Virus record (IMG/VR): IMGVR_UViG_3300044644_001125
Coordinates: 263,257 to 327,256 of that record
Strand: one strand, 5' to 3'
Length of the DNA stretch: 64,000 nt
In this document: piece by piece, positions 1 through 64,000 of the stretch
Numbering within the stretch: the stretch's first letter is position 1
Layout: each line of letters opens with the position of its first letter
Made by a program: the position numbers and the translations under genes
The notes under the pieces: generated by a model
Databases searched by the model: none
Told to the model about the DNA's origin: nothing
Seen by the model: only the letters and a program-made list of their open reading frames with translations

Positions 1-2
1 TT

Positions 3-329
3 TTTGATGCAGTTGAAAACGACACTGCTCCTTATACTATTAGATTTAGACCACAGCATTTTTGTCCAATATTCAAACTTAATTCTAAACTTAGGGGCGC
101 ATGGAAAAACTATGCGTTTGAGAAGTATTATGGTTGGGATAGTTCGCCTACTATAAACCGCAAAACCTTGATGAAAATACACGGTGAATTGCATTATCTT
201 TCAGAACATGCACCACTGCCAGTTCAATCCAAGTGGCAATCTGCGTATCGTAGATTTTCAGCACGACATCTACCAAGTAAGAATTATTACAGATGGGCTG
301 ATCGGTATACACCTTGCGGCTGGATTTAA
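3..329 (+). CDS. Hypothetical protein (5'-truncated by window edge); paralog of 60597..60908
   Basis: Hand translation of the frame starting at nt 3 is open to TAA at 327-329. It contains YTIRFRPQHF and LHYLSEHAPLPVQSKWQSAYRRF, matching FTIKFRPEDF and LFYLGNFAPLPVQRKWEPVYNKF in 60597..60908. Confidence 0.7.
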   Translation, partial: FDAVENDTAPYTIRFRPQHFCPIFKLNSKLRGAWKNYAFEKYYGWDSSPTINRKTLMKIHGELHYLSEHAPLPVQSKWQSAYRRFSARHLPSKNYYRWADRYTPCGWI

Positions 330-332
330 AGG

Positions 333-361
333 TTGACTTCTATTATCTTTTAGACTAAACT
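333..361 (+). promoter_or_regulatory. Sigma70-like early promoter with a CTAAAAGATAAT site (reverse) in its spacer
   Basis: TTGACT(333-338)-17 nt-TAAACT(356-361); ATTATCTTTTAG at 342-353. Confidence 0.6.
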
Positions 362-388
362 AGGCTTTTACAAATCAAGAGGTGAAAG

Positions 389-898
389 ATGGAATTAATA
401 ACGATTGACCAGCGAGAGTTTAACGGATATGTTGCTAATATCTGTAGACAAATCGCAAAAACCAATTGGAAACCTGATTATGTTGTTGGTATTGGTCGTG
501 GTGGTGCAGTTCCAGCAGTAATGATTAGCCAATACTTTGATGTTCCCTACCATTCAGTTGGCGTGAACTTGCACACCCATTCAAATACTGAGCATAACTG
601 CTGGATTAGTTGTGATGCGTTTGGTGAATCTGGTGAACGTAAGAATATCCTAGTAGTTGATGACTTAAACGAAACTGGTGAAACCCTAAACTGGATTGTT
701 GATGATTGGCAATCTGCGTGTATACCAGATTCACCAGAATGGGATTCCATTTGGAACGCAAACGTTAAATTTGCGGTAGTAGCAGATAATACCACTAGTA
801 AGTTTAACAAAAATATTGACTTTTGTGGTTTTGAAATGCATTACCCAAAAGAAGAATACCTTATAACTTTTCCTTATTCAAGATGGTGGCAACTGTGA
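389..898 (+). CDS. Type I phosphoribosyltransferase (xanthine/hypoxanthine PRT-like)
   Basis: VVGIGRGG PPi loop and ILVVDDLNETGETL PRPP-binding motif. Confidence 0.85.
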   Translation: MELITIDQREFNGYVANICRQIAKTNWKPDYVVGIGRGGAVPAVMISQYFDVPYHSVGVNLHTHSNTEHNCWISCDAFGESGERKNILVVDDLNETGETLNWIVDDWQSACIPDSPEWDSIWNANVKFAVVADNTTSKFNKNIDFCGFEMHYPKEEYLITFPYSRWWQL

Positions 899-1227
899 AG
901 CAGTGGACAACAGAAGTACAATACGACGAAACAACCGATTCACATTTTATCATCTTACCAGATGATCTTTTAGATACAGTTGACTTAAACGGTGGTGATG
1001 ACGTGGAATGGATTGATAATAAAGATGGTTCTTGGACTATTAAACGAGTTGATTATGTGGCTGGTTCTACGCAATTAGACTTTAGTTCATACGACGAAAT
1101 TATTGAATGGCCATTGGACTTGACTCCAGTTGATTCTGTGGTGTATTCTGAAACTATGAAAGGTTTGACGAAATTAACACCAGTCAAAGCTGGTTGGTCT
1201 GCTCAGTTCATATTAAATACAATGTAA
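883..1227 (+). CDS. AbrB/MazE-like swapped-hairpin domain protein
   Basis: N-terminal HFIILPDDLLDTVDLNGGDDVEWIDNKDGSWTIKRV resembles the AbrB pattern (IxLPxxxxxxLxxxxGDxVxW). Confidence 0.5.
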   Translation: MVATVKQWTTEVQYDETTDSHFIILPDDLLDTVDLNGGDDVEWIDNKDGSWTIKRVDYVAGSTQLDFSSYDEIIEWPLDLTPVDSVVYSETMKGLTKLTPVKAGWSAQFILNTM

Positions 1228-1279
1228 TACGTGTGGGTAGTTATCTACCCACGGTTTTCCACCAATACGGGAATCAAAA

Positions 1280-1774
1280 ATGATTAAAGACGCACTTAGA
1301 AAGATAACAGGTATTGCTGCAATGGAAGAAACTGCTGCAGCAACTATTAAACAATTAGAAGAAGCAGAGGCTAGACTTCAGAAAAAGATTAAGTCTGCTG
1401 AGAAAGCAACTAAAGCGGCTGAACAAGCAAAAGCCGAAGCAGAAGAAGCTATTATCAAAGCAGAACAGCAACAAGCCAATTACGCATCACCAAAAGATAA
1501 GGCAACCGCCAATGGTGAACCTTGGGTTGGCGTACTTGAAACTCATGTAAATGCTGATAACATCCGTAATGGGTTCTTTGAACTTGATTGGAATGATATG
1601 TTTATCACCCAATTGAGAAATAACGGCTATGGTGCTAATGGCGATTCTGATGAAAGTATTATCGACCGTTGGTTTAAAGAATTATGTGCTAATGTTGTAA
1701 TGGAAGATGATTATCCAAGTGATATTACTACTGGTACACTTGATATTGCCTCTGTTTTGAGAGCAAACGCATGA
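1280..1774 (+). CDS. Hypothetical phage protein (N-terminal coiled coil)
   Basis: 164-aa ORF in operon context with Ala/Glu/Lys-rich helix and PWVGVL...FFELDWN C-domain. Confidence 0.7.
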   Translation: MIKDALRKITGIAAMEETAAATIKQLEEAEARLQKKIKSAEKATKAAEQAKAEAEEAIIKAEQQQANYASPKDKATANGEPWVGVLETHVNADNIRNGFFELDWNDMFITQLRNNGYGANGDSDESIIDRWFKELCANVVMEDDYPSDITTGTLDIASVLRANA

Positions 1775-2790
1775 GCCACATCCTAGTTGATTTATCAAAT
1801 ACGTTTTATAGAGCAAGATTCTCTATTAACGGTGATGTTGACCTTAAACTAGGTATGGCATTTCATATTACGCTACATTCAATTAAGAAAGCATGGGAAG
1901 ACTTCGATGGTAGTCATGTTGTTGTTTTCTTAGAAGGTCGTAGTTGGCGTAAAGACTTCTATCCACCGTATAAACGTAATCGTTCTGATACCAGAGCAGC
2001 ACATACTGAAAAGGAAGCAATTGAAGAAAAGGTTTTCTGGGAAGCGTATGAAAAGTTAGCAAACTTTCTAACTGAAAAGACTAACTGCACGGTATTGCAA
2101 CATCCTCGTTTAGAAGCAGATGACTTGATTGCTGGTTGGATTCAAAACCATCCCAATGATAATCATGTTATTATTAGTACAGATAGTGATTTTTATCAGT
2201 TAATTGCACCGAATGTACGTCAGTATAACGGTGTTAGTGAAACGACAGTGTGTGAAAGTGGGTTCTTTGATGTAAAAGGTAAGTTGGTTATTGATAAGAA
2301 AACCAACTTACCAAAACCACCACCAGATCCACAATGGCTGCTATTTGAAAAATGCATACGTGGTGATACGTCTGATAATGTGTTTTCTGCTTATCCAGGG
2401 GTTCGTACCAAAGGTAGTAAAAACAAAGTTGGTTTACTTGAAGCATTTGAAGACAAAAAACACAAAGGTTTCAGTTGGAATAACCTAATGTTGCAGAAAT
2501 GGACAGATCACAACGGTACTGACCATCGTGTTTTAGATGATTATAATCGCAATTGTACGTTGATTGATTTGACCAAACAACCAGCTGATGTACGTGCTAT
2601 TATTGATGAAACAATTCGGTCAGTTGAACCAAAGTCTATTAATCAAGTGGGTTCTAGGTTGATTAAGTTTTGCGGATTGTATGATTTAAAGAAGATTTCA
2701 GACCAATCCATTAAGTATGCATCTCCATTAGGTGCTTCATATACCACTAAAGGAGTAAAACATGAGCAATATGACTTTGCCGACAATTGA
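1771..2790 (+). CDS. rnh: T4-type RNase H / FEN-like 5'-3' exonuclease
   Basis: ILVDLSN, LEADDLIA, IISTDSDFYQL and GDTSDNV motifs of the FEN/PIN 5' nuclease family. Confidence 0.9.
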   Translation: MSHILVDLSNTFYRARFSINGDVDLKLGMAFHITLHSIKKAWEDFDGSHVVVFLEGRSWRKDFYPPYKRNRSDTRAAHTEKEAIEEKVFWEAYEKLANFLTEKTNCTVLQHPRLEADDLIAGWIQNHPNDNHVIISTDSDFYQLIAPNVRQYNGVSETTVCESGFFDVKGKLVIDKKTNLPKPPPDPQWLLFEKCIRGDTSDNVFSAYPGVRTKGSKNKVGLLEAFEDKKHKGFSWNNLMLQKWTDHNGTDHRVLDDYNRNCTLIDLTKQPADVRAIIDETIRSVEPKSINQVGSRLIKFCGLYDLKKISDQSIKYASPLGASYTTKGVKHEQYDFADN

Positions 2791-2998
2791 AAGATTGTTT
2801 CAACGAGTTGCAGCTGCTGAGAAATCTCAACAGAAAGATATTCGACTTTCTATACAAGAAGCACGTGAGTTAGCCACTGAATTGGCTGGTATGACTATGA
2901 ATCTAGGTAAAACAGTTACTGAAATTCATAGTATGTTAGCTGAAATCAAAGAATCTTCTACATCAGTTGAAGTTAAGTTTGATGGTGGTGGTTTCTAG
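2762..2998 (+). CDS. Hypothetical protein
   Basis: 78-aa ORF with AGGAG upstream, tightly packed with neighbours. Confidence 0.65.
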   Translation: MSNMTLPTIERLFQRVAAAEKSQQKDIRLSIQEARELATELAGMTMNLGKTVTEIHSMLAEIKESSTSVEVKFDGGGF

Positions 2999-3393
2999 TG
3001 GACTTGAAATCCAAGTATACTAGGATATTCCTTGAAGTGGCTGGACTGCCAGTTGACGATAGTTCAGTAAAAGAACATAGAAGTCGCTGGTGGGCCAACC
3101 TAAGAGCAACTAACCGAGGTTTAAGATTAACCGAAAAAGGGTTGCAATTTTTACTTTACCGTGCTAATATAACTTCTTACGAAGTCAATTTAAAGATCGA
3201 AGGTGATGTAACTGCTCAACTTTTGTTGCAATTGGATGAATTTATCACTTGCCCTTGGTTCGCAAAACATGGTATAATTGTTGTATTCTGTGAGAAAATG
3301 GCATTTGAATTAATGATATTTGATGGTGATCTTAAGAAGTTGGGTAATAACAAAGCATCTGCTAAGAAATTCCAGCAAGAAATCGGAGACTAA
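2998..3393 (+). CDS. Hypothetical protein
   Basis: 131-aa ORF; GTG start overlaps the upstream TAG. Confidence 0.65.
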   Translation: MDLKSKYTRIFLEVAGLPVDDSSVKEHRSRWWANLRATNRGLRLTEKGLQFLLYRANITSYEVNLKIEGDVTAQLLLQLDEFITCPWFAKHGIIVVFCEKMAFELMIFDGDLKKLGNNKASAKKFQQEIGD

Positions 3394-3395
3394 AT

Positions 3396-3653
3396 ATGTT
3401 TACTCCACTTGACGCATTAAAGAAAAGAGAATTAAAAACCTTACCACCACATTTCCATAAAATAGAGATGTGTTATGATAAGGAATCTGAAGTAAGAGAA
3501 TGGATTCGAAATAGACTTTCAGGACGATTTTGTATAGTTAGATATCCTAGTAATAACAAGGATTCTGGAAAAACCGCCACCTATGTGGCTTTTGAAAACA
3601 TGCATGAACTCACGTATTTCGCGTTAGCATGCACATTCTTTAGAGGAAATTAA
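3396..3653 (+). CDS. Hypothetical protein
   Basis: 85-aa ORF in operon; CTAAATA late-promoter-like motif overlaps the start. Confidence 0.6.
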   Translation: MFTPLDALKKRELKTLPPHFHKIEMCYDKESEVREWIRNRLSGRFCIVRYPSNNKDSGKTATYVAFENMHELTYFALACTFFRGN

Positions 3654-3654
3654 A

Positions 3655-3933
3655 ATGACTGAAGCTGTATTAGAAGCAACAACCGCAACCGTAGAATCTA
3701 CAGAAACTGTTGACACAGCGGCAACAACCGCAGCAGAAGCATCGACACAAGCTGCTGACGCAGCGGCTGCACCTGAATTAACATTAAATGACTTAGCTGT
3801 ATTACGCCAAATCATCGAAGTTGCATCACAACGCGGTGCATTCAAAGCGGCTGAATTAGAAGCAGTTGGTAAAGCATTCAATAAATTATCAGCATTCTTA
3901 GATGCTGCAACTGAATCAGCAGCACAAGGCTAA
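3655..3933 (+). CDS. Hypothetical protein
   Basis: 92-aa ORF with AGAGGA RBS, acidic Ala/Thr-rich N-terminus and helical LTLNDLAVLRQIIEVASQRGAFKAAEL core. Confidence 0.7.
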   Translation: MTEAVLEATTATVESTETVDTAATTAAEASTQAADAAAAPELTLNDLAVLRQIIEVASQRGAFKAAELEAVGKAFNKLSAFLDAATESAAQG

Positions 3934-3939
3934 TCAATC

Positions 3940-4725
3940 ATGAGAACTCTCAAACACATTGGTAAAATTGCAAAAACCAAGGAAAATGTTCTTGTTGTAT
4001 TCAGAACATTACCAGGTGATTCAGGCAGTGCTTTAGTATTACCAACTGCTGGTTTGTCAGATTTGTATCATGATGCAGTGAATCAGTTGGTTGAAACAAT
4101 TCAAGCACAAGAATCATTTGAGTTTGGTGAAATCTTATTCACTCGTATGTTCCCAGATGGTCGTCCAATGTTACGTGCATTGCGTGCTGATGGGTTGTTA
4201 CATAAAGTACCAACTGATTCAGTTATGATGATGCCTACGTTGAATGATGAAATCTTGTTGTCAGATTTGAATGTTTTAATTGCAGAACAACGCAATTGTG
4301 CAGTTGATGATTTGTGCCAGTTTGTTTCTGGTGCTAAAGCAAATGCTGCTGCAAACGAAAATGCAGATCCAGTTCAAGATTTAGGTCGTGATGTTGGTGA
4401 ACCAGCTAGAGCACAAGCTCCAGTTGCGCCGCTACAAGCCAATACAAATGCTGTATTGTCTGATGCAGATATTGCTAAAAGCTATCGTAGCCAAGCAGAA
4501 GCTCTTTTGAAAGAAGCTGCTGAATTACGTAAACAAGCTGATGACTTAGATCCACCTGCTGTGGTTGCAACCGTTGAAGCCAAACCAGCAGTAAAAGCAC
4601 AGGCTAAACCTGCTGCAAAGACTGCTACTAAAGCTCCTGTAAAAACAGTAGCTAAAACTGCTACGAAAACCGTTGCTAAGACTACTTCTAAAGTAGTTGA
4701 ATCAAAGGAAACTTCTGACGTTTAA
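3940..4725 (+). CDS. Hypothetical protein with histone-H1-like Lys/Ala/Thr tail
   Basis: C-terminus KPAVKAQAKPAAKTATKAPVKTVAKTATKTVAKTTSK. Confidence 0.7.
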   Translation: MRTLKHIGKIAKTKENVLVVFRTLPGDSGSALVLPTAGLSDLYHDAVNQLVETIQAQESFEFGEILFTRMFPDGRPMLRALRADGLLHKVPTDSVMMMPTLNDEILLSDLNVLIAEQRNCAVDDLCQFVSGAKANAAANENADPVQDLGRDVGEPARAQAPVAPLQANTNAVLSDADIAKSYRSQAEALLKEAAELRKQADDLDPPAVVATVEAKPAVKAQAKPAAKTATKAPVKTVAKTATKTVAKTTSKVVESKETSDV

Positions 4726-4739
4726 TGTTTTGAATGTTG

Positions 4740-4774
4740 AAAAGCCCCAGAAGTTTTACTTCTGGGGCTTTTTT
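4740..4774. terminator. Bidirectional intrinsic terminator between convergent genes
   Basis: aaagccccagaagt-ttt-acttctggggcttt perfect inverted repeat followed by a T tract. Confidence 0.85.
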
Positions 4775-4779
4775 GTTGT

Positions 4780-7700
4780 TTATGGTAATATTTCAATTGT
4801 AATCGAACCGTCAGCACCTTTTGCACCTGATTCGGTTCGAGAAGAACCAACATAAGTACTTCCAGCGCCACCATTCTTCGTATATAATACTGTTGGTGTT
4901 CCAACAATATTATCAGGATTATACATTAATACACCAGCCGATCCACCGTATGCGTTCGTTGCAGGTGATTCTTCTGAACGACCATACTCACCACCCAATC
5001 CGCCACCAGCACCACCAGCACCACCACCAGAACTATGATATGAAGTACTAAATGTACCATTTGTTCCACTAACTATATATGAACCATTCAGCGGAATCAC
5101 AGTGCCAACCAATAATGATAGCGTACTCCAAATGATTGATCCTGCTTGGTTTTTTATTACGATTGCACCTGAACCGGGTGAATTTGCTACTGTATTGGTT
5201 GCTGTGAAATATAGAGTATGTTGGCCCTGCGATAATGTTATTGTTGTGGTTTTTTCCGATGGGTAATGTGCAGAATACATAGTACCATAGTCTATATTCC
5301 AATGTATTTCATCATCCGCAGCGTATTCTACCGTGTATTGACCGGCTGGTAATGAGCCTAAATCAATAGCTTCGGTGATACTACCATTCGGACTAACAAT
5401 ACTTCGATAACTACCTTTCCAAACACCGTATGTTTTTAAAGTAGCTGGCCATGTACTGTATACCGTTGGTGTTTTATACCATCCGCTATTACTAATACCA
5501 GATAACCCAGGATATCCATTATATTCACCACCGCCACCGCCACCGGCACCACCTGCAAATACTAGGATTGATGGAGTTGCAGATGGTAGAAATACAGCAG
5601 ATGCTCCACCGCCACCGCCACCGGCACCAGAACCCTCTGGGTGAACACCCGCATTTCCACCCAAACCACCAGATATTACAGGTATTCCTGAAACACTACC
5701 CCATGAACCACCAACACCACCACCCGTACCATTATTAAATGATTTACCACCAACACCACCAGCACCAACTGCCATAATCAATGAATGATGTGATATATTA
5801 TATGATGCAATTACGGTATTCGCGTCACCACCATCACCACCTCGATTGGTAGTACCGTCACCATTAGAACCGCCACCACCACCTGCACCACCACGAACTG
5901 TTAATTTAACTTTCGTAGCAGATGCTGGTAATGCCGCTATATAGTTAACGGATTTTGTTAATGGGAATCTATCTATAATTCTCAATTGAACTGTACCATT
6001 AATGTAACTATTTGTACTAGCAACGATTGAAACTTCCGGTAAACTTCCAGATACTGCCGCTGTACTGGTTTTTAGAACCAACGTACAATTCCCTGATGTA
6101 TTTGTAGTTACAGTTCCAGTATTTTGGCCATTTTGATCGGTAACACCAAAAGATGATGGAATTGACCAATTTAATACTGTTACAGTCGTACAATTAGATA
6201 CTACAACTGCAAGAGTTATCGTACTACCCAACGTTAATTCCAGATTGGTATTTGTAACGCTAATTGCTTGACCAGTCGCGGTGAAACTTAACGATGGGGT
6301 ATGTCCAGATTGCGCAAATGTTACAACTGCCGAGACAGAACCACTTGCACTTGGAATTACTTGGAATGTGTTTTTTGTTGGATCTGCGACTATTGTTCCA
6401 GATGTTACAGGAATACTAGCATTCACTATACTCCCAACCGTATAACTATCACCGACTTTGGCATTTAATATTTTAGCAGTATATGGTGCACCAGCGTAAT
6501 ACGGTGCTGTTTGAACCATACTAACAGATTCGGTTGAGTATATGAAATGGGTAGTGTGATCAGTTGTTATATTACCACTGACACAATTAATCCTAGTTAT
6601 TACATCTGCGACACTATTGGATGTAAATGTACCAGTACCAGCGCCATTCGCATCTAATTGACGCATTGATGATCTAGTATACGTGCTACCGGTTTTGGTT
6701 TCTAGGTAATAATAACCATTCGCTGTACCGTTTGATACGGTATATGTTACATTCGAATCTACATTAGCTGTACCATCTGGTGAGTATATAACAGTTGCAG
6801 TTGGTGCAGATACAGTAGAAACAGCCAACGTGCTAGTAAAAGATGGATAATATTTGGCATTTGAAATAGTAGCAACTACATTAAAATCTTGATGCGGCTG
6901 CGCAATTCCAACATCATATGAACTATTTGTGCTATTAACAAATTCACCTGGGGTGAAGGTTATTAACGGATTTGTGAATCCGGTATCTGATGTCGCATAG
7001 GCTTTAACGGTATAATTAAATTTATCACCGACAATTGAACCAACTGGCCATGAAGTCATTGATAACGTTAATTTGGTATACACAATCTTAGTATTTGGAT
7101 CGGTATAATTAGCACCCTTTACAAATAAACCGGGGAATGTAGAAGTATCATTGATTTTAACTCTGCAGGTTCCACTATATGTTTGTGAAGCAACTATAAC
7201 AGACGCTGTTAATATAAAGGTTTCACTACCTTCATTAAATGAACTATCAGCTGCTATCGTTAATGGTATATTACAGGTTCCTGTAGTTGAACCGGACGGT
7301 ACTATAGTGTGGGCAATACCCGACAAGGAAGCTGGGCTGAAGTCAGTAGCTGTTATACCAGTAGTACCACTCGCATTGGTGATAGTCCAATTAACAGTTG
7401 CATTGTTTGGAACATTCTGAGTGGTAACATCAACTGATATACCAGTTCCTTCATTAACTCCAGTAGTAAGCCAATTTGGATTTTGGTATAATGATATAGA
7501 AGGAACTGGAGTTCCAGATGTATCTCTCAACCATAGATAAAATGCACTTGATTGTATAACAGTACTACCGTTAGATTCCCAGCGTGCTCGAATTTTTAGT
7601 CTAATATCGCCATCCGTGGTATTGTTTGCCTTAGCCGCAATCTGAAAATATGCAGTGCTATCTGCAACAGTAACAGTACCAGTTGTAGCACTTGTGTTTG

Positions 7701-9096
7701 GTGGTACAATATCTAATCTATTAGATACATCTTGACCTGTTTCACCAGTAACTTCCCATATAATAGGAGTGTCATTTGGTATACCAGTCGTGGTTATATT
7801 AATAGTTGCTTGTTTATTAGTGGTTTCGTTGATTTCTGTAGAAACCGACCCAACAGTTAATGATACCGTATCAATGATAGTTATGATATTACTTGATGCT
7901 AATTGATTAGCATTTGGTAGAGTTGGATCTATATCAGATATGAACAATTGTAACGTATTGGAGTCTAATATACCATCTTCTTTAATTTGAATATTAAAGT
8001 TATGCTGACCATTTACTAGTGTAATCTGACCAGTCATTGCAATATTACCGCCAACAACCGGTGCTGTTAAATCTGCAGACGATACATTTCCACCAATAAA
8101 ATACCAAACAGTTGATGGTCCACTGAAAACAGAAACCGACGCTACGACGGTACTTCCTTCAAACGCAATACCTGGCGTGCCGGAATTAGCAGTTAATGTA
8201 ACCTGATAACCGGGCATTGATGTTAACTCATATGTGGTAGCAACTGTGGGTGCAGCCAACGATACGTTGTTGCCAGTTGCGATTCTATAAGTTACGCTAC
8301 TTGTCAATGTACCAGAAACTAGTAAATCAGATGGTGTTTCTGCAACGGCATCGTTAAATAGTATACTAACATCAACATATTGCCCCGTTTTAGAAGCAGT
8401 TACTGCGTATGAATTTGCAGCATATGTGCCAGTATCATTCGCCGTGAATACAGCTTGCGGCGAGCCAGTTAACGAATAATATCCTAATGCACTACCAGTT
8501 CCAGCACCAGTCGATGCTGTTGAATGGTGTTTAATTTTAATGGTTTTTAAACTAGCTAAGAATGCGTTCCACGAAGTACTCTTTGCACCAACCGGACTAG
8601 CTAAATTTGCATTCAATTGAATTTCACCACCAGCGTTAAAGAAGTAATTTGCTTTTAATGCAGTTCCAAAATCAAATCTAACTGTATGCTTAACTTGATT
8701 GTTCCAAGAAGTTGAACGAGTGCTTAACCCACCTGGTGATACCGCAGCTGGTGTTGTCGATTGATTGTCAGCCATGTCCCATTTATATGTTTCAATATTG
8801 GTCATAAATGGCTCAAAGAAATTCGTATAATCTGCATCATTGATTATAGAATCTTTCAATATCATGGGTAAATCAGTCGCTAATACAATGGTACCAGTTT
8901 GATGTTGCCTTGCAAGTACCATATCTGTTCTTAGCTTCTGCATGTCAACTGCTTGTATTAGTGGTAGAGGAGATCCGGTTATTTGTGAGCTACCAACATT
9001 ACTACCATAGCCAGTATCAGCAGTTCCTAAAACCGCAGCAATTCTAGCTTGTAAGTCATTATATCGTTTTTTGGTAATTAGGTCTGTACGAGCCAT
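4780..9096 (-). CDS. Large tail fibre/adhesin-like virion protein (Ig-like repeats, Gly-rich C-terminal domain)
   Basis: 1438 aa, Thr/Ser-rich beta repeats, GGAGGGGG stretches near the C-terminus; distal end of the tail operon. Confidence 0.7.
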   Translation of the reverse strand: MARTDLITKKRYNDLQARIAAVLGTADTGYGSNVGSSQITGSPLPLIQAVDMQKLRTDMVLARQHQTGTIVLATDLPMILKDSIINDADYTNFFEPFMTNIETYKWDMADNQSTTPAAVSPGGLSTRSTSWNNQVKHTVRFDFGTALKANYFFNAGGEIQLNANLASPVGAKSTSWNAFLASLKTIKIKHHSTASTGAGTGSALGYYSLTGSPQAVFTANDTGTYAANSYAVTASKTGQYVDVSILFNDAVAETPSDLLVSGTLTSSVTYRIATGNNVSLAAPTVATTYELTSMPGYQVTLTANSGTPGIAFEGSTVVASVSVFSGPSTVWYFIGGNVSSADLTAPVVGGNIAMTGQITLVNGQHNFNIQIKEDGILDSNTLQLFISDIDPTLPNANQLASSNIITIIDTVSLTVGSVSTEINETTNKQATINITTTGIPNDTPIIWEVTGETGQDVSNRLDIVPPNTSATTGTVTVADSTAYFQIAAKANNTTDGDIRLKIRARWESNGSTVIQSSAFYLWLRDTSGTPVPSISLYQNPNWLTTGVNEGTGISVDVTTQNVPNNATVNWTITNASGTTGITATDFSPASLSGIAHTIVPSGSTTGTCNIPLTIAADSSFNEGSETFILTASVIVASQTYSGTCRVKINDTSTFPGLFVKGANYTDPNTKIVYTKLTLSMTSWPVGSIVGDKFNYTVKAYATSDTGFTNPLITFTPGEFVNSTNSSYDVGIAQPHQDFNVVATISNAKYYPSFTSTLAVSTVSAPTATVIYSPDGTANVDSNVTYTVSNGTANGYYYLETKTGSTYTRSSMRQLDANGAGTGTFTSNSVADVITRINCVSGNITTDHTTHFIYSTESVSMVQTAPYYAGAPYTAKILNAKVGDSYTVGSIVNASIPVTSGTIVADPTKNTFQVIPSASGSVSAVVTFAQSGHTPSLSFTATGQAISVTNTNLELTLGSTITLAVVVSNCTTVTVLNWSIPSSFGVTDQNGQNTGTVTTNTSGNCTLVLKTSTAAVSGSLPEVSIVASTNSYINGTVQLRIIDRFPLTKSVNYIAALPASATKVKLTVRGGAGGGGGSNGDGTTNRGGDGGDANTVIASYNISHHSLIMAVGAGGVGGKSFNNGTGGGVGGSWGSVSGIPVISGGLGGNAGVHPEGSGAGGGGGGASAVFLPSATPSILVFAGGAGGGGGGEYNGYPGLSGISNSGWYKTPTVYSTWPATLKTYGVWKGSYRSIVSPNGSITEAIDLGSLPAGQYTVEYAADDEIHWNIDYGTMYSAHYPSEKTTTITLSQGQHTLYFTATNTVANSPGSGAIVIKNQAGSIIWSTLSLLVGTVIPLNGSYIVSGTNGTFSTSYHSSGGGAGGAGGGLGGEYGRSEESPATNAYGGSAGVLMYNPDNIVGTPTVLYTKNGGAGSTYVGSSRTESGAKGADGSITIEILP

Positions 9097-9110
9097 TGTA
9101 AATCCTTATA

Positions 9111-10865
9111 TTAAAGCACAACTGCTTCGATTAATCGTATGTCGGTTGTATTATTAGTCTCTAAAGCAATTGCGAAAATATGATTGCTTGGTGATTTTGT
9201 TGTAACTGCAGTGCCGTCTACACCTGCTGTTAATTTGTCACCCTTTGTAACTGGACCACTAACCAAAACAGGAACTCTTCCTTTCAATGCGATGTAGGTA
9301 CCATTAACCAATCCACTATTCATCATAAACGCTGGGTGTTCACTAACAACGCCAATTGCATAATCATCAATATTACATGCGGTTACTTCGACTGTTCCAC
9401 CAATAGAAACTACAGTACCAACTGGGTATTCTTTATCTGTTAGGTATTTTTCAGCTAAATCAGCATATTGAGCCGACGTTGCAACACCATTAAATTTGTT
9501 AGCTGCGATGTCCATGTTACCATCACGCACCGCGATAGTGTTAGCAAGTTTTGCAATAGTTGCAGTTTTATAAACAGTATCACCAACACCAGAAACCGTA
9601 TAATCTTGAACTTTTAATTTGTTAGCAGTATCAATAGTTCCGATTACACTGTTTACGTTGATAGCACCGTTGGCATCACGAACAACAACAGTATTTGGTG
9701 TTGCTGGTATACTTGGATTTAAACCGGTAAGTTGTGTAGCACTACCAGTCAAAGTACCAGTTACATTACCGGTGAATGTACGATTGGTTGCATGTAGTAA
9801 TACATCACCATTAGATGCTAATACATTACCGGTTACGTTACCGGTTACGTTACCAGTTACGTTACCAGCCACCGTACCTGTTATATCACCAACAAATGTA
9901 GGTGCTGACACAGTACCAGTCGAGTTTAAAGTAGAAACGTATGCGGCATTCCATCTATTTGTCGTAGCACCTAAATCAACCACACCACCATTACCAGGCA
10001 TTACAATTTGTTTACCAATAACTAAAACACCTTGGGTTGCAGTACTACTTGCAATTTTAAAAGTGATTGGGTTTTCTAGTGTATTTTCAAGAATTACTTG
10101 ATCGCTACCATCAATTCTAACGGATAAATCGTTGTTATTACCAACAGTGAATCCAGGGTTTTTAAAGTGAACAAGTGTTTCAAATGTTGGATTATCACGA
10201 CGCATATAATATTGAGCATCAAACCCACCCAATTGAAGAGCATTTGATGTAGTACCCCAGTAAATCCAATCGCCTAAACTAACACCAGATGAACTTTTTG
10301 CTAGTGTTACACCTTGTTTAATGATCGTAAAATCAGGAATAACGTCAGCACTCAATTGAAATTCTGCATCTTGATTCAATACGATAACTACCTTACCATT
10401 CGCAGATAGGGTCGTAATTTTATGAGTAACACCAGTTGTATCCATTACGGTTGGTGATGCTAATGATGATTGCCCAGTCGTTAAATCTGGACCAATAAGT
10501 TTAAATGTAGTTCCATCCCAAGCATGTAGTTGAAGAGTGTTACTATTGAACCACAAATCACCACGTGCTGGATTTACTGGTTCTACTGAACCAAATTCCG
10601 CACCACCTAGTACTTTGAACTTTTCACTGTCATATACTTTTATTTTTTTGGTACCAGTGTCGTACCATAACTGGCCTTGAATTGCTTTGGGTGGCTGAGT
10701 TGCATTTGCAAAACTTTCCAAAATATGAAGGAAGTTTTCATTTTGAACTTCACCATAACCAGCATAATTCTTACCAATAAAGGTTAAATCAGTTGAGGTA
10801 TCGATAGTACCATCGGCAACTGTTGTTAATTGTGTTCCATTAAATTTGTTTACTTGATATGCCAT
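9111..10865 (-). CDS. Tail fibre protein with C-terminal chaperone-like domain
   Basis: N-terminus GKNYAGYGEVQNENFLHILESFA shared with three neighbours; GNVT repeats; C-terminal ADLAEKY...GTVV..GG..EV domain. Confidence 0.7.
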   Translation of the reverse strand: MAYQVNKFNGTQLTTVADGTIDTSTDLTFIGKNYAGYGEVQNENFLHILESFANATQPPKAIQGQLWYDTGTKKIKVYDSEKFKVLGGAEFGSVEPVNPARGDLWFNSNTLQLHAWDGTTFKLIGPDLTTGQSSLASPTVMDTTGVTHKITTLSANGKVVIVLNQDAEFQLSADVIPDFTIIKQGVTLAKSSSGVSLGDWIYWGTTSNALQLGGFDAQYYMRRDNPTFETLVHFKNPGFTVGNNNDLSVRIDGSDQVILENTLENPITFKIASSTATQGVLVIGKQIVMPGNGGVVDLGATTNRWNAAYVSTLNSTGTVSAPTFVGDITGTVAGNVTGNVTGNVTGNVLASNGDVLLHATNRTFTGNVTGTLTGSATQLTGLNPSIPATPNTVVVRDANGAINVNSVIGTIDTANKLKVQDYTVSGVGDTVYKTATIAKLANTIAVRDGNMDIAANKFNGVATSAQYADLAEKYLTDKEYPVGTVVSIGGTVEVTACNIDDYAIGVVSEHPAFMMNSGLVNGTYIALKGRVPVLVSGPVTKGDKLTAGVDGTAVTTKSPSNHIFAIALETNNTTDIRLIEAVVL

Positions 10866-10901
10866 TACTTAACTCCATGGGGCTTCATTATATTTAGCCG
10901 T

Positions 10902-12692
10902 TTAAACTCGACCTACAACGATGTTAATAACACCATATTCACCATCAAAATCCTCAATGGCTTTACCAATCACTGTTCCAATTTTAGGGTGTGTGTCTGA
11001 AATAGCATACCCATTACTACCACTAACCATCAAATCACCTTTTTTTACAGTTCCAGTAACTTTACATGGTACTTTACCTTGTAGTGCTACTGGAACAACG
11101 AACTCGCCAGATGCCATTGAATTCATCAAATAAGCAGGTTGTGTCGAAACGACACCAGCGACTCTTGGTGATTTACTCGAACCGATTGTGACTTCAAACT
11201 CACCACCAAACTCAACTACTGTACCAGCAGGATATTGACTATCTGCTATATAGTTTTCAGCCAAGTCAGCATATTGCGCTTGTGTTGCAACACCATTGAA
11301 TTCAGTTGCATAGATTTTGTTGAATTTATATGCGGTTGAACCAAGATTAACTGATTGCTTCGTATAGATGGTTGCTTTAGAATCCCAGTTCAGCAAACCA
11401 GCAGCAGTTGATGTGATAAATGATAATGATGCACCAGTAGTGCCCATATCCACATCTAAGTTACCAGTCGTTGATTTAATTGTTGGTGCTGATGTTGATA
11501 CTGACAATTTAAGTTGGCTACCGTTATCTGGACCGACTGTAATACCAGTATTTGCAACATACAGCATATCTAAAGTACCAAGTGTTTTTAGATTAGACGA
11601 AACTACAGTTGGATTTAATGATGTACCAGTCAACGTAGTTGCGTTTGCTGGTGGGTCGATATCTCTAGTTCCATCAAACAACACACCATTGATACGACGT
11701 GCAGTTGCTAATTGTGTTGCAGTATTTGAATTACCGGATAAGTTAGCACCTCTGAATTCTTTTGCTTGTACGATACCAAACGTGCTTAGTGATGTATCAG
11801 GTGCAGTGACAGTTCCAGTAACATTACCAACTAAGTTTGCAGTAACAGTACCAGCACTAAAAGATCCGTTTCCATCCCTGACAACAACCGTACCTGGTGA
11901 AGAAGTAGAAGCAGCATTTAATGTCCAAATTTGTTCTGAAGTTCCATCAAAATCATTACCTAAAAGATAATTGCCTGCTTTTAGTAACTTAGTTGTACCA
12001 GCCTTGAGCGTAATTGAGCTTTCACCAGTAAACCCAACACCATTGATGGTAACTGTATTCTTCAATCTAGTAGCAGTATCAGCATTACCTGAAAATGCAC
12101 CTTTCATTGAAAGTACACTAGAAATCGTTAATCCAGCAACTAAGTCTAAAAAACCATTGATTGGGTTTGATGCAGCAATAGTAAACGCAGTAGCTGAACA
12201 AACAGCAATTGCAACGTCATTTACTGTTAAAATTAATATTGGTCTAGTTGTACCGGTAGAATCAACCACGCTAGTTGCTTTAGCTCTGGTAGTACCAAAG
12301 TTAACAACAGATTCGGGTCCAATAAATTGCCATTCAAAATTATGATAGGCATGTAATTGGGATGATTTTGTATCGAACCATAACTGGCCTGGTGTTGGTG
12401 TTAACGGTGCGGTGTCAGTTACGGTAGCTGAACCAATTGGACTCCAATTTGAACCATTGTATACATTTAAAATATTTGAGTTCGTATCAAACCAAGTTTG
12501 ACCAGTAACTGGTCTATTAGGAGCACCATCATTAGCAAAGTTTTCTAAAAGATAAAGGAAGTTTTCATTTTGAATTTCACCATATCCTACATAGTTTCTA
12601 CCAACTAATCCAATATTAGAATCAACGTTAAGTTGACCATCTTGTAAGGTCGTAAATTCAGTTCCATTGAATTTATTAATTGTATAAGGCAT
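10902..12692 (-). CDS. Tail fibre protein with C-terminal chaperone-like domain
   Basis: Same N-terminal family (GRNYVGYGEIQNENFLYLLENFA) and ADLAENY C-domain as 9111..10865. Confidence 0.7.
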   Translation of the reverse strand: MPYTINKFNGTEFTTLQDGQLNVDSNIGLVGRNYVGYGEIQNENFLYLLENFANDGAPNRPVTGQTWFDTNSNILNVYNGSNWSPIGSATVTDTAPLTPTPGQLWFDTKSSQLHAYHNFEWQFIGPESVVNFGTTRAKATSVVDSTGTTRPILILTVNDVAIAVCSATAFTIAASNPINGFLDLVAGLTISSVLSMKGAFSGNADTATRLKNTVTINGVGFTGESSITLKAGTTKLLKAGNYLLGNDFDGTSEQIWTLNAASTSSPGTVVVRDGNGSFSAGTVTANLVGNVTGTVTAPDTSLSTFGIVQAKEFRGANLSGNSNTATQLATARRINGVLFDGTRDIDPPANATTLTGTSLNPTVVSSNLKTLGTLDMLYVANTGITVGPDNGSQLKLSVSTSAPTIKSTTGNLDVDMGTTGASLSFITSTAAGLLNWDSKATIYTKQSVNLGSTAYKFNKIYATEFNGVATQAQYADLAENYIADSQYPAGTVVEFGGEFEVTIGSSKSPRVAGVVSTQPAYLMNSMASGEFVVPVALQGKVPCKVTGTVKKGDLMVSGSNGYAISDTHPKIGTVIGKAIEDFDGEYGVINIVVGRV

Positions 12693-12710
12693 TTCTAATC
12701 TCTCCTGAAC

Positions 12711-14513
12711 CTATTGTATGGCAATGGTTGAATCATGAACCCATTGATTCGCTGAAATGATGAAAACTTCAATGGTTCTTGTAATTGTAATACCAGATGA
12801 ATAACCAATAGTACTACACAATACTCGTAATTTAACACCATCTAAACCGCCAATGTAATTTTGAACTGGCATCAACTGGTCTATAATACCTTGAATATTA
12901 GCAATGGTAGTTGACTCTGTGATATCAATACTCAATGCTAAGTTTTGTGATTTGATTTGATTATCCACATATTCTAAATTTGCGGCATCATTTCTATCTA
13001 CTGGGTATGCAACACCTGTAATACGTGGACGTATACCAGTTGAACTTGGGATTAAAGCAACGTTTCCAATGTTACTACCAGAACCATTTAGGGCTATTCT
13101 CAAATCTTGGTTTGGTTGATGGGTTGATATAGTATTCCCAGTTAATCGTATATACGTATCACCTGGTCCAATATTAACAACCGCTTGTGTACCAAACGAG
13201 GTTACACCTGGGATGCTGGTGATAGCAGCACCAAGTGAAGTGCCCGTTAATACAGTAACACCATTAATTTTGAATTCTTTACCAGCCGCTAAGTTGAAAT
13301 TCTCGGTACTATTCCAAGCATTTTCACTCAATGCTGGTAAGTTATCAGTATATCCACCTGAAATAGCTTCTGTCGTTGAAGTAGAAGCTGCTTGATTTGT
13401 AGACGACCAAATTAGACCATGACTCGATGCACCTTGTACAATAACACCACCACCACTCGCGTTACTATCAGTTGGCGTTGTACCAGCATGTTTAGCCAAT
13501 ACGATATTTTTATCTTCTACAGTAATATTTGTTGTATCGATTGATGTTGTTGTTCCATTGACATCTAAATTGCCATTGATAACAATATCACCACCAACCG
13601 TCAATGTAAACGCAGAATCAACCGCAACTGTACCTGCGGTAGAACCGTTACTTGGTGTAATTACAATTGCTTTTTCTTGAGTATTGGTTGAATTTTTAAC
13701 ACCAAGTGCTAGTGTATTAGTTTGAATTGTATTAGCTAGTATAACACTACCAGAATTGACTGATAAACTAGCAGTACCTGCGGCACCAACAATAATACCA
13801 TCGTCGGTTGTTACCCTCAATTGGCCGGTAAGCGCGTTGGTCGTGGTGGTCTTAACATACGATGATGCAGGTAATCCGCCTAAATTGTCAGAGTTTGTAC
13901 TAGTTGCATTGATTTTAAAACCATCCAACGTACCAACATTAAAACCAATAGATATTGACCCAGTAAAACCGGCAATTGCACTGGGATTTTCTAATGTAAA
14001 GTTGTCATTGGCGTACAATCCCATCAATCTACCGTTATTGTACAAGCAAGTTACAACTCTAGTATTACCAACCGAGTCTAAAACACTTAATGTTTTTAAC
14101 CCACTTAATAATTGGCTATCGGTATAAGTTGGTCCAAGTAAAACTTGTTCAGTTCCGTTCCAGTAAAATAATTGTTTATTGGAGTCGTTATACCACAAAT
14201 CACCAATACCTGGACTTGCTGGACCAGTCGATGATATTGTAGCTGAACTAACTGGTACGAACGAAGTTCCGCTATACACTTTTAATGCTTTTGCAGTTGA
14301 ATCATACCAAAGCTGTCCTTTTATTGGATGCTCTGGGTAATCTGTACTAGCAAAGTTTTCAAGTAATTTGACGAAATTCTCATTTAGAACTTGACCAAAA
14401 CCGGAGTAATTCTTACCAATTAGCGTGATATCAGTGCTATATTGATCGATAGAACCATCTGGTACTTCTGCAATTTTTGTTTTACTATCAGATTTGTGAA
14501 TAATATATGACAT
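12711..14513 (-). CDS. Tail fibre-family protein
   Basis: Same N-terminal family (GKNYSGFGQVLNENFVKLLENFA...GQLWYD). Confidence 0.65.
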   Translation of the reverse strand: MSYIIHKSDSKTKIAEVPDGSIDQYSTDITLIGKNYSGFGQVLNENFVKLLENFASTDYPEHPIKGQLWYDSTAKALKVYSGTSFVPVSSATISSTGPASPGIGDLWYNDSNKQLFYWNGTEQVLLGPTYTDSQLLSGLKTLSVLDSVGNTRVVTCLYNNGRLMGLYANDNFTLENPSAIAGFTGSISIGFNVGTLDGFKINATSTNSDNLGGLPASSYVKTTTTNALTGQLRVTTDDGIIVGAAGTASLSVNSGSVILANTIQTNTLALGVKNSTNTQEKAIVITPSNGSTAGTVAVDSAFTLTVGGDIVINGNLDVNGTTTSIDTTNITVEDKNIVLAKHAGTTPTDSNASGGGVIVQGASSHGLIWSSTNQAASTSTTEAISGGYTDNLPALSENAWNSTENFNLAAGKEFKINGVTVLTGTSLGAAITSIPGVTSFGTQAVVNIGPGDTYIRLTGNTISTHQPNQDLRIALNGSGSNIGNVALIPSSTGIRPRITGVAYPVDRNDAANLEYVDNQIKSQNLALSIDITESTTIANIQGIIDQLMPVQNYIGGLDGVKLRVLCSTIGYSSGITITRTIEVFIISANQWVHDSTIAIQ

Positions 14514-14522
14514 GTTATTACC

Positions 14523-16184
14523 TTATGCTTTAATAATATAGCGAATTGCTGCGAACGGGTCGGTATTTGCTATCGATGGAACTCTAAACACGTTTGAACC
14601 AACGTATGCAGTGGAACCCTTATAGGTTTCACCAATAACAGCAAACAGTGCACTATAATCGTCTCGATTTTTTTCAGAACCATCACATGCCAAATACCCA
14701 ACTGGTACTGCACTTCCAGCAAATTGGCTGATGGTACCAACCGGCGTGGTTAATACAGTACCTGCGCTATTCTTGATGGTATCAGTGTATACTGTCTTTG
14801 CGTATACTTCATTCCATCGTTTACTTGCGGTTCCTAATAAAATAGTATCGGTTGAATTTGGGATTATATTAGCACTAACAGTAGTCAATCCGGTTACAGT
14901 CAATGTTTCACCAACTGATGCGGCTTTTGTGATACTGATCCCACCATTAATACCAAAGGTCGTCGGTGTTAATGAACCAGCCGGTCCACTTAATTGTTCA
15001 GTATATACAGTCTTGACATGAATTTCTTTCCAACGTTTTGGTGTGATACCAGCATTTCCAAGGATGTAAGAATCCGTAGTTGTTGGAATAATATTACTAT
15101 TTGCAGTAGTCAATCCAGTTATTGTTAAATCAGCACCAACTGTGATATTCTTTGCAACGCTCAATCCACCTAGTGTTTTAATACTGGTTTGTGTCGTGTT
15201 ATTTACAAGTAAAGTACCACTTGAACGAATATTACCAGTAACATCTAACGATTCGCTAGGTGCTAAGTTGTTAATACCAACTTTATCATTAATAACTCGT
15301 AATGTCGTTTTTGGAGTTCCATTAATATTCGTTTGTAAATCAATCCCACTACCAGAAACGGTGTTGTAAAGTTTAGCAGATTCGGTTGTATAGAATGCAG
15401 TAAATTCAGATTCAGCACCAATAGTTATACCCGAATTATGTCTAATGTTTATTGGGTATTCAGTAGAACTTATCTTATCTGAACGCATAAAATTAACAGC
15501 CGGTACTGTAAATCCATTAACGGTTAATGCACTAGCGGTTGATGCCGTTCCAGTTAATTGTGGTTTAAACCCACCAGAAAATTTAGTTAAGTCGGAATCG
15601 GTATTCATATTAATACCAGATGTCAATTGACCAAAACCAACGATTAATGGATTGGGTGTAAATGTATCTTTACTAATGATTAGAACTGGGACATCTTCGA
15701 CGTATAATGACAAGATAGATCTATCAATACCATCAGTATCTTTGATATGTTCGACCGTCGTCCCATACGATTTACCATCTTTTGAACTAACATTTGGACC
15801 AACCAATACCCATTTAGAACCATCAAATATATTAAGTTGATTGTTCGCTAAATTGACATACAGTTGTCCAGCTTTTGATGAATCGAGCGCAGGTTCTGAT
15901 GTACTTTTACTGATATTACTAGCAGCCTGCCACGACGTTCCATCCCACAACTTTAGATAACCATTGTCGTTGTCATACCAGATTTGACCTTCGACTGGGT
16001 TAGATGGTTCTGTAGCATTTGCAAAATTTTCAAGCAGATGCAAGAAGTTTTCAGCAATTAACTGCCCATACCCAGAGAAATTCCGACCAGCATACTTTAA
16101 ACTGGTTTCTATATTTTGAGTATTGTCATAAACCGTGATTGGCGTTTTGTTACTTGAATCGCTATAATCTATATTATACGGCAT
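14523..16184 (-). CDS. Tail fibre-family protein with C-terminal tail-collar domain
   Basis: Same N-terminal family; C-terminus PVGTISQFAGSAVPVGYLACDGS...YSALFAVIG is the phage tail collar pattern. Confidence 0.75.
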   Translation of the reverse strand: MPYNIDYSDSSNKTPITVYDNTQNIETSLKYAGRNFSGYGQLIAENFLHLLENFANATEPSNPVEGQIWYDNDNGYLKLWDGTSWQAASNISKSTSEPALDSSKAGQLYVNLANNQLNIFDGSKWVLVGPNVSSKDGKSYGTTVEHIKDTDGIDRSILSLYVEDVPVLIISKDTFTPNPLIVGFGQLTSGINMNTDSDLTKFSGGFKPQLTGTASTASALTVNGFTVPAVNFMRSDKISSTEYPINIRHNSGITIGAESEFTAFYTTESAKLYNTVSGSGIDLQTNINGTPKTTLRVINDKVGINNLAPSESLDVTGNIRSSGTLLVNNTTQTSIKTLGGLSVAKNITVGADLTITGLTTANSNIIPTTTDSYILGNAGITPKRWKEIHVKTVYTEQLSGPAGSLTPTTFGINGGISITKAASVGETLTVTGLTTVSANIIPNSTDTILLGTASKRWNEVYAKTVYTDTIKNSAGTVLTTPVGTISQFAGSAVPVGYLACDGSEKNRDDYSALFAVIGETYKGSTAYVGSNVFRVPSIANTDPFAAIRYIIKA

Positions 16185-16780
16185 TATAGTACCTCAGTTA
16201 AACCAGTTAAACTTTGAATACGGATCGTATAATCAATCTGCAACAATCTATTCAAGGATTTTTGAACTGGGTGGAAAATCACGTGTGTTAATAGTTTAGT
16301 ACTACCATCTGGGTTGGTTGTTATCAAACCCAACTCATCGAATACAAAATTACCATTCATATCAACACTGTTATCAAATGCTTCTTGATTTGTTGGTTCG
16401 CCATAGTCTAACAGACAAGAAATTACAATGTCACTAAAAGTAGCACCACTGATGTGTCTAACTTCCATCTTATTGCGAACTGGGTCCGTGTTTGCGATGT
16501 TAAATTGATTGACAATTTTTGAATACGTTTGGTTATATAGACTACAATTCACTCCTACGGTGTTAGGTGTAAGATATGAAATCAAACCAGTTGGGTCTAC
16601 TAACGTACCACCCGTACCGAATGCCATTGCATCTATACCAAGGCCATTATTAGTTAAACTATTAGCCATTGCAACACTAATATTTTCATAATGAATGGCG
16701 TTGTCTTTGTCTTCAAAGACTTCATGTGTGATTGGGTCAAATATCTTAATATGACCGAGAATTTTGTAAGTTAATTGCAT
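16184..16780 (-). CDS. Putative virion structural protein
   Basis: 198-aa ORF inside the tail operon; starts GHIKIFDP...NAIHYEN. Confidence 0.65.
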   Translation of the reverse strand: MQLTYKILGHIKIFDPITHEVFEDKDNAIHYENISVAMANSLTNNGLGIDAMAFGTGGTLVDPTGLISYLTPNTVGVNCSLYNQTYSKIVNQFNIANTDPVRNKMEVRHISGATFSDIVISCLLDYGEPTNQEAFDNSVDMNGNFVFDELGLITTNPDGSTKLLTHVIFHPVQKSLNRLLQIDYTIRIQSLTGLTEVL

Positions 16781-16800
16781 CTATAATACCGGTTGTAAGG

Positions 16801-16932
16801 TTAGGCTCTAGTCGAAACGAAAACTTCTTCCGTTTCTGGATCAAAAATCTTGATGTGGCTTTCATAATGAAAGCCACTTGTTTCGTCTGGGGTATTGTCC
16901 AATTGTTCTTCTTCAATACTGCCGTCTGCCAT
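16801..16932 (-). CDS. 43-aa small protein missed by the ORF track
   Basis: Hand translation MADGSIEEEQLDNTPDETSGFHYESHIKIFDPETEEVFVSTRA*; CAGGA RBS upstream; shares HIKIFDP..EVF with the next gene. Confidence 0.7.
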   Translation of the reverse strand: MADGSIEEEQLDNTPDETSGFHYESHIKIFDPETEEVFVSTRA

Positions 16933-16961
16933 AATTAATCCTGTTAGTTTGTATCTGGTAT

Positions 16962-19900
16962 TTAGCCTATCATCGCGGTGGTTTTTTGCGATATAAACTT
17001 AGCCATTGGTGTATTATTTTCCAATAACGTAATACCAGCACTTGCCGCCGTTGCAGTTTGTTCATACCAAACTTTACCAACCTTTCTATAAACAACGACG
17101 TTAACACTTGCATTAACCGGTATACTATCAAGTACCGAATCAGTCAGCCTGATGTAGTTGGAAGTACCATCGACCGAGAATTCAGCATCTAACAATTCAT
17201 CAGCACGTGGGCTAGTAGAACCTAATGATTCATTGAATACATGCATTGGATTTTTACGCAATCTTCTTCCGCCCACAAATACTTCAACCTGATCGCATGG
17301 ACCATATCCAGTAGGTATATTACCAGCAGCCCAATTAGTTCTAACAGATTTAACTGGAATATAACTCAATGGTCCAACCGATCTAGTAGAACCATCAATC
17401 ATGAATGATTCTTTCATCTCAGTTTCGTTGTATGGGATTCGTTCTTGTATACTTACATCAGCAACATCAGTTCCTGCAGTATATAACTCTGCAATTGCAG
17501 TTCCCATACTACCACGTCTTAACTGTGATAATGTATTGTCAGTAAGCATCAAATACTCGATACGTTCGCCGTTAATCAATACAGTACCAGGTTGATTTCT
17601 TGCAGCAACAGGAATAGATAGCAGTGAGGCGTCAGTTACTAAAATCTCAGTATCATAGTAGTTCAAATCTTTAGCCAATTGGATAGTTCCAATTGAATAT
17701 CTGTTATATCTAAAGACATTTAGCATATCTTTTGATATTTCATATGATTTGGTACTGCACAATTTCGATCCAAATAATACAACTTTAACCATATCAGATT
17801 CACTAGTGGTGTCTAGTAGATATACTTTTGTTTTATCATCGGATAGATAATAATCACGGATTGGTGTTAATTTAACGCCGTTCACATAAACCCAAACATA
17901 ACTTGAATCAATTGGCTTCATTGCTAATGCGTAACTAGCTTTTCCACCAACATGCTCATCTGTCAATAATTGCATAGTTTGGTATTGTGTAAACCAGACA
18001 ACATTAACCACATCGTTCGTAGTCAGTTCACTACTGATAATCAACGTATTTCCGTTAATGCTATACTCGGCATTTGAATTGTTTTCTATTAATACCACGT
18101 CATTAATAACCAATGAGTCAATAGTAACCAGTGTCATTTCTTCATTGAAAACGTAATCGACCAAGAATGATTTTAAAACACCATTGACATATACTTTAAT
18201 ATTACTAGGTGTTGCATAACCACTTCCTAGTTCAATTTTGAATTGTGCAGTTGAGCCAGTATAAACACCGTAGGTTGTATCAACACCAGTCAACGCGCTA
18301 CCATTAACATTCACAATCATTGGCGTATATTGATGGTTGGTTGGTTCTACTGCAAACATTGACAAGGTGAATTCTGGGTTATCGGTATAAATGAAGGTTT
18401 GTTCATTAATTCTTGCGATTGACGTATCAAAATCAACATTTGCATTTGCACCAAAGCACACAACCTTAACATCGTCAGACACGGTAGGCATTGGGTTTAC
18501 TGTAACTTCCGTTTTACCAGTTATTTTCTTGCCTGTTGTACTACCAAAACTTGCGTCAGTGCTAATACCATTAACAGTTACATAAACTGATGTGGTATCT
18601 TTAAACTTAGCATTTGTTGCAAATTTGGCTGATTTACCATCAGCAACGAACGATTTTGAATCGAGAATTGCAACACCACCAACCCCAATCGCCGTGATTT
18701 CAATGATAGCACCAGCCGTAACCGGTAATACAAACTTAACTGTATTGTTAGTTAGATTAATGGTATAGTGCGTGTCAATTGACTTCTTAACCTTATTCAC
18801 CGTCACAATAACCGATGAGAATTCGATGATAGGTAAACCAATACTATAGGTTGTTGTAATACCATCACTGATAAACACTGTTGAATGCAGTGGGGTTGAA
18901 CCAGTTGATTTAGTATCAAATACTTTAATACTTAAACTATCAAGTACTTGACCTGGTACGTTTTCTTCAGTTGCTGATACATTCTCTGGACTTATAAATT
19001 TACCACCTTCAATTATAATTTCCTCAGCCTTCAAACCAGTTGCAGTTGTATACGCGTTGTTCAATCTCTCCAACGAACCACCACTCATATTGGTATCCAC
19101 GATATTTGGGTCATTAATAACCAATGAACCATCGCTTTCTTCAGGTCTAAAGATTAACGTATCGCCTTGTATCGTGTCAAAATATGAACCAATATCAATA
19201 GTTGCCGACACGCCATCACCGATAAATGTTGGCATTTGTGCATATGGATTGATTGTACTAGTTGAATCCCATTGCGATGTATATGCAATATCATCCAATC
19301 TAATAACTGATGGCATTGACCCATCATACAAGGTGTATGCCGTTGATTTCAATCCATACTGTTTAACAGATTTCCATGATTCACGTTTAACATAGATATT
19401 AATGTGTTGACCAGCTACTGGAACAAATGGCAAAGTGACGGTTGTTGCTATTACTGGATTCGCAATACCATCACAAACATAATAGTAATCACTACTTTGT
19501 TCAACACTATCCCAATTATCAGTGAACCAAGGTTGTGAATCCCAACCACCAGTCACATCAAATGTAGTTCCTTGAACTTGAACTCCACCAAAATCCACAC
19601 CTGTTATTAACTGAGATAATTGATTACCTTTCATACCTGACATTGGTTGGTAGTATTTCGATATACGGTTAACACTATCAAGTAAACTATCGTGTTTTTC
19701 GTAATTTACAACAATAACATCACCAACTATTGGATTGTTATTGAATATAATCATACCAGAAGTAGCTATATTAGCATTACCAGCCGGTATTACCAATTCA
19801 ACCGTATATTCGCTACTAAGAATCAATTTATCATTGATATAAACAGTGATTCTATTTTTTTCATTTAGTGGAGCATACATCAAATTGAAAACTGATGTAT

Positions 19901-22900
19901 AACCAGTCGCAATAAATGTTTCAGTATTATACAGCGATTGATATAATCCAGTTTTTGAAATTCTATCAAACTTCATTGCTACATTAAATAGTCTGACCTT
20001 ACTATCACCAATTACTGCGATAGCCGAAGCACTTTTTGATCCGGGTGTATTACCACCAATCAATTCAACTGTTGGTGCTTCTTTATAGCCAATTCCAGCA
20101 TTTTCAATGATAATATTAGATACCACGCCATTTGATATGTAGGCTTTTGCAGTGGCACCTACACCAGTTCCTGTTATCACAACAGATGGTGGTTGATTGT
20201 AGTTTTCACCACCAGATGCTAAAATTATTTGTTTAACCGTAAACGTATTGTTATCAGTCCACCACTTCCATGGATATTGATTTAAAGTATACCAATCATA
20301 GATGGTTACCGGTTTATTGGAACCGCCGGTATATGCAACTGGTAAGTCAAAATCACCAATAGCAATAGACGATTCTTCAGTTGTATCATACTTACTAATA
20401 TACTCACGAATAGTTGATCGATAGGGTTTAACCTCTTCGATGTAACTTTGGAAACTTTGCAAACTATCGTTTTTATAATTCAATGGTTGTTCAAAAGGTC
20501 CAACATTATGAACTGCTGTTAAGAAACTGGTTTTAAAAGCCCAATCAACATATAACTGTTCCGCAAAAACTGCGCGAACACAAGTGAAGAATAGATTACC
20601 CCATTCAGTGGCATTATTACCAATGCAAATATCATGTTTTACTGCCCGTAAGATATTACGGAGTTCTAAACTAGAATCCATATCATAGCTAATAGAATCA
20701 AACGCAGCAGAACTATCATAACCAACTCCAGAGGTAACATCATCATACAATTTTGTAGATAATTGAATTGTTCCGTTTTCTCTACCAACCATAGTATAGA
20801 AATCAGAGAAAATACCGGCATCTACTGGAACTGCGATGCACTCGAAGGTTGCCCAACCACCAGATTCGAACTCTTTTATTCTAATCAGATCGCCAATTAC
20901 TGGATTAATTGTCTTAATTGATACGATTGCTGTGATTTCATTGGTTACTTTTGAAGAACTATTATAACCAGTTGCCCACCAATCAACGTATGACCAGTAT
21001 TTGGTAGTATCATATGCTTGCGCTGAACTTCTAACAAATTGTTTACTTACTGAATCCCACGCATATATACTCCAATAACCACTAATAGTAGAATCAGAAT
21101 TAACTAATACAGAATATGGTCTTACTGTCGCGGTTGCATTGCTGTATTTTTTACCACTACTAATAATATTAGCCTGGATTGCACTACCATTTTTATCAAT
21201 AATCAGTTGAACAACCGCACCAGTTCCATCACCAGATACGGTCACTAATGGTCCTTGATACCCAACCCCTTGATAATTATACGCAGGTATACTGATACTT
21301 TCATACACTGGTACGTTTGGTTTATAGCCGTATCCTTGTTTTACGATATTAACTGCTGTTACTTTACCATTAGTTAATTCCACACCCAACTCGGCTTGAG
21401 TTACTCGAGTAATACCAACATTTTGTAAATCCTGATAGGTATCGACTGTTGTATCGTAGTAGTTTAACTCAACGATCGGTGCTTGATCTACCAAATTAAG
21501 GTTACTAAAGTTCATGTTACCAGTAAACGGTTCAGTAGTTAAGATTGAATTTACATTAGTAATTACCATTTTAAGGGCAGGTAATCTATCAATAAACATA
21601 CTTTGGCGTGGTCTAAAACTAACACCATATTTCAATTTAGTTGGTAGTGTATTATCTGGTACTCTATTACCAACAACATCTCTACCAATTACACTATCAA
21701 TCCACTTTGCTTCTAATTCGTTAGATAATTCAAATGATTCGCTACCTTCAGACAATAACTGATATTCGTTATGAACTGGCACTTGATTATATGAATCTTT
21801 GAAATATTCAATATTAACCAATGCAGTTTCTGTTGTTAGTACCGAACCAAAGTTATAAGCTAACATTGCAGCAGGTGAACATAAACCAACAAACGCAATA
21901 CCAGTACCAATTGGGTTATCAATCGCATTTGCAACATCCAATGCTGATAAATTTCTACCAATCACAGCATCTGGTATTAATGCCGTGTTTTTAACCCAGT
22001 AGTAATACTGCGTTCCAGTGACTACACCAGTTACTGAATTATACAACTCTTTAACAACCATAACGGAATCATCTGAGTACAACGGCTGCCCAGAAATACC
22101 AGAAGCTAATCCTTCCGTTGTATCTGCCAATGATGCCCATTCTGAAGGTAATATTGTAGTTTTAACCCATTCATAAACATCGACCGTTGAACCAGTAACT
22201 TGAACATTCCAATGGCCTGTCCGATAAGTTAAATCATCTTGTTCAGCATACATCCATTTTGATTTAGAAATATCCCACCAAAGTGTCCCAACATTCTTAT
22301 CTGCCCATGCTTGTGATGGTTCTATGATTTGAGTTTCATCATTGGTACCAATAGAATAGACCGCTGGGTCATACATTGTTTTAAACGTGATTTCCTGTTC
22401 AGCAATATTCAATACTTTTAACTTTGAATTATCAACGTAATCAACATCTTGAATTTTCAAACTGTTAACATTGTCATATAATGAAATGCTTTTAACATTG
22501 CGAGTATCGACTACTTGTTGTTGAGATGCAATTATATCCCAAGCACCATTAGAATTGGTATTCGTGAACATACGCAAACATCCCACTAATGTGTCACTAG
22601 TCGGTAATGTGTAAGTTGGTGAACCAACAAATATTGATGAATCAGTGCATGCTAAACTTCCACCAAATGATTCATAAGGACGTAATGTAGGTTTTAATTC
22701 TGAAGTTAGTAGGTATTGGTCGCCTTTCTTTTCGAATACATAAACTGCACCGGCATATCCACGTTCACTATAGAATGTAGTTCTACCACCATCAAAAGTA
22801 GCATTGAATGAATCATAAGTTACATAGTCAGTATTTTTCGCACTAATTACTATTCTATTGTCACTAATAGCAACACTACTACCAAATTGTTCATTGGTGA

Positions 22901-25900
22901 TATATTCAAAACTTTCAATAGTTTGTGATAATACATACTGAGAATTAACCTTGGTATATACATACGCTTTACCTTGGTCGATAATTGAACTATCTGCATT
23001 TGGACTAGTTATAACTAGTGTTGAACCAGTTGGATTGATAGCAATCGCATGTCCAAATTTATCACCAGTAGCATCACCAACCATATCATCAAGTTTAACA
23101 ACCGAACTGTCATTCGATGCGTATATATAAACTGAGCCTTTTGGCTGATTTTCACCAACTGGATTTCCAACAACTAACGTAGATCCATCAGAAGTCATTA
23201 CTAACGATTTACCAAATTCGTCCATATCAGTGCTGTTTTCTGGTAATGTATAAGTGGCGTCACCAAATACCCATTCTGAATTTGTATATCTATAAGTGTA
23301 TACAATACCATGGTTATTTGTTAACGTGCTATCACCTGGGTGAACTGCTGCAGAAACAGCTAAAAGATAATCGGTATCCGATGTTTTACCAAGTGCAACC
23401 GCTGTTCCAAACTGAACAGTATTCTCTAAATCTGGACTAACAAATGAAGTTGAATATCTCCAGTTATTATCGTAATATTCATACACTGAAATAACACCTT
23501 GATTGGTTATATTACTCGGTGTACCAGTAGAATCTGATATGATATTTGATGCCTCCTTCCACTTTGTTTTATCAGCAGTGGTATCATTGATACTATCGCC
23601 GATAATTTCAACAATAGATTCCAACAATGCATTTGAAGTTTTTACAATAGCACCAATTGGATATATTGCAGTATTAGTATACGCACCTCGGTAATTACTA
23701 CGAATATGAGATGCACTAGGTGACCCAACAATCAAGAATTTATTGTCTGGTGATATCGCCATCGATTTACCGAATGAACCATCCAATGAGCTACTACCAG
23801 TACGAATCCCTGAAATTGGTTCAACTGATTGATACCAATCCAACCCAGTAGTTCCAACCGAATAAACTTCAATTCTATTAGAACCAGGAATACTGGTAAT
23901 AACTTGGTTTAATGTTTTTGCATACACCGTGGTTGTACCAACACCAATTGGATTATCACCATAAACTGTAGGACTAACTACTGAATATTGGTCTTTCTTT
24001 TGTGATACTTCCCACTTATCAGAATCATTCGCATCAACCCACAGTTTAGCACCGACTGGCAACGTAGCAGCATACAAATCATCAATATCAGAGTATGATT
24101 TATATCTAGCTTTCTTGAAGGTACAAGCATAAATTGGTTTGTTTTGGTTTAATGTTGGGATTGTAGATAGCAATGAACTATCAATAGAGACAGTATTCCA
24201 AGTCACACCAACTACTTTAAATATACCAGAAAACGCAGTGATTGTTCCTAGTGGTCTGACAGCAAATACATCACCAACTTCATAGGTATGTCTACTAGAA
24301 AGTTCAAAATCAATTGTACTGGTTTCTGTGATGTTTACTACGCGCAACGCAGTATCATTGAATCTAAAGACATTCCAAGAATAATCATCGAATGTTACCC
24401 AGATATTGGCATTGTCTTTAATTGCACGGATATCAAGATTTAGAATATCATCAATAGTTTTAACCATATATGAAACGTGTTTAGTGTTAACATACCCAGC
24501 AGTTCTCGATGGTTCTGTTTCATATGATAACTTATTAATACCAACTGTATTACTTGGAGTTAATGTGAAATCAGATGACTTGATTTGGTACGCAATACCA
24601 TCAGATACGGATGTATCAGTAACTAGTAATGGTTGTGGGTTAAGTTTTATTTTATTCTTCTCGATATAAAACTCAAATTCTTCGATTGCATCCACCCCAC
24701 CAAACTGGCCAACTCTAAATGCCCATTCTTCATTAAGAACAATACTAGAATCACCAGATCTGCTTAGTTTATCAAATACCTTGGTTACTGCATTAATTGT
24801 ACCTTTTTCACGAATAAATCCTTGATATAGCTGGAATTGAGTAACTGGATCTTCTGCTAAATCTTGCAAATAACCTCTAGGTTGATACCCAATGGCATGC
24901 CTTGCTAGAGTTCGTTGTGATTCACCAATACCTTCCGCAGTAGTATCGTAATATTCATCAAATTGGTTAATCTTATAATCAAAGTTAGAAACCAATTCCT
25001 TTGTTGGGTTTGTATCAAGTTTAGACCAAACTGCATTGTCAAATGATTCGGTGCTTGTATGTGATTTAATACAAGTCCAATTTGTTGAACGATAAGCAAC
25101 AATATCACCTAGTTTGTAATCTTTATATTGTTGCCAAACAACAATATTAACATTGTCGAATAAGAATCCTGGGCTTGTGTAATCACCATCCCAATCAACT
25201 GTTCTAAATCCCTGTGATTTGATTCTACCTTGTCTATAACCTGTAGTTTTATCATAGATAACATCGTTGAAAACCGTTCTATCAGAAAATACGGTTACAT
25301 GCTCTTTTAGAACACAGTACATATTAAGGTAATAAATCCCATCAGTTGTCGAATCTGGTGTGATGACAATATTTTGGAAAGTTCTAGTTACATTAAGTTG
25401 TTCAATCGGGAATACTTGACCATTACTTTTTAAGATTTCGTAATCATAAAATCCATCAGTTAAGCTATCAACAACACCACCATTCATATTAATTTCAATT
25501 CTACTTGAAATTGGACTTAATGAAATAAGAGATCCAGCTGCCCAATTATGCTTCGTCCAGAACATGAATTCTTTACAACTCGTTGTCCAGTTAATAGGCA
25601 CTCGGTTTTCAGCATCATATCCACTGAATACAAATCCGATAGATTTCAAGTAAACTTCATAACCCAACAAGAAATCAACTACTTCTTGAATAGATTCCAA
25701 GGTAGTTCCATATAGCATTTGTTTAATAGTAAACTTATTGAATGATTTACGATTTTTAGCTACAACTTCGCCGGTTATCGGCAAATTTGACAGCAACTTC
25801 CAGTAATCGTGCTCATCATTAAATGTCGTACTTGAATTGGTTTTTAATGCTCTGTAAAAATGCTGTTCATATCTTACGATTTGACCATTCGCATACGTTA

Positions 25901-28900
25901 CATTTGGTTCCCAATCAGTATAGGCCGCACTAACACCACCAACAGAAATGACTTGGTCGGTATTCTGTGGAGTAATAGTCAAATATGGATCTTTACTAGA
26001 AGCCAGAGCTTCGTAATAATTAAAGAATTGATTATTTGAGTTATATCCACTAATTACCCAACCAGTATCTGATTTAGTTATCATCACACCACTATACGTT
26101 ATAGTACGAATGGGTGAACTAACATTGAATATAATGTCATAGTTTTCAGGTGGAACAAATACTGTACTACCGAGTGTACTTGTTTTACTATCAAGTATAT
26201 ACTTTTGTTGGTCTGTTACTACGAAACCAGATAGTCGGGTAGATAACTTCACATCTAAGTTCTTGATTTTTTTCTCAACCAATACTGGGTCGGTACCTTT
26301 GGATTTAGCATGGTCAACCAAATAGGTAATCAAACCAGTGGATTGCACTGTGTTAGTTGGGATAACCAAGTCTGATAAGGTAACAAATACACCACTTGTA
26401 GTGTGTACTGTTTGTCCAACCAAATTGGTTTTTGTTCTTGACGAATCAAATCTATCTGAAATATATTCAAATGGTTTCATCAAACACATAGCAATACTAA
26501 CCGTAAACGCCCAGTCTGAACTAGAACGCCAAGCATATTCTACCGGTGATACATCACCAAATACAAAACTACCTTGTGTTGCATATATGTCATAATTATG
26601 AGCTAATCTTGACATCAATGGACTTAGCAATGCACCATGTTCATCAACTGGTAAATGATCTAATAAGGTACTACGCTTATATCTAGCATATTCACCTGCT
26701 CTTTCACCTTGACGGATAATACCGTCACGTAAATCTTCCCATAGAATCAAGTTATTGCTTGTATATGGTGCTGGACCATATTCGGATTCCCACCACAACG
26801 GCTGTTGTGAAAAACCAAGCATCTCCCATGGGCATCTATGTGGTCGATCTGTGTCATAAAACCAATTATAAATTCCACGCCAGTACCCAGGCAATCCCTG
26901 CGTACTAGTAGGATCTGTCATATTACTATAATTATAAGTGAACGTATTCGATGAATCATACCAATCATTATTAGTATAAGTCATCTGATATTGTGTAGAC
27001 CACTTATAGAATTCGGTTTTAATTACAGAATCTATCTCGTCTTTTGAATACAAGCCAGTGTCGTAATAACCACCCATGATTGAATCCAAATCAAATATAT
27101 CTGAATTATATTCTTGTTTGATATTGTTATAGATTCTTAATTCCAATTCTAATAACAAATCATCACGATAGTCTTCATACGCTGCAGTTATACTACCATC
27201 ATGCCCCTGAATAACCATCCGAGGTGTGACATAAGTATCATCCAAGAATTTCATTGGTGTGAATTTCTTAAATAATCCCATTGATGTTGGTGTTGCTGGT
27301 ATATAGTTAACTGACGTTGACAAGTATTCACGAATTTCGACAATATCACCTTCGAATAATTCAGTTAACAATGTAACATAACCGAATACATCATTAAACA
27401 TGTAGTCGGTTGTATTCAGCAAGTGTGTTGGCTTTAACAACCCATCGGCTACTCGATACACGTATACATAAACCGCTGAAGTACTTATTTCTGTCAAATT
27501 GATTTTTTTCGACAATGCAAATGTTTTAATTCCAGTATCTTCAACTGTATATCTTATTGGCGTATAAGCACCACTACCGAGCATGTCAGAATTTGCAAAT
27601 GGGCTTTCTGCTGTTTTGGTAGATGTCATCAACGTTATCAATTCATCAACTGCATCAACGTTATTCATACCAGCATATTGCGATGCCTGTTCAATGAAGT
27701 TATTCTTAAATTCAGTATACATCTTTTTAGCATACTGTATGGATTTTATAACGTTGTGAGTTTTATCACATAATACAGTAACTGCCAATGGTGCAAGCCC
27801 AGCATGTTTCAAAAATCTCGATGCATACTGTTGGTAATTAGTCAAGTCACGAAGATTAGACACACCTGGAGTTATCCCAGAAAAATCCGAAAAGAACTCA
27901 ACTGCTGATGATATATGGTCATCCGCTTGTCCAAGCGTAAATGTCGTCATTTCTTGATTTAACGGGTTCTTTTCCAACCCAACTGGCATTTGATAATACC
28001 CAGTATTTGGATCGATATTAGCAATTATCTTAATAGATACGATATCATTAACCGCTAAGTTTTTTGGAAACGTAAACTGATCACCTTCTCTGAAATACGT
28101 TCCAGTATAAGGTTTTCCATTTATGTACAATCTAACAATTAGGTCTGATAACGGTATGTTTGAAAAATCAATGGTAGTAAAGGTTACTACTGTCGTAGCC
28201 TCTGTGATTTTTTGACTATCGATGATAGGTTGGATGTACTTGTTATCAGTTTTAATCCAGCCATTATCGAATTCTAAGCCAATATTAGTTAGTTTGTAAT
28301 ACCCGGATTCTATCTTTTTTGTTGTAGTTACTTTGTTTATCGCATAAGTAAACGTGTCAATACCAAAGTTCCAATTGAACTGGATATCTCCAATGTTACC
28401 GATGTTTAGGTAACTTAAACTGAATCCAAGCTGAGTATCTGTTCTACCATTACCAACTTTATAACTAAGAATTTTAGAACCAGCAAATGTACTACCTGGA
28501 TAATATTCAGTATTTGAAAAACTAATTTCATTATCGTCGTATACATCAAATAAAGGTGCTTGGTTAACTGCAGTTTTTTGTTGACTTAATACCCATTTAA
28601 CACCATCAAAATGGAACATTTCACCACCAAAGTTTTTACCATGTTTGATAAGAACGCATTGGTCAATGTATGGTAATGAATCATCCACCTCTATCAAATG
28701 AATTTGTGGAACTATAGTTGTGGTGGTATCAGTTATTGATTGCGTATTATGGTTGAAGTTCATTAACTGAACTTCGTAAATCTTATTATTGACTAAGTTA
28801 TCAGTATCTGCGGTTACTAATATTCTAGCACCGTGAAATAAGGTTTCATTATCAATTTGGTACCCAGAACTACCTTCAATTGTAGAAAAAACATCAGTGG

Positions 28901-30551
28901 TTAGGGTATCAACAAAATCAACTGGTCTTTTTGCAATCGCACCATAATTGAATAGTCTTAAATTTGACGAGAACTCGATGATAGGACGTTTTGCTCTATT
29001 AGTTTCTGGTGCAGAGTATTCTTGCCCACGAATAGCACATGAGTACTCAAGAACAGAACGATGGAACCATCGATTGTATCGACTCCATGAATTAGAATCA
29101 ATACTAGAATGTGATATCGTAATATAATCTTGGTCAGTTGGATAAGCACTAGCCTCATCAAATGGCTGTGTGTCGAATCCTTCGTTGTCAAAAAGAACAT
29201 CAGGAACATCTTTAGAAATTCTAGGTGTTACCAAATCGGCAAATGGCATCAATGTTATAGACGAACCAACACCACTAACCAACCAAGTACCACTAGCATA
29301 TGTCGATGGAGTTACTGAACCCCTGAATTCAACAACTAAACCATTGGTGAATACAATACCATTGCTACTTGTGTAGTTTTTTAATCCAACGATTTCAGCA
29401 TTAACATCAATTTCAGTATTAATCTTAATATCGGCAATGATGAATCTACCCAATTTATTTGGATCTAATGGGCTTTGATAATATAAGGAATCAGGTGCAT
29501 CATAAGGAACTTGGAATGTAACAGTTGCATTACTTGTACCATTATTCATCACACCTGTGTTATATTCCAACGAAGGTGCTTTAACAACATACCCAATGAA
29601 TCTCCATTCAGCCGAACCAGTCACAGGTAGGGATATTACATCGCTTGGTATGTTAGCAATTGCTTCCCATAATCCATTTGAATATACAACAGTCGAACCA
29701 ATCTTATATTCAGTTCCGGTGATATATTCATTAAATGCAGTTTGATATATGAATCTAACGAATTCCCAATCAGTAATTAAATTAGGAACTGTTCTGGTTG
29801 CACTTGCAACAATTCGAGTTTTTGCACGAATTAACTGGTTTTCATAAACCGCAAGTTGACCTTGGGTATATGCAAGTACTGGATTGTAAGAAATTGAACC
29901 GGTATCATACTGCGTTCTAATGATAAAACTATCATTAGGTGTATTAACATTAAACTTGTAAGTTTGACCACGATATAGGGTCAATGTTGGATTGTTAACT
30001 ACATTAGCTACATTCGTGACTTGTGTGAACACAAAAGAATTAGCAGCAACTGTTACATTGTACTCACTAATTACCTTTGCACTATGCCCAATTACTGGAA
30101 CTGAAAGAGGACCATCTGGTTCCCAGAAGTATTCACGATAATTGATAAATTTATCCCAACTAATTGGTGGATTCCACGAATAATGTTGTTGTGATGTGAT
30201 ATGGTCATCTCTATCATTAGTATTACCAAAGAATTTAAGTTGGTTCTTTAAATCAATGTAATCATAAAAGTTTTCGATTTTATCGCCATCTGTAAACACC
30301 ACACCAGGTTCTAACTGATATCTACTACGAAGCGTGTTATCAGAATCCAGATAGGTATCAGAACCACTGTATGTTTTTCCGTATCTTCGACCGACATAAC
30401 CAACTGTCTTTTGTAAAAGACCAGGTTGAATTAATGGATCGACAGCGGCCGCCATGAATTTGTTGTTTGTTTCCGTTTTAAAAACGCCTGGCAATAAGTC
30501 AACAGTTTTTCTTATTGGTAATTGGCTTTCTGGGTAAAATTGTTCAGTCAT
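16962..30551 (-). CDS. Giant (4529 aa) baseplate wedge-type structural protein
   Basis: Directly downstream of the gp6-like gene; contains CBM5/12-like repeats, FG-GAP-like propeller repeats and a gp7-like IEEVKPYRSTIREY segment. Confidence 0.7.
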   Translation of the reverse strand: MTEQFYPESQLPIRKTVDLLPGVFKTETNNKFMAAAVDPLIQPGLLQKTVGYVGRRYGKTYSGSDTYLDSDNTLRSRYQLEPGVVFTDGDKIENFYDYIDLKNQLKFFGNTNDRDDHITSQQHYSWNPPISWDKFINYREYFWEPDGPLSVPVIGHSAKVISEYNVTVAANSFVFTQVTNVANVVNNPTLTLYRGQTYKFNVNTPNDSFIIRTQYDTGSISYNPVLAYTQGQLAVYENQLIRAKTRIVASATRTVPNLITDWEFVRFIYQTAFNEYITGTEYKIGSTVVYSNGLWEAIANIPSDVISLPVTGSAEWRFIGYVVKAPSLEYNTGVMNNGTSNATVTFQVPYDAPDSLYYQSPLDPNKLGRFIIADIKINTEIDVNAEIVGLKNYTSSNGIVFTNGLVVEFRGSVTPSTYASGTWLVSGVGSSITLMPFADLVTPRISKDVPDVLFDNEGFDTQPFDEASAYPTDQDYITISHSSIDSNSWSRYNRWFHRSVLEYSCAIRGQEYSAPETNRAKRPIIEFSSNLRLFNYGAIAKRPVDFVDTLTTDVFSTIEGSSGYQIDNETLFHGARILVTADTDNLVNNKIYEVQLMNFNHNTQSITDTTTTIVPQIHLIEVDDSLPYIDQCVLIKHGKNFGGEMFHFDGVKWVLSQQKTAVNQAPLFDVYDDNEISFSNTEYYPGSTFAGSKILSYKVGNGRTDTQLGFSLSYLNIGNIGDIQFNWNFGIDTFTYAINKVTTTKKIESGYYKLTNIGLEFDNGWIKTDNKYIQPIIDSQKITEATTVVTFTTIDFSNIPLSDLIVRLYINGKPYTGTYFREGDQFTFPKNLAVNDIVSIKIIANIDPNTGYYQMPVGLEKNPLNQEMTTFTLGQADDHISSAVEFFSDFSGITPGVSNLRDLTNYQQYASRFLKHAGLAPLAVTVLCDKTHNVIKSIQYAKKMYTEFKNNFIEQASQYAGMNNVDAVDELITLMTSTKTAESPFANSDMLGSGAYTPIRYTVEDTGIKTFALSKKINLTEISTSAVYVYVYRVADGLLKPTHLLNTTDYMFNDVFGYVTLLTELFEGDIVEIREYLSTSVNYIPATPTSMGLFKKFTPMKFLDDTYVTPRMVIQGHDGSITAAYEDYRDDLLLELELRIYNNIKQEYNSDIFDLDSIMGGYYDTGLYSKDEIDSVIKTEFYKWSTQYQMTYTNNDWYDSSNTFTYNYSNMTDPTSTQGLPGYWRGIYNWFYDTDRPHRCPWEMLGFSQQPLWWESEYGPAPYTSNNLILWEDLRDGIIRQGERAGEYARYKRSTLLDHLPVDEHGALLSPLMSRLAHNYDIYATQGSFVFGDVSPVEYAWRSSSDWAFTVSIAMCLMKPFEYISDRFDSSRTKTNLVGQTVHTTSGVFVTLSDLVIPTNTVQSTGLITYLVDHAKSKGTDPVLVEKKIKNLDVKLSTRLSGFVVTDQQKYILDSKTSTLGSTVFVPPENYDIIFNVSSPIRTITYSGVMITKSDTGWVISGYNSNNQFFNYYEALASSKDPYLTITPQNTDQVISVGGVSAAYTDWEPNVTYANGQIVRYEQHFYRALKTNSSTTFNDEHDYWKLLSNLPITGEVVAKNRKSFNKFTIKQMLYGTTLESIQEVVDFLLGYEVYLKSIGFVFSGYDAENRVPINWTTSCKEFMFWTKHNWAAGSLISLSPISSRIEINMNGGVVDSLTDGFYDYEILKSNGQVFPIEQLNVTRTFQNIVITPDSTTDGIYYLNMYCVLKEHVTVFSDRTVFNDVIYDKTTGYRQGRIKSQGFRTVDWDGDYTSPGFLFDNVNIVVWQQYKDYKLGDIVAYRSTNWTCIKSHTSTESFDNAVWSKLDTNPTKELVSNFDYKINQFDEYYDTTAEGIGESQRTLARHAIGYQPRGYLQDLAEDPVTQFQLYQGFIREKGTINAVTKVFDKLSRSGDSSIVLNEEWAFRVGQFGGVDAIEEFEFYIEKNKIKLNPQPLLVTDTSVSDGIAYQIKSSDFTLTPSNTVGINKLSYETEPSRTAGYVNTKHVSYMVKTIDDILNLDIRAIKDNANIWVTFDDYSWNVFRFNDTALRVVNITETSTIDFELSSRHTYEVGDVFAVRPLGTITAFSGIFKVVGVTWNTVSIDSSLLSTIPTLNQNKPIYACTFKKARYKSYSDIDDLYAATLPVGAKLWVDANDSDKWEVSQKKDQYSVVSPTVYGDNPIGVGTTTVYAKTLNQVITSIPGSNRIEVYSVGTTGLDWYQSVEPISGIRTGSSSLDGSFGKSMAISPDNKFLIVGSPSASHIRSNYRGAYTNTAIYPIGAIVKTSNALLESIVEIIGDSINDTTADKTKWKEASNIISDSTGTPSNITNQGVISVYEYYDNNWRYSTSFVSPDLENTVQFGTAVALGKTSDTDYLLAVSAAVHPGDSTLTNNHGIVYTYRYTNSEWVFGDATYTLPENSTDMDEFGKSLVMTSDGSTLVVGNPVGENQPKGSVYIYASNDSSVVKLDDMVGDATGDKFGHAIAINPTGSTLVITSPNADSSIIDQGKAYVYTKVNSQYVLSQTIESFEYITNEQFGSSVAISDNRIVISAKNTDYVTYDSFNATFDGGRTTFYSERGYAGAVYVFEKKGDQYLLTSELKPTLRPYESFGGSLACTDSSIFVGSPTYTLPTSDTLVGCLRMFTNTNSNGAWDIIASQQQVVDTRNVKSISLYDNVNSLKIQDVDYVDNSKLKVLNIAEQEITFKTMYDPAVYSIGTNDETQIIEPSQAWADKNVGTLWWDISKSKWMYAEQDDLTYRTGHWNVQVTGSTVDVYEWVKTTILPSEWASLADTTEGLASGISGQPLYSDDSVMVVKELYNSVTGVVTGTQYYYWVKNTALIPDAVIGRNLSALDVANAIDNPIGTGIAFVGLCSPAAMLAYNFGSVLTTETALVNIEYFKDSYNQVPVHNEYQLLSEGSESFELSNELEAKWIDSVIGRDVVGNRVPDNTLPTKLKYGVSFRPRQSMFIDRLPALKMVITNVNSILTTEPFTGNMNFSNLNLVDQAPIVELNYYDTTVDTYQDLQNVGITRVTQAELGVELTNGKVTAVNIVKQGYGYKPNVPVYESISIPAYNYQGVGYQGPLVTVSGDGTGAVVQLIIDKNGSAIQANIISSGKKYSNATATVRPYSVLVNSDSTISGYWSIYAWDSVSKQFVRSSAQAYDTTKYWSYVDWWATGYNSSSKVTNEITAIVSIKTINPVIGDLIRIKEFESGGWATFECIAVPVDAGIFSDFYTMVGRENGTIQLSTKLYDDVTSGVGYDSSAAFDSISYDMDSSLELRNILRAVKHDICIGNNATEWGNLFFTCVRAVFAEQLYVDWAFKTSFLTAVHNVGPFEQPLNYKNDSLQSFQSYIEEVKPYRSTIREYISKYDTTEESSIAIGDFDLPVAYTGGSNKPVTIYDWYTLNQYPWKWWTDNNTFTVKQIILASGGENYNQPPSVVITGTGVGATAKAYISNGVVSNIIIENAGIGYKEAPTVELIGGNTPGSKSASAIAVIGDSKVRLFNVAMKFDRISKTGLYQSLYNTETFIATGYTSVFNLMYAPLNEKNRITVYINDKLILSSEYTVELVIPAGNANIATSGMIIFNNNPIVGDVIVVNYEKHDSLLDSVNRISKYYQPMSGMKGNQLSQLITGVDFGGVQVQGTTFDVTGGWDSQPWFTDNWDSVEQSSDYYYVCDGIANPVIATTVTLPFVPVAGQHINIYVKRESWKSVKQYGLKSTAYTLYDGSMPSVIRLDDIAYTSQWDSTSTINPYAQMPTFIGDGVSATIDIGSYFDTIQGDTLIFRPEESDGSLVINDPNIVDTNMSGGSLERLNNAYTTATGLKAEEIIIEGGKFISPENVSATEENVPGQVLDSLSIKVFDTKSTGSTPLHSTVFISDGITTTYSIGLPIIEFSSVIVTVNKVKKSIDTHYTINLTNNTVKFVLPVTAGAIIEITAIGVGGVAILDSKSFVADGKSAKFATNAKFKDTTSVYVTVNGISTDASFGSTTGKKITGKTEVTVNPMPTVSDDVKVVCFGANANVDFDTSIARINEQTFIYTDNPEFTLSMFAVEPTNHQYTPMIVNVNGSALTGVDTTYGVYTGSTAQFKIELGSGYATPSNIKVYVNGVLKSFLVDYVFNEEMTLVTIDSLVINDVVLIENNSNAEYSINGNTLIISSELTTNDVVNVVWFTQYQTMQLLTDEHVGGKASYALAMKPIDSSYVWVYVNGVKLTPIRDYYLSDDKTKVYLLDTTSESDMVKVVLFGSKLCSTKSYEISKDMLNVFRYNRYSIGTIQLAKDLNYYDTEILVTDASLLSIPVAARNQPGTVLINGERIEYLMLTDNTLSQLRRGSMGTAIAELYTAGTDVADVSIQERIPYNETEMKESFMIDGSTRSVGPLSYIPVKSVRTNWAAGNIPTGYGPCDQVEVFVGGRRLRKNPMHVFNESLGSTSPRADELLDAEFSVDGTSNYIRLTDSVLDSIPVNASVNVVVYRKVGKVWYEQTATAASAGITLLENNTPMAKFISQKTTAMIG

Positions 30552-30562
30552 TAGTCACACTT

Positions 30563-33500
30563 CTAGGTTGATGATGTAATTGTTGTTGAACTCGCTCTAA
30601 CTTCAGTAGCTGAAATGGCGGTTACTATATCAATATTGTCTACGGTTGCACCGCTAACTAATATTTCATCGTGTTTACTTTGTATTTCAAACAAACTACC
30701 GAATGATTGGGCAGTTTGCTTTGGGACAATGATTATATTACTGATATCTGGTGAAACTGAATTCAAAATATAGGTAGTTAATTCACCCAAATAGAATCTA
30801 TCACCAAAATCCCAGTAATTGATATCAAAAAACTCATTGACTGCCGTTATTATTCTAACTTTCAGGTCATTGTCATTGATTGTTTTATTTGGATTTTTAA
30901 CAACTTTGAACTGAGCCTGTAATTGTTCATCTGCTAATGCACCAAATAACACTTTATATCTAACAGGATGGTAAATTATTTCATCACTGATTGATTTGAT
31001 TGCATTGAGTTTAGAACCGAAGCTAATTCTTAGACTATCACTACTTGGTGGTTCTGGTGGTGTTGTTAATCCACCACTCAAATAACTACGGAAAGCAGTA
31101 TCATACGACCGTGTCATGATAGAAAGATCCATGATGTTACTCGAACTTGGGTCTATTCTTCTCGCAGAATTGGCATTGTGTACGTACTGGAACTTAAGTC
31201 CAGATCTACCAACAACTGCTTTATATGAACTAATCAACGTAAACGTATTCGTTGTTCTATTAACTTCCTTGACGTAATCTTCAGCGGAATCATAAAAGTA
31301 TATCAGTTGGCCGGTAGTATACTGTGTTATATCAGTAGTTAATTCGGATTCTCGCACTACAATACTAGTAATTGATGTATCCACGAAATCATGGTATACG
31401 TTACCAGCGCCATCAGTTGTTTCCTTGAAGAAAATATACAAGTTTGCTTTATCTTCACCATTAGAATCTAATGAATGCGCTGTATCTTCACCCACTAACA
31501 TGACAAATGATTCTGGGTTATCAACAACACCATCACTATTTGCATCACTGAATGTTAGTTTAACTTCAGCATTACTAACGTATCCATCATTGAATTTAAC
31601 AGTATCCGAAATTTCAAACGTAACATCGGTATTTAACTGGTTGATTCTATCTGGTCCAGTGTTAATCCCAAGAATTCTAACGTTATCCTTTACAACTTTA
31701 CCAAGTTGATCGTTATATGCCTTCTCATATGAATCAAAATAGAATCTATTTTGCTCAATACTGCCAAACACGTAATCTAATGCTCTTACCCGAACCGTGT
31801 ATTGGTCAGCTTCTTTAACAAAAGCAACTATCCACGACGCATCGGTATTGGTATTTGTCGAATCACCAGCAGATATTAGATTAAAACTGGCAGTTAGATC
31901 AATATTGGACGGTGTTATCAAATACCACGACGCAGCAGTAACATCATATCTTAATCCAAAATTAACATTTTGATAGGCTTGGTTAACAATCTCTGATTCC
32001 AAACCAACTGGCAGGTTATTAACGAATTTTGGTACAATTCTCGATATAATCGAACCATTAGGGATAACATCATTAAAGGTTACTGTACCAAGACCATTAC
32101 TAAGTACACCTAGGCCATTATTGGTACCATCACCAACAACTTTAATAACTTTAACCCATAACTCATTGACTTGCGCTGGGTCGGTTGCATCAGTAGTTAC
32201 TAACTTTCCATTTTTAAATGAATTTCCAGTTGGTGGCGTGAACTTAACCATTGCTCCATATGAAATGTATTTTAAATTATTAGTACCGTATGCCTGTCCA
32301 ACCTTTTTAACAAGTCCGTTATTAACGAAATATCCAGTTGATATGTTAGTTCCCGATGAACATTGTGTCCAAGTAGTTAATCCATCAAATAACTTCTTAT
32401 CATATTTTGTAATATAGAAGTTGTAAACATCGGTTTTAGTGATAGCAGGTTCTACAATCTGTCTAATTGCATTGATAATGTCATTTTTGGTATTGAACTT
32501 AAATGACAAGGTATGTTCGATATCATCTTTGTAAATATACCCATCGTCGGCAAATACATTAACCGAACTATACTTACCACTGGCATCGATTATTTCAAAA
32601 TTACGTGAAATACCACTAGATGTTCGGTTAACTGCTTTGATTTTGATGATATCTTGCGAACTTGAAAGTGGTGCTAAATTGTAATCCTCACCAGTTATCA
32701 TTCTATTTTGTGTATAGTACATCGCAGGTGCATTTGTTCTAATGCTTTCCACACTTTCAGTTGCAGCCGCATTAGAAACAGTCTGTTGCAAACCTAATCC
32801 AATAGTTATCGTTTGTTTTGCACCGGTTTTATTGACGTATGGAATACTAATCGAAATACCACGCATTTCAGTTGGTGAGATTGCATAAGATAAACCATTA
32901 CTTACTCGGTAAAATACTCTGAATTTACCTTGCGGTACATTACCATACACACCATCGGCAAATGACAATTCAATTTTATCGTTTTCTTTTGATGTAACTG
33001 CAAAGATGTTACGAATACTACGTGATAAGCTGTTATATGCGATGTTATTACCAACCAAGTTTGATACTTGAGCCCATTGATTCAATTGTTCGTTTTTTGG
33101 ACCAAGTGCAAACATCCAAACATCATCGTTATTGATGTTTTGACTTTCGACTGCGATCTTTTCATTTGGGATAGGTGTATCTATTGAGAAATCAGCTAAT
33201 TCCAAACTACCTTGTTTGAACATTAGATGGAATCCATTACTTGCACTACCTGGTCCTTTACCGTCGTTACGATAAACGAACCCAAGTTGATTACCTGGAT
33301 AGGGTGCTTCTTCGTAGATAGATTCGCTATTTTTAAACGATGTACTAACAACTTCAAATGCCATACTTCTGCCAGCAACAGATTTGCTATACGTATAGAT
33401 TGGCACATCGGTATTAATCGTATTGAAGCGGTATTGTTGTGTTGGAATACCACCAATCGTAGCAGACCCTTGGCTTTTTCCAAATTCAGTATTAGCAGCC

Positions 33501-33991
33501 ATTGCTGCATTTAATACTATAATGAATTGCTCGTACCAATTAGAATTGGTAGGGTCATTCCATGTAATATGTTGCTGTGCTAAATTTCTACCATTACTAT
33601 CAATCAATGGTTCTGTAGTAGAAACATAGGTGAATTTCAATAACCCAGAGGCTGCCACGTTACGTTTTGGACTGTAACTTAGCATTCTTGCTATCTTTAA
33701 TACACTTTCTTTTCGTTCGGCTAACTCTAAGAAGTTTTCTCTACTTGCCAAATCGATTCTAAATGATAAACTTTGGCCCAAAAACGCTATAGCATCTATT
33801 AATGCCATGTATTCAGATGATTCAATATAATCATTGAAGTCTTCTGGGTAGTTTTCACGGATGTAAGTGATCATTACTCTGCGCAAATTTTCAAAATCAT
33901 ATGATTTGAAATCGGCATTCTTGAAAGTCTGGTATATACGAGTCCAGTCTTCGTTTAAAATCAAATTGTTTTGTCTAGTGGTTGATGTCAT
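30563..33991 (-). CDS. Baseplate wedge subunit, T4 gp6-like
   Basis: SYDFENLRR.MI.YIRENYPEDFNDYIESSE, ARMLSYSPKRN, AATESVESIRTNAP...QNRMITGEDY motifs. Confidence 0.85.
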   Translation of the reverse strand: MTSTTRQNNLILNEDWTRIYQTFKNADFKSYDFENLRRVMITYIRENYPEDFNDYIESSEYMALIDAIAFLGQSLSFRIDLASRENFLELAERKESVLKIARMLSYSPKRNVAASGLLKFTYVSTTEPLIDSNGRNLAQQHITWNDPTNSNWYEQFIIVLNAAMAANTEFGKSQGSATIGGIPTQQYRFNTINTDVPIYTYSKSVAGRSMAFEVVSTSFKNSESIYEEAPYPGNQLGFVYRNDGKGPGSASNGFHLMFKQGSLELADFSIDTPIPNEKIAVESQNINNDDVWMFALGPKNEQLNQWAQVSNLVGNNIAYNSLSRSIRNIFAVTSKENDKIELSFADGVYGNVPQGKFRVFYRVSNGLSYAISPTEMRGISISIPYVNKTGAKQTITIGLGLQQTVSNAAATESVESIRTNAPAMYYTQNRMITGEDYNLAPLSSSQDIIKIKAVNRTSSGISRNFEIIDASGKYSSVNVFADDGYIYKDDIEHTLSFKFNTKNDIINAIRQIVEPAITKTDVYNFYITKYDKKLFDGLTTWTQCSSGTNISTGYFVNNGLVKKVGQAYGTNNLKYISYGAMVKFTPPTGNSFKNGKLVTTDATDPAQVNELWVKVIKVVGDGTNNGLGVLSNGLGTVTFNDVIPNGSIISRIVPKFVNNLPVGLESEIVNQAYQNVNFGLRYDVTAASWYLITPSNIDLTASFNLISAGDSTNTNTDASWIVAFVKEADQYTVRVRALDYVFGSIEQNRFYFDSYEKAYNDQLGKVVKDNVRILGINTGPDRINQLNTDVTFEISDTVKFNDGYVSNAEVKLTFSDANSDGVVDNPESFVMLVGEDTAHSLDSNGEDKANLYIFFKETTDGAGNVYHDFVDTSITSIVVRESELTTDITQYTTGQLIYFYDSAEDYVKEVNRTTNTFTLISSYKAVVGRSGLKFQYVHNANSARRIDPSSSNIMDLSIMTRSYDTAFRSYLSGGLTTPPEPPSSDSLRISFGSKLNAIKSISDEIIYHPVRYKVLFGALADEQLQAQFKVVKNPNKTINDNDLKVRIITAVNEFFDINYWDFGDRFYLGELTTYILNSVSPDISNIIIVPKQTAQSFGSLFEIQSKHDEILVSGATVDNIDIVTAISATEVRASSTTITSST

Positions 33992-34062
33992 AATGGTTCC
34001 ATTTAGCGATACTGATATTTATCAGTTTTCGCAACCCAAAATTAGACCATCAACCACCGATA

Positions 34063-34503
34063 TTATGCGATTACTGCGTTATTTTTGTCAAAACTCAAGG
34101 TCATACGGTCACTTATATCAAATGGCATATAAGTTAGTTCTAAATCGATTCTAATACCAAGCGTGGTGGTTGTTATAACCAATTTATCCACTCTAAGTCT
34201 AGGATCGTAGTTGACAATAGCTTCCACGTCCTTTGCAATAATCGATTTGGTTTCTTCTGTGAATGGCTCGAATAACATATCCCATATTACAGTACCAATC
34301 ATTGGATTTTCTAACTTTTCACCACGCCGTATATAGAAATGGTTTAGTAAATCCCGTTTTACGATATCAATATCGTGTAACTTATAGTTAGTTGATTTTG
34401 AGTTTGAATCAAAACCTTTAAATGTAAAGCTACCTTGGTTACTATCACCGACAGAGGCTTTATTGACTGCTACTGTTTTCTGATTATATAATTTATTCGC
34501 CAC
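34063..34503 (-). CDS. Baseplate wedge subunit, gp25-like
   Basis: DLLNHFYIRRGEKLENP.IGT.IWDMLFEP...IVNYDPR is the gp25/GPW pattern. Confidence 0.85.
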   Translation of the reverse strand: MANKLYNQKTVAVNKASVGDSNQGSFTFKGFDSNSKSTNYKLHDIDIVKRDLLNHFYIRRGEKLENPMIGTVIWDMLFEPFTEETKSIIAKDVEAIVNYDPRLRVDKLVITTTTLGIRIDLELTYMPFDISDRMTLSFDKNNAVIA

Positions 34504-36058
34504 GTTTCTTTCCTTCTTTTGTTATGTCCGTTTTGTCAGGCACTGATACGGTTGGATCTAAATTCTCATGCAATGACCATGGCTCATGCATTGGGATTCT
34601 TCGTAGGATACTTTGTAGCGGTTTTTCTGCTTGATATCTCTTTTCCTTCCATGCAACCGCAGTACTTGTTACTGGGATATCATGTATCTTAAACGGTTCT
34701 GCTGGTGCTGCTATTTCCGCGACATTCTTATCACAGTTCATGTATATTTGGTCTGCAGTTACAGAATGTGTAGTCTGACTTCTTATATGCGTTGATGATC
34801 CAGCTGTAAACTTATTTGACTTACCTGATTGTAACTCGAAATTAAACGCAGTTGTTACTTGCCCATTTGCACCAATTACCAACGTAGTATCACCAGCACT
34901 TTCCATACGAATACCACCTAAACCAGAATCTGCACCTGCACTTAGATTGAAATTCCTACCAGCTTCTAAATTAATATCCCTATCTGCACGGATATTCAAA
35001 TCATTTTCTGTATGGATTGAAATGGAATCCTTAGCATATATGTCAATTTTACCATTACTAGTCAGTTCAACCCACGCCGTTCCTCTTGAATTTGCAATAT
35101 AAATCAAATCCTCTGAGTTGTGCATCAATATTTGATGCCCAGTGCGAGTTCTTACCCTAAAATATTCATTGTATGGTATATTCAGAGAACCTTTTCCGGT
35201 ATTAGTGATGTCTTCGTATTCCATTTTACCAGTCGAAGCATGCGACTTACGTTGCATCTTATCTTGACCATCATCCATCACGAACTGGGTTCCGCCAACG
35301 CGACTTACTGGAATAGCAGACGGCGTTTGACTTTGATTAGTCCCAACTGGTGCCATTTTCGAACCTTTACGTCTATCAACCGGACCAGGTGTTGAAATAC
35401 CAAACACCATACTAGGTGCTTCTCGTCTACTAGAGCTATTCGTAACACCACGAATCCCGTCTTCAACCAATCCTTGCTCCAAATAACAAGCAGCCATTGG
35501 ATGTAATGCTTTTTTCAACTTACTAGCATCGATTTCTTTGTCAGTTGAGTTATGGCGTTTGTTAATTTCTGCAACAGGTAACGGTGACTTTGTATCAAAT
35601 GAATCTTTATCTGCTTTACTAGCATCAACCGTAGATGAACCAGCAATACCAGGAACCATATGATTAGTAAATCTGGATGGAACAGCCGCAAACCAATATC
35701 CTTGTGAGGAATCACCATCGACAAACACAACGAGGACTGTAACACCGATGTCCGGTGGTACAAACCACATCCCATAACTCTTCTGGGTGTCATTAAATCC
35801 ACCAAGTCCATCAGTCTTTTCACTGGTATTATTACCAGTATGTTCAGCTGCCGTGTAGCCAAAGAATGGTGGTGCATATTTCACAATATACGATTGCATT
35901 GTATTACCAACCTGGTTTCCTTGTGGTTTCATTAGAGTAACCTCTAAACTTCCCATGTAGGTTGGATCTAAATTATTAACAATCCTAGCGGAATATATCC
36001 CAGTTCCTAACTTTGATTTACTAGTCGCGCTCGCTGGCTGCCTTGTATGTTCTGCCAT
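34493..36058 (-). CDS. Baseplate hub/spike protein, gp5-like (OB fold + beta helix)
   Basis: SYGMWFVPPDIGVTVLVVF OB-fold motif; RVRTRTGHQILMHNSEDLIYI; HEPW near C-terminus; no lysozyme domain recognised. Confidence 0.8.
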   Translation of the reverse strand: MAEHTRQPASATSKSKLGTGIYSARIVNNLDPTYMGSLEVTLMKPQGNQVGNTMQSYIVKYAPPFFGYTAAEHTGNNTSEKTDGLGGFNDTQKSYGMWFVPPDIGVTVLVVFVDGDSSQGYWFAAVPSRFTNHMVPGIAGSSTVDASKADKDSFDTKSPLPVAEINKRHNSTDKEIDASKLKKALHPMAACYLEQGLVEDGIRGVTNSSSRREAPSMVFGISTPGPVDRRKGSKMAPVGTNQSQTPSAIPVSRVGGTQFVMDDGQDKMQRKSHASTGKMEYEDITNTGKGSLNIPYNEYFRVRTRTGHQILMHNSEDLIYIANSRGTAWVELTSNGKIDIYAKDSISIHTENDLNIRADRDINLEAGRNFNLSAGADSGLGGIRMESAGDTTLVIGANGQVTTAFNFELQSGKSNKFTAGSSTHIRSQTTHSVTADQIYMNCDKNVAEIAAPAEPFKIHDIPVTSTAVAWKEKRYQAEKPLQSILRRIPMHEPWSLHENLDPTVSVPDKTDITKEGKKRGE

Positions 36059-36073
36059 TTGTATATCCTGATT

Positions 36074-38515
36074 TTATGGGGTTTTGAATTGGTTTATTGT
36101 TTGTTTTACAGAATTAATAGTACCAGCAACTTCCGAGGCTGCACCAGGAATAGAAGATACCATATCAGCTACTTTACTCAACTCTGACGTTTGATGAAAC
36201 GATGCTAGGTCTGGGATTACTTCTGCGACTGCATTTTTTACAGACTTCAATGCCTGGAACTGCCATAATCCACTATTTGGTGTGGTTGATGGGTTTTCAC
36301 TTCCTAAGAATGATGATAATGTTTCTGATTTTTTACCAGATGATTGTAAATCTGGCACATCCGATGGTTGACATGGTTTTCTAATACAAGTCAGTTTTTG
36401 CTTAAATAAGCCATCATTGATAACATTTTCACAAGTTATAACTTGATATATACCACTAAATTGTGATTTCAACTTAGCTTCTTTGTCAATAAATCCATAT
36501 AGTCCATCACCACCCATATTAACATCGACTGGAGTTCTAAACGTAACATTGATATGAACTTCTCTATCCTGATAGTTCATAGTTCCATCAGCTGTCATTT
36601 GTGGACTAGCGTCTGACACTGGGCTGAAGTAATTTGCAGTACCGCTATCAACCATCCAATAAGGGTCGCCCATAACTTCTAATTGCAATTTAATCATATC
36701 ACCGCTACCAGCACCGAGTAATATTTTATGAAAACGCAATGCGGTTTCTATTTCAGTGTCGGTTGCACCTGAGCCACCAGAAGATTCTGTCAAAAAAGTT
36801 GGATCAGTATGAACTCGTGGACGCATTGCAACAGCAGCACCAGGTGTTGATCCTGGATTTACTACTTGTTTAGTCGGTAATACTTCAGAAGTTGTTGAGT
36901 TGACGTTAGGATCCGCTATCTTACCAGATTGACTTGCTGGCGATGAATTAGTCGCGGCATAGAACAAATTGTTAAGTTCAATATCAAATCGTAAAACGTT
37001 TGTATTCTTACCAGTGTAAATGTAGTTATACGCCTTACATACTTGCTTCTTAAGCGTATCATACCCATCCGGCACAGCACCAGGTGGTGTTACGATAGAT
37101 TGATGCACCCAATACGGTCTTACCCTAAACGTAATTTTTTTCGCAAACTCACCAGCGATAACATTACTAACACCTGGAATAATCTCAATTTGAATGTCAA
37201 TCATAAAATGGCGTATCAAGCCATCCTTAATATTCTCTGGTTTAAGTTGATACTTACAATAATCCGATTTCTTTACTATATCAGTTATCACATCGGTTAT
37301 ACGTTTACCTTGATCGTATTGAAATGCTCGATTCTTTGGATCAACAAGCATGGTTCCTTCATCTTGCATCCCTTTATCATTGTAAACATCATCGGGTTGC
37401 TTCATTGGAATGGTTCCACCAGTACTGCCAGTAAACCCAAGACTAGATCGACCAATATCGTTCATTAAGGGATCTTCAAGTTCCATATTCGTACCAGCGA
37501 TTGCTTTTGGATTGCTACTACCAGGCGTTACAGTCGCAGAATCAGGTATCGTTGCCATTGCAATTGACGTGAAATCCTCAATATTCTCTGGGAATTGAAT
37601 ATCATATGTGTCTGGTCTTCCACTCTGACCTTCTTGAACTTTAGTTTGTTCAAAATTATTCAAGAAAGAAACTAAACTGTTTTTACCTGTTTTTAAAATC
37701 TCGACAACAGTACCTTCCGAATCAGCAATTAGTTTAGCATCTCGCATTAATGTGTTATAAACATCACTATGCCCAAGTTCATTCCATGGAATTGCAGTTA
37801 CGTTGTAGGTACTACCAGCTTCGGTTACTTTGAATTTAACATTTGATATCCTTATGGTAAAATACTTTGGCTGCATCACAGTCAATATAGTACCATCGGT
37901 ATCATAGCCTTTAAATTCCAATATCAATACAAAGGAGGCTTCACCATAAGACGTATAGTTGGCATTTATAGCAGCATTTTGCAAACTTTCAATAAATTGG
38001 CCCATTGAATACGGTTCAAATATGTCAAATCGATAATTGATTGAATTTGAGTTACCAACCTTTTGATCGGGTGCAACGGTCATCAAAAAATTGAAGTTAT
38101 TAAGAAAAAACTCAGGTGTTCCACGTGATGTTCTAACACGTTCGGCATCGTATCGACCAGCAGACGAGAAAATAACATTGGATAACGTACTCGATTTACT
38201 TCTATACAACGCTGGTTGATTATATTCTTCAGCTGTTAAACAGGCAAGCGTCCACAACGGTGTACACGACGCAAACTGTTCCAGTACATTATCAACGACA
38301 TTAGGTAATTCATTATCATTACCTGTCGTCGTATCAGCAGCGGTTCCTGTAGAAACAGTTGCACCTGGATTTGCCATTGATTGAAAAGATGGAGTTATGG
38401 CAGTAGCTATACCAGTTGATATATTAGAAGGAACAAATACCGGTTGTCCATTTGCAATCGGTGTCATTGGTATTTCTGTCGAGCCAGGTTCTCCTAATCC
38501 AATAGTTACCGTCAT
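36074..38515 (-). CDS. Baseplate hub protein (gp27-like, inferred)
   Basis: 813 aa between gp53-like and gp5-like genes; LEVMGDPYW and FSGIYQVITCENVINDGLFKQKL hub-type C-terminal motifs. Confidence 0.55.
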   Translation of the reverse strand: MTVTIGLGEPGSTEIPMTPIANGQPVFVPSNISTGIATAITPSFQSMANPGATVSTGTAADTTTGNDNELPNVVDNVLEQFASCTPLWTLACLTAEEYNQPALYRSKSSTLSNVIFSSAGRYDAERVRTSRGTPEFFLNNFNFLMTVAPDQKVGNSNSINYRFDIFEPYSMGQFIESLQNAAINANYTSYGEASFVLILEFKGYDTDGTILTVMQPKYFTIRISNVKFKVTEAGSTYNVTAIPWNELGHSDVYNTLMRDAKLIADSEGTVVEILKTGKNSLVSFLNNFEQTKVQEGQSGRPDTYDIQFPENIEDFTSIAMATIPDSATVTPGSSNPKAIAGTNMELEDPLMNDIGRSSLGFTGSTGGTIPMKQPDDVYNDKGMQDEGTMLVDPKNRAFQYDQGKRITDVITDIVKKSDYCKYQLKPENIKDGLIRHFMIDIQIEIIPGVSNVIAGEFAKKITFRVRPYWVHQSIVTPPGAVPDGYDTLKKQVCKAYNYIYTGKNTNVLRFDIELNNLFYAATNSSPASQSGKIADPNVNSTTSEVLPTKQVVNPGSTPGAAVAMRPRVHTDPTFLTESSGGSGATDTEIETALRFHKILLGAGSGDMIKLQLEVMGDPYWMVDSGTANYFSPVSDASPQMTADGTMNYQDREVHINVTFRTPVDVNMGGDGLYGFIDKEAKLKSQFSGIYQVITCENVINDGLFKQKLTCIRKPCQPSDVPDLQSSGKKSETLSSFLGSENPSTTPNSGLWQFQALKSVKNAVAEVIPDLASFHQTSELSKVADMVSSIPGAASEVAGTINSVKQTINQFKTP

Positions 38516-38516
38516 T

Positions 38517-38816
38517 CTATACTCCTAGATATTGTGATAATCTGCTTTTCTTTGGGATGTATATTGCAACACCAGTTTCAAAATCATAAATTGGATCTTT
38601 TATTACACTCATATTACGTTGAACAAACACCCACCATAGTTTTGGGTTACCGTATATGTCATAGGCTAGTAAATCTGGTCTATGACGATGCTGTGATTGA
38701 ATTATGTGCAATGCATCATCTGGTTCTGATGGCACTGGTCTCATCTGCAGTAATTCCAAATACAACGCATTTTGTGGTGTTGTATTCCAAGGGGATGAAT
38801 TTGAATATTTTGCCAT
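38517..38816 (-). CDS. Baseplate wedge protein gp53-like (LysM-like)
   Basis: HRPDLLAYDIYGNPKLWWVF...DPIYDF..G..IYIP motif. Confidence 0.8.
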   Translation of the reverse strand: MAKYSNSSPWNTTPQNALYLELLQMRPVPSEPDDALHIIQSQHRHRPDLLAYDIYGNPKLWWVFVQRNMSVIKDPIYDFETGVAIYIPKKSRLSQYLGV

Positions 38817-39829
38817 TATAGATATCCTAAACCGCTATTGTCTACCATCGCGCCTTTCGCGTATGATTTTAAATTAAATTGTCTTACTGTTGTTCTATTA
38901 TAAATTGGGCTAACCACTACCGTCACTGTACTTATGATTGGAACCCACGTCACTTTACCGTCAACCGTGCACCGAATATAGTTTACTGAATCCTTGAAAT
39001 CAACCGTAAATGATTTGATGACTACTGGTACATTATCGAAAATATGCTTACCATATCCAGATAATCTACAAATAATTGGTGGATTACCCACGTGATTGCC
39101 ACTACCAAAAAACATTTTAGTCGCTGTTCTAAAAAAGGTTGTGGCAGCAAGCCAATACTCTGCATCCGTCTCCGTTTCGCACGAAAACTCACCAGAAATG
39201 CTAATATCTTCTACTTGGCTGTCTTTATATGCTTGAAATGGGTAGTTGCTATGTACTACACTGGTTGTTGTATAGTTTGCTTTTGTTGTTAATGTGATAT
39301 TTGGAACATATGGCCAAATAGCACCACCTGTTTTTTCTAATCTTTTGAATAATTTTGAATCGAATAGCTGCCAAGGGGCATTGATTCTAACTCTCCAATC
39401 GTTCTGTGCTGTTGGTGATAAACTAATAGATGCCTGCTTTTCTGCAAACAATTCAGCACCAGTTGGGTTTTTACTATTACTAAGCCGTAACGTACTTAAA
39501 AAATCATTAGCTTGCCCTGCCAAGGTTGATAAGCTACCAGCCAAGTTAGTGAAATCAGATAACCCTGAATTACCAGTAAATTCAGCAATTGTAGTTTCTG
39601 CCTGTGCAAGACCATCAAACCCACCAATGATACCAGCATCGCTTGCTACTTGATTACTAGCCATAGACATGTATGTATTAGCAACATTATCGGCAGCTGC
39701 AGTATTATTACCAAGCGATAAAGCACCGCTTGCGTTAACCGCATTCGCAACTGCGGTATTTACTTGGCTTGTATTCACGCCTGGACTAACGCCAGTCGTT
39801 GGATTGTAACTAAAGGTATCGATTGCCAT
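38816..39829 (-). CDS. Baseplate/tail tube initiator, gp48/gp54-like
   Basis: WPYVPNITL...ANY...HSNYPFQAY..SQVEDISISGEF and PPIICRLSGYGKHIFDNVPVVI motifs; first gene of the baseplate operon. Confidence 0.6.
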   Translation of the reverse strand: MAIDTFSYNPTTGVSPGVNTSQVNTAVANAVNASGALSLGNNTAAADNVANTYMSMASNQVASDAGIIGGFDGLAQAETTIAEFTGNSGLSDFTNLAGSLSTLAGQANDFLSTLRLSNSKNPTGAELFAEKQASISLSPTAQNDWRVRINAPWQLFDSKLFKRLEKTGGAIWPYVPNITLTTKANYTTTSVVHSNYPFQAYKDSQVEDISISGEFSCETETDAEYWLAATTFFRTATKMFFGSGNHVGNPPIICRLSGYGKHIFDNVPVVIKSFTVDFKDSVNYIRCTVDGKVTWVPIISTVTVVVSPIYNRTTVRQFNLKSYAKGAMVDNSGLGYL

Positions 39830-39913
39830 TGCTAAATATTCTCCTATTAGTACTATTTATTCCATAAAAAGTATGTTATAATAGGTCTTATCAAATTCAT
39901 TTGGAGAGAGTTA

Positions 39914-40762
39914 ATGGCTGACCACGTGGTACCAAAAGCAAAGTATTTGACAAACAAAGAGTTACTAAAAGCAATACACGCAAGTAAAAATACTTTTTGT
40001 TCGTACACAAAACCTGAATATGGATTCTATGACTGTATCGTAACTGATATCGGTGAAATCAATGAAGATACAATCAACGATGCTAAACAAAGCCGTGCTA
40101 CTCGATTATCAAGAGCAGCACATGAAAAAGCCCAACTAGAAGCTGGTAAGAAAATCCCAGCAATCGAATTTGAAGTCGATTACACCACCATTTGTGAAAA
40201 TGATTTAGTATTCAGAATCATGACGTTTGACCACATTCCCCTACAGCCAGACCGTAAGAAAACGGTTAAAACTGTTGCTGATGCTCGTGCCAAAGTAAAC
40301 TTCCCACCTTTCCAACATTGGAAATTCAATGAGAATAAAGAGTTAGTTTGTGTTGGTAAAAGTCATTGGGATGGTGATGTCGATACTGGTCATTTCAGTA
40401 TCACAAAAGGTCAGATGTCTAACTTGCTAGGTAAGATGTTAATGAAATTGGCTGAAAGATATTCTTCACGTAGCAACGTTCGCGGATATACCTATAATGA
40501 TGAGATGCGAGGCCAGGCAGTACTTCAGTTAACGCAGGTTGCACTCCAATTCGACGAGTCAAAATCATCTAATCCATTCAGTTTCTATACACAATGTTGC
40601 ACGAACGCCTTCTTACGTGTGATAAACATTGAGAAAAGAAATCGTGAAATTCGTGATGACATCCTTGAAAGTGCAGGTTTAAACCCTAGTCATACTAGAA
40701 TGAATTCGGATACCTATGGAGAAAGAATGAATGATGGTTATACTTGGATTGATGTAGACTAA
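39914..40762 (+). CDS. Late-transcription sigma factor, T4 gp55-like
   Basis: YLTNKELL, YTYNDEMRGQA, NPFSFYTQCCTNAFLRVINIEKR motifs; upstream of gp47/gp46 as in T4. Confidence 0.85.
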   Translation: MADHVVPKAKYLTNKELLKAIHASKNTFCSYTKPEYGFYDCIVTDIGEINEDTINDAKQSRATRLSRAAHEKAQLEAGKKIPAIEFEVDYTTICENDLVFRIMTFDHIPLQPDRKKTVKTVADARAKVNFPPFQHWKFNENKELVCVGKSHWDGDVDTGHFSITKGQMSNLLGKMLMKLAERYSSRSNVRGYTYNDEMRGQAVLQLTQVALQFDESKSSNPFSFYTQCCTNAFLRVINIEKRNREIRDDILESAGLNPSHTRMNSDTYGERMNDGYTWIDVD

Positions 40763-40783
40763 AAGATAATTGTTCTACTAATT

Positions 40784-40808
40784 AAGCCCAGCGAAGCTGG
40801 GCTTTTTC
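40784..40808. terminator. Intrinsic terminator
   Basis: aagcccagc-gaa-gctgggctt plus T tract between convergent genes. Confidence 0.8.
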
Positions 40809-41258
40809 TTATCTCACTTGCACGATATACTCACCTGAACTTGGATCATTTGTTACTACCTTAAATCCATATCGTTTACTTAATTGTCGAGTTAATGATT
40901 GATATACACCACGTCTGTCATTAGTCCCATCATCCTTTGCCGCTGAGTACCCAATGTACATAATCTTTGGGTTTTGTTTAATCCAAACCAATGCACATGC
41001 TATCACGGTTGATAGTATCTTACGAGCAAAACCTTCTGTATTGAATCCATCAAATGAATCATTAATTTCGTATATTAAAGTAGCATAGTTAGATTTATTT
41101 CTGTGAAACAAAACCATACCCGAATGCTTTTCACCAGATGGTGTTTCAAACGCAAACTCAAATATATTTGAATCAGTTTGTTTGTATTCTAGTGGAGTAT
41201 CTAATGCCTCCACTAGATCAATGTTGTCAATTATGTCAAGCAGTTCTCGCATTTGCAT
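40809..41258 (-). CDS. Hypothetical protein, candidate internal head protein
   Basis: 149 aa; N-terminus MRELLDIIDNIDLVEA; TATAAATA on the minus strand at 41411-41418. Confidence 0.6.
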   Translation of the reverse strand: MQMRELLDIIDNIDLVEALDTPLEYKQTDSNIFEFAFETPSGEKHSGMVLFHRNKSNYATLIYEINDSFDGFNTEGFARKILSTVIACALVWIKQNPKIMYIGYSAAKDDGTNDRRGVYQSLTRQLSKRYGFKVVTNDPSSGEYIVQVR

Positions 41259-41607
41259 TTCTCTTTTCCTTTACTTGTATGTAGATTGCCTCTGGTTCCA
41301 CGTCGAAGTATTTGTACAATGCACCGCACAACCAACCATCTATACCCAATGCCTTACACACATACCAGTTACCGGTTTCTTCATTTCCACGTGTTTTCAA
41401 TTCTAACTTATATTTATAGGATGGAAATGGGTTTTTAGAAAAGATACAGAGGAATCCATCGTGTGCATTTGGAATATGACTAACCATAGCGTCAATAATC
41501 AAATCAGCACCCGATACAAATGCTTCTTTGTTCAATCCTGTTGTTTCGTCATCAAATACCCAAACCCCGTGGTAATTGTAAATCTCAATAATATTGATTG
41601 CGTTCAT
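41236..41607 (-). CDS. Conserved hypothetical protein (DUF6717-like)
   Basis: WVFDDETTGLNKEAFVSGAD and GWLCGALYKYF match my recollection of this family; not verified by search. Confidence 0.55.
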   Translation of the reverse strand: MNAINIIEIYNYHGVWVFDDETTGLNKEAFVSGADLIIDAMVSHIPNAHDGFLCIFSKNPFPSYKYKLELKTRGNEETGNWYVCKALGIDGWLCGALYKYFDVEPEAIYIQVKEKRNANARTA

Positions 41608-41690
41608 ATTACACCTCGTTAGTTGAATGAGCCGTTAATATATAGTATAATGGACCTATAGTCAATACCTAAAAGATAATTAAATCACAA

Positions 41691-41718
41691 TTGACTTCCA
41701 TTATCTTTTAGTTATAAT
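41691..41718 (+). promoter_or_regulatory. Sigma70-like promoter with 12-mer site in the spacer (divergent promoter region)
   Basis: TTGACT(41691)-16 nt-TATAAT(41713); ATTATCTTTTAG at 41700-41711, CTAAAAGATAAT at 41669-41680; oppositely oriented TTGACT-17-TATATT immediately upstream. Confidence 0.65.
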
Positions 41719-41749
41719 ACCAGCAACTTAACCCAACTAGGACAATTAT

Positions 41750-41950
41750 ATGAAAATAGAACCATTTGATGCACTCATAAGAGAAAAATACGGTGTATCA
41801 GTTTACGACTGCAATCGTGACCCAATTAAAGAAATGCGAACTTGGTGCATTAATACGTTTGGTGAGCATACCGTCAGAGTATCGCTTTCCAATTTCTATT
41901 TCCTAAAAGAATCAGATAGACTGTTGTTCATCATGCGATGGACTGAATAG
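41750..41950 (+). CDS. Hypothetical protein
   Basis: 66-aa ORF with AGGA RBS after a promoter. Confidence 0.6.
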   Translation: MKIEPFDALIREKYGVSVYDCNRDPIKEMRTWCINTFGEHTVRVSLSNFYFLKESDRLLFIMRWTE

Positions 41951-41954
41951 CCAC

Positions 41955-41983
41955 TTGACAAACCACTACATACCTTATACAAT
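41955..41983 (+). promoter_or_regulatory. Sigma70-like promoter for gp47/gp46
   Basis: TTGACA-17 nt-TACAAT. Confidence 0.7.
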
Positions 41984-42013
41984 TCACCAATCATAACTAA
42001 CCTGAAGAACAAT

Positions 42014-43030
42014 ATGACAGATAATTTATTCAAGAAAGTAGCAGTATTCACTGATTTGCACATCGGTGCTAAGTCTAATTCAACCACACACAATGAAGAT
42101 TGTGAACAATTCATCGATTGGTTTATCGAAACAGCAAAGGCTAATGACTGTGAAGTTGGTATGTTCTTAGGTGATTTTCATCACAATAGAAGTTCACTTA
42201 ATATCTTATCAATGGATTATAGTGTACGTTGCCTTGAAAAAATGGGTGCTGCATTTGAAAAGTTCTATTTCTTACCAGGCAACCACGATTTGTACTTAAA
42301 AGATCGCAGAGACGTATGTAGTGTTATCTATGGTAAGTTCATTCCAGGGATTACAATCATTGAAAAACCAATGACTATTGGTAATGTAACGCTTTGCCCT
42401 TGGTTGATTGGTGAAGAATGGAAAACAGTTGGTAAAACCGGTGGTCGATATATCTTTGGTCATTTTGAATTACCTGGTTTCTTCTTAAACTCGATGGTTA
42501 GAATGCCAGATACTGGTGAAATTCGCAATGAACAGTTCAAACCATACGAACTTGGTTTCAGTGGACATTTCCATCAAAGACAATCTAATGGCAATATCAA
42601 CTACATTGGTAATGCGTTTCCACACAATTATGCGGATGCTGGTGATGATGCCCGTGGTATGATGATTTTAGAATGGGGTGGTGAACCTCAATACCTTTCA
42701 TGGCCTAAACAACCTACTTATAGATCATACAAGCTAAGTGAAGTTATCAGTGAACCAGATAAGTTGCTTAAAGAAGGTATGCATTGCCGTGTAACTATTG
42801 ATATTCCTATTACATTTGAGGAAGCAAACTTCATCAAGGAAACTTTCATACCACAGTACAACCTGCGTGAGATGCACTTGGTTCCTTCTAAAGCAGATAT
42901 CAACCCTGACTTAGCTCCAGTTGATATTAGTTTTGAAACAGTTGATACTATTGTTATGAGTCAAATTGAATCAATTGATACTGAATCATTTGATAAGAAT
43001 TTGTTGATGGCAATCTATCAAGAACTGTAG
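42014..43030 (+). CDS. Recombination endonuclease subunit gp47 (Mre11/SbcD-like)
   Basis: FTDLHIG, FLGDFHH, PGNHD, FGHFE, SGHFH metallophosphoesterase motifs. Confidence 0.92.
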   Translation: MTDNLFKKVAVFTDLHIGAKSNSTTHNEDCEQFIDWFIETAKANDCEVGMFLGDFHHNRSSLNILSMDYSVRCLEKMGAAFEKFYFLPGNHDLYLKDRRDVCSVIYGKFIPGITIIEKPMTIGNVTLCPWLIGEEWKTVGKTGGRYIFGHFELPGFFLNSMVRMPDTGEIRNEQFKPYELGFSGHFHQRQSNGNINYIGNAFPHNYADAGDDARGMMILEWGGEPQYLSWPKQPTYRSYKLSEVISEPDKLLKEGMHCRVTIDIPITFEEANFIKETFIPQYNLREMHLVPSKADINPDLAPVDISFETVDTIVMSQIESIDTESFDKNLLMAIYQEL

Positions 43031-43039
43031 GTGGTGATA

Positions 43040-43402
43040 ATGAATATGCAAGAAACCTATTTGTTTGAACAGTTCCGTTCTGTATTCCCAGAGATTGAAA
43101 AGCAATTCTATATACCTTATGTTCGTAGTGGTTCTAAACGACATTATCGCTATGACTTTCGGTATCAAAACAAGATAATTGAATTTCATGGTGATTTCTG
43201 GCATGCGCATCCTTTGCTGTATGCCGAAGACTTCGTTAATCCAACTACGAAGAAAACTGCGTTTGAAACTTGGACTTCTGATTATCACAAGAATCAATAC
43301 GCCATTGACAATGGTTATTCTTTACTGGTTGTTTGGGAATCTGATTTTAACGCCAACCGACAAGAAGTTGTTGACCGTTGTACTAATTTCCTGTTAACAT
43401 AA
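43040..43402 (+). CDS. Vsr/DUF559-like PD-(D/E)XK endonuclease, probable free-standing homing endonuclease
   Basis: YRYDFRYQNKIIEFHGDFWHAHP and GYSLLVVWESD motifs; inserted between gp47 and gp46; ATG 43040 follows AGGTGG. Confidence 0.75.
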   Translation: MNMQETYLFEQFRSVFPEIEKQFYIPYVRSGSKRHYRYDFRYQNKIIEFHGDFWHAHPLLYAEDFVNPTTKKTAFETWTSDYHKNQYAIDNGYSLLVVWESDFNANRQEVVDRCTNFLLT

Positions 43403-43430
43403 ACTATCCATCCTACAATTACTGACTATC

Positions 43431-45200
43431 ATGATAACAATTAAGAATCTAACTGCAAAAAACTTCCTATCTATTGGGAATCAAACTCAATCCGTTTCCT
43501 TTGATAATGGGTTATTGACCCTTGTACTAGGCGAAAACCTTGACATGGGTGGGCCTGAAAAACGGAACGGCTGTGGTAAAACGGTAATGGTTAACGCATT
43601 AAGTTACGCATTATTCGGTTCTGCGTTGACTAATATCAAGCGTGAAAACCTTATTAATAAGATAAATGGTAAGAATATGCTTGCCACTGTATCATTTGAC
43701 AAGGATGGTGTTGAATACAAGATAGAACGTGGTAGAAAACCAAATATCTTGAAGTTTTCTATCAATGGAAAAGACCAAGTGCTACAAGATTTGGATGAAA
43801 GTCAAGGTGATTCAAGAGAAACTCAAAAGGCTATTGAAGAAATCTTAGGTATGAAATTGGAGATGTTCAAGCACATAGTTGCTCTGAATACTTACACTGT
43901 TCCATTCTTAGGAATGAAACCAGGTGAACAACGAGAAATCATTGAACAGTTACTTGGTATTACCCAATTGAGTGAAAAAGCTGATTCGTTAAAGGTATTA
44001 GTAAAAGAATCAAAAGATTCGATTGCGACTGAAAACACTCGCATTACTACAGTACAAGCATCGAATGACCGTATTCAACAAAGTATTGAAGCCTTAATTC
44101 GTAAAGAAAAGATGTGGAATGAAACTCGTGATAGAGCAGTTGTTTCTATCAACAAAGATATTGAACGATTAAGTCCAATTGACATTGATGCCGAGATTCA
44201 AGCACAACGAGAGTATACTGTTTGGCATGCTAGTAAGAAAGAACGTGATAGTATTAACTCATTAATTGCAAAGCAATCTACTGCAGTTGAACGAGAAGAA
44301 CGTGTTCTTAAATCACTAGAGCAAGAGTTAGTTCACTTAGCAGAACATAAATGCCATGCCTGTGGTCAAGAGTTACATGACGACAAACATGAACAGTTAT
44401 TAGCTACTAAAAGTGAACAATACCAAACTAGTTTAAAGTCAATTGCTTCACATAAAGAAGAATTAGACTTGTTAGATGAAGCTATCATTACTTTAGGTGA
44501 GATTGGTCCTTGTCCAACTGTTAAGTATGATACCCTAGAACAAGCCTTGAATCACAAGAATACAATTGCTTCACTAGAGAAAGAGTTGGCTAGTAAGTTA
44601 GCTGAAACCAATCCCTACTTAGAACAAATCGAAGACTTGAAAACGACTGCTATTCAAGATGTTTCATGGGACAAAATGAATGAATTAGTCAGAGTTAAAG
44701 AGCACCAAGACTTTCTCTATAACTTGTTAACTAACAAGAATAGTTTTATCCGTAAACGTATCATCGATCAAAACTTGGCATTCTTGAATCAAAGACTTTC
44801 TGTTTACTTAGGTCAATTGGGTCTACCACATCAAGTAGAATTCCAAAATGATTTATCTGTATCGATTACCCAATTAGGTCAAGATTTAGATTTCTACAAC
44901 CTATCTCGTGGTGAGATGAATCGTTTAATCTTGTCTTTAAGCTGGTCTTTTAGAGATGTTTGGGAGAACTTATACCAACCAATCAACTTGTTATTCATTG
45001 ATGAGTTGCTAGATTCTGGTTTAGATTCATCTGGTGTTGAATGTAGTATCTCTGTTCTAAAACAAATGACTCGTGAACGTAACAAGAATGTGTTCTTGAT
45101 TTCACATAGAGATGACTTAACCAGTAGAGTTAATCACGTGTTGAAAGTTATCAAAGAAGGTGGGTTTACTCATTATGCTACTGACGTCGATATTGTCTAA
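43431..45200 (+). CDS. Recombination ATPase subunit gp46 (Rad50/SbcC-like)
   Basis: Walker A NGCGKT, zinc hook CHACG, signature LSRGE, Walker B LFIDE, ISH loop. Confidence 0.92.
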   Translation: MITIKNLTAKNFLSIGNQTQSVSFDNGLLTLVLGENLDMGGPEKRNGCGKTVMVNALSYALFGSALTNIKRENLINKINGKNMLATVSFDKDGVEYKIERGRKPNILKFSINGKDQVLQDLDESQGDSRETQKAIEEILGMKLEMFKHIVALNTYTVPFLGMKPGEQREIIEQLLGITQLSEKADSLKVLVKESKDSIATENTRITTVQASNDRIQQSIEALIRKEKMWNETRDRAVVSINKDIERLSPIDIDAEIQAQREYTVWHASKKERDSINSLIAKQSTAVEREERVLKSLEQELVHLAEHKCHACGQELHDDKHEQLLATKSEQYQTSLKSIASHKEELDLLDEAIITLGEIGPCPTVKYDTLEQALNHKNTIASLEKELASKLAETNPYLEQIEDLKTTAIQDVSWDKMNELVRVKEHQDFLYNLLTNKNSFIRKRIIDQNLAFLNQRLSVYLGQLGLPHQVEFQNDLSVSITQLGQDLDFYNLSRGEMNRLILSLSWSFRDVWENLYQPINLLFIDELLDSGLDSSGVECSISVLKQMTRERNKNVFLISHRDDLTSRVNHVLKVIKEGGFTHYATDVDIV

Positions 45201-45218
45201 AAGATAATCGAATCTACT

Positions 45219-45243
45219 AAGCCCAGTTAATTCTGGGCTTTTT
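45219..45243 (+). terminator. Intrinsic terminator after gp46
   Basis: aagcccag-ttaatt-ctgggctt plus T tract. Confidence 0.8.
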
Positions 45244-45270
45244 GTTGTCTAAAAGATGATTGAAAAACAG

Positions 45271-45298
45271 TTGACATTCCAAAATAAGCCTGTATACT
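45271..45298 (+). promoter_or_regulatory. Sigma70-like promoter for the first DUF1566 array
   Basis: TTGACA-16 nt-TATACT. Confidence 0.65.
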
Positions 45299-45331
45299 AC
45301 GCACAACTTAAACAAAATTAGAGAAACTATC

Positions 45332-45628
45332 ATGAAATTCGAAATAGCACCTAAATCAACTGAGATAGAATCCAACTGGTTTGATGCAAAACTCTATTGC
45401 TTCTCCCTTAACATAGATGGTAAGACTGGTTGGAGATTACCAACAAGGGCAGAACTAAATGAAATTTATGAATCTGATAATGATTTCGTTATTTGCACCT
45501 ACTACTGGACATCTGCTGAATTTAGCGGCACCGGTGCTTGGACTCAACTATTCATTAATGGGATCCAGAACTTCCGCACGAAGGATTACGACAAAAATCA
45601 GGTTAGAGCAGTAAGGGACTTAGCATGA
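45332..45628 (+). CDS. DUF1566/Lcl-C (C-type lectin fold) protein
   Basis: W.DAK.YC..L..DG..GWRLPT..EL, YWTS, VRAVRD motifs. Confidence 0.8.
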   Translation: MKFEIAPKSTEIESNWFDAKLYCFSLNIDGKTGWRLPTRAELNEIYESDNDFVICTYYWTSAEFSGTGAWTQLFINGIQNFRTKDYDKNQVRAVRDLA

Positions 45629-45921
45629 AATTTGAAATAGCACCGAAAGAAACAGAGACCCAAGCCAATTGGGATGATGCCCGTTTGTATTGCTTTGCTC
45701 TTAATATAGATGAGAAAGTTGGCTGGAGATTACCTACTATTAAAGAGTTAAACTATATAAATCGTGTGATTAATGATCTTTCAACCGAAGATTACTGGTC
45801 ATCAATAGAACGACCAGACAAAAGATACGCAGAATGCTATACCACAATCGATGGTGGTTATACGGTCAATACATTAAAACACGATTTAGGCTATGTTAGC
45901 GCAGTAAGGGACTTAGTATGA
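45625..45921 (+). CDS. DUF1566/Lcl-C protein
   Basis: WDDARLYC, GWRLPTIKEL, YWSS, VSAVRD. Confidence 0.8.
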   Translation: MKFEIAPKETETQANWDDARLYCFALNIDEKVGWRLPTIKELNYINRVINDLSTEDYWSSIERPDKRYAECYTTIDGGYTVNTLKHDLGYVSAVRDLV

Positions 45922-46217
45922 ACTTTGAAATAGCACCCAAAGAATACGAGATACGAGGAAACTGGGATGATTCCAGATTCTATTGCTTTGCTCTTAATAT
46001 AGATGGAAAATCAGATTGGAGATTACCAACTAAAGAAGAACTTAACGAAATCTTCCAATCAGCACATGATTTCGAGGATGGCTCGTATTGGTCTTCTACT
46101 CCTTCCGATGTTGATGAGGTAGGCGTGCGGGTTCAAATATTCGATACTAGTGGATTCGAATACTCCGCAATAAAGTCCAGTCCCTACGGATATACCAGAG
46201 CCGTCAGAACAATCTAA
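45918..46217 (+). CDS. DUF1566/Lcl-C protein
   Basis: WDDSRFYC, DWRLPTKEEL, YWSST, TRAVR. Confidence 0.8.
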   Translation: MNFEIAPKEYEIRGNWDDSRFYCFALNIDGKSDWRLPTKEELNEIFQSAHDFEDGSYWSSTPSDVDEVGVRVQIFDTSGFEYSAIKSSPYGYTRAVRTI

Positions 46218-46292
46218 TCGTTGCGAGCCACAAACCAGTAAAATCCCACCAGATAAATAGGTTCACTACCAACCAAAACAAGTGAACCTACA

Positions 46293-46814
46293 ATGACCAG
46301 CAAATCAAAAAACAAAGGCAATACATGGGAACGTGAGATTGCAAATCACTTATCCTCCATTTACAATCTAAAATTTTTAAGATGCCAAGGTAGCGGAGCA
46401 TTCGTCGGAGGTAAAAACACACAGCGAAAAGCAGTATTAGATGCTGGTCAAATCCAAAGTTTCAAAGGTGATATTATCCCACCAACCGAATGGACTTCCT
46501 TTAACAGTGAAGCCAAGAACTATGCAGATTTTCCTTTTCATCAGTTATATTCAGGTGAAGTCAAACAACTTGAAACTTGGCTAGGTCAATTGGTTCAAGT
46601 GGCAGATCCAAATGATATGAATATCCTCATGTTTAAGATCACACGTAAAGGAAAGTACGTTGCGGTTGAATCTGACAAAGGATGGGACATATCACATCCT
46701 CATACCAATTACACTTCAGTTAAGTTTGGCAACTGGCAAATCTTTGATTATGATTCTTTTTGGCAACATAATCATCAATTAGTCAAGCAATTAAGCACTA
46801 TTTCGCCAGACTAA
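46293..46814 (+). CDS. Holliday junction resolvase (Hjc-like PD-(D/E)XK)
   Basis: SKNKGNTWERE, SGA, GDI, EAKNY motifs. Confidence 0.75.
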   Translation: MTSKSKNKGNTWEREIANHLSSIYNLKFLRCQGSGAFVGGKNTQRKAVLDAGQIQSFKGDIIPPTEWTSFNSEAKNYADFPFHQLYSGEVKQLETWLGQLVQVADPNDMNILMFKITRKGKYVAVESDKGWDISHPHTNYTSVKFGNWQIFDYDSFWQHNHQLVKQLSTISPD

Positions 46815-46847
46815 ATATCATTTTATTATTTCTCAAAAACTAATACT

Positions 46848-47267
46848 ATGAAAGATAAGGTAATCGTATATACTGATGGTGGGTGCATTCCTAATCCCGG
46901 AAAGGGTGGTTGGGGTGCTGTACTTATGTGCAACAACAAAGAAAAAGAACTCTTTGGTGGTGTAGATGGTACTACTAATAACCGCATGGAACTAATGGCA
47001 GCAATCCAAGCATTAAATGCCTTAACCAGACCATGTGATGTCACAATCTATAGTGATTCAAAATATGTTGTAGATGGAATCACTAAATGGTATCCCAATT
47101 GGATTAAGAACGGTCGTACCAATTTCGTTAATCCAGACTTATGGCATGCACTGGCTGCAGCAGCTAAACCTCACAATGTCACTTGGCAATGGATCAAAGG
47201 CCATTCAGGAATTCCTGGCAATGAACGTGCCGATGAACTGGCTATGCGAGCTATTGAGTATTGTTAA
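46848..47267 (+). CDS. rnhA: Ribonuclease HI
   Basis: [48 protein letters not shown]. Confidence 0.95.
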
Positions 47268-47355
47268 CTGTTTGTTGACTATTATTTTCTTAATAGTTAA
47301 CAATAAGTGCTGTTTTTCTCTACTAAATAGAGTATAATCAATCTATATCAGAACA

Positions 47356-47545
47356 TTACCGAGACCATCTCAAATATATTTTCACAAAAGTGTTGACAAC
47401 AGGGATTAACTAAGTTACAATTAATCATACTAAAGAATTACCCAAAAGCAGTTTACCGAGACCATCTCAAATCCATACCGACACCAAGTCTATATTTTCT
47501 TTTACTTACAGAGACCATCTCAAATCATTACCGACACCAAGTCTA
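47356..47545 (+). repeat. Direct repeats upstream of the structured RNA
   Basis: TTAC(C/A)GAGACCATCTCAAAT at 47356, 47453 and 47506; the last two are each followed by ACCGACACCAAGTCTA. Confidence 0.85.
47393..47421 (+). promoter_or_regulatory. Consensus-like sigma70 promoter driving a non-coding transcript
   Basis: TTGACA(47393-47398)-17 nt-TACAAT(47416-47421); no ORF of 60 aa or more downstream for >1.3 kb. Confidence 0.7.
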
Positions 47546-47589
47546 CTCGCACAAAAGCAATTACTCAATTATCTTTTAGGCACCCGCCA

Positions 47590-48090
47590 AACTTGCTCAC
47601 CGAATTACTAGATAGAACATAGAAAGGTGAGAGAATTGCTAAGAAAGCCGCGCACAGGCGACCATTACGTGCCCTTAAACCCTGGTCTACTTGAATCACA
47701 GGGGATGGAAGTTCCGACATTAGCAACGGAGATATAGTTCACTACCCCACCAGATGAGTTATGGGATATGCCTTCATACAACCCATTTGAACTATAGCAA
47801 AAACGAATAACCAAGGCTAAAGATGGGTTGAGAAAACCCACGTTTACTAGATAAGGTAGCTGTTGTCTAGTAAGCCACCGTCAGATTAATAAGACTGAGC
47901 TCGAGGTACCGGCTGACCGCCTCTGTAATGCTCTACATGCTACTGTGATGCGATGCTTGTACGCAGAACCCTTGGACGTTTCAGTTCCACAATTAGAAAT
48001 GTCCATTGTCCTTTGAATTAACCCGAGTTTTTCGGGTTAAGATGTTCAGCTCCACAACCCGCAGTGAGGGCTCCGCTGGCGCGTCGCTTT
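47590..48090 (+). ncRNA. Putative large structured non-coding RNA (family not recognised)
   Basis: At least nine hand-identified helices (e.g. 47733-41/47788-96, 47844-53/47864-73, 47974-82/47996-48004, 48018-26/48032-40); more GC-rich than flanks; ORF-free; upstream promoter. Strand inferred from the promoter. Confidence 0.6.
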
Positions 48091-48149
48091 AATAATAGAT
48101 TTAATTATTGATTTTAATAATTGTAGGAGCATATAAGATTAAATGAATT

Positions 48150-48655
48150 CTAAAAGATAATGTACCTAATAGATACCTGCTTAAGCCACGCGCACATACA
48201 TTTTTAGATGCATTCGAACCCATACATTTTAGCTGTTTCCATTCGCGCACATACATTTTAGATTCCATTATAGCTTTTTACCAGATGCACACATACATTA
48301 TAAACTCCATACGAACACATACATTTTAAACTAAAAGATAATTCAATTAATAACTCAACTATAAGATCATCTATAAGACCATTAATATAAACATCAATAA
48401 GAACATCATAACTAAAAGATAATAGATCAGTAATTCACATCATCTATAAGACAATTATCTTTTAGTAATCGACATCATCTATAAGACAATCATTAATACA
48501 TTATCTTTTAGTATTATTCTTTTAAATGGATAGCTACGTCTGGAGTTTATTCATTATCTTTTAGTTTCTATTATCTTTTAATGGATAACTGCGTCTAGTG
48601 GTTTCTATTATCTTTTAGTAATGATCATCAGGTGGATGGGTTCATTATCTTTTAG
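48150..48655. repeat. AT-rich iteron-like cluster, candidate replication origin
   Basis: CTAAAAGATAAT forward at 48150, 48331, 48412 and reverse at 48454, 48500, 48553, 48607, 48644 (variant at 48570); CATACATT x5 (48193-48327); CATCTATAAGAC x3 (48368, 48441, 48476). Confidence 0.6.
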
Positions 48656-48698
48656 TGCGTTCGTCAAATAAATAGGTTCCGGTTCATCGCGGGTTTGC

Positions 48699-48706
48699 TA
48701 TAAATA
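48699..48706 (+). promoter_or_regulatory. T4-type late promoter
   Basis: Exact TATAAATA 36 nt before the 48742 start; gp55 is encoded in the window. Confidence 0.7.
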
Positions 48707-48741
48707 CTTGCAATACCCCATTCGAATAAGGAACCCAATCA

Positions 48742-51147
48742 ATGAAAATGTCAGATGTAGACGTCTTAATAGAAAGTACAATCACCGAAGCTCCCGTTGG
48801 TATGTTAAAGCGAGGAGCTCTAAAAGTTGCCAGTAAACTTGGTAGTCAAAAAGCAGCAGGCGCAGAAGTCACTGCAAACATCGCCAATCAGTTAAAGAAA
48901 GATTATTCTCGTTATCTAGGTGTTACTGGTTACGAGCAAGATAAAGAATCACTTGAAGCATTCTTAAATTCAAAAGGTTTATCTGCGGATTCATTGGATT
49001 CTGCCATTTCTTCTGTTTCGGCTGAAGGTCCAACTGGACAAGATTGGCGAATTGATACCGGTCCAAGAACAGGTGCAGCTAATGCAAGAGTAGAACCAGT
49101 TGTTGATATCGGTTCAGCTACAGGTGAAGTACCATCTCTTGATGGTGACAGCCCAATTGAACAAGCCAGAGCTAAACAAGTTGCAGCACAACAACGAGCA
49201 GTTCAACAAATGAGAGGGCAACAACCAGAACAGCCATCTGAACCAGTTACTAAAACAAATAGATTAGCTGGTATGGGTCAAGGCTACGTTCCACCTATCG
49301 AACCATCAGCTGAACAACCAGAAATTGCACAACCAGAGCCATCTGCTACTGGTGCTCAAGCAGCATCTGCATTAGGTCGATTAAAAACACCACAAAACCC
49401 AATGAAAGGTAGAACTTCTTTAGTTAGCAAGTTAAAAGGCCAGCAAGCAGAACCAGAAGTACCTGCAACTGAGCCAACTGCTACAAGAGAAAGACCTGGA
49501 ATCAGTTCACGTGCTGGTAAAGCAGGTGTTGGCCAACCAAAAGCACCTCAATTCAAATCAGTTAGTGCTATGTCTAAAGCCACTTCTGATATCAAAGCAG
49601 AATTAGATACTAAATTGAATGCAATTGATGCGGCTAAAGACGCATTGGCTAAAAGTCCAAGAAGTCAAAAACTAAAAGATGCTTTAAAACAAGCAGAAGC
49701 AGATTATGATTCATTTGTAGCAAGTGAAATCAAGCCAGCTGACCTAAAAGATAAGTTAGCCACTAAAGTTAACCAAATCAAAACAGGTGAAGAACCAACC
49801 AGTACAAATTCTCCAGTGACAAAACCACAATCAAAATATGGTAAAGGGCTAGCTGCTGTTGGTAGAGCATCTGAAGATCAACAACGAAAACGAAACGCGG
49901 CAATGCCTGCATACAATGCCGCTGCGAACGACTACCTAAATGCCGTGAAAACTGCAAAAACGCAAGATGAAAAAGATGCGGCTACTGCAACTTTTGATGA
50001 GTTTAGAAATAAGTTTATTAAAGATTTTGGGTGGGGAAATGATCCCACTATAAATGATGTTATAATCCCATACCCAACGATACAGTCAACTACTAAACCA
50101 AGTACTACACAAGCTGGGCAGATGGAATTGCCAACTGAAGAACCTACAGCGGCACCTGATGTCGAAAAAGTTCAATCTGCGGTTGACAAAGCACAAGCTG
50201 AGTATGATAAAGTCAATAAAACTGGTATCTCTAAGTCTACTAAAGATAAAAACTTAAAGGCTTTGAATGCTGCTAAAGCAGAACTTGCTAAAGCCACTGG
50301 TACTGAACCCGAAGTAGTACCTGCTCCAAAACCAGTTACTATGAAATCTCCAGTTTCGGCAGTTAAGAAAGAACAACCTGCTGCAGTTAAAGCAGAACCT
50401 AAAGAAGAGCCAACTGATAAAATCGGTAAACTAACAGCTAAAGCACAGGAACTTGCTACTGCATTCAAACAAGACCCATCTAACAAGGAATTGGGTAAAC
50501 AAGCAATGGATGCTATCTCTGCACTTAAAGCGGCTAAAGAAGCCGATGTAGAACCAGAAGATGAAATGGATTACAAACCATCATCAATGGGTAGTGAGTT
50601 TAGTAGATTTGCTAAAGCAATGGCACCATCTAAAACTGCATCAAGTGAAGAAGTTCCACCAACTGAAGATGATGAAGATTCTTGGATGGACCAAGAACCA
50701 ATGCCCAAAGCTAAGAAAGAAAAGGCTGCAAAGAATAAAAAGATGGCATTAGCAGCTAGTGTTGAACATGAGTTCGATTATCTTTTAGCAGAAGCGGCAT
50801 TTAGTAATAAACAGATTGATAAAATCATCTTGGCTATTACTCAAGACAATATCCGTAAAGGAATTATCAGTATTCCAGGAGTACCAGCTAGAACTCAACC
50901 GCAAGCTAGACCTGCGCAAGCACAAGCCCAACGACCAGCTGCTAGTCCATATACCGCTCCATCTACTGGTGGTGCACAATATACACAACAACGTGAACAG
51001 CCAACTGGTAAAAGTCTTGATTTAACTGATTTTAATGTTGAAAGATTGATTGGTGCAATCAATCATTTGATGAAAAAAGAAGAACTTCAACGATATGAAG
51101 AAAGACAACTTAAGAAGTTATTGGATGAGTTGAAAACTTTACGTTAA
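48742..51147 (+). CDS. Low-complexity 801-aa protein, candidate internal virion protein
   Basis: Late promoter; N-terminus MKMSDVDVLIESTITEA; Pro/Ala/Lys/Glu-rich and probably largely disordered. Confidence 0.65.
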   Translation: MKMSDVDVLIESTITEAPVGMLKRGALKVASKLGSQKAAGAEVTANIANQLKKDYSRYLGVTGYEQDKESLEAFLNSKGLSADSLDSAISSVSAEGPTGQDWRIDTGPRTGAANARVEPVVDIGSATGEVPSLDGDSPIEQARAKQVAAQQRAVQQMRGQQPEQPSEPVTKTNRLAGMGQGYVPPIEPSAEQPEIAQPEPSATGAQAASALGRLKTPQNPMKGRTSLVSKLKGQQAEPEVPATEPTATRERPGISSRAGKAGVGQPKAPQFKSVSAMSKATSDIKAELDTKLNAIDAAKDALAKSPRSQKLKDALKQAEADYDSFVASEIKPADLKDKLATKVNQIKTGEEPTSTNSPVTKPQSKYGKGLAAVGRASEDQQRKRNAAMPAYNAAANDYLNAVKTAKTQDEKDAATATFDEFRNKFIKDFGWGNDPTINDVIIPYPTIQSTTKPSTTQAGQMELPTEEPTAAPDVEKVQSAVDKAQAEYDKVNKTGISKSTKDKNLKALNAAKAELAKATGTEPEVVPAPKPVTMKSPVSAVKKEQPAAVKAEPKEEPTDKIGKLTAKAQELATAFKQDPSNKELGKQAMDAISALKAAKEADVEPEDEMDYKPSSMGSEFSRFAKAMAPSKTASSEEVPPTEDDEDSWMDQEPMPKAKKEKAAKNKKMALAASVEHEFDYLLAEAAFSNKQIDKIILAITQDNIRKGIISIPGVPARTQPQARPAQAQAQRPAASPYTAPSTGGAQYTQQREQPTGKSLDLTDFNVERLIGAINHLMKKEELQRYEERQLKKLLDELKTLR

Positions 51148-51153
51148 AACTAA

Positions 51154-51176
51154 AATGCCCTCATTTCGAGGGCATT
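51154..51176. terminator. Hairpin terminator between convergent genes
   Basis: aatgccctc-atttc-gagggcatt. Confidence 0.65.
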
Positions 51177-51187
51177 ATCTTTTAGGG

Positions 51188-51391
51188 TTAGAAGAATGGC
51201 AATCCCGTCTTCGATGTGGTTTCGAGGTTCTCACTGACAATCTCGTTAACCAATTCTCGTTCTTCCCAGCTTAGATGCATTGCTTCATTAAAAGAAAGTC
51301 CCCTCATATACCAACATGTTTTTAAGGCTTCTTTCTTAATTGCCCGTGCGTCAGCATCTAATCTTTTAACTAACTGTAAGATCTCCGGCAC
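51188..51391 (-). CDS. Small ORF, likely the -1 frameshift extension (GT-like) of 51400..52254
   Basis: GTG start without an obvious RBS; in the -1 frame relative to the upstream gene and open back to the T_TTT_TTC heptamer. Confidence 0.6.
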   Translation of the reverse strand: MPEILQLVKRLDADARAIKKEALKTCWYMRGLSFNEAMHLSWEERELVNEIVSENLETTSKTGLPFF

Positions 51392-51399
51392 GGGTAGAT

Positions 51400-52254
51400 T
51401 TAAGATCTTACTGCGAAAAAATTTGATTGATCCATTGTCATAGGTAACAAGTAAGGTTCACTACATGAACCGCATTGAACTTGTTGTGGTTTTGTTTCAA
51501 TGTTTTCTTTTTGCGCAGTCAAGTGCTTTGAAATCGTATCAAATACATCAGTTGGGCAGTTATGGATAAAGTCTTTGATAAACTCAACCTCAGAAGTCTC
51601 ACCATCAGGTGTTACAATTTTACTAATACAAGTAGCTACTACATCAACGGTCAAATCAGTTAATTTTGAAAAACTTTCGGTGAATTTCTCCATCTTTTCT
51701 TCATCAGTCATCGTTTCGTCATTGACAATCGATAGGATTCGTTGTTGTTCAAATGACTTGATCGCAGTATTTGACATTTCACGGTAACTAAATGGTCTCA
51801 GATAAACTGTTAATGGTCCAACAGCAACGGTATCATTGTATGAATAAGATTTGAATTGTTGCAACCAGTTGGTTAAATCCATTTCAAAATTGTTTTCTTC
51901 GCTGCAATGTGGGCAAGTAGAACCAACTTCCATTGCTTCACCATAAGTTGCAATACGAATAGCAACTAAACAATTATCAACATCAATTGTTGGCATTTGC
52001 CATGGGTCTAATATAGCAGGAATACAACTCTTAATTACATCTACTGTACTTTGACCAGATAACAACGCATCTGGTGTTTTGAACATAATTTCATCTTTTG
52101 CTGTCATGCCGTATACTGGATAATCACCAGATACACTGACGTCTAATGAACCAGCTGGGTAGAATTTACCACCAGACGGTAACTGAATATACAGTTTTGG
52201 TTGACGGTAATAAGCCGCTAAGGGGTTCTTTTTTTCTAATACGGGTGTTTCCAT
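51400..52254 (-). CDS. Baseplate hub / tail assembly chaperone, T4 gp26-like
   Basis: NPLAAYYRQPKLYIQLPSGG, MTAKDEI..KTPDALL.G, CPHC and CGSC Cys pairs; divergent from the tape measure gene. Confidence 0.7.
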   Translation of the reverse strand: METPVLEKKNPLAAYYRQPKLYIQLPSGGKFYPAGSLDVSVSGDYPVYGMTAKDEIMFKTPDALLSGQSTVDVIKSCIPAILDPWQMPTIDVDNCLVAIRIATYGEAMEVGSTCPHCSEENNFEMDLTNWLQQFKSYSYNDTVAVGPLTVYLRPFSYREMSNTAIKSFEQQRILSIVNDETMTDEEKMEKFTESFSKLTDLTVDVVATCISKIVTPDGETSEVEFIKDFIHNCPTDVFDTISKHLTAQKENIETKPQQVQCGSCSEPYLLPMTMDQSNFFAVRS

Positions 52255-52343
52255 TGGGGGTAATCCTCAGAATAAATACTATAACTAGCCGTATTTAGTG
52301 CTGTAATTTCTCACTAAACTACGCATCAAACAATGGACTAATC

Positions 52344-55300
52344 ATGGCAAACGAAGTAATTATTAATATTCCCGGTATTGGCGATGTTGTTGCAGAAAAT
52401 GCAGCATCAGAATCAACGTTGCGTAGCATTTTGGCAGCAATGGAGGCTAATGGTCGAGCAGGTGGTGGATCATCGAGTTCTAGCTCAAGTTCTAGTAATT
52501 CAGCAAGATCAGCGAGGGAAAGGGAATCTAATGATATACGTGGAAGAGCCGATAATTCATTCAAACAATTAGTTTCTTCTACTGGCTCATTAATAAATTC
52601 ATTTGCACATCTTGGTGGGAGTGTTACGGCTGCGGCTAATGCAACGAGTAATTTCACTAAACAAATACCATTAGTTGGTGATACATTAGCTGTTGTATTT
52701 AAAAATGTAGCATCCGCCCAGCGTGAACTCATTACTGCATACCAGCAAGCCACCTCGGTTGGTGCTACGTTTGCTGGAAGTATTAACGAATTTTCAGCAT
52801 ATGCTAGTGCAGCAAGTCAAACATTAGATCAATTCTCTTCGTTTATTTCTACTAATGGTAAATCACTTGAATTGCTAGGTGATACCACTGAAGAAGGTGC
52901 AAAACGGTTTAGCGTGTTATCTAAATCACTCAGAGAAACTAGTACTGATTTGTATTCATTGGGATTTTCAACCAAAGATTTGAATAATGGTCTTATCCAA
53001 TATACACAATATCAACAATATTATGGGAATGTTGGAAAACGAACCAATGCCGATTTGATTGCTGGTACTAAAGCCTACATGAAAGAATTGGACATTCTTG
53101 CTAAAATCACAGGCGAATCTAAAGAAAAAGTCGCAAATGATATGGCATCACTTAATATTGATACCGATTTTAGATCGTATATTGATAGCTTAGGTGCTAA
53201 TAGCGAAAAAGCTGGTAAGGAATTGAGTAGTACTCTTGAAACCGTACCAGAAAGCATGCGTAAATTCCTAAAAGATGTTATCACTCACGGGGTACCAACA
53301 TCTGCCGATACTCAAGCTGCTTGGTCTGTATTCGGGCAAATCAGTAACGAAGCAATGCGGTATAAAAAGGCATTGGATTCTGGAACAGCCACCGAGGAAG
53401 ATAGACAACGGTTGTTAAACGCCATAGCTAAAGAATCTGCTGAAAAAAACAAAGGTGCAACTGCTAACTTAGCAATGTGGTCAGATACAAACCTAGGTCT
53501 TGTTAAAAAGATGGCCATGGAAGGCGTTGCATTTGATGCAGATCGTCGCAAGAAAGCTATTGATTCACAGGATAAAACTCTTCAAGCACAAGAAAGCTAT
53601 AACCAAAAATACGAAGCATTTAAAACAAAAATCATTGAAGTCGGTAATAGATTCACAGATGTACTAGCTAGCAGTGGTGCATTCGGATTATTAACCAAAG
53701 TATTTGAGGTATTAACATCAATAATTGATAAAGTCAGTGTACCAATCTTTAAATCATTCAGTACCGTTATTGGTTCAGTCACGAAAGTATTAGAGACTTC
53801 ACTAGGACCAACTTTTAAACTTCTTGATTCTTGGTTAGGTGAGTTACCGACCATCATGACAGCGGTATTCAATACGGTTTTTGGTCCAGACTTGAAGTCA
53901 GTAACCGATAAATTCACGTCATGGTTGAATCCAGCATCAAATGCGCTTGCTGGTTTTACAGAAGATATGTCCAAATTATCACCAGAAGATCAAGCTAAAG
54001 CAGCCGCGAACTGGATATCAGCAAAGATAGAACATATGTTTGAAGATATTCACATGGCCTGGGTGGTTTTACAACAGAAAGTAGTTGAGGTTGCATCAGC
54101 ATTCGTAAGCCCAATCTTGAATACCGGTATATATCTCCAACAATTCTCATTGATTCTCGAAGAACAAGTAGATACTATACGAAAATCGATGAACGTATAT
54201 GATGCAGAATCACTAAGTGCAAATTTAAAACTTGGTATCTTAGGCTTTCAAGTTGGTATCGATAGCGTAATTTCAAAATGGTACGCTGTTGAAACGTGGA
54301 TAGATAAAGTGGCAATGGGTTTATCACACTTTTCTGATATGATGAACTATTTGAAAGTATTAGATCCACGTTCAAAATACTCATCGGAAGATTATGCAGC
54401 AGATAAAGCAAAAAACGATCAGTACCGATATTCACTAAGAAAAGAGATAGACGAAAGAAAACAATTTGATTCTGGTGAAAAGGAAGCACACCTAAAAGCA
54501 TACGAAGCAGAAAAGAAAAACGTTGAGTCATTAGCTGACCAGAAAAAGAATGATCTAGTTAAAGAACTCGATGAAAATGAAACAAATCGCAATGCAAGGA
54601 AAAAACACTTAGCAAAACTCATTGAAGATAATGCAGAAGCAGAGAAAAAATGGAATGATGCGTTAACTGCATATGCCACCAAATTGTCGGAAGATGCTGC
54701 TAATATCGCATCAAAAAGCGAAGAACGCGATAACATCAGAGGCGCAATTGTCAATGAGGAAATGGATAATGCAAAAACTAATGCAGCACTTGCTGATAAA
54801 AATGCAACTACCACGCAATATATCAACGACCAAGTTAAGAAAGGTGGACTAGCTGCTGGTGCAGCGTTAACAGCAAATACCACAGACGAGGCAGCTGGTA
54901 GAATGATTGCTATGGCTGAAACTGGTGGTAGAAGTATACAAAATGCAGCAGGTGGTAAAGCAGCCGGTATGCACCAATGGATGCCAAAAACTTGGGAAAG
55001 CGTAACAGCTTCGATGGGTAAAAAGTGGGATTTGTCTGATAGATTCGACCCAGCAAAATCTACTGAAGCCATGAACTTCATCATAGGCCAGTACAGAAAT
55101 AAAATAGAACCCGGTCTTGGCAGAAGAGCAACCCCTGCAGAATTATACATGCTTCATTTTTTAGGAGCAGGTGGTGGTTCTAAATTCTTACGAGCACTCC
55201 AAGCCAACCCTAATCAAAGTGTACAAGGTGTGGTTGGCACCGACCAGTTTAAACAAAACTTGGGTGTATTTGCACCACATGGAAACGTTCGCTCAGTACA

Positions 55301-55727
55301 GCAAGTATTTGATGAAATGAGTAGTCGGTTAACACGTGGATCAACCACTGCGTCGAATGCTACCGAAAAATCAAAAAATCCCGTATCGATGAGTAATTTT
55401 GCTAATGCCAATATCAAATCTCCTACCAGTAATGGTATTAACCAATCCGCTCTTTCTACGGCTGAAGCAGATAAGAAAGTTAGAGATGACGAGTTTAGAA
55501 AACAGCAGAAAGAAAAAGAACAAGCAGCGTCACGAGACCAACTGCAAAGTCAACAAGAACAACAAACATCAAACAGCCCGATACAAAATGATGTTCATGC
55601 TACTTTCCTTGAAAATATGTCGAATTCATTGATGGATATGAAAAACATTTTAGCAGAATCGCATCAAGTACAACAAAGCCAACTCTCAACTCAACGCGGC
55701 CTATCCGGTAATGGATTTGTGCGTTAA
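52344..55727 (+). CDS. Tape measure protein with lytic transglycosylase-like domain
   Basis: Long helical Ala/Ser/Leu-rich body; C-terminal AETGG...AAGMHQWMPKTW...ELYMLHFLGAGG. Confidence 0.8.
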   Translation: MANEVIINIPGIGDVVAENAASESTLRSILAAMEANGRAGGGSSSSSSSSSNSARSARERESNDIRGRADNSFKQLVSSTGSLINSFAHLGGSVTAAANATSNFTKQIPLVGDTLAVVFKNVASAQRELITAYQQATSVGATFAGSINEFSAYASAASQTLDQFSSFISTNGKSLELLGDTTEEGAKRFSVLSKSLRETSTDLYSLGFSTKDLNNGLIQYTQYQQYYGNVGKRTNADLIAGTKAYMKELDILAKITGESKEKVANDMASLNIDTDFRSYIDSLGANSEKAGKELSSTLETVPESMRKFLKDVITHGVPTSADTQAAWSVFGQISNEAMRYKKALDSGTATEEDRQRLLNAIAKESAEKNKGATANLAMWSDTNLGLVKKMAMEGVAFDADRRKKAIDSQDKTLQAQESYNQKYEAFKTKIIEVGNRFTDVLASSGAFGLLTKVFEVLTSIIDKVSVPIFKSFSTVIGSVTKVLETSLGPTFKLLDSWLGELPTIMTAVFNTVFGPDLKSVTDKFTSWLNPASNALAGFTEDMSKLSPEDQAKAAANWISAKIEHMFEDIHMAWVVLQQKVVEVASAFVSPILNTGIYLQQFSLILEEQVDTIRKSMNVYDAESLSANLKLGILGFQVGIDSVISKWYAVETWIDKVAMGLSHFSDMMNYLKVLDPRSKYSSEDYAADKAKNDQYRYSLRKEIDERKQFDSGEKEAHLKAYEAEKKNVESLADQKKNDLVKELDENETNRNARKKHLAKLIEDNAEAEKKWNDALTAYATKLSEDAANIASKSEERDNIRGAIVNEEMDNAKTNAALADKNATTTQYINDQVKKGGLAAGAALTANTTDEAAGRMIAMAETGGRSIQNAAGGKAAGMHQWMPKTWESVTASMGKKWDLSDRFDPAKSTEAMNFIIGQYRNKIEPGLGRRATPAELYMLHFLGAGGGSKFLRALQANPNQSVQGVVGTDQFKQNLGVFAPHGNVRSVQQVFDEMSSRLTRGSTTASNATEKSKNPVSMSNFANANIKSPTSNGINQSALSTAEADKKVRDDEFRKQQKEKEQAASRDQLQSQQEQQTSNSPIQNDVHATFLENMSNSLMDMKNILAESHQVQQSQLSTQRGLSGNGFVR

Positions 55728-55799
55728 TTGGTAGTAAACTAAAAGATAATTGAATTTAGTTCCGAGTAATGATAAAACGAAATAGATAATATTGGTATA

Positions 55800-55869
55800 G
55801 CGAGCACCGCTAGGTGCGAGCCATAGAAAAACCTAATATAGTATAGCGAGCCGCTATCGCGGCGAGCCA
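55800..55869 (+). repeat. Two copies of the GCGA-stem-loop-GAGCCA element
   Basis: gcga-gcacc-gcta-ggtgc-gagcca (55800) and gcga-gccgc-tatc-gcggc-gagcca (55846). Confidence 0.85.
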
Positions 55870-55929
55870 TTAATGAAAAATCCCAAGACATAAATAGGTT
55901 AAACATTCAACAGAATAGGATTAATCTAA

Positions 55930-58900
55930 ATGTCTTGGAAAAAACACTTCAAACCAGTTACTATCGACGGTCACGGTTCTCATAGCCCAATCAGCGGCGG
56001 TGGAAGACCAGGCCCTGCTAAAACTAACTACTCTAGCTTCCTACCAGATGTCTACGCTGGTACACCAAACCGCATCGATAGATACATGCAATATGATACC
56101 ATGGACATGGACTCTGAAGTCAATGCCGCTCTCGATATCATCGCAGAATTCTGTACGCAAAAAGATAAAGAAAATGAAACACCTTTTCATACCTCCTTCC
56201 GTGGACAACCTACCTCCACCGAAGTTAAACTCATTAAAGACTGCTTGCAGAAATGGTGCAAACAACAACAATTCGAAACTCGTATCTTTAGAATCGTCAG
56301 AAATACCTTCAAGTACGGTGACTGCTTCTTCCTAAGAGACCCCGAAACTAAGAAATGGTTGTACGTTGACCCAGTCAAAGTTAGTAAAATTATCGCAAAC
56401 GAATCAGAGGGCAAAATCCCTGAACAATACGTTATCAAAGATATTAACTTTAACTTTAAAAACTTAATCGCCGTAACTCCTCATGGTATCACCAATACCT
56501 CACCCAGCGGTACTGCCAGTTATACTTCAGGTGGCAGCCTAGCTAGAGGTATGGTAGGCGATACAGCTAGAGCTACCGGTACCAGATTCCAAAATGCAAT
56601 CAATGAAATCGCAGTCGATGCCAAAGACGTTGTTCATATCAGCCTCAGTGAAGGTCTTGATAATAACTTCCCATTTGGTAATAGCTTACTCGAATCTGTT
56701 TTCAAAGTCTATAAACAAAAAGAATTGCTCGAAGATGCGGTTATTATCTACAGAATTCAGAGAGCACCAGAGCGTTTGGTGTTTTATGTTGACGTAGGTA
56801 ACATGCCAGCACATTTGGCAATGGGCTTTGTTGAAAGAGTTAAGAATGAGATTCAACAAAGACGTATACCAAGCTCAACAGGCGGTGCATCTGGTAGTAC
56901 AGTCGATTCAAGTTACAATCCACTTTCAGTAGGTGAAAACTTTTATTTGCCTTCCACAAGTGAGGGACGTGGCTCTAGGGTTGAAACATTGCCAGGTGGC
57001 TGTTTCGCAATGGATACTAAAGTATCGTTATTAGATGGTCGTGAACTATCTATCCGTGATATCGAAACTGAACTAAAAGATGGTAAAACCTTATGGACTT
57101 ACTCATGTGAACCAATAACAGGTAAAGTCTTACCCGGATTAATCACATGGGCTGGTGTTACACATAAGTCTGCTAAAGTTATGAAAATAACTTTAGATAA
57201 CGGTGAAACTATTACATGTACACCTGATCACAAGTTCCCAGTATACGAACAAGAGTTTAAACGTGCTGACGAGTTTAAAGTTGGTGATAGTCTGATTCCT
57301 CTTTATAGAAAAACTGAGAAAGTATCAGCAAAAGCCAACGATTACGAACAGTATTTTGATAATGCCGATAAAACTTGGAAATTCACACACAGAACTGTTG
57401 CTGATTATCTAAAAGATGATGTAGTAAAATTCGAAGTATACAAAGAAGAGTACACAAGCGGATTGTATGAAGTTCGTCATCACAAAAACTTCAATCGGTT
57501 CGATAATTCACCAGAAAACCTGTGCTTTATGGGTTGGAGAGACCATATTAGGTTTCATGGCGAAAATTTTGCAAGTACCTTGGAATATCTAAAAGAAAAT
57601 GAACCTGAGTTATACCAAGCACGCTGTGATGCGATAAGCCTCGGTCATACTAAACGATGGGAAGGGCTAGCAGATGAAGATAGAGCCGCTGTTGGTATTA
57701 AATCAGCAGAAGCATGGGCTAGATGTACACCGGAAGAATATGACAGCTGGTGTGAAAGTATTAGTGAGGGGTTGCTAGAGTATTGTGCAAACTTAACACC
57801 TGAAGAAAAAGAAATTCGCGATGCCAATTCGCGTGCTGCTTTTATCATCGGAAACCAGAAGTTCAATGAAAAGATGCAGAATGATCCAGTATTTTATGCG
57901 ATGGTTGTTGGTAAACGAATGACATATTGGACACCAGAGAAGCGTGAATGGCGTGCAGAACAAACACGTGCGAATGGCTTAGTTTTCCGTGAAACTGAAT
58001 CATACAAAGAAAATACCAAAAAATCGGCAGATTCTCAACGTATGAAATATTCACACAAAATGCTGAAATATGTTATAAACTTGGTTAAAGGTAAAACCAC
58101 ATATCAAGTTGGATTAACCGATGTTGTAAACGCATTGAACAATGATCAAGAAATGCTTGATGAATTGTACGAGCTGAATAAAGAAAACACCACGCCAAAT
58201 TGGAAAGTCTCCGACGGCTACACTGAATCGAATGTTAAAACCATGGTTAAACATTTTGGATATGAAAAATGGTCTGATTTCCGTAGAAAAGAAAGCATAC
58301 ACAATCATACAATCACAGCCATTGAATACTTGGATGATGAGATTGAGGTTGGTACGTTGACCATTGATAATGACGAAAAATACCATAATTATCATACATT
58401 TGCGTTGAGTTGTGGGGTATTTGTGTTCAATAGTCAGACAGGTGAAATAACGGATTTGCGCTACTTCACCAATAAGTTGTTTAGAGCTCTCCGTATACCA
58501 GCAAGTTACTTACCAACTGGTATTGAAGAAGCCTCGAATACCGTAGCGGATGGAAAAGTGGGAACTGCGTATATCCAAGAGTTTAGATTTAATGAGTATT
58601 GTAAACGACTACAGAACTTATTGGTACAGACGTTTGATTTGGAGTTTAAACTTTGGTTATATTCGCAAGGTATCAACATTGATAGTAGTTTATTTGAACT
58701 GAAGTTTAATGAGCCGCAGAACTTTGCAGCGTATAGACAAAGTGAGTTAGATACGACTCGAGTGAATATCTTTGCGCAGTTGCAAGAGATACCATATTTG
58801 AGTAAACGCTTTGCAATGAAGCGATTCTTGGGTATGACACAAGAGGAGATCACAGAGAATGAAGCCATGTGGCGTGAAGAGAACGGCCATAAGTTAGAAT

Positions 58901-59100
58901 CATTGGTAGATGGTGCTGGAGAGTTACGTTCTGCTGGGATTTCGCCAAGTGGAATTGCATCTGATATGAGTTCACAAGACGAGCAGGCACCTGAAGGCGT
59001 AGGTCAAGGACCAGACGGTGAGGCTGGTGGTATTGGTTCTGCTCCAGGTCCAATGGGTAATGCGGCACCTGGACCGACTGGTGGCCCAATGGGTATGTAA
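55930..59100 (+). CDS. Portal vertex protein (T4 gp20-like) containing an intein
   Basis: MDMDSEVNAALDIIAE, LLEDAVIIYRIQRAPERLVFYVDVGNMP, DLRYFTNKLFRALRIPASYL. Confidence 0.92.
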   Translation: MSWKKHFKPVTIDGHGSHSPISGGGRPGPAKTNYSSFLPDVYAGTPNRIDRYMQYDTMDMDSEVNAALDIIAEFCTQKDKENETPFHTSFRGQPTSTEVKLIKDCLQKWCKQQQFETRIFRIVRNTFKYGDCFFLRDPETKKWLYVDPVKVSKIIANESEGKIPEQYVIKDINFNFKNLIAVTPHGITNTSPSGTASYTSGGSLARGMVGDTARATGTRFQNAINEIAVDAKDVVHISLSEGLDNNFPFGNSLLESVFKVYKQKELLEDAVIIYRIQRAPERLVFYVDVGNMPAHLAMGFVERVKNEIQQRRIPSSTGGASGSTVDSSYNPLSVGENFYLPSTSEGRGSRVETLPGGCFAMDTKVSLLDGRELSIRDIETELKDGKTLWTYSCEPITGKVLPGLITWAGVTHKSAKVMKITLDNGETITCTPDHKFPVYEQEFKRADEFKVGDSLIPLYRKTEKVSAKANDYEQYFDNADKTWKFTHRTVADYLKDDVVKFEVYKEEYTSGLYEVRHHKNFNRFDNSPENLCFMGWRDHIRFHGENFASTLEYLKENEPELYQARCDAISLGHTKRWEGLADEDRAAVGIKSAEAWARCTPEEYDSWCESISEGLLEYCANLTPEEKEIRDANSRAAFIIGNQKFNEKMQNDPVFYAMVVGKRMTYWTPEKREWRAEQTRANGLVFRETESYKENTKKSADSQRMKYSHKMLKYVINLVKGKTTYQVGLTDVVNALNNDQEMLDELYELNKENTTPNWKVSDGYTESNVKTMVKHFGYEKWSDFRRKESIHNHTITAIEYLDDEIEVGTLTIDNDEKYHNYHTFALSCGVFVFNSQTGEITDLRYFTNKLFRALRIPASYLPTGIEEASNTVADGKVGTAYIQEFRFNEYCKRLQNLLVQTFDLEFKLWLYSQGINIDSSLFELKFNEPQNFAAYRQSELDTTRVNIFAQLQEIPYLSKRFAMKRFLGMTQEEITENEAMWREENGHKLESLVDGAGELRSAGISPSGIASDMSSQDEQAPEGVGQGPDGEAGGIGSAPGPMGNAAPGPTGGPMGM
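57001..58431 (+). mobile_element. 477-aa intein with an HNH-type endonuclease insert
   Basis: Starts GG|CFAMDTKV, has block B TCTPDHKF, ends FALSCGVFVFN|S; internal RHHKNFNRFDNSPENL...H...H. Confidence 0.88.
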
Positions 59101-59128
59101 GCGTAGTATAAATAAGTTTGAATGTTTT

Positions 59129-59176
59129 GCCCCTGTTTTCCTAGTAATGTTTATTAGGATTGCAGGGGTTTTTTAT
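59129..59176 (+). terminator. Intrinsic terminator after portal
   Basis: cccctg...cctagtaa/ttattagg...cagggg followed by T6. Confidence 0.6.
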
Positions 59177-59188
59177 TGGTTGGGTATA

Positions 59189-59212
59189 TGGCTCGGCGTT
59201 AACACGCCTCGC
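59189..59212 (-). repeat. GCGA-stem-loop-GAGCCA element (minus strand)
   Basis: Reverse complement reads gcga-ggcgt-gtta-acgcc-gagcca. Confidence 0.8.
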
Positions 59213-59246
59213 AAGATAAGATTGAAATTATCTTTTAGAAAACTAC

Positions 59247-59276
59247 TTGACATCTATTATCTTTTAGTATTAGTAT
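59247..59276 (+). promoter_or_regulatory. Sigma70-like promoter with 12-mer site in the spacer
   Basis: TTGACA-18 nt-TAGTAT; ATTATCTTTTAG at 59256-59267 and 59227-59238. Confidence 0.55.
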
Positions 59277-59317
59277 GGGTCAATAAATACAGCAACTAGA
59301 CAACGGCAGGTATAACT

Positions 59318-60466
59318 ATGAGAATAAGTGAATTGATAGAAGCAAGGAAAAATCCAGATAAGAATCCAAAAATATCAGTATGGGACTATGTGAATGCTGA
59401 ATTACCAAAAGCGGATGAAATCGCAGATGTTAGTAATATGTTTGTTAGTTTCACCACTATCGATAAGTTGGGTATCAACCCAAACTCAACATATAATACA
59501 CCACTAGGTATATACGCATATCCAGGCGATTATGTGCAATACAAAGCACGTTACAATACAAATGATTTACCGTTTGCTGGCGGTAGCGAATATGCTAATG
59601 TATTCAAAGTAACTGGTAATATCGTCAACCTAAGTGAACTATCATCGGCTGACGAATTGAAGTATCACCAACAACTCAGCGAAGTATATGCAACTGCAGT
59701 GAAACCCCTTGGTGTGTCATGGAAAACTGCAGTGGATACTGTATACGAGTTGATAATTGAATCGGACAACGAAGCAAGGGTAAAATCACCGGGTGGAAAA
59801 CTGTGGTATATAATGATGAAACTTACAACACTACCGACAAGATCGGTGACATATGCTTGGAATACCAAACCACATATTGCTTGGAATTCACTTTTTCGTC
59901 GAATTGGTATCGATGGTTGTATTGATAACGGGGATTCGATTATTCACCCAGTAGAACCAACTCAAGCCGTATTTTTTTCAAAAACCGTAATCAAAAACAA
60001 CGTTAGATTACTCAATAAGTGGACAACTGCATCGATTAATATGGGAACTGCTAGAGGTATGTCGGCCCAGTATGCAATTGGTAAACTAGCAAATATGACC
60101 GATCAAGAACTCGAAGACTACGTGAAATCTGTTACACATGGTATCAAGTATGTTAAACAACCAACTGAAGAACTACAATTGGCTGCGGTTGGTAGTAATG
60201 CCCGTGCTATCGAGTATATTAAAAATCCAACTGAAAAAGTGCAAATGATGGCTATTAACACTGCTCCTTTTAATATAAAATACATCACAAACCCAAGTGA
60301 AGCCATCCAATTGGCAGCTGTTGCCAAAGCAGCAATATCAATACAGCATATTGACAATCCAACCGAAAAGGTTCAAATATTAGCGATTAAGCAAGAGGGT
60401 AATGTTATGATTGACTATATCAAAAACCCACACCCGAATGTGGTAAAACTAGTTGGAAAAATCTGA
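59318..60466 (+). CDS. Hypothetical protein with C-terminal ~22-aa helical repeats (DUF4116-like)
   Basis: Repeats (A)IxYIxNP(T/S)ExxQxxA(V/I) x4-5; N-terminus MRISELIEA. Confidence 0.7.
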   Translation: MRISELIEARKNPDKNPKISVWDYVNAELPKADEIADVSNMFVSFTTIDKLGINPNSTYNTPLGIYAYPGDYVQYKARYNTNDLPFAGGSEYANVFKVTGNIVNLSELSSADELKYHQQLSEVYATAVKPLGVSWKTAVDTVYELIIESDNEARVKSPGGKLWYIMMKLTTLPTRSVTYAWNTKPHIAWNSLFRRIGIDGCIDNGDSIIHPVEPTQAVFFSKTVIKNNVRLLNKWTTASINMGTARGMSAQYAIGKLANMTDQELEDYVKSVTHGIKYVKQPTEELQLAAVGSNARAIEYIKNPTEKVQMMAINTAPFNIKYITNPSEAIQLAAVAKAAISIQHIDNPTEKVQILAIKQEGNVMIDYIKNPHPNVVKLVGKI

Positions 60467-60476
60467 GTTAACATAC

Positions 60477-60500
60477 AAGGGCTATCCATGTAGCCCTTTT
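60477..60500 (+). terminator. Intrinsic terminator
   Basis: aagggcta-tccatg-tagccctt plus T tract. Confidence 0.75.
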
Positions 60501-60546
60501 CTTTACTAAAAGATAATTAACCTATCTATTGCGAAACGTAAAACAC

Positions 60547-60574
60547 TTGACATCCTCTAATATCCCGCTATAAT
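60547..60574 (+). promoter_or_regulatory. Sigma70-like promoter for the second accessory array
   Basis: TTGACA-16 nt-TATAAT; CTAAAAGATAAT upstream at 60506. Confidence 0.7.
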
Positions 60575-60596
60575 ATCCCTAACTTAATCAACCGGA

Positions 60597-60908
60597 GTGA
60601 AACAAATGGCAGAATTCACAATCAAGTTTAGACCCGAGGATTTCATGCCACCGAGAGGGATGAAGAATCGACCACGCTCGCAATCGTTATGGTCTAAGGA
60701 TTATGGGATGTGCACCTACATCAAACCACACGAAGCATTTAATCATACTCTGTATAGAAAGTTGTTCTATCTAGGCAATTTCGCACCGTTGCCAGTCCAA
60801 CGCAAGTGGGAGCCAGTGTATAATAAATTCATGAGTAGACATGCTCCGTATTTTGTGCGATCGGTTTACAAACGCTGGGGTCGAAAATACACTGGGAAGT
60901 TCTTCTAA
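60597..60908 (+). CDS. Hypothetical protein; paralog of the left-edge ORF
   Basis: APLPVQxKW and TIxFRP motifs shared with 3..329. Start may be the ATG at 60606. Confidence 0.7.
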   Translation: MKQMAEFTIKFRPEDFMPPRGMKNRPRSQSLWSKDYGMCTYIKPHEAFNHTLYRKLFYLGNFAPLPVQRKWEPVYNKFMSRHAPYFVRSVYKRWGRKYTGKFF

Positions 60909-60941
60909 AAGATAATTGAATCGCAGTTCAACCATAATCTT

Positions 60942-60965
60942 GCGAGCACCGCTAGGTGCGAGCCA
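60942..60965 (+). repeat. GCGA-stem-loop-GAGCCA element
   Basis: gcgagcaccgctaggtgcgagcca followed by ATAGGAAACCAA and ATG. Confidence 0.85.
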
Positions 60966-60977
60966 ATAGGAAACCAA

Positions 60978-61286
60978 ATGAAATTCGAAATAGCACCTAA
61001 ATCGACAGAGATCCAAACCAACTGGGAAGATGCCAGACTCTACTGCTTCTCTCTTAATATAGACGGTAAAACCGGATGGCGATTACCAAGTGTTTATGAA
61101 TTAGAATCGTTTACCAGATCAACCAATATGGAAAATGCTCTGTATTGGACTGGTACATCATACAAGAGTTACCCAAATGGCGCTACTTCGATTCATTTTG
61201 GTAAAAACAGTTGCTCCGTCCATTTCTTTACCAAAGAATCTTCGTTGTGGGTTAGAGCAGTGAGAGATCTAAAAGATGATCTTTGA
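60978..61286 (+). CDS. DUF1566/Lcl-C protein
   Basis: WEDARLYC, GWRLPS..EL, YWTG, VRAVRDLKDD. Confidence 0.8.
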   Translation: MKFEIAPKSTEIQTNWEDARLYCFSLNIDGKTGWRLPSVYELESFTRSTNMENALYWTGTSYKSYPNGATSIHFGKNSCSVHFFTKESSLWVRAVRDLKDDL

Positions 61287-61566
61287 AATAGCACCCAAAT
61301 CAACAGAGATCCAAGCCAGCTGGTATGAAGCTAGAATGTATTGCTTCTCCCTTAATATCGATGGTAAGATCGGATGGAGATTACCAACTAAAGAAGAATT
61401 GAATGAGATATACCTTTCAGAAAATGATTTTGAAAAACGTTGGTATTGGTCCTCTACTGAGTACCTTGGCAACGGCGCCTGGGTTCAGTATTTCGGCGAT
61501 GGCGACCAGGGCAACTTCGGTAAGAGCAGCGGCGGCTTCTACGTTAGAGCCATTAGATCAATATAA
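61276..61566 (+). CDS. DUF1566/Lcl-C protein with a DGR-like variable region
   Basis: GWRLPTKEEL, WYWSSTE; 61465-61539 is 47/75 GC with 16 of 25 codons ending in C. Confidence 0.82.
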   Translation: MIFEIAPKSTEIQASWYEARMYCFSLNIDGKIGWRLPTKEELNEIYLSENDFEKRWYWSSTEYLGNGAWVQYFGDGDQGNFGKSSGGFYVRAIRSI

Positions 61567-61571
61567 TAGAA

Positions 61572-61595
61572 GCGAGCACCGCTAGGTGCGAGCCA
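61572..61595 (+). repeat. GCGA-stem-loop-GAGCCA element
   Basis: Exact copy 5 nt after the stop of 61276..61566. Confidence 0.85.
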
Positions 61596-61609
61596 ATAGG
61601 AAAACAACA

Positions 61610-61933
61610 ATGATTGAAATAGCACCCAAAGAATACGAAATTAGTATAGGTTACCAAGAAGCAAGGATGTATTGCTTTTCACTTAACATTGATGGTAAAA
61701 TAGGTTGGAGATTACCTACAATTGAAGAGTTGGAAAACATCTATACCTGTGTGAATGATTTTATGAAAAACGGGTGGTATTGGTCATCGACTGAAGTTGA
61801 AAACGGAGTTTGGTTTAAATCATTTAGTCGATACCCGAAACACGGACCAACTGGATGGAAAGATATCATCTATTTTGACGAATTTCATACAAATGTAAAC
61901 TCCTGTTTAGTCAGACCAGTGAGAGACCTATGA
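61610..61933 (+). CDS. DUF1566/Lcl-C protein
   Basis: MIEIAPKE start after AGGA; GWRLPTIEEL, YWSSTE, VRPVRD. Confidence 0.8.
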   Translation: MIEIAPKEYEISIGYQEARMYCFSLNIDGKIGWRLPTIEELENIYTCVNDFMKNGWYWSSTEVENGVWFKSFSRYPKHGPTGWKDIIYFDEFHTNVNSCLVRPVRDL

Positions 61934-62271
61934 CTTATTTTTCAACAAAACTTTACCCGCCAACTCCACGATTACCATGTCAACTGTCGGATTCTATGTA
62001 TTGGAAGAAAATGTCTTGGGAAGAAGCCAAGATGTATTGCTTTTCTCTTAATGACAGGGGTATAATTGGATGGAGATTACCTACGTTATTTGAGTTGAAC
62101 AGTATTATATTACGAGTATCCTCACCACTAGACCATGAATTTGAGATTTGGTCAGAAGAAAATGGACAGGACATTGCTTGGTTTATGTCTAGTCGGAATA
62201 GTCAGAGATTGGCAAGCAAGTATATGGATGATATTTACTGTATCCCAGTTCGAGATCTAAAAGACGATTAA
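61930..62271 (+). CDS. DUF1566/Lcl-C protein (divergent)
   Basis: SWEEAKMYC, GWRLPTLFEL, CIPVRDLKDD. Confidence 0.75.
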   Translation: MTYFSTKLYPPTPRLPCQLSDSMYWKKMSWEEAKMYCFSLNDRGIIGWRLPTLFELNSIILRVSSPLDHEFEIWSEENGQDIAWFMSSRNSQRLASKYMDDIYCIPVRDLKDD

Positions 62272-62291
62272 TACCACTGAGAAAAACCAAA

Positions 62292-62588
62292 ATGAACTTT
62301 GAAATAGCACCAAAATCAACCGAAATACTATCCACATGGAATGATGCCCGTTTGTATTGTTTCTCTCTTATTATTGATGATAAAACTGGATGGAGATTAC
62401 CCACTAAAGATGAATTAAACGAAATATACGAATCAGAAAATGATTTTGAAAAACGTTGGTATTGGTCTTCTACTGAGTATAATGGCAACAGCGGCATCTT
62501 GGGTCAGAATATGAATGGTGGCATCCAGGGCTACGGTGGCGGTAAGAACTACGCCGTCGCCTACGTTAGAGCCATCAGATCAATATAA
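62292..62588 (+). CDS. DUF1566/Lcl-C protein with a DGR-like variable region
   Basis: Constant flanks nearly identical to 61276..61566; 62481-62561 is rich in NNC/NNT codons. Confidence 0.82.
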   Translation: MNFEIAPKSTEILSTWNDARLYCFSLIIDDKTGWRLPTKDELNEIYESENDFEKRWYWSSTEYNGNSGILGQNMNGGIQGYGGGKNYAVAYVRAIRSI

Positions 62589-62592
62589 TATC

Positions 62593-62616
62593 GCGAGCAC
62601 CGCTAGGTGCGAGCCA
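62593..62616 (+). repeat. GCGA-stem-loop-GAGCCA element
   Basis: Exact copy 4 nt after the stop of 62292..62588. Confidence 0.85.
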
Positions 62617-62630
62617 ATAAGGAAAACCAA

Positions 62631-63026
62631 ATGACAGAAGACCAATTCCTGCAATCCCTAAAACTAAAGCCTAAGCCAATTGAACCAATCGAGGTTTACG
62701 AGTCTTTGAATATAGAAATTGCACCCAGTCATTACTGTAGGCAACTGACTTGGGCGGATGCAAAACTTTACGCGTTTGCTTTAAACATAGAAGGTAAGAT
62801 CGGATGGAGATTACCGTGTGACGAAGAAATGGGTTGCTTACTTGAAAATCATCCAAGATTTAACGGTTTCTGGTATATGCAATACTGGTGTGATGTAATC
62901 AAATCCGGCCGTATAACATCTAAAGAGTATACTGCGTGGTTGGAACCCACTGGTCTACATTTCCAAACTCGTAATGGCGAATATGTACATAATACTGTCT
63001 TTGTCCGAGATCTAAAAGATGATTGA
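62631..63026 (+). CDS. DUF1566/Lcl-C protein (divergent)
   Basis: ATG after AAGGA; IEIAPS...TWADAKLY, GWRLP..EE, FVRDLKDD. Confidence 0.75.
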   Translation: MTEDQFLQSLKLKPKPIEPIEVYESLNIEIAPSHYCRQLTWADAKLYAFALNIEGKIGWRLPCDEEMGCLLENHPRFNGFWYMQYWCDVIKSGRITSKEYTAWLEPTGLHFQTRNGEYVHNTVFVRDLKDD

Positions 63027-63294
63027 GATATCACCTAAATCATTCGAAAAGCGTCTAACCCACGACGATGCTAAATTTTACGTATTCTCACTAGGTAATG
63101 GTTGGCGATTCCCAACAGTTGAGGAATTGCGAATGATACATGGTTCTGATAATGATTTGGAAAACGAGTTACATTTTACTAATTCCGATACGTTAGTTTC
63201 TTTTAGTTATCGGCGTTTCATCAAATGTTTCGAACGGAATGAATGCGAAGATGATTGTTTTATCAGACCAGTCAGAGATCTAAAAGATGATTAA
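63019..63294 (+). CDS. DUF1566/Lcl-C protein (divergent, short)
   Basis: MIEISPK, GWRFPTVEEL, IRPVRDLKDD. Confidence 0.7.
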   Translation: MIEISPKSFEKRLTHDDAKFYVFSLGNGWRFPTVEELRMIHGSDNDLENELHFTNSDTLVSFSYRRFIKCFERNECEDDCFIRPVRDLKDD

Positions 63295-63302
63295 ATCACC
63301 AT

Positions 63303-63324
63303 AGGCTACTCAGGTAGCCTTTTT
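63303..63324 (+). terminator. Intrinsic terminator closing the DUF1566 array
   Basis: aggctac-tcag-gtagcct plus TTTT. Confidence 0.75.
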
Positions 63325-63375
63325 AATATCTAAAATTCACCATAACATTTCACTATAATACTCCACCATATTATT

Positions 63376-63399
63376 GCGAGTGCCGCTAGGCACGAGCCA
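63376..63399 (+). repeat. GCGA-stem-loop-GAGCCA element (covariant stem)
   Basis: gcga-gtgcc-gcta-ggcac-gagcca. Confidence 0.85.
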
Positions 63400-63470
63400 T
63401 ATCAAAATCAACTGTTTCAAAAGCCTAAATACCGGTAATACTGCCAAATTACGGAAGGCTAAATACAACC

Positions 63471-63710
63471 ATGAAACTACTTGAATTCTTTTATTTTAAC
63501 GACAATTCCGATGGAATGTCTAATGATCGTCGATATGATGCGACACGGGATAGCTCTGTTCTTACGAAATCAGATACCCGTAAGATTAAATTGACTTTAA
63601 GACAAATTAACCAATTGAGATTATCAACCGAAGCCCATGAAGCTGAAAAGCAAGCAGAAGCAGGGTTTATTTCTCAAATGTATTCCAAACCAGTAGATGC
63701 CCAACAATAG
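63471..63710 (+). CDS. Hypothetical late protein
   Basis: 79 aa; two CTAAATA motifs upstream; starts MKLLEFF. Confidence 0.65.
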   Translation: MKLLEFFYFNDNSDGMSNDRRYDATRDSSVLTKSDTRKIKLTLRQINQLRLSTEAHEAEKQAEAGFISQMYSKPVDAQQ

Positions 63711-64000
63711 TCCCGCTTTCGTCTTAGGGAATGGTCGTAGTCGCTTGGCTATTGATTGCTCTCAATTAACAACAAATGGAACTGTTTACGGATGTAATGC
63801 AGTTTATAGGGAATTTGACCCAGACTACTTGATTGCAGTCGATACCAAAATGGTCAATGAAATTGTCTCAACCGGATACCAAGAAACCCACCAAGTTTGG
63901 ACTAATCCCAATAGAGGGATTCATACTAAAAAGAATCTTAACTTCTTTAGTCCACACAAAGGATGGAGCTCAGGTCCAACTGCTCTTTGGTTTGCCGCGT
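63697..64000 (+). CDS. 3'-truncated protein with MptE/DUF115-like glycosyltransferase-related fold
   Basis: Hand translation MPNNSPAFVLGNGRSR...YGCNAVYREFDPDYLIAVD...; runs off the window. Confidence 0.6.
   Translation, partial: MPNNSPAFVLGNGRSRLAIDCSQLTTNGTVYGCNAVYREFDPDYLIAVDTKMVNEIVSTGYQETHQVWTNPNRGIHTKKNLNFFSPHKGWSSGPTALWFAA

What the first reader, a model, noticed from the sequence alone, without database searches (positions are those of the whole stretch)
45332..63294. Ten-member DUF1566 paralog expansion in two cassette-like arrays with shared junctions
Seen: three genes at 45332-46217 and seven at 60978-63294 share M(K/N/I)FEIAPK starts and GWRLPT cores, but their C-termini diverge strongly. 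Four end in RDLKDD, encoded by gagatctaaaaga(t/c)gat, which contains the 12-mer variant and in two cases supplies the ATG of the next gene. 45332..45628 keeps the VR spacing (A-W-x-Q-x-F-x-x-G-x-Q) with partly drifted codons, like an older diversified copy. These ~100-aa proteins are standalone lectin domains without a fibre stalk and sit behind sigma70 promoters. Inference: a repertoire of early-expressed binding proteins (possibly anti-defence or host-protein binders) produced by duplication plus DGR fixation, rather than receptor-binding tail tips.
Basis: partly seen in the sequence, partly recalled or inferred. Interest (0 to 1): 0.6.

Follow-up and report, generated by a model that had tools for sequence, protein, structure and literature searches.

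The report
Retroelement-written lectin gene family in phage
The ten small lectin-like genes are real, but they belong to an 83-gene family in a 327-kb lake jumbo phage. The variable ends of several copies were written by a mutagenic reverse-transcriptase system (DGR) that sister strains carry and this genome lacks.

Summary
Ten intact ORFs of 91-131 aa sit at the stated coordinates, with the described starts, GWRLPT cores and RDLKDD junctions.

- **Scale.** The window is the last 64 kb of a circularly closed 327-kb lake-water jumbo phage with a T4-like portal. A family profile finds 83 paralogs in 21 clusters, 7.6% of the genome. Distant relatives have none.
- **Fold.** One member models confidently as a single C-type-lectin-like domain, closest to the Legionella Lcl C-terminal domain.
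- **DGR link.** Gene 61276-61566 differs from a template repeat (TR) at 24 of 45 adenine sites but 1 of 64 other sites (p=9e-11). 62292-62588 and 45332-45628 are progressively decayed copies.
- **Where the DGR is.** That TR, with Avd and a DGR-type RT, lies on contigs of sister strains whose flanking genes are 95-96% identical, including a 271-kb scaffold that also carries small paralogs. This genome has no RT, TR or Avd.
- **Turnover.** Copy number varies among close relatives (0/2/3 and 0/5/6/7), with breakpoints at repeated junctions.
- **Promoters.** 13 of 21 clusters sit behind near-consensus sigma-70 promoters.
- **Open.** Origin by duplication plus DGR writing is well supported. A role as early intracellular binders is untested.

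The parts
45219..45240 (+). Terminator-like hairpin after the gp46/SbcC-like gene. It is flanked by two copies of the CTAAAAGATAAT motif (45197-45211 and 45249-45263).
45271..45298 (+). Sigma-70-like promoter (TTGACA, 16-nt spacer, TATACT; 11 of 12 matches) 34 nt upstream of array 1.
45332..45628 (+). Array 1, gene 1 (98 aa, Lcl_C 44.2 bits). It carries an old, drifted VR at about 45497-45609. Against the TR it differs at 21 of 48 adenine sites and 18 of 65 other sites.
45625..45921 (+). Array 1, gene 2 (98 aa, Lcl_C 34.6 bits). It overlaps gene 1 by 4 nt. No TR similarity is left in the DNA.
45918..46217 (+). Array 1, gene 3 (99 aa, Lcl_C 41.3 bits; DWRLPT core).
60477..60498 (+). Terminator-like hairpin that closes the preceding unit. 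A 12-mer motif copy follows at 60506-60520. The left edge of the 2.9-kb indel relative to L084 is at about 60525.
60547..60574 (+). Perfect sigma-70 consensus promoter (TTGACA, 16-nt spacer, TATAAT; 12 of 12) that heads the array-2 transcription unit.
60597..60908 (+). 103-aa ORF of unknown function, the first gene of the unit. It has no Pfam or PHROG match.
60942..60964 (+). Hairpin repeat 1 (GCGAG, 4-nt arm, GNTA loop, 4-nt arm, CGAGCC), preceded by an exact 12-mer motif at 60905-60919. It is the left breakpoint of the 630-bp indel that holds the first two genes.
60978..61286 (+). Array 2, gene A (102 aa, Lcl_C 45.5 bits, ends RDLKDDL). Found only in this genome among the four relatives compared.
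61276..61566 (+). Array 2, gene B (96 aa, Lcl_C 48.1 bits; the structure was modelled on this gene). Its ATG lies inside gene A's GATGAT.
61444..61552 (+). Variable region (VR) of gene B. Over 109 nt without gaps it differs from the L179 TR at 24 of 45 adenine sites and 1 of 64 other sites (Fisher p=9e-11). GC is 57%, against 36% for the rest of the gene.
61572..61594 (+). Hairpin repeat 2, the right breakpoint of the A+B indel.
61610..61933 (+). Array 2, gene C (107 aa from the ATG; the listed GTG start at 61586 lies in the hairpin). Lcl_C 33.9 bits.
61930..62271 (+). Array 2, gene D (113 aa, ends RDLKDD, divergent N-terminus). Lcl_C 30.5 bits.
62292..62588 (+). Array 2, gene E (98 aa, Lcl_C 37.3 bits). 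Its partly decayed VR lies at about 62460-62576 and differs from the TR at 19 of 45 adenine sites and 10 of 66 other sites, with two 3-nt insertions. Orthologs in L081 and L082 differ from it almost only inside the VR.
62593..62615 (+). Hairpin repeat 3.
62631..63026 (+). Array 2, gene F (131 aa from the ATG, with an N-terminal extension; ends RDLKDD). Lcl_C is weak at 18.7 bits, but the family profile scores E=4e-30.
63019..63294 (+). Array 2, gene G (91 aa, MIEISPK start inside the ATGATTGA overlap; ends RDLKDD). Lcl_C is weak at 14 bits, but the family profile scores E=6e-29.
63303..63320 (+). Terminator-like hairpin that closes the array-2 unit.
63376..63398 (+). Hairpin repeat 4, with both stem arms changed in a compensatory way (GTGCC paired with GGCAC). 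It heads the next unit.

Best explanation
**What it is (shown).** The ten genes are members of an 83-gene, lineage-specific family of stand-alone proteins of about 97 aa. Each is a single C-type-lectin-like domain (Lcl_C/DUF1566). The host genome is a 327-kb freshwater jumbo phage with a T4-like portal.

**How the repertoire arose (shown, except where marked).** Two processes act together.
1. *DGR writing.* A diversity-generating retroelement (Avd, TR and reverse transcriptase) sits on a strain-variable island of about 9 kb in sister strains. It copied its template into the 3' 110 nt of several small paralogs and randomised the adenine positions. That the copying was retrohoming is inferred from the sequence pattern. 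In the window, gene B (61276-61566) is a nearly fresh product. Gene E and 45332-45628 are older, drifting products. The other seven genes have lost any DNA trace or were never written.
2. *Cassette recombination.* Gene units are gained and lost by recombination between repeated junctions. These are the RDLKDD/ATGATTGA overlap, the conserved 5' coding end, and a 23-nt hairpin repeat. The result is copy-number differences among near-identical strains.

This genome has no DGR, so its variants are frozen and decay by ordinary mutation.

**What the proteins do (inferred).** They have no signal peptide and no stalk or anchor. Most clusters sit behind strong sigma-70 consensus promoters. They are therefore most likely made early by host RNA polymerase as soluble intracellular binders. 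Each would present a different ligand-binding face encoded by its VR, aimed at variable host targets such as defence or takeover targets.
For: **Family and fold**
- Pfam Lcl_C matches in the ten genes.
- 62 PF07603 matches and 83 profile matches genome-wide, totalling 24,951 nt.
- AlphaFold2 model of gene B: pLDDT 97.4. The best Foldseek match is 8q4e, the Lcl C-terminal domain, at TM 0.85, followed by C-type lectins.

**DGR writing**
- Among the young subgroup, codon positions 1-2 vary while position 3 and the scaffold codons are fixed.
- In the VR core, pairwise difference is 0.52 at TR-adenine sites and 0.17 elsewhere. Upstream, position 3 varies most: 0.37, against 0.17 and 0.12.
- The TR predicted from that pattern was found exactly in metagenome contigs L178 and L179, next to an Avd and an RT with IGNLSSQ and YVDD motifs.
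- Gene B differs from that TR at 24 of 45 adenine sites and 1 of 64 other sites, p=9e-11.
- The paralog at genome 240057 differs from a second TR allele (L238) at 16 of 45 adenine sites and 1 of 62 other sites.
- The small paralogs share only 33-43% aa identity with the cognate 176-aa target. Their VR scaffold is nevertheless at least 98% identical to the TR. That argues for copying from the TR, not inheritance by duplication.

**The DGR belongs to sister strains**
- L241's flanking genes are 95-96% identical to genome 19610-21408.
- The exact Avd lies on a 271,688-bp scaffold. That scaffold also carries at least 11 small paralogs about 100 kb away.

**The DGR is absent here**
- No RVT_1 match, no RT motif and no AAY-rich TR, and no Avd or RT homolog.
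- The contig ends overlap by 176 bp, so the genome is closed.
- The RT motif search found an RT in 79 of 89 control DGR loci.

**Cassette turnover**
- Array 1 has 3, 2 or 0 copies. Array 2 has 7, 5, 6 or 0 copies.
- The A+B indel is bounded by two hairpin repeats. The whole unit from promoter to terminator is absent in L084.

**Selection and expression**
- All ORFs are intact, and the scaffold shows the pattern of purifying selection.
- Promoters of at least 11 of 12 matches number 96 in the genome, against 7-22 in shuffles. They precede 13 of 21 clusters, p=2e-10.
Against: - No RT, TR or Avd is present in this genome, so no diversification can be shown here. The TRs come from other contigs.
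- In the DGR-bearing 271-kb scaffold the small paralogs show 5-6 non-adenine mismatches in 63-65 sites to that genome's own TR. The adjacent large target shows 0 in 67. The small genes may therefore be only occasional or former targets.
- Gene E's orthologs differ partly at non-adenine sites.
- Seven of the ten window genes show no TR trace.
- The IMH and downstream element needed for homing are only loosely similar to those of the cognate target.
- Nothing measures expression time or protein location. The one RNA-library contig that matches a paralog could be DNA carry-over.
- In relatives the DGR islands lie beside fibre genes. This keeps a virion role open.
- The paralog tree is poorly resolved.
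Confidence: 0.6

Rival explanations
1. The small proteins are virion components. They would be accessory adhesin modules that dock onto the fibre or whisker apparatus and widen or tune host recognition, like classical DGR-diversified receptor-binding proteins.
For: - Characterised phage DGR targets are receptor-binding tail proteins (established knowledge; PMC10743442 abstract).
- In relatives, both DGR loci lie next to fibre-like genes. One target is an FN3 plus lectin protein directly after a fibre gene.
- Array 2 lies just downstream of the portal gene.
Against: - The proteins consist of one 91-131-aa domain with no stalk, anchor or N-terminal adaptor.
- There are 83 separate genes in 21 clusters, mostly outside structural modules. 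Array 1 lies between a recombination nuclease and an RNase H.
- Near-consensus sigma-70 promoters precede 13 of 21 clusters. In T4-like phages such promoters mark early genes, not late structural ones (established knowledge).
Confidence: 0.2
2. The genes are a store of variant 3' cassettes. These are recombined into the fibre-associated lectin gene, giving antigenic variation by gene conversion. The protein products matter little.
For: - The cassettes share conserved 5' and 3' flanks with variable centres.
- Mosaic identity occurs between paralogs. In gene B versus its L082 counterpart, a 66-nt middle block is 98% identical next to a 5' part with many differences.
Against: - Every copy keeps a start codon, a ribosome-binding site, an open frame and the fold-critical residues.
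- The scaffold part shows purifying selection, with codon position 3 varying most.
- The clusters have their own promoters and terminators.
- This genome has no large lectin-tipped recipient gene. ORF 179139-181367 shares only the first 107 aa with the relatives' target.
Confidence: 0.07
3. No retroelement was involved. One lectin domain was captured and then diverged by ordinary duplication, mutation and positive selection.
For: - No RT or TR is present in the genome.
- Most paralogs (about 65 of 83) show no TR similarity.
Against: - Gene B and the paralog at genome 240057 show adenine-specific differences to real TRs, 24/45 versus 1/64 and 16/45 versus 1/62.
- The codon-position pattern in the VR is reversed relative to the rest of the gene.
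- The VR has a high GC content of 47-58%, inside genes of 30-38% GC.
Confidence: 0.05

Closest known systems
DGR variable proteins with a C-type-lectin fold (Mtd of Bordetella phage BPP-1, Treponema TvpA; the DUF1566 class of DGR targets)
   Same: - The variable region lies at the 3' end of a lectin-fold domain.
- AAY template codons put the variation in codon positions 1-2.
- Differences to a TR are adenine-specific.
- The TR sits between an Avd and a DGR-type RT in the sister strains.
- The 33-nt core of the TR is the same as in 89 unrelated GC-rich phage DGRs.
   Different: - The targets are minimal stand-alone domains of about 97 aa, not the tips of large fibre or surface proteins.
- There are dozens of them, scattered over more than 300 kb.
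- They are apparently early genes.
- The genome in hand has VRs but no DGR.
Legionella pneumophila Lcl C-terminal domain (Pfam PF07603; PDB 8q4e)
   Same: Sequence family and predicted fold: TM 0.85, rmsd 2.2 A, 29% identity.
   Different: In Lcl the domain is the tip of a collagen-like surface adhesin. Here it is the whole protein, with no signal peptide or stalk, and it is encoded by a virus.
Lineage-specific gene expansions in jumbo phages, such as the ~35 zinc-ribbon copies in Bacillus phage G (PMC7824862)
   Same: A small-domain family is amplified in one jumbo-phage lineage and is absent from relatives.
   Different: - There are about 83 copies, more than the ~35 that the survey called unprecedented.
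- The survey found no reverse-transcriptase-diversified lectin (FGS) domains in 224 jumbo phages.
- Here a mutagenic retroelement contributed to the divergence.
Multi-target DGRs acting on paralogous genes in cellular genomes, such as cyanobacteria (PMC7517822; title and abstract only)
   Same: One retroelement is associated with several paralogous targets, some of them remote from the RT.
   Different: This case is viral. The number of family members is far larger. The DGR is an accessory island that is missing from some strains.

Membership tests
Pfam PF07603 (Lcl_C / DUF1566) | Profile match at or above the curated gathering score of 34.9 bits | tested here: met
   Five of the ten genes score 37.3-48.1 bits. 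Three score 30.5-34.6 and two score 14-18.7. All ten score E<=1e-28 against the paralog profile.
Pfam PF07603 (Lcl_C / DUF1566) | C-type-lectin-like fold resembling the solved Lcl C-terminal domain | tested here: met
   The AlphaFold2 model of 61276-61566 has pLDDT 97.4 and pTM 0.88. The top Foldseek hit is 8q4e_A at TM 0.85 and E=9e-7, followed by snake and animal C-type lectins. Only one of the ten genes was modelled.
DGR variable protein (target gene) | A VR homologous to a TR, with differences restricted to TR adenines | tested here: met
   - Gene B: 24 of 45 adenine sites versus 1 of 64 other sites (p=9e-11).
- Gene E: 19 of 45 versus 10 of 66.
- 45332-45628: 21 of 48 versus 18 of 65.
- The criterion is met for one window gene, weakly for two, and not for seven.
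- The TR is taken from sister-strain contigs.
DGR variable protein (target gene) | A cognate reverse transcriptase in the same genome | tested here: not met
   - No RVT_1 match at E<=1.
- No ORF with IGxxxSQ...YxDD. The same search found an RT in 79 of 89 control loci.
- No homolog of the sister-strain RT.
- The genome is closed by a 176-bp end overlap.
DGR variable protein (target gene) | A template repeat (TR) and an Avd accessory gene in the same genome | tested here: not met
   No AAY-rich copy of the scaffold is present. BLAST with the VR returned only paralog genes. No Avd homolog was found.
DGR variable protein (target gene) | An IMH at the 3' end of the VR and a downstream hairpin that direct homing | tested here: inconclusive
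   Past the scaffold, gene B's end (AGATCAAT) resembles the cognate VR end more than the TR end (AGATTATG). It is one codon shorter. A 5-bp hairpin follows 6 nt after the stop, but the same hairpin occurs 37 times in the genome.
Phage tail-fibre / receptor-binding protein | An N-terminal anchor or stalk, location in the structural module, and late expression | tested here: not met
   The proteins are single-domain and 91-131 aa. Array 1 lies among DNA-metabolism genes. Sigma-70 consensus promoters lie upstream. Virion presence itself is not testable with these tools.
Early genes transcribed by host RNA polymerase | A sigma-70 consensus promoter upstream, and transcription soon after infection | tested here: inconclusive
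   Promoter matches are present and enriched: 13 of 21 clusters, p=2e-10. Timing cannot be measured. The only RNA-library evidence is one contig of another paralog.

The most novel reading that the evidence does not exclude
A jumbo phage keeps a library of dozens of small cytoplasmic lectin-fold binders, used early in infection against variable host targets such as defence systems. The library is seeded by a DGR that writes remote targets more than 100 kb away. The DGR itself is a strain-variable accessory island. DGR-bearing strains would generate new binders. DGR-less strains such as this one would inherit frozen variants through recombination at the shared cassette junctions. This would be a population-level, antibody-like repertoire in a virus.
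Probability: 0.25. Interest if true: 0.85.

Novelty: new variant of a known kind. Interest (0 to 1): 0.68.

Why it matters
In phages, DGRs are known almost only as devices that retune one receptor-binding tail protein. In this case the same chemistry has written into a family of minimal, stand-alone lectin domains, amplified to about 83 genes (7.6% of a jumbo genome) and placed behind host-type promoters.

If these proteins work inside the cell, targeted hypermutation would extend from host recognition to the intracellular arms race. The work would also supply a natural set of very small, highly evolvable binding scaffolds.

The finding also shows that a DGR can be an accessory island of a phage pan-genome, leaving orphan variable regions in strains that lack it. 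Surveys that look for a VR only beside an RT miss that situation (PMC8144416).

The graded decay series among the paralogs gives a built-in record of when each copy was last written.

Tried and rejected
- **Cultured phage records.** Megablast of the 20-kb region found only a 197-bp portal match to E. coli jumbo phages. tblastn of gene B found six weak hits in small Pseudomonas and Burkholderia phages. No cultured relative carries the family.
- **B and E as a TR/VR pair.** I considered whether genes B and E form a TR/VR pair with each other. Rejected: neither is adenine-rich at the variable sites, so both are VRs.
- **Generic TR core.** A search of IMG/VR found 89 contigs. All are GC-rich unrelated phages, useful only as a control.
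- **Lineage-specific VR end.** A search of IMG/VR found only four contigs of close relatives and no TR. Four of those relatives' contigs have no RT. One (L174) could not be searched.
- **The 271-kb DGR-bearing scaffold.** It could not be searched whole. Only two 10-20-kb pieces were read.
- **Laying public contigs on array 2.** Contigs break inside or beside the VRs of genes B and E, and many joints link paralogs. Contigs cannot separate repeat-induced breaks from VR microdiversity, so this gave no verdict on ongoing diversification.
- **Paralog tree.** It is poorly resolved, with 52 of 77 inner branches open. It is used only to say that the window's arrays are not single clades.
- **Literature.** A search for HbP1 was uninformative. 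No paper in the held library describes this family in jumbo phages.
- **Other checks.** No tRNA genes lie in 40000-64000. No complex prediction was run, because no specific partner is claimed.

Full report
**1. The observation**

The ten ORFs are in the window as described. Three lie at 45332-46217 with 4-nt overlaps, and seven lie at 60978-63294. They align over their whole length. The N-terminal half is conserved (E4, I5, P7, A19, Y22, F24, L26, G33, W34, R35, L36, P37, E41) and the C-terminal half is divergent.

Four genes end in RDLKDD, coded by gagatctaaaaga(t/c)gat. In two cases that string holds the ATG of the next gene, at 61276 and 63019.

Pfam Lcl_C (PF07603, formerly DUF1566) matches five genes above its cut-off, three just below and two weakly.

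Two details need correcting. The GTG starts listed at 61586 and 62607 lie inside a conserved upstream hairpin, so the real starts are most likely the ATGs at 61610 and 62631.

**2. The scale was hidden by the window edge**

The window is the last 64 kb of a 327,256-bp virus record. The record's two ends overlap by 176 bp with two mismatches, so it is a closed, essentially complete genome.

PF07603 matches 62 places in this genome. A profile built from the ten genes finds 82 ORFs, and a second round finds 83. These have a median length of 97 aa, total 24,951 nt (7.6% of the genome) and fall into 21 clusters. The largest cluster has 17 genes in a row.

Nineteen members end in RDLKDD, and 19 junctions carry the identical 8-nt overlap ATGATTGA within a junction of about 30 nt that is nearly invariant.

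The phage has a T4-type portal containing an intein, a gp46-like nuclease subunit, an RNase H and a T4 baseplate protein. Its only DNA match among cultured phages is to the portal of 350-384-kb E. coli jumbo phages. It occurs in lake-water metagenomes from 24 studies.

**3. Fold**

AlphaFold2, using an alignment of 35 paralogs, gives gene B (61276-61566) a confident single-domain model with pLDDT 97.4 and pTM 0.88. Its best structural match is the Legionella Lcl C-terminal domain (8q4e, TM 0.85), followed by many C-type lectins. A profile search of PDB sequences finds the same entry.

The proteins have no signal peptide, stalk or second domain.

**4. A DGR signature**

In a young subgroup of paralogs the last 110 nt or so follow a fixed scaffold. 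Scaffold codons are identical in DNA. The codons between them vary in positions 1 and 2 but keep C or T in position 3.

Among seven members that align without gaps, pairwise difference is 0.52 at the predicted template-adenine sites and 0.17 elsewhere. Upstream, the usual pattern of purifying selection holds (codon positions 1, 2, 3 = 0.17, 0.12, 0.37). In the VR this is reversed (0.34, 0.36, 0.23). The VR has 47-58% GC inside genes of 30-38% GC.

This is what retrohoming from an AAY-rich template repeat produces.

**5. No DGR in this genome**

- RVT_1 finds nothing at E<=1.
- No ORF carries the DGR RT motifs, and no AAY-rich copy of the scaffold exists.
- BLAST of the VRs returns only paralog genes.

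As a control, the 33-nt core of the predicted TR occurs exactly in 89 IMG/VR contigs. All are unrelated GC-rich phages. In 79 of them the same motif search finds an RT beside the TR, and in 78 a VR copy.

**6. The DGR is in sister strains**

The lineage-specific TR predicted from the paralogs was found exactly in two low-GC metagenome contigs, L178 and L179. The order there is VR end of a cut target gene, hairpin, Avd, TR, RT with IGNLSSQ and YVDD motifs.

| Gene | TR compared | Adenine sites differing | Other sites differing |
|---|---|---|---|
| B (61276-61566) | L179 | 24 of 45 | 1 of 64 (p=9e-11) |
| E (62292-62588) | L179 | 19 of 45 | 10 of 66 |
| 45332-45628 | L179 | 21 of 48 | 18 of 65 |
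| genome 240057 | L238 allele | 16 of 45 | 1 of 62 |

The other seven window genes retain no similarity to the TR. At least three TR alleles exist in the population.

The exact Avd protein is on record in 31 blocks of the contig collection, including a 271,688-bp scaffold.

In L241 the two genes beside the DGR are 95-96% identical to genome 19610-21408. In this genome that gene abuts the fibre-like gene 15165-19613 with a 4-nt overlap. The island of about 9 kb is therefore simply absent. In relatives it holds the target, Avd, TR, RT, a sulfotransferase, glycosyl- and methyl-transferases and further lectin genes.

A second DGR, with an RT 69% identical, sits in L180 and L181 beside fibre genes. 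Its target is an FN3 plus lectin protein of 321 aa. Genes of L180 are 96-100% identical to this genome's 184-190 kb region. Avd, TR and RT are missing here as well, next to a TnpB-type insertion and a truncated gene.

**7. Were the small genes really written by the DGR?**

The small paralogs share only 33-43% amino-acid identity with the 176-aa cognate target. Their VR scaffold is nevertheless at least 98% identical to the TR at non-adenine sites. That step in identity is expected from copying of the TR into the gene, not from descent by duplication.

The 271-kb DGR-bearing scaffold also carries an array of at least 11 small paralogs about 100 kb from the RT. Those copies show 5-6 non-adenine mismatches in 63-65 sites to their own TR. 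The large two-domain lectin gene next to the DGR shows 0 in 67.

The small genes are thus occasional or past targets rather than the main current one. TR allele differences explain part of the mismatches.

**8. Turnover**

- Between the nuclease gene and the PDDEXK gene there are three paralogs here. Strains with 95% identical neighbours have two, and a strain at 82% has none.
- Array 2 has seven genes here. A strain with a 98% identical neighbour gene has five, strains at 93% have six, and a strain at 85% has none.
- The 630-bp piece holding genes A and B is bounded by two copies of the 23-nt hairpin repeat.
- In L084 the whole unit from just after the terminator at 60477-60498 to about 63454 is missing.
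- Distant relatives (64-69% identity; one 353-kb record is 98% complete) have no PF07603 match at all.
- The quick tree is poorly resolved. It places the seven array-2 genes and the three array-1 genes in scattered positions. The copies with a DGR signature fall in one short-branched group. The window's arrays are therefore mosaics of old and young cassettes, not recent local duplications.
- Orthologs of gene E differ almost only inside the VR. Gene B and its L082 counterpart have many differences in the 5' part, a nearly identical middle block and a VR re-randomised at the template-adenine positions.

**9. Expression signals**

Array 1 follows a terminator and a TTGACA-16-TATACT promoter. Array 2 is a unit bounded by a perfect TTGACA-16-TATAAT promoter at 60547 and a terminator at 63303.

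Genome-wide there are 96 promoter matches of at least 11 of 12 positions, against 7-22 in shuffles. Of the 21 paralog clusters, 13 have a co-oriented match within 500 nt upstream, and 8 of those are perfect. The binomial p is 2e-10.

In T4-type phages such promoters drive early genes. That link is established knowledge, and its application to these arrays is inference. One metatranscriptome contig matches another paralog, but this could be DNA carry-over.

**10. Interpretation**

The origin of the repertoire by DGR writing plus recombination at cassette junctions is well supported.

The function is inferred. The proteins are soluble, probably early, and each shows a different VR-encoded face. 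I favour intracellular binders of variable host targets.

A virion-adhesin role is the main rival, because the DGR islands in relatives lie next to fibre genes. A silent-cassette role is unlikely, given the intact frames, ribosome-binding sites, promoters and purifying selection.

**11. Novelty**

A survey of 224 jumbo phages found no RT-diversified lectin (FGS) domains. It called about 35 copies of a zinc ribbon in phage G an unprecedented expansion (PMC7824862). The large DGR survey states that it could not detect remote targets (PMC8144416). No paper in the held library describes this family.

I file it as a new variant of a known kind: DGR variable proteins, but minimal, massively amplified, apparently non-structural, and orphaned in this strain.

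No sequence here was taken for human.

Noticed in passing
window, 28 places, e.g. 45197, 45249, 47565, 48150-48655 (ten copies), 55739, 60506, 60905: The 15-mer CTAAAAGATAATTGA (core 12-mer CTAAAAGATAAT) occurs 28 times with up to 2 mismatches, against 0.44 expected. Copies are mostly intergenic and on both strands. They often lie beside terminators and upstream of transcription units, including the portal gene. The RDLKDD* codons are a coding version of the motif. It is probably a phage-specific promoter or regulator site.
   Followed up: partly
window 60942-60964, 61572-61594, 62593-62615, 63376-63398; 37 copies in the whole genome: A 23-nt repeat (GCGAG, 4-nt arm, GNTA loop, 4-nt arm, CGAGCC) folds as a 5-bp stem flanked by tandem G-A and closing G-C pairs (z about -3). 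Five different compensatory stem variants occur. It lies in 5' leaders just before ribosome-binding sites and also acts as an indel breakpoint. Its function is unknown.
   Followed up: partly
window 55930-59100 (+): The T4-type portal gene (gp20) is interrupted by an intein (Intein_splicing domain, residues 366-822).
   Followed up: no
window 16962-30551 (-): A single ORF of 4529 aa lies on the minus strand within a block of large genes that are probably structural. It was not analysed.
   Followed up: no
window 47300-48740: This 1.4-kb stretch has no sizeable ORF and no tRNA. It is packed with about ten copies of the 12-mer motif on both strands. It may be a regulatory or origin region.
   Followed up: no
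window 63825-64000 and genome 1-176: The two ends of the record overlap by 176 bp with two mismatches. The genome is therefore circularly closed or terminally redundant, although it is catalogued as linear and 92% complete.
   Followed up: yes
genome 172502-173779, 182523-183791, 252990-254261 (outside the window); L180 1745-3449: IS200/605-type TnpB-like genes are present. One lies directly after a 73-aa stump of a sulfotransferase/TPR gene, at the locus where relatives L180 and L181 carry a second DGR. This suggests loss linked to an insertion sequence.
   Followed up: partly
L181 3143-6040; L241 1486-4005; L238 1-4344: Sister strains carry two different DGR loci, with RTs 69% identical to each other. 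One has an FN3 plus lectin target of 321 aa after a fibre gene. The other has a 176-aa target and further two-domain lectin genes, in an island with sulfotransferase and glycosyltransferase genes.
   Followed up: partly
window 59318-60466 (+): This 382-aa protein has a C-terminal run of repeats of about 18 aa (NPTEKVQ-like). It matches only PHROGs of unknown function and lies directly upstream of the array-2 unit.
   Followed up: no

What the first reader, a model, noticed from the sequence alone, without database searches (positions are those of the whole stretch)
55800..63399. Dispersed 24-nt hairpin with covarying stem and invariant tandem G.A mismatches
Seen: seven full copies (55800, 55846, 59189 on minus, 60942, 61572, 62593, 63376) of GCGA-[5-bp stem]-[4-nt loop]-GAGCCA. 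Four different stems all pair perfectly (gcacc/ggtgc, gccgc/gcggc, gtgcc/ggcac, ggcgt/acgcc), so structure rather than sequence is conserved. The invariant flanks fold as G-C, C-G, G.A, A.G stacked on the stem. This sheared tandem GA context exists on one strand only, implying recognition as ssDNA or RNA. Loops are mostly GNTA. A collapsed copy (GCGAGCCA at 46223) follows the third DUF1566 gene of the first array. Three copies are followed by AATA(G/A)GGAAA and a start codon, like cassette junctions. Inference: a phage-specific recognition element, such as a DGR target hairpin, an attC/REP-like cassette recombination site, or a translational or RNA-processing operator. I do not recognise it as a named element.
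Basis: partly seen in the sequence, partly recalled or inferred. Interest (0 to 1): 0.75.

Follow-up and report, generated by a model that had tools for sequence, protein, structure and literature searches.

The report
Dispersed structured hairpin repeat in phage
A freshwater jumbo phage carries about 50 copies of a 26-base hairpin between its genes; its shape is conserved while its stem sequence varies, and two window copies sit where a diversity-generating retroelement needs a hairpin.

Summary
All seven window copies exist (0.01 expected by chance). The whole 327-kb phage genome holds 48 paired copies, essentially all intergenic.

The consensus is T-Y-GCGAG-NNCC-GNTA-GGNN-CGAGC-C-W. It folds as 2 bp, a tandem G.A/A.G, 5 bp and a tetraloop. 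Covariation is very strong: 100% of cells pair, and all five inner pairs show changes on both sides.

The family is confined to a clade of lake jumbo phages. Copies lie in both orientations relative to transcription. They occur singly, in tandem and as inverted pairs, at gene-cassette boundaries. This distribution resembles REP elements.

The phage has 73 DUF1566 paralogs, and about 13 end in genuine DGR variable repeats. I predicted the cognate template repeat and found it, with Avd and RT, in sister strains. This genome has no RT.

Window copies 61572 and 62593 lie 20 and 19 nt after two such repeats. In strain comparisons, repeats followed closely by the hairpin are hypervariable, and repeats without it are static.

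So the DGR-hairpin reading is supported for copies next to a variable repeat. Most copies have no such neighbour, and their function remains inferred. No HUH transposase, integrase or T7-type phage RNA polymerase was found, and nothing matches in Rfam.

The parts
55800..55823 (+). Hairpin copy (stem GCACC/GGTGC, loop GCTA). It lies between the end of a 1127-aa ORF and the late-promoter-like CATAAATA upstream of the portal gene.
55846..55869 (+). Chimeric copy. The flanks are in + orientation, but the inner stem-loop is inverted (loop TATC is the reverse complement of GATA).
59189..59212 (-). Copy antisense to both neighbouring + genes (stem GGCGT/ACGCC, loop GTTA). It lies between the portal terminator and the TTGACA promoter of the next gene. 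A relative (L014) carries a different hairpin at this site.
60942..60965 (+). Copy between a 103-aa gene and the ribosome-binding site of the first DUF1566 gene of the array.
61572..61595 (+). Copy 20 nt downstream of the end of VR1 and 5 nt after the stop codon. This is the position of a DGR target hairpin. The ribosome-binding site of the next gene follows.
62593..62616 (+). Copy 19 nt downstream of the end of VR2 and 4 nt after the stop codon. This is the position of a DGR target hairpin.
63376..63399 (+). Copy (stem GTGCC/GGCAC) after the terminator that closes the DUF1566 array. The orthologous copy in L020 and L035 has GAGCC/GGCTC, a compensatory double change.
46223..46230 (+). Collapsed copy GCGAGCCA after the third DUF1566 gene of the first array. 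It is a deletion between the two GCGAG direct repeats.
60529..60534 (+). Remnant TTGCGA of a hairpin. The copy is intact at the orthologous site in L009 and L014 (stem GCCGC, loop GTTA).
61447..61551 (+). VR1, the DGR variable repeat at the 3' end of DUF1566 gene 61276-61566. Against the cognate TR, 24 of 43 A sites and 0 of 62 non-A sites are changed. It is hypervariable between strains and within a lake metagenome.
62463..62573 (+). VR2, the variable repeat of DUF1566 gene 62292-62588. Differences between strains are concentrated here.

Best explanation
The element is a lineage-specific, REP-like family of 26-nt structured intergenic repeats.

**Shown.** One strand folds into a compact hairpin: G-C, C-G, tandem G.A/A.G, a 5-bp stem closed by C-G, and a GNTA loop. 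Selection keeps the fold and the asymmetric flanks and loop, while the middle of the stem drifts by compensatory change.

**Inferred.** The element works at the DNA level. The hairpin extrudes from AT-rich intergenic DNA, or forms on transiently single-stranded DNA. A trans-acting factor, not yet identified, reads it strand-specifically, independent of the direction of transcription.

**Role next to a variable repeat.** Where a copy lies about 20-35 nt downstream of a DUF1566 variable repeat, in sense orientation, it supplies the hairpin/cruciform that DGR retrohoming needs. This makes that repeat an efficient target of an Avd-TR-RT cassette. Sister strains of the same phage carry that cassette, and this strain does not.

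**Role elsewhere.** The other copies mark cassette boundaries in the hyperplastic regions. As short dispersed repeats they also favour gain, loss and rearrangement of small genes.
For: **Structure and selection.**
- The fold is the minimum-energy structure.
- On 20 distinct sequences, 100% of cells pair and there are 11 further pair types.
- There are 14 distinct stems among 119 instances.
- Compensatory double changes occur at orthologous sites: 326632 GTGCC to GAGCC, and 226366 GCACC to GAGCC.
- The flanks are tightly coupled to the hairpin: 43 of 58 hairpins of this type carry them.

**DNA level rather than RNA level.**
- Among copies between co-directional genes, 23 are sense and 11 antisense.
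- Antisense copies sit between stop or terminator and the next promoter, and one sits inside a 5' UTR.
- Antisense copies are conserved in relatives with 90-98% identical flanks.

**Distribution.**
- Essentially all 48 copies are intergenic.
- They are clustered in regions of small genes, with tandem and inverted pairs.

**DGR role.**
- 12 copies directly follow a DUF1566 gene in sense orientation, against 1 in antisense.
- The cognate TR-Avd-RT was found on sister-strain contigs that carry the same hairpin family.
- VR1 shows 24 of 43 A sites changed and 0 of 62 non-A sites.
- Within one strain pair (G000 against L054), only the repeat with a hairpin 14 nt after its stop is hypervariable. Two repeats without a hairpin, and one with a hairpin 50 nt away, differ by 1-4 ordinary substitutions.
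- VR1 and VR2, both with hairpins, are hypervariable against L015, L016 and L020.
- A lake metagenome holds contigs that replace exactly 61461-61536.
- The same hairpin sits at both variable-repeat ends of an archaeal DGR and nowhere else in that 700-kb genome.
- Known requirements match: a hairpin 4-34 bp after the variable repeat, where stem structure matters and sequence does not, and where the loop is orientation-specific (PMC3240598).

**Cassette boundaries.**
- L014 has an extra promoter-gene-terminator cassette bounded by two copies.
- L016 lacks the interval between copies 324198 and 324828.
Against: - No binding protein or nuclease has been identified.
- There is no direct evidence that the hairpin forms in DNA in vivo. 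A 5-bp core stem is short for cruciform extrusion.
- At least 36 of 48 copies have no variable repeat beside them.
- The cis target of the cognate DGR uses an ordinary GC-rich terminator hairpin about 42 nt away, not this element.
- A 372-kb relative has a variable repeat with a clean DGR signature but only a degenerate antisense relic of the hairpin.
- The loop is GNTA, not the GRNA consensus reported for DGRs.
- The link between hairpin and hypervariability rests on six variable repeats.
- Orientation still leans 2:1 towards sense, and the sense RNA is more stable. An RNA role is therefore not excluded.
- The enrichment of indel breakpoints near hairpins was measured on loci fetched around hairpins, so it is biased.
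Confidence: 0.45

Rival explanations
1. RNA-level element. Transcribed within polycistronic early mRNAs, the stable hairpin protects 3' or 5' ends from exonucleases. Alternatively, it is the site of a phage RNA-binding protein or endonuclease that punctuates or regulates the downstream cistron.
For: - As RNA the sense strand folds at -12.6 kcal/mol, against -10.2 for the antisense strand.
- 34 of 48 copies point the same way as the downstream gene.
- About a dozen copies end 5-10 nt before a Shine-Dalgarno sequence and a start codon.
- Several copies lie a few nt downstream of a -10 element, so they would form the 5' end of the transcript.
- G.U-compatible T.G pairs occur in two stem variants.
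- One 151-nt metatranscriptome contig reads through copy 62593.
Against: - About a third of informative copies are antisense, yet they keep the strand-specific GA/GNTA features and are conserved in relatives.
- Several copies lie between a terminator and the next promoter, where little RNA is expected.
- No U-tract follows the hairpin.
- There is no Rfam match.
- The RNA data are too thin to show ends.
Confidence: 0.25
2. A selfish REP/MITE-like mobile repeat with no function for the phage. An enzyme supplied in trans copies it into intergenic DNA, for example a host HUH/RAYT-type transposase. The conserved flanks and loop are that enzyme's recognition features.
For: - A few master variants dominate. 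GCACC/GCTA accounts for 39 of 119 instances.
- Copies occur in both orientations, and in tandem and inverted pairs.
- Presence or absence varies between close relatives, for example at genome 23497-23599 and 323772.
- The family is absent from a 372-kb relative.
- TnpB-only IS elements are demonstrably mobile in this phage population, which implies a transposase source in trans.
- An unrelated multicopy repeat in Nocardioides shares the same core hairpin.
Against: - No Y1/HUH transposase or tyrosine recombinase is present in the phage.
- There are no target-site duplications and no defined insertion footprint. The clearest polymorphism is an internal deletion, not an insertion.
- Orthologous copies are stably inherited and show compensatory changes.
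- The 12:1 sense bias after DUF1566 genes suggests function there.
- The TnpB IS ends do not resemble the hairpin.
Confidence: 0.15
3. A hairpin promoter for a phage RNA polymerase (N4 virion-polymerase type), or a factor-dependent transcription terminator.
For: - A small hairpin with a stable loop, and conserved bases just 3' of it (C-C/T-A/T), could mark an initiation site.
- Many copies precede genes.
Against: - No T7-like RNA polymerase was found, although the control for that search did not ring.
- The giant ORFs are adhesin- or fibre-like, not polymerases.
- The genes show ordinary sigma-70-type promoters and T4-type late-promoter-like sequences, and true intrinsic terminators lie beside the hairpins.
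- Fourteen copies point away from the downstream gene.
- No U-tract follows the hairpin.
Confidence: 0.04

Closest known systems
DGR target hairpin/cruciform downstream of the variable repeat (Bordetella phage BPP-1; Guo et al. 2011, PMC3240598)
   Same: - A short GC-rich hairpin with a 4-nt loop beginning with G and ending with A.
- It lies on the sense strand, 4-34 bp after the variable repeat. Here the distances are 19-20 nt for two window copies.
- Stem structure is conserved while stem sequence is not. The loop is constrained and orientation-specific.
   Different: - The loop is GNTA, not GRNA.
- The stem has 5 Watson-Crick pairs plus an invariant tandem G.A and 2 outer pairs, instead of 7-10 Watson-Crick pairs.
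- The element is present about 48 times, mostly away from any variable repeat.
- The DGR core is not in this genome.
- The cis target of the cognate DGR uses an ordinary terminator hairpin.
REP/BIME elements of enterobacteria and pseudomonads (from my own knowledge)
   Same: - Extragenic and short (about 25-35 nt).
- Imperfect palindromes at a density near one per 7 kb.
- Found in both orientations, in tandem and inverted clusters.
- The family is lineage-specific.
   Different: - Found in a virus, not a bacterial chromosome.
- No GTAG head and no RAYT transposase.
- The hairpin is much smaller, with an invariant tandem G.A and a tetraloop.
PeSL (promoter-early stem-loop) cassettes of T4-type phages (Arbiol, Comeau and Krisch 2010; from my own knowledge, paper not read here)
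   Same: - Repeated regulatory modules that flank small non-essential genes in hyperplastic regions of T4-type genomes.
- Proposed to mediate modular shuffling. This phage has a T4-type portal and repeated promoter cassettes.
   Different: - PeSL stem-loops are terminators coupled to a promoter in a fixed order.
- This hairpin has no U-tract, has no fixed partner, and occurs in both orientations.
Integron attC sites (from my own knowledge)
   Same: - Cassette-boundary elements.
- Recognised as a folded single strand.
- Structure is conserved rather than sequence, with strand-specific non-paired bases.
   Different: - attC sites are 57-141 nt long with R/L boxes and extrahelical bases.
- They need an IntI tyrosine recombinase, and none is present here.

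Membership tests
DGR target hairpin/cruciform | Lies a few to about 34 bp downstream of a variable repeat that differs from a template repeat only at adenines. | tested here: met
   This holds for copies next to a variable repeat only. Copy 61572 lies 20 nt after VR1, which has 24 of 43 A sites and 0 of 62 non-A sites changed against the TR of L213. Copy 62593 lies 19 nt after VR2. At least 36 of 48 genome copies have no variable repeat beside them.
DGR target hairpin/cruciform | GC-rich stem of 7-10 bp with a 4-nt loop of consensus GRNA on the sense strand. | tested here: not met
   The stem has 5 Watson-Crick pairs, a tandem G.A and 2 further Watson-Crick pairs. The loop is GNTA, with T invariant at the third position. 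The consensus is quoted from PMC3240598.
DGR target hairpin/cruciform | RT, accessory protein and TR are present in the same genome. | tested here: not met
   This genome has no RVT_1 match, no tblastn hit, no YxDD motif, no Avd and no TR-like sequence. The cognate Avd-TR-RT lies on sister-strain contigs L206, L213 and L273-L278.
DGR target hairpin/cruciform | The hairpin is required for efficient retrohoming. | tested here: inconclusive
   Three variable repeats with an adjacent hairpin are hypervariable between strains. Three without one, or with one 50 nt away, are static. The sample is small, and a direct assay is not possible with these tools.
REP/BIME | Extragenic, multicopy, imperfect palindrome, in both orientations and in clusters. 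| tested here: met
   There are 48 copies, essentially all intergenic, in + and - orientation, with tandem triplets and inverted pairs.
REP/BIME | Associated RAYT (Y1 HUH) transposase and a conserved GTAG head. | tested here: not met
   PF01797 is absent from the genome. No GTAG is present, and the conserved head is T-Y-GCGA. The host genome is unknown.
Integron attC | Tyrosine recombinase IntI, with R''-L''/L'-R' boxes and extrahelical bases. | tested here: not met
   PF00589 is absent, and the control rang in 14 of 14 genomes. The 22-nt architecture has no such boxes.
IS200/IS605 end hairpins (TnpB elements) | The hairpin sits at the ends of the IS beside tnpB. | tested here: not met
   Four TnpB ORFs are present. 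The IS ends, defined by an insertion polymorphism in L039, carry a different hairpin, and none of the 48 copies adjoins an IS.
Known RNA families (Rfam 15) | A match at or near the gathering score. | tested here: not met
   The only hit is a chance miRNA-like match at E = 0.34 in 55000-64000.

The most novel reading that the evidence does not exclude
The hairpin may be a portable licensing tag for targeted hypermutation. In this reading, any DUF1566 variable repeat followed closely by a sense copy becomes a substrate of a DGR. That DGR is encoded not in this genome but in co-infecting sister strains. A population of jumbo phages would then share one retroelement in trans, and gain or loss of a 26-nt hairpin would switch individual paralogs between 'diversifying' and 'frozen'. 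The many other copies would be a reservoir of such tags and of recombination points that move cassettes.
Probability: 0.25. Interest if true: 0.85.

Novelty: new variant of a known kind. Interest (0 to 1): 0.62.

Why it matters
If the inference holds, the same small structured repeat is both a general feature of intergenic DNA in a jumbo phage lineage and the cis signal that decides which of about 13 variable repeats a DGR diversifies. That would give a natural multi-target DGR system with on and off targets. The system could be tested with a defined 26-nt element.

It would also be an example of a DGR-less genome whose genes carry a clean signature of a template repeat held by sister strains, through trans action, recombination or recent loss.

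Independently of the DGR link, a REP-like family in a virus is unusual. It has perfect covariation and an invariant tandem G.A platform. It offers a compact model for strand-specific recognition of a folded nucleic acid.

Tried and rejected
- **Rfam scan of 55000-64000:** nothing relevant.
- **Enzymes searched in the genome:** HUH transposase, tyrosine recombinase, T7-like RNA polymerase, RT, Avd and RT-16 RNA are all absent. The controls for PF00940 and RF03019 did not ring, so those two negatives are weak.
- **Giant ORFs as a possible polymerase:** they are adhesin-like.
- **TnpB IS ends as the source of the hairpin:** their sequences are unlike it.
- **Metatranscriptome reads:** two runs hold only a few short contigs, so transcript ends cannot be called.
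- **Metagenome 'loose ends' at hairpins:** these are branch points in the assembly graph at a repeat, not evidence of recombination.
- **Indel breakpoints near hairpins:** 7 of about 19 lie within 40 nt of a copy. The loci were fetched around hairpins, so I do not rely on this.
- **Host REP hypothesis:** It returned mostly chance matches in high-GC genomes, plus unrelated families in Nocardioides, Alphaproteobacteria and haloarchaea. No low-GC host candidate appeared.
- **General DGR association of the motif:**
  - 0 of 400 other genomes of the Woesearchaeota MAG's phylum carry it.
  - None of the 59 IMG/VR RT loci carries a credible copy; the few pattern matches are chance look-alikes without the GNTA loop.
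  - The motif is therefore specific to this lineage and is not a general feature of DGRs.
- **First guess at the TR in IMG/VR:** it gave only a chance hit.
- **Gene conversion among paralogs as the source of variation:** not needed once the TR was found.

Full report
**1. Where the window lies**

- The window is the last 64 kb of a 327,256-bp IMG/VR virus record with 38% G+C.
- The ends of the record overlap by about 175 nt, and related contigs bridge end to start. The record is therefore effectively a complete genome.
- The portal protein (55930-59100) belongs to the T4 gp20 family and carries an intein.
- The nearest cultured relatives are jumbo myoviruses at about 47% amino-acid identity: Yersinia fHe-Yen9-04, Serratia BF, Erwinia and Sinorhizobium phages.
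- Near-identical DNA is found in lake-water metagenomes.

**2. The observation**

- GCGA-N14-GAGCCA occurs at exactly the seven stated positions. Chance predicts 0.01.
- The genome holds 48 copies of GCGA-N14-GAGC with a paired stem, plus four near-copies.
- A position-by-position count gives T-Y-GCGAG-NNCC-GNTA-GGNN-CGAGC-C/T-A/T. Nothing is conserved beyond -2 and +25, so the element is self-contained.
- The predicted minimum-energy fold is 2 bp, a 2x2 G.A/A.G loop, 5 bp and a tetraloop. This holds for both RNA and DNA.
- The flanks belong to the hairpin. Only 58 hairpins with a 5-bp stem, a C-G closing pair and a G.TA loop exist in the genome, and 43 carry the full flanks.

**3. Covariation**

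- The genome and related contigs give 119 instances, with 25 distinct 22-mers and 14 distinct stems.
- 114 of 115 stem cells pair, against 73 +/- 3.7 after column shuffling.
- The formal count used 20 distinct sequences:
  - 100% of cells are paired.
  - All five inner pairs show changes on both sides.
  - The covariation score is 0.682, against 0.144 +/- 0.03 in shuffles (0 of 500 reach it).
  - Slid controls reach at most 0.08.
- Compensatory double changes also occur at orthologous sites between strains.
- Fold formation on one strand is therefore under selection.

**4. Distribution**

- The family is shared by metagenomic contigs that align to this genome at 73-98% identity.
- It is absent from a complete 372-kb relative, apart from one degenerate relic.
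- Copies are essentially all intergenic. They are concentrated at 92-163 kb, 224-261 kb and 319-327 kb, which are regions of small genes.
- They occur singly, in tandem, for example three copies at 131.4-131.6 kb, and as inverted pairs.
- Among copies between co-directional genes, 23 are sense and 11 antisense.
- I checked the antisense cases by eye.
  - One (32528) is in fact sense to a small gene.
  - The rest are genuine. They lie between a stop or terminator and the next promoter, and one lies inside a 5' UTR.
  - They are conserved in relatives.
- This pattern argues against an obligatory role in sense RNA.
- Loss occurs by internal deletion. TTGCGA at 60529-60534 corresponds to a full copy in L014. 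The collapsed GCGAGCCA at 46223 arises from slippage between the two GCGAG repeats.
- Copy 55846 has its inner stem-loop inverted within normal flanks.

**5. The DGR connection**

- The genome encodes 73 DUF1566 (Lcl_C) paralogs among about 485 ORFs.
- About 13 of them, each about 97 aa long, end in a GC-rich block of about 80 nt. Its NNC/NNT codon pattern ends in TACGTTAGAGCC.
- The genome contains no RT, Avd or TR. The 372-kb relative has no RT either.
- I predicted the template by setting every variable site to A and scanned metagenome contigs.
  - Two freshwater contigs carry exactly that TR, followed by an RT. An Avd-like gene and a cis DUF1566 target precede it.
  - An exact look-up of the Avd protein placed the cassette on a 271,688-bp scaffold.
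  - It also placed it on a contig whose flank is 93% identical to this genome at 19.6-20.7 kb.
  - DGR-plus and DGR-minus strains of one lineage therefore coexist.
- Window VR1 differs from the TR at 24 of 43 A sites and 0 of 62 other sites. Pooled over all variable repeats, 43% of A sites and 11% of other sites differ.

**6. Hairpin and variable-repeat activity**

- Twelve copies directly follow a DUF1566 gene in sense orientation, against one in antisense.
- Copies 61572 and 62593 lie 20 and 19 nt past the ends of VR1 and VR2.
- In the G000 and L054 strain pair, only the repeat of gene 240057, with a hairpin 14 nt after its stop, is hypervariable in the DGR pattern.
  - Genes 239444 and 239737 have no hairpin, and gene 238020 has one 50 nt away.
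  - These three differ by 1-4 ordinary substitutions.
- VR1 and VR2 are hypervariable against L015, L016 and L020, while the rest of each gene is nearly identical.
- A lake metagenome contains contigs that replace exactly 61461-61536.
- This fits the known requirement for a hairpin 4-34 bp after the variable repeat, with structure-dependent stems and an orientation-specific loop (PMC3240598).
- The identical motif also sits at both variable-repeat ends of a Woesearchaeota DGR and nowhere else in that genome.
- Several results limit this reading:
  - The cis target beside the cognate RT uses an ordinary terminator hairpin.
  - Other DGR loci lack the motif.
  - Most copies have no variable repeat nearby.
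  - The DGR-bearing contigs themselves carry one to seven copies each in unrelated intergenic positions.

**7. Conclusion**

- The element is a lineage-specific, REP-like structured repeat.
- Its fold and its asymmetric features are under selection, so a factor probably reads it on one strand. Orientation independence favours DNA over RNA.
- Copies next to a variable repeat most likely act as the DGR target hairpin.
- The function of the remaining copies is inferred, not shown. They may be cassette boundaries, recombination substrates or selfish spread.
- No candidate enzyme was found in the phage.

Noticed in passing
whole genome; window examples 55739-55750, 59227-59238(-), 59256-59267(-), 60506-60517, 60905-60916: The 12-mer CTAAAAGATAAT (up to 1 mismatch) occurs 249 times in the genome. 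The window holds 34 copies, against 0.89 expected. It is found on both strands, inside genes and between them. It often appears as CTAAAAGATAAT-N2-TTGACA-N17-(-10), or supplies the -10 hexamer itself (GATAAT), or encodes the DLKDN/D C-terminus of DUF1566 genes. Its function is unknown.
   Followed up: partly
whole genome; window arrays 45332-46217 and 60978-63294: There are 73 DUF1566 (Lcl_C) paralogs among about 485 ORFs. They are mostly 70-130 aa long and lie in tandem arrays with overlapping stop and start codons.
   Followed up: partly
window 61447-61551 and 62463-62573; L206, L213, L273-L278: DGR variable repeats lie in a genome that has no RT, Avd or TR. The cognate Avd-TR-RT island lies in sister strains. 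One contig's flank is 93% identical to G000:19622-20690, and the cassette also occurs on a 272-kb scaffold. This implies trans action, recombination between strains, or recent loss.
   Followed up: yes
L206:74-1216: The RT on this contig has one in-frame TGA (..DPW*LDL..). The RT is intact (371-379 aa) on the contigs found by exact look-up.
   Followed up: partly
G000:137.6k, 172.7k, 183.5k, 253.9k; L039:7664-9174: Four TnpB-like ORFs of about 430 aa match PF07282. A 1.5-kb TnpB element is inserted after CAATG in relative L039, where this genome has none (position 41164). No TnpA is present in the phage.
   Followed up: partly
window 55930-59100: The T4-type portal gene is interrupted by an intein (Intein_splicing, residues 366-822).
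   Followed up: no
window 16962-30551 (-): A 4529-aa ORF carries FG-GAP and CBM_5_12 matches. It lies in a 35-kb block of very large minus-strand genes, which are probably fibre or adhesin proteins.
   Followed up: no
L192:2000-2500 and about 45 other loci of Nocardioides and related Actinomycetota: A multicopy repeat, in places in 75-nt tandem arrays, has a long hairpin whose core is GCGAG-GGCC-GCTA-GGCC-CGAGC. The outer stem carries a second tandem G.A. The core is the same as in the phage element, but the flanks are unrelated.
   Followed up: partly
L156:1363-1384 and 3890-3911: A Woesearchaeota MAG has a two-target DGR with an RT-16 RNA and an RT. The identical hairpin motif sits at both variable-repeat ends, with the TAG stop codon in the loop. 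It occurs nowhere else in that genome and was not found in 400 other genomes of the phylum.
   Followed up: yes
G000:75-93 kb (outside the window): Early promoters come as near-identical cassettes: the 12-mer box, TTGACA, a -10 element, and a conserved leader ..GTACCCACCTTAACAAAG.. that runs to a GGAG ribosome-binding site. These resemble the PeSL-type repeated regulatory modules of T4-type phages.
   Followed up: no
L214, L215 against G000:177-191 kb: Relatives carry a second, different DGR at the position where this genome has 742-aa and 248-aa ORFs followed by a TnpB element. Its RT is about 60% identical to the cognate RT.
   Followed up: partly

What the first reader, a model, noticed from the sequence alone, without database searches (positions are those of the whole stretch)
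61417..62616. DGR-type hypermutated variable regions in two DUF1566 genes, with no RT or template repeat in the window
Seen: 61276..61566 and 62292..62588 share a near-identical 5' flank (tcagaaaatgattttgaaaaacgttggtattggtcYtctactgagta) and 3' flank (tacgttagagccatYagatcaatataata) around a divergent core. In the first gene the core (61465-61539) is 63% GC in an AT-rich genome. Its variable codons are all NNC/NNT, and the constant residues (A-W-x-Q-x-F-x-x-G-x-Q...K...Y-V-R-A) are kept. The last five variable codons compare as agc/aac, agc/tac, ggc/gcc, ggc/gtc, ttc/gcc: positions 1-2 vary and C is fixed at position 3. Established: this is the footprint of adenine-specific mutagenesis of AAY codons by diversity-generating retroelements, and C-type lectin-fold/DUF1566 domains are common DGR targets. 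Each gene is followed within 4-5 nt by a GC hairpin, as in BPP-1-type target recognition. Inference: a multi-target DGR acts in trans from elsewhere in the genome or from the host. The predicted TR would read about TAC AAT AAC AAC AAC GCC TGG AAT CAG AAT TTC AAC AAT GGC AAC CAG AAC AAC AAC AAT AAG (AAC)5 TAC GTT AGA GCC.
Basis: partly seen in the sequence, partly recalled or inferred. Interest (0 to 1): 0.8.

Follow-up and report, generated by a model that had tools for sequence, protein, structure and literature searches.

The report
DGR target genes without their retroelement
Two small lectin-fold genes of a 327-kb lake phage have tips written by a mutagenic reverse-transcriptase system (a DGR), but that system is found only in sister strains and not in this genome.

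Summary
Genes 61276-61566 and 62292-62588 share near-identical flanks around GC-rich cores made of NNC/NNT codons. They belong to a family of about 62-68 DUF1566/Lcl_C paralogues of roughly 100 aa in a 327-kb jumbo phage.

The DGR reading of the cores is right. A metagenome contig (L103) carries a complete cassette: target, Avd, TR and RT. Against it, VR1 has 24 of 44 adenine sites changed and 1 of 64 other sites (p 5e-11). TR variants in related cassettes match the other VR subtypes in this genome.

The proposed location is wrong. The genome closes on itself and holds no RT and no TR. No species-representative bacterial genome holds the TR. The cassette sits in sister strains (about 93% identical flanks) beside the equivalent of genome position 19.6 kb, where this genome has nothing.

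Three alleles of a paralogue outside the window, from other samples, differ at 0.5-2% before the VR and about 30% inside it, only at TR adenines. So diversification is live in the population. In this genome the regions are orphaned. VR2 and three other VRs are static between strains.

The hairpin is a 37-copy genome-wide repeat; its role is unresolved.

The parts
61276..61566 (+). VR1 gene: 96-aa stand-alone DUF1566/Lcl_C (C-type lectin fold) protein, a remote DGR target
   Evidence: ORF. Pfam Lcl_C E 1.7e-12. AF2 model pLDDT 96.5; best PDB match is the Legionella Lcl C-terminal domain 8q4e, TM 0.85.
61444..61551 (+). VR1: 108-nt stretch homologous to the type-A TR. The adenine-mutated codons lie in 61462-61539.
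   Evidence: Against TR L103:834-941:-, 24 of 44 A sites and 1 of 64 non-A sites are changed, Fisher p 5e-11.
61572..61594 (+). GC hairpin repeat, 5 nt after the VR1 stop codon. Its link to the DGR is unresolved.
   Evidence: One of 37 genome copies with compensatory stem changes. Folds at -12.8 kcal/mol, z -3.4. Enriched behind VR-type genes.
62292..62588 (+). VR2 gene: 98-aa DUF1566/Lcl_C paralogue with an older, partly decayed VR
   Evidence: ORF. Pfam Lcl_C E 3.7e-9.
62460..62573 (+). VR2: TR-homologous stretch. Variable codons lie in 62478-62561. It is two codons longer than VR1 and of the 'atg aat' subtype.
   Evidence: Against the best TR variant, 21 of 46 A sites and 9 of 65 non-A sites are changed, with 3 gap columns, p 2e-4. 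Nearly the same core is present in L001 and L004.
62593..62615 (+). GC hairpin repeat, 4 nt after the VR2 stop codon
60978..61286 (+). Family member without a TR-like tail. Its end overlaps the VR1 gene start by 11 nt.
   Evidence: core GC 0.40, A present at third codon positions.
61610..61933 (+). Family member without a VR signature (ATG at 61610)
61930..62271 (+). Family member without a VR signature
62631..63026 (+). Family member without a VR signature (ATG at 62631)
63019..63294 (+). Short family member without a VR signature
45332..45628 (+). Older VR-type paralogue (genome 308588-308884); the TR relation is almost erased
   Evidence: 20 of 45 A sites against 18 of 63 non-A sites changed.
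45625..45921 (+). Paralogue with no remaining TR signal (genome 308881-309177)
   Evidence: 21 of 44 A sites against 33 of 64 non-A sites changed.

Best explanation
What it is: the two genes are remote targets of a diversity-generating retroelement (DGR) that belongs to this clade of freshwater T4-like jumbo phages.

How it works (established DGR mechanism; not assayed here): in DGR-carrying strains an Avd-RT complex copies the template repeat (TR) RNA, misreading adenines. The cDNA then replaces the last roughly 100 nt of a small C-type-lectin-fold gene. AAY codons in the TR become random NNY codons on the protein's binding face.

Shown here:
- The TR-VR relation holds.
- The cassette exists in sister strains.
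- Several TR variants match the VR subtypes found in this genome.
- Alleles of one paralogue in nature differ only at TR adenines.
- This genome has no RT, Avd or TR.

Inferred:
- The variable regions here were written either in a recent DGR-carrying ancestor or in a relative, then imported by recombination.
- VR1 is recent. It has no non-A change within the VR and a single one in the 5' flank codon.
- VR2 is older.
- In this genome the regions are now frozen unless a DGR is supplied from outside.
For: TR and cassette:
- Cassette L103 has an RT (RVT_1 E 2e-13, with IGNLSSQ and YVDD motifs), an Avd (bAvd E 2e-8), and a TR between them.
- VR1: 24 of 44 A sites against 1 of 64 non-A sites changed, p 5e-11. 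Eight to thirteen other paralogues show the same bias, with a gradient of 1 to 33 non-A changes.
- TR variants A, A+1 codon, B and B' occur in cassettes that encode the identical Avd. They reproduce the VR subtypes, including the length differences.

Location of the cassette:
- L165 carries the cassette beside 1,069 nt that are 93.5% identical to genome 19622-20690. This genome has two convergent gene ends at that point.
- A 271,688-bp scaffold has the cassette at 0.4-2.2 kb and ten Lcl_C genes at 109-117 kb.

Live diversification: alleles of the o240057 orthologue differ at 1-4 of 186 nt before the VR and at 23-25 of 78 nt inside it. They show 0-1 of 64 non-A changes against the TR.

Absence here:
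- PF00078 gives no hit at E<=10.
- An HMM built from 80 DGR RTs finds nothing in the six-frame translation.
- TR scans find nothing.
- The genome closes on itself.
- Relatives of 306 kb and 372 kb (the latter 100% complete) also lack an RT.
Against: - The genome is a metagenome assembly, so a strain-variable island could have been left out or collapsed.
- The matching TRs come from other samples.
- No raw-read evidence was obtained for this population. Only fragmented Logan contigs could be laid.
- VR2 has an indel and 9 non-A changes.
- Four VRs are unchanged between strains that are 6-11% apart, so homing into these remote targets is rare or episodic.
- The 3' homing signal is not defined.
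Confidence: 0.8

Rival explanations
1. A DGR encoded in this same genome diversifies the regions. The RT and TR were missed because they are divergent or lie in an unassembled part.
For: CheckV rates the record only 92% complete and 'linear'. The array lies at the contig end.
Against: - The contig ends overlap by 176 nt, 174 identical, and three relatives run from the end into the start.
- Three independent RT searches and two TR scans are empty.
- At both loci where sister strains carry a DGR, this genome has other sequence.
Confidence: 0.07
2. A DGR of the bacterial host rewrites the phage genes during infection.
For: DGR parts can act in trans (Wu et al. 2018, PMC5758913, citing plasmid experiments).
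Against: - The TR is absent from 185,579 species-representative genomes.
- All cassettes found are AT-rich like the phage (37-39% GC).
- Two cassettes are flanked by phage sequence 92-93% identical to this genome.
Confidence: 0.03
3. Ordinary paralogue divergence, with diversifying selection and gene conversion and no retroelement, produced the cores.
For: - The family has more than 60 copies.
- Copy number differs between strains.
- Flanks are mosaic between paralogues.
Against: - It cannot explain changes confined to TR adenines (24/44 against 1/64).
- It cannot explain conserved third positions beside random first and second positions.
- It cannot explain GGC at 77% in a genome that uses 11%.
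Confidence: 0.02
4. The regions are rewritten in this DGR-less genome by the cassette of a co-infecting sister phage. Retrohoming would then act between genomes, so the regions are not truly frozen.
For: - VR1 has no non-A change within the VR, although strain backbones differ by about 6%.
- Its counterpart in L001 was written from a different TR subtype.
- Runs X5, X6, X7, X15, X20, X21 and X22 hold parts of both the window and the cassette.
Against: - Recent island loss, or import of alleles by homologous recombination, explains the same facts.
- The four best holders of the window are not among the 24 listed holders of the cassette.
- Four VRs are static between strains.
Confidence: 0.15

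Closest known systems
Legionella pneumophila DGR and its target LdtA (the 'CLec2' VR class; category 'd', DUF1566, of Wu et al. 2018, PMC5758913)
   Same: - The same VR scaffold at the C-terminus of a DUF1566/Lcl_C domain (YWSST ... AW.Q.F..G.Q....K.....VRA.R).
- About half of that category are short, domain-only proteins.
- The best structural match is the Legionella Lcl C-terminal domain.
   Different: LdtA is a bacterial surface lipoprotein with its cassette in the same genome. Here the proteins are about 97 aa with no other recognisable domain, they are encoded by a jumbo phage, and this genome has no cassette.
Treponema denticola DGR (TvpA plus seven non-adjacent targets)
   Same: One TR serves many dispersed targets, some more than 100 kb away.
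   Different: - That system sits on a bacterial chromosome, uses an FGE-type lectin fold, and has its RT present.
- Here 8-13 or more targets lie in tandem arrays of a phage.
- Wu et al. expected no targets beyond 100 kb for phage DGRs. The 271-kb scaffold has them at about 109-117 kb.
Bordetella phage BPP-1 DGR (Mtd, Avd, TR, Brt)
   Same: It is a phage-borne cassette with the order target-Avd-TR-RT and adenine-specific mutagenesis. A GC hairpin lies just downstream of the VR (the BPP-1 hairpin is recalled from memory).
   Different: - BPP-1 has one adjacent tail-fibre target, with an IMH made of a GC-rich block.
- Here the 3' homology to the TR ends after TACGTTAGAGCCA, and the flank is AT-rich.
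- The hairpin here is a 37-copy repeat, and the target next to the cassette does not carry it.
Cyanobacterial DGR target paralogues (Vallota-Eastman et al. 2020, PMC7517822)
   Same: CLec targets were duplicated within the genome, with graded TR/VR homology. Some copies consist of the CLec domain alone.
   Different: Those are cellular genomes and the copies are often fused to kinases. Here there are more than 60 copies in one virus, and the retroelement is present or absent depending on the strain.

Membership tests
Diversity-generating retroelement (DGR) system | A DGR-clade reverse transcriptase encoded in the same genome | tested here: not met
   No RT in the closed 327-kb genome. An RT is present in sister-strain contigs L103, L162-L169, L104 and L105.
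Diversity-generating retroelement (DGR) system | A TR/VR pair whose differences fall at TR adenines | tested here: met
   VR1 against L103:834-941:- has 24/44 A sites and 1/64 non-A sites changed. VR2 has 21/46 and 9/65. The TR comes from another contig, not from this genome.
Diversity-generating retroelement (DGR) system | An accessory protein (Avd) and a TR next to the RT | tested here: not met
   Absent in this genome. In L103 the order is target-Avd-TR-RT, with bAvd E 2e-8.
Diversity-generating retroelement (DGR) system | The VR lies at the 3' end of a gene for a C-type lectin (or Ig) fold protein | tested here: met
   Pfam Lcl_C. AF2 model pLDDT 96.5; matches are 8q4e and C-type lectins. 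The VR ends 15 nt before the stop codon.
Diversity-generating retroelement (DGR) system | Hypervariation between individuals that is confined to the VR | tested here: inconclusive
   - Met for the o240057 orthologue, outside the window: 0.5-2% difference before the VR against about 30% inside it.
- VR1 has two alleles, written from TR subtypes A and B.
- VR2 and three other VRs are static.
- No raw reads were available.
Diversity-generating retroelement (DGR) system | A 3' homing signal (IMH), with or without a downstream hairpin | tested here: inconclusive
   - The motif AGATCAA(T) is shared by fresh remote VRs and by the VR next to the cassette. Its presence tracks freshness (p 0.003).
- A hairpin lies within 80 nt behind 10 of 20 VR-type genes against 1 of 48 other family members (p 6e-6).
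- However, 27 of the 37 hairpins lie elsewhere.
Lcl_C / DUF1566 (PF07603) | A match above Pfam's gathering score | tested here: met
   48.1 and 37.3 bits against a cut-off of 34.9. There are 62 matches in the genome.

The most novel reading that the evidence does not exclude
The DGR works as a shared good between co-infecting phage genomes. Strains that lack the cassette keep large arrays of ready targets, and these are rewritten whenever a cassette-bearing relative infects the same cell. Carrying the writer and carrying the written library would then be uncoupled across a phage population.
Probability: 0.15. Interest if true: 0.8.

Novelty: new variant of a known kind. Interest (0 to 1): 0.62.

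Why it matters
DGRs in phages are known as one cassette beside one tail-fibre gene. Here a jumbo-phage clade spends about 6% of a genome on more than 60 copies of a minimal lectin-fold protein. At least 8-13 of these copies bear the mark of one retroelement.

In carrier strains the targets lie up to about 110 kb from the cassette. Wu et al. 2018 did not expect that distance for phages.

The writer is a strain-variable island, and this genome has the library without the writer. That makes three questions testable with lake metagenomes and simple plasmid assays:
- How long do VRs stay recognisable after the DGR is lost?
- Do alleles spread by recombination or by retrohoming in trans?
- What does a phage do with a repertoire of small, probably intracellular, variable binders?

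It also shows that a VR-only signature can be traced back to its TR.

Tried and rejected
- Megablast of the locus against GenBank phages gave no match.
- A protein search there found only distant hits, 31-49% identity, in Pseudomonas and Burkholderia phages.
- The generic TR core found 89 GC-rich phage DGRs, 80 with an RT beside it. None had this family's AT-rich flanks.
- All-AAY TR patterns with the family's flanks found nothing in the metagenome or viral collections. They fail because the real TR has GGC at two codons that were predicted as AAC.
- The pattern that worked left the first five codons open.
- The final TR pattern is absent from IMG/VR and from the species-representative genomes.
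- Read laying returned only Logan contigs, which break at the repeats, so SNVs within a sample could not be tested. X2 holds VR1 unchanged, X4 holds the L001-type allele, and X1 has no contig over the VR1 core.
- The correlation between freshness and hairpin presence is not significant (p 0.10).
- The second DGR lineage (L104/L105) was considered as the writer and rejected. Its TR reads 'gcg tgg', 'ggg' and 'tat gtt cgc gct', which does not fit these VRs.

Full report
**Setting.** The window is the last 64 kb of a 327,256-bp viral contig of 38% GC. Lake-water metagenomes hold it. The portal gene is T4-like. The first 176 nt of the contig repeat its last 176 nt, with 174 identical. Three related IMG/VR contigs run from the contig end straight into its start. 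The genome is therefore closed, although the record is labelled linear and 92% complete.

**Observation.** Both ORFs are as described. Their 5' flanks match at 46 of 47 nt and their 3' flanks at 27 of 28 nt. The VR1 core (61465-61539) is 62.7% GC against 36% for the rest of the gene.

The two genes are not alone. Pfam Lcl_C (DUF1566) matches 62 places in the genome. A motif scan lists 68 ORFs of about 70-130 aa, mostly in tandem arrays. About 13-20 of them end in the same scaffold as VR1.

In a codon alignment of 13 such genes, the N-terminal two thirds behave normally, with variation mainly at third positions. The tail behaves in reverse: 1.3-1.9 bits of entropy at positions 1 and 2 of the variable codons and 0-0.8 bits at position 3. 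Which codons end in T and which in C is the same in all copies. GGC supplies 77% of Gly codons in these cores and 11% genome-wide. Point mutation and selection do not produce this pattern.

**Looking for the retroelement in the genome.** Every search was empty.
- PF00078 gives no candidate even at E<=10, while the control genomes respond.
- A scan for YxDD with the DGR motif finds nothing convincing.
- An HMM built from 80 DGR RTs finds nothing in the six-frame translation at full sensitivity.
- A scaffold scan, an AAY-density scan and a mismatch-tolerant TR pattern find no TR.
- Two related jumbo genomes, 306 kb and 372 kb (the latter with terminal repeats and 100% complete), also have no RT. 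They carry only 10 and 12 Lcl_C matches at E<=0.001.

**Finding the template.** The generic core of the predicted TR occurs in 89 viral contigs, 80 of them with a DGR RT next to it. All are GC-rich phages with other flanks. This shows that the scaffold is a widespread TR type.

A pattern that combined this family's own 5' flank with unmutated AAY codons then hit one metagenome contig, L103 (1,822 bp, 37% GC). It reads, in order:
- the 3' end of a DUF1566 target with a VR;
- a 116-aa Avd (bAvd, E 2e-8);
- the TR (L103:834-941:-);
- an RT (RVT_1, E 2e-13, with IGNLSSQ and YVDD motifs).

Its first codon is AAC, not TAC, and two predicted AAC codons are GGC. Those two GGC codons explain why they are nearly constant in the VRs.

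**TR-VR test.** VR1 (61444-61551) differs from this TR at 24 of 44 adenines and at 1 of 64 other bases (Fisher p 5e-11). The single exception is a C-to-T change in the flank codon before the VR.

The same Avd protein is encoded on contigs in 31 blocks of the assembly collection, and ten places were shown. Their TRs come in four variants:
- type A;
- type A with one extra AAC codon;
- type B, with 'atg tca' in place of 'ttc aac';
- type B', with 'atg aat'.

Each VR subtype in this genome, including the 30-codon ones, matches one of these variants. Non-adenine changes per VR range from 1-2 (VR1, o236965, o240057) through 4-7 and 9-13 to 33. I read this as time since the last homing event (inference). 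VR2 is in the middle, with 9 of 65 non-A changes and a one-codon insertion.

**Where the cassette lives.**
- In L165 the cassette follows 1,069 nt that are 93.5% identical to genome 19622-20690 (95% at protein level).
- In this genome two convergent genes end at 19610 and 19613, with nothing between them.
- A 271,688-bp scaffold has the cassette at 0.4-2.2 kb and a tandem array of ten Lcl_C genes at 109-117 kb. That array is syntenic with this genome's array at 239-244 kb, and its VRs show the same adenine bias.
- A second DGR lineage (RT 68-69% identical) sits in other sister strains, where flanks are 91-92.5% identical to genome 178.7-179.5 kb and 184.1-191.4 kb. Its target is an FN3 plus DUF1566 fibre-like protein, and its own TR-VR differences are all at adenines.
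- At that second locus this genome has a protein with the same N-terminus but another C-terminus, followed by a 248-aa ORF and a TnpB-like gene.
- So both cassettes are strain-variable islands, and this genome has neither.
- The TR is absent from 185,579 species-representative bacterial and archaeal genomes.

**Is diversification live?** A protein search found 221 clusters (at 90% identity) at E<=1e-20, mostly singletons. Six of them share 95-100% of the last 63 N-terminal residues yet differ at 11-16 of 26 VR residues.

For three of these the DNA was fetched. They differ at 1-4 of 186 nt before the VR, at 23-25 of 78 nt inside it, and at 0 of 30 nt after it. Each has 0-1 non-adenine changes against a TR variant. 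These are alleles of the orthologue of genome gene 240057-240350, which lies outside the window.

For the window genes themselves the evidence is thinner.
- VR1 has a type-A allele here and in run X2. Contigs L001 and L003 and run X4 have a type-B allele.
- VR2 is nearly the same in L001 and L004.
- Three VRs outside the window are unchanged, or changed only by ordinary point substitutions, in L002 at 88-94% backbone identity.
- L101 carries the same VR as genome gene 230285-230578, and L097 and L102 share one VR with each other.
- Homing into these remote targets is therefore real but infrequent.

**Protein.** AlphaFold2, run with 24 paralogues as the alignment, gives pLDDT 96.5. The best PDB match is the Legionella Lcl C-terminal domain (8q4e, TM 0.85), followed by C-type lectins. 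The proteins consist of this one domain. Their function is unknown. I infer a repertoire of variable binders.

**Hairpin.** The element behind both genes occurs 37 times on the transcribed strand. Its stem shows compensatory variants: CACC/GGTG, TGCC/GGCA, CTCC/GGAG, CCAC/GTGG and CGCC/GGCG. It folds as 5 bp, a tandem G-A/A-G internal loop, then 2 bp.

A copy lies within 80 nt behind 10 of 20 VR-type genes but behind only 1 of 48 other family members (p 6e-6). However, 27 copies lie elsewhere, some beside promoter-like TTGACA boxes. The target next to the cassette in L103 has no copy of it. It may mark mobile gene cassettes, help homing, or do both. I cannot tell which.

A better candidate for part of the homing signal is AGATCAA(T), just after the VR. 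The fresh remote VRs and the VR next to the cassette share it, and its presence tracks freshness (p 0.003).

**Verdict.** The proposed location of the writer is wrong: it is in neither this genome nor the host, but in a strain-variable island of sister phages.

This is a new variant of a known kind. It combines a large family of minimal lectin-fold targets in a jumbo phage, remote targets more than 100 km... more than 100 kb from the cassette in carrier strains (Wu et al. 2018, PMC5758913, did not expect this for phages), and a genome that keeps the written library without the writer.

Noticed in passing
window 55800-55822, 60942-60964, 61572-61594, 62593-62615, 63376-63398 (and 32 more copies in the genome): A 23-nt hairpin repeat, GCGAG-NNNN-GNTA-NNNN-CGAGCC. 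The 4-bp inner stem varies by compensatory changes, and the copies lie on the transcribed strand. Some sit beside TTGACA promoter-like boxes, including three tandem copies at genome 154486-154615. It has no Rfam match at gathering score.
   Followed up: partly
window 47647-47797 (+): A full-length match to the Rfam family Polynucleobacter-1 RNA (RF01718): 80 bits against a gathering score of 37. It may hint at a Polynucleobacter-like freshwater host, or at a phage origin for that motif.
   Followed up: no
window 55930-59100 (+): The T4-like portal protein (Gp20 family, E 2e-96) is interrupted by an intein (Intein_splicing, E 2e-14, residues about 366-822).
   Followed up: partly
window 63825-64000 and genome 1-176: The contig's last 176 nt repeat its first 176 nt with two mismatches. 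The record labelled 'linear, 92% complete' is therefore a closed genome assembled from a mixed population.
   Followed up: yes
window 61276-61286 and 63019-63026; many other arrays in the genome: Family genes overlap head to tail. The C-terminal ...DLKDD-stop is read in another frame as ATGATTGA..., the start of the next gene. This suggests translational coupling along the arrays.
   Followed up: no
genome 179139-183791 (outside the window); loci L104, L105: A second DGR lineage in sister strains targets an FN3 plus DUF1566 fibre-like protein. At that locus this genome has another C-terminal domain, a 248-aa ORF, a 63-aa remnant of the neighbouring gene, and a TnpB/IS605-like ORF.
   Followed up: partly
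window 61488-61571, run X1: In the run that holds 93% of the stretch, no Logan contig covers the VR1 core, although the flanks are covered and VR2 is covered without a difference. This could reflect several VR1 alleles in that sample or only an assembly break.
   Followed up: no
L103:1692-1796:- against L103:834-941:-: The VR next to the cassette in L103 is one codon shorter than the TR on the same contig. So even adjacent TR-VR pairs in this clade differ in length variant.
   Followed up: no
genome-wide; G004 and G007: Family size differs sharply between relatives. This genome has 62 Lcl_C matches at E<=10 (about 50 at E<=0.001). The 306-kb and 372-kb relatives have 10 and 12 at E<=0.001. Whole genes are present or absent between strains inside the 236-240 kb array.
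   Followed up: partly
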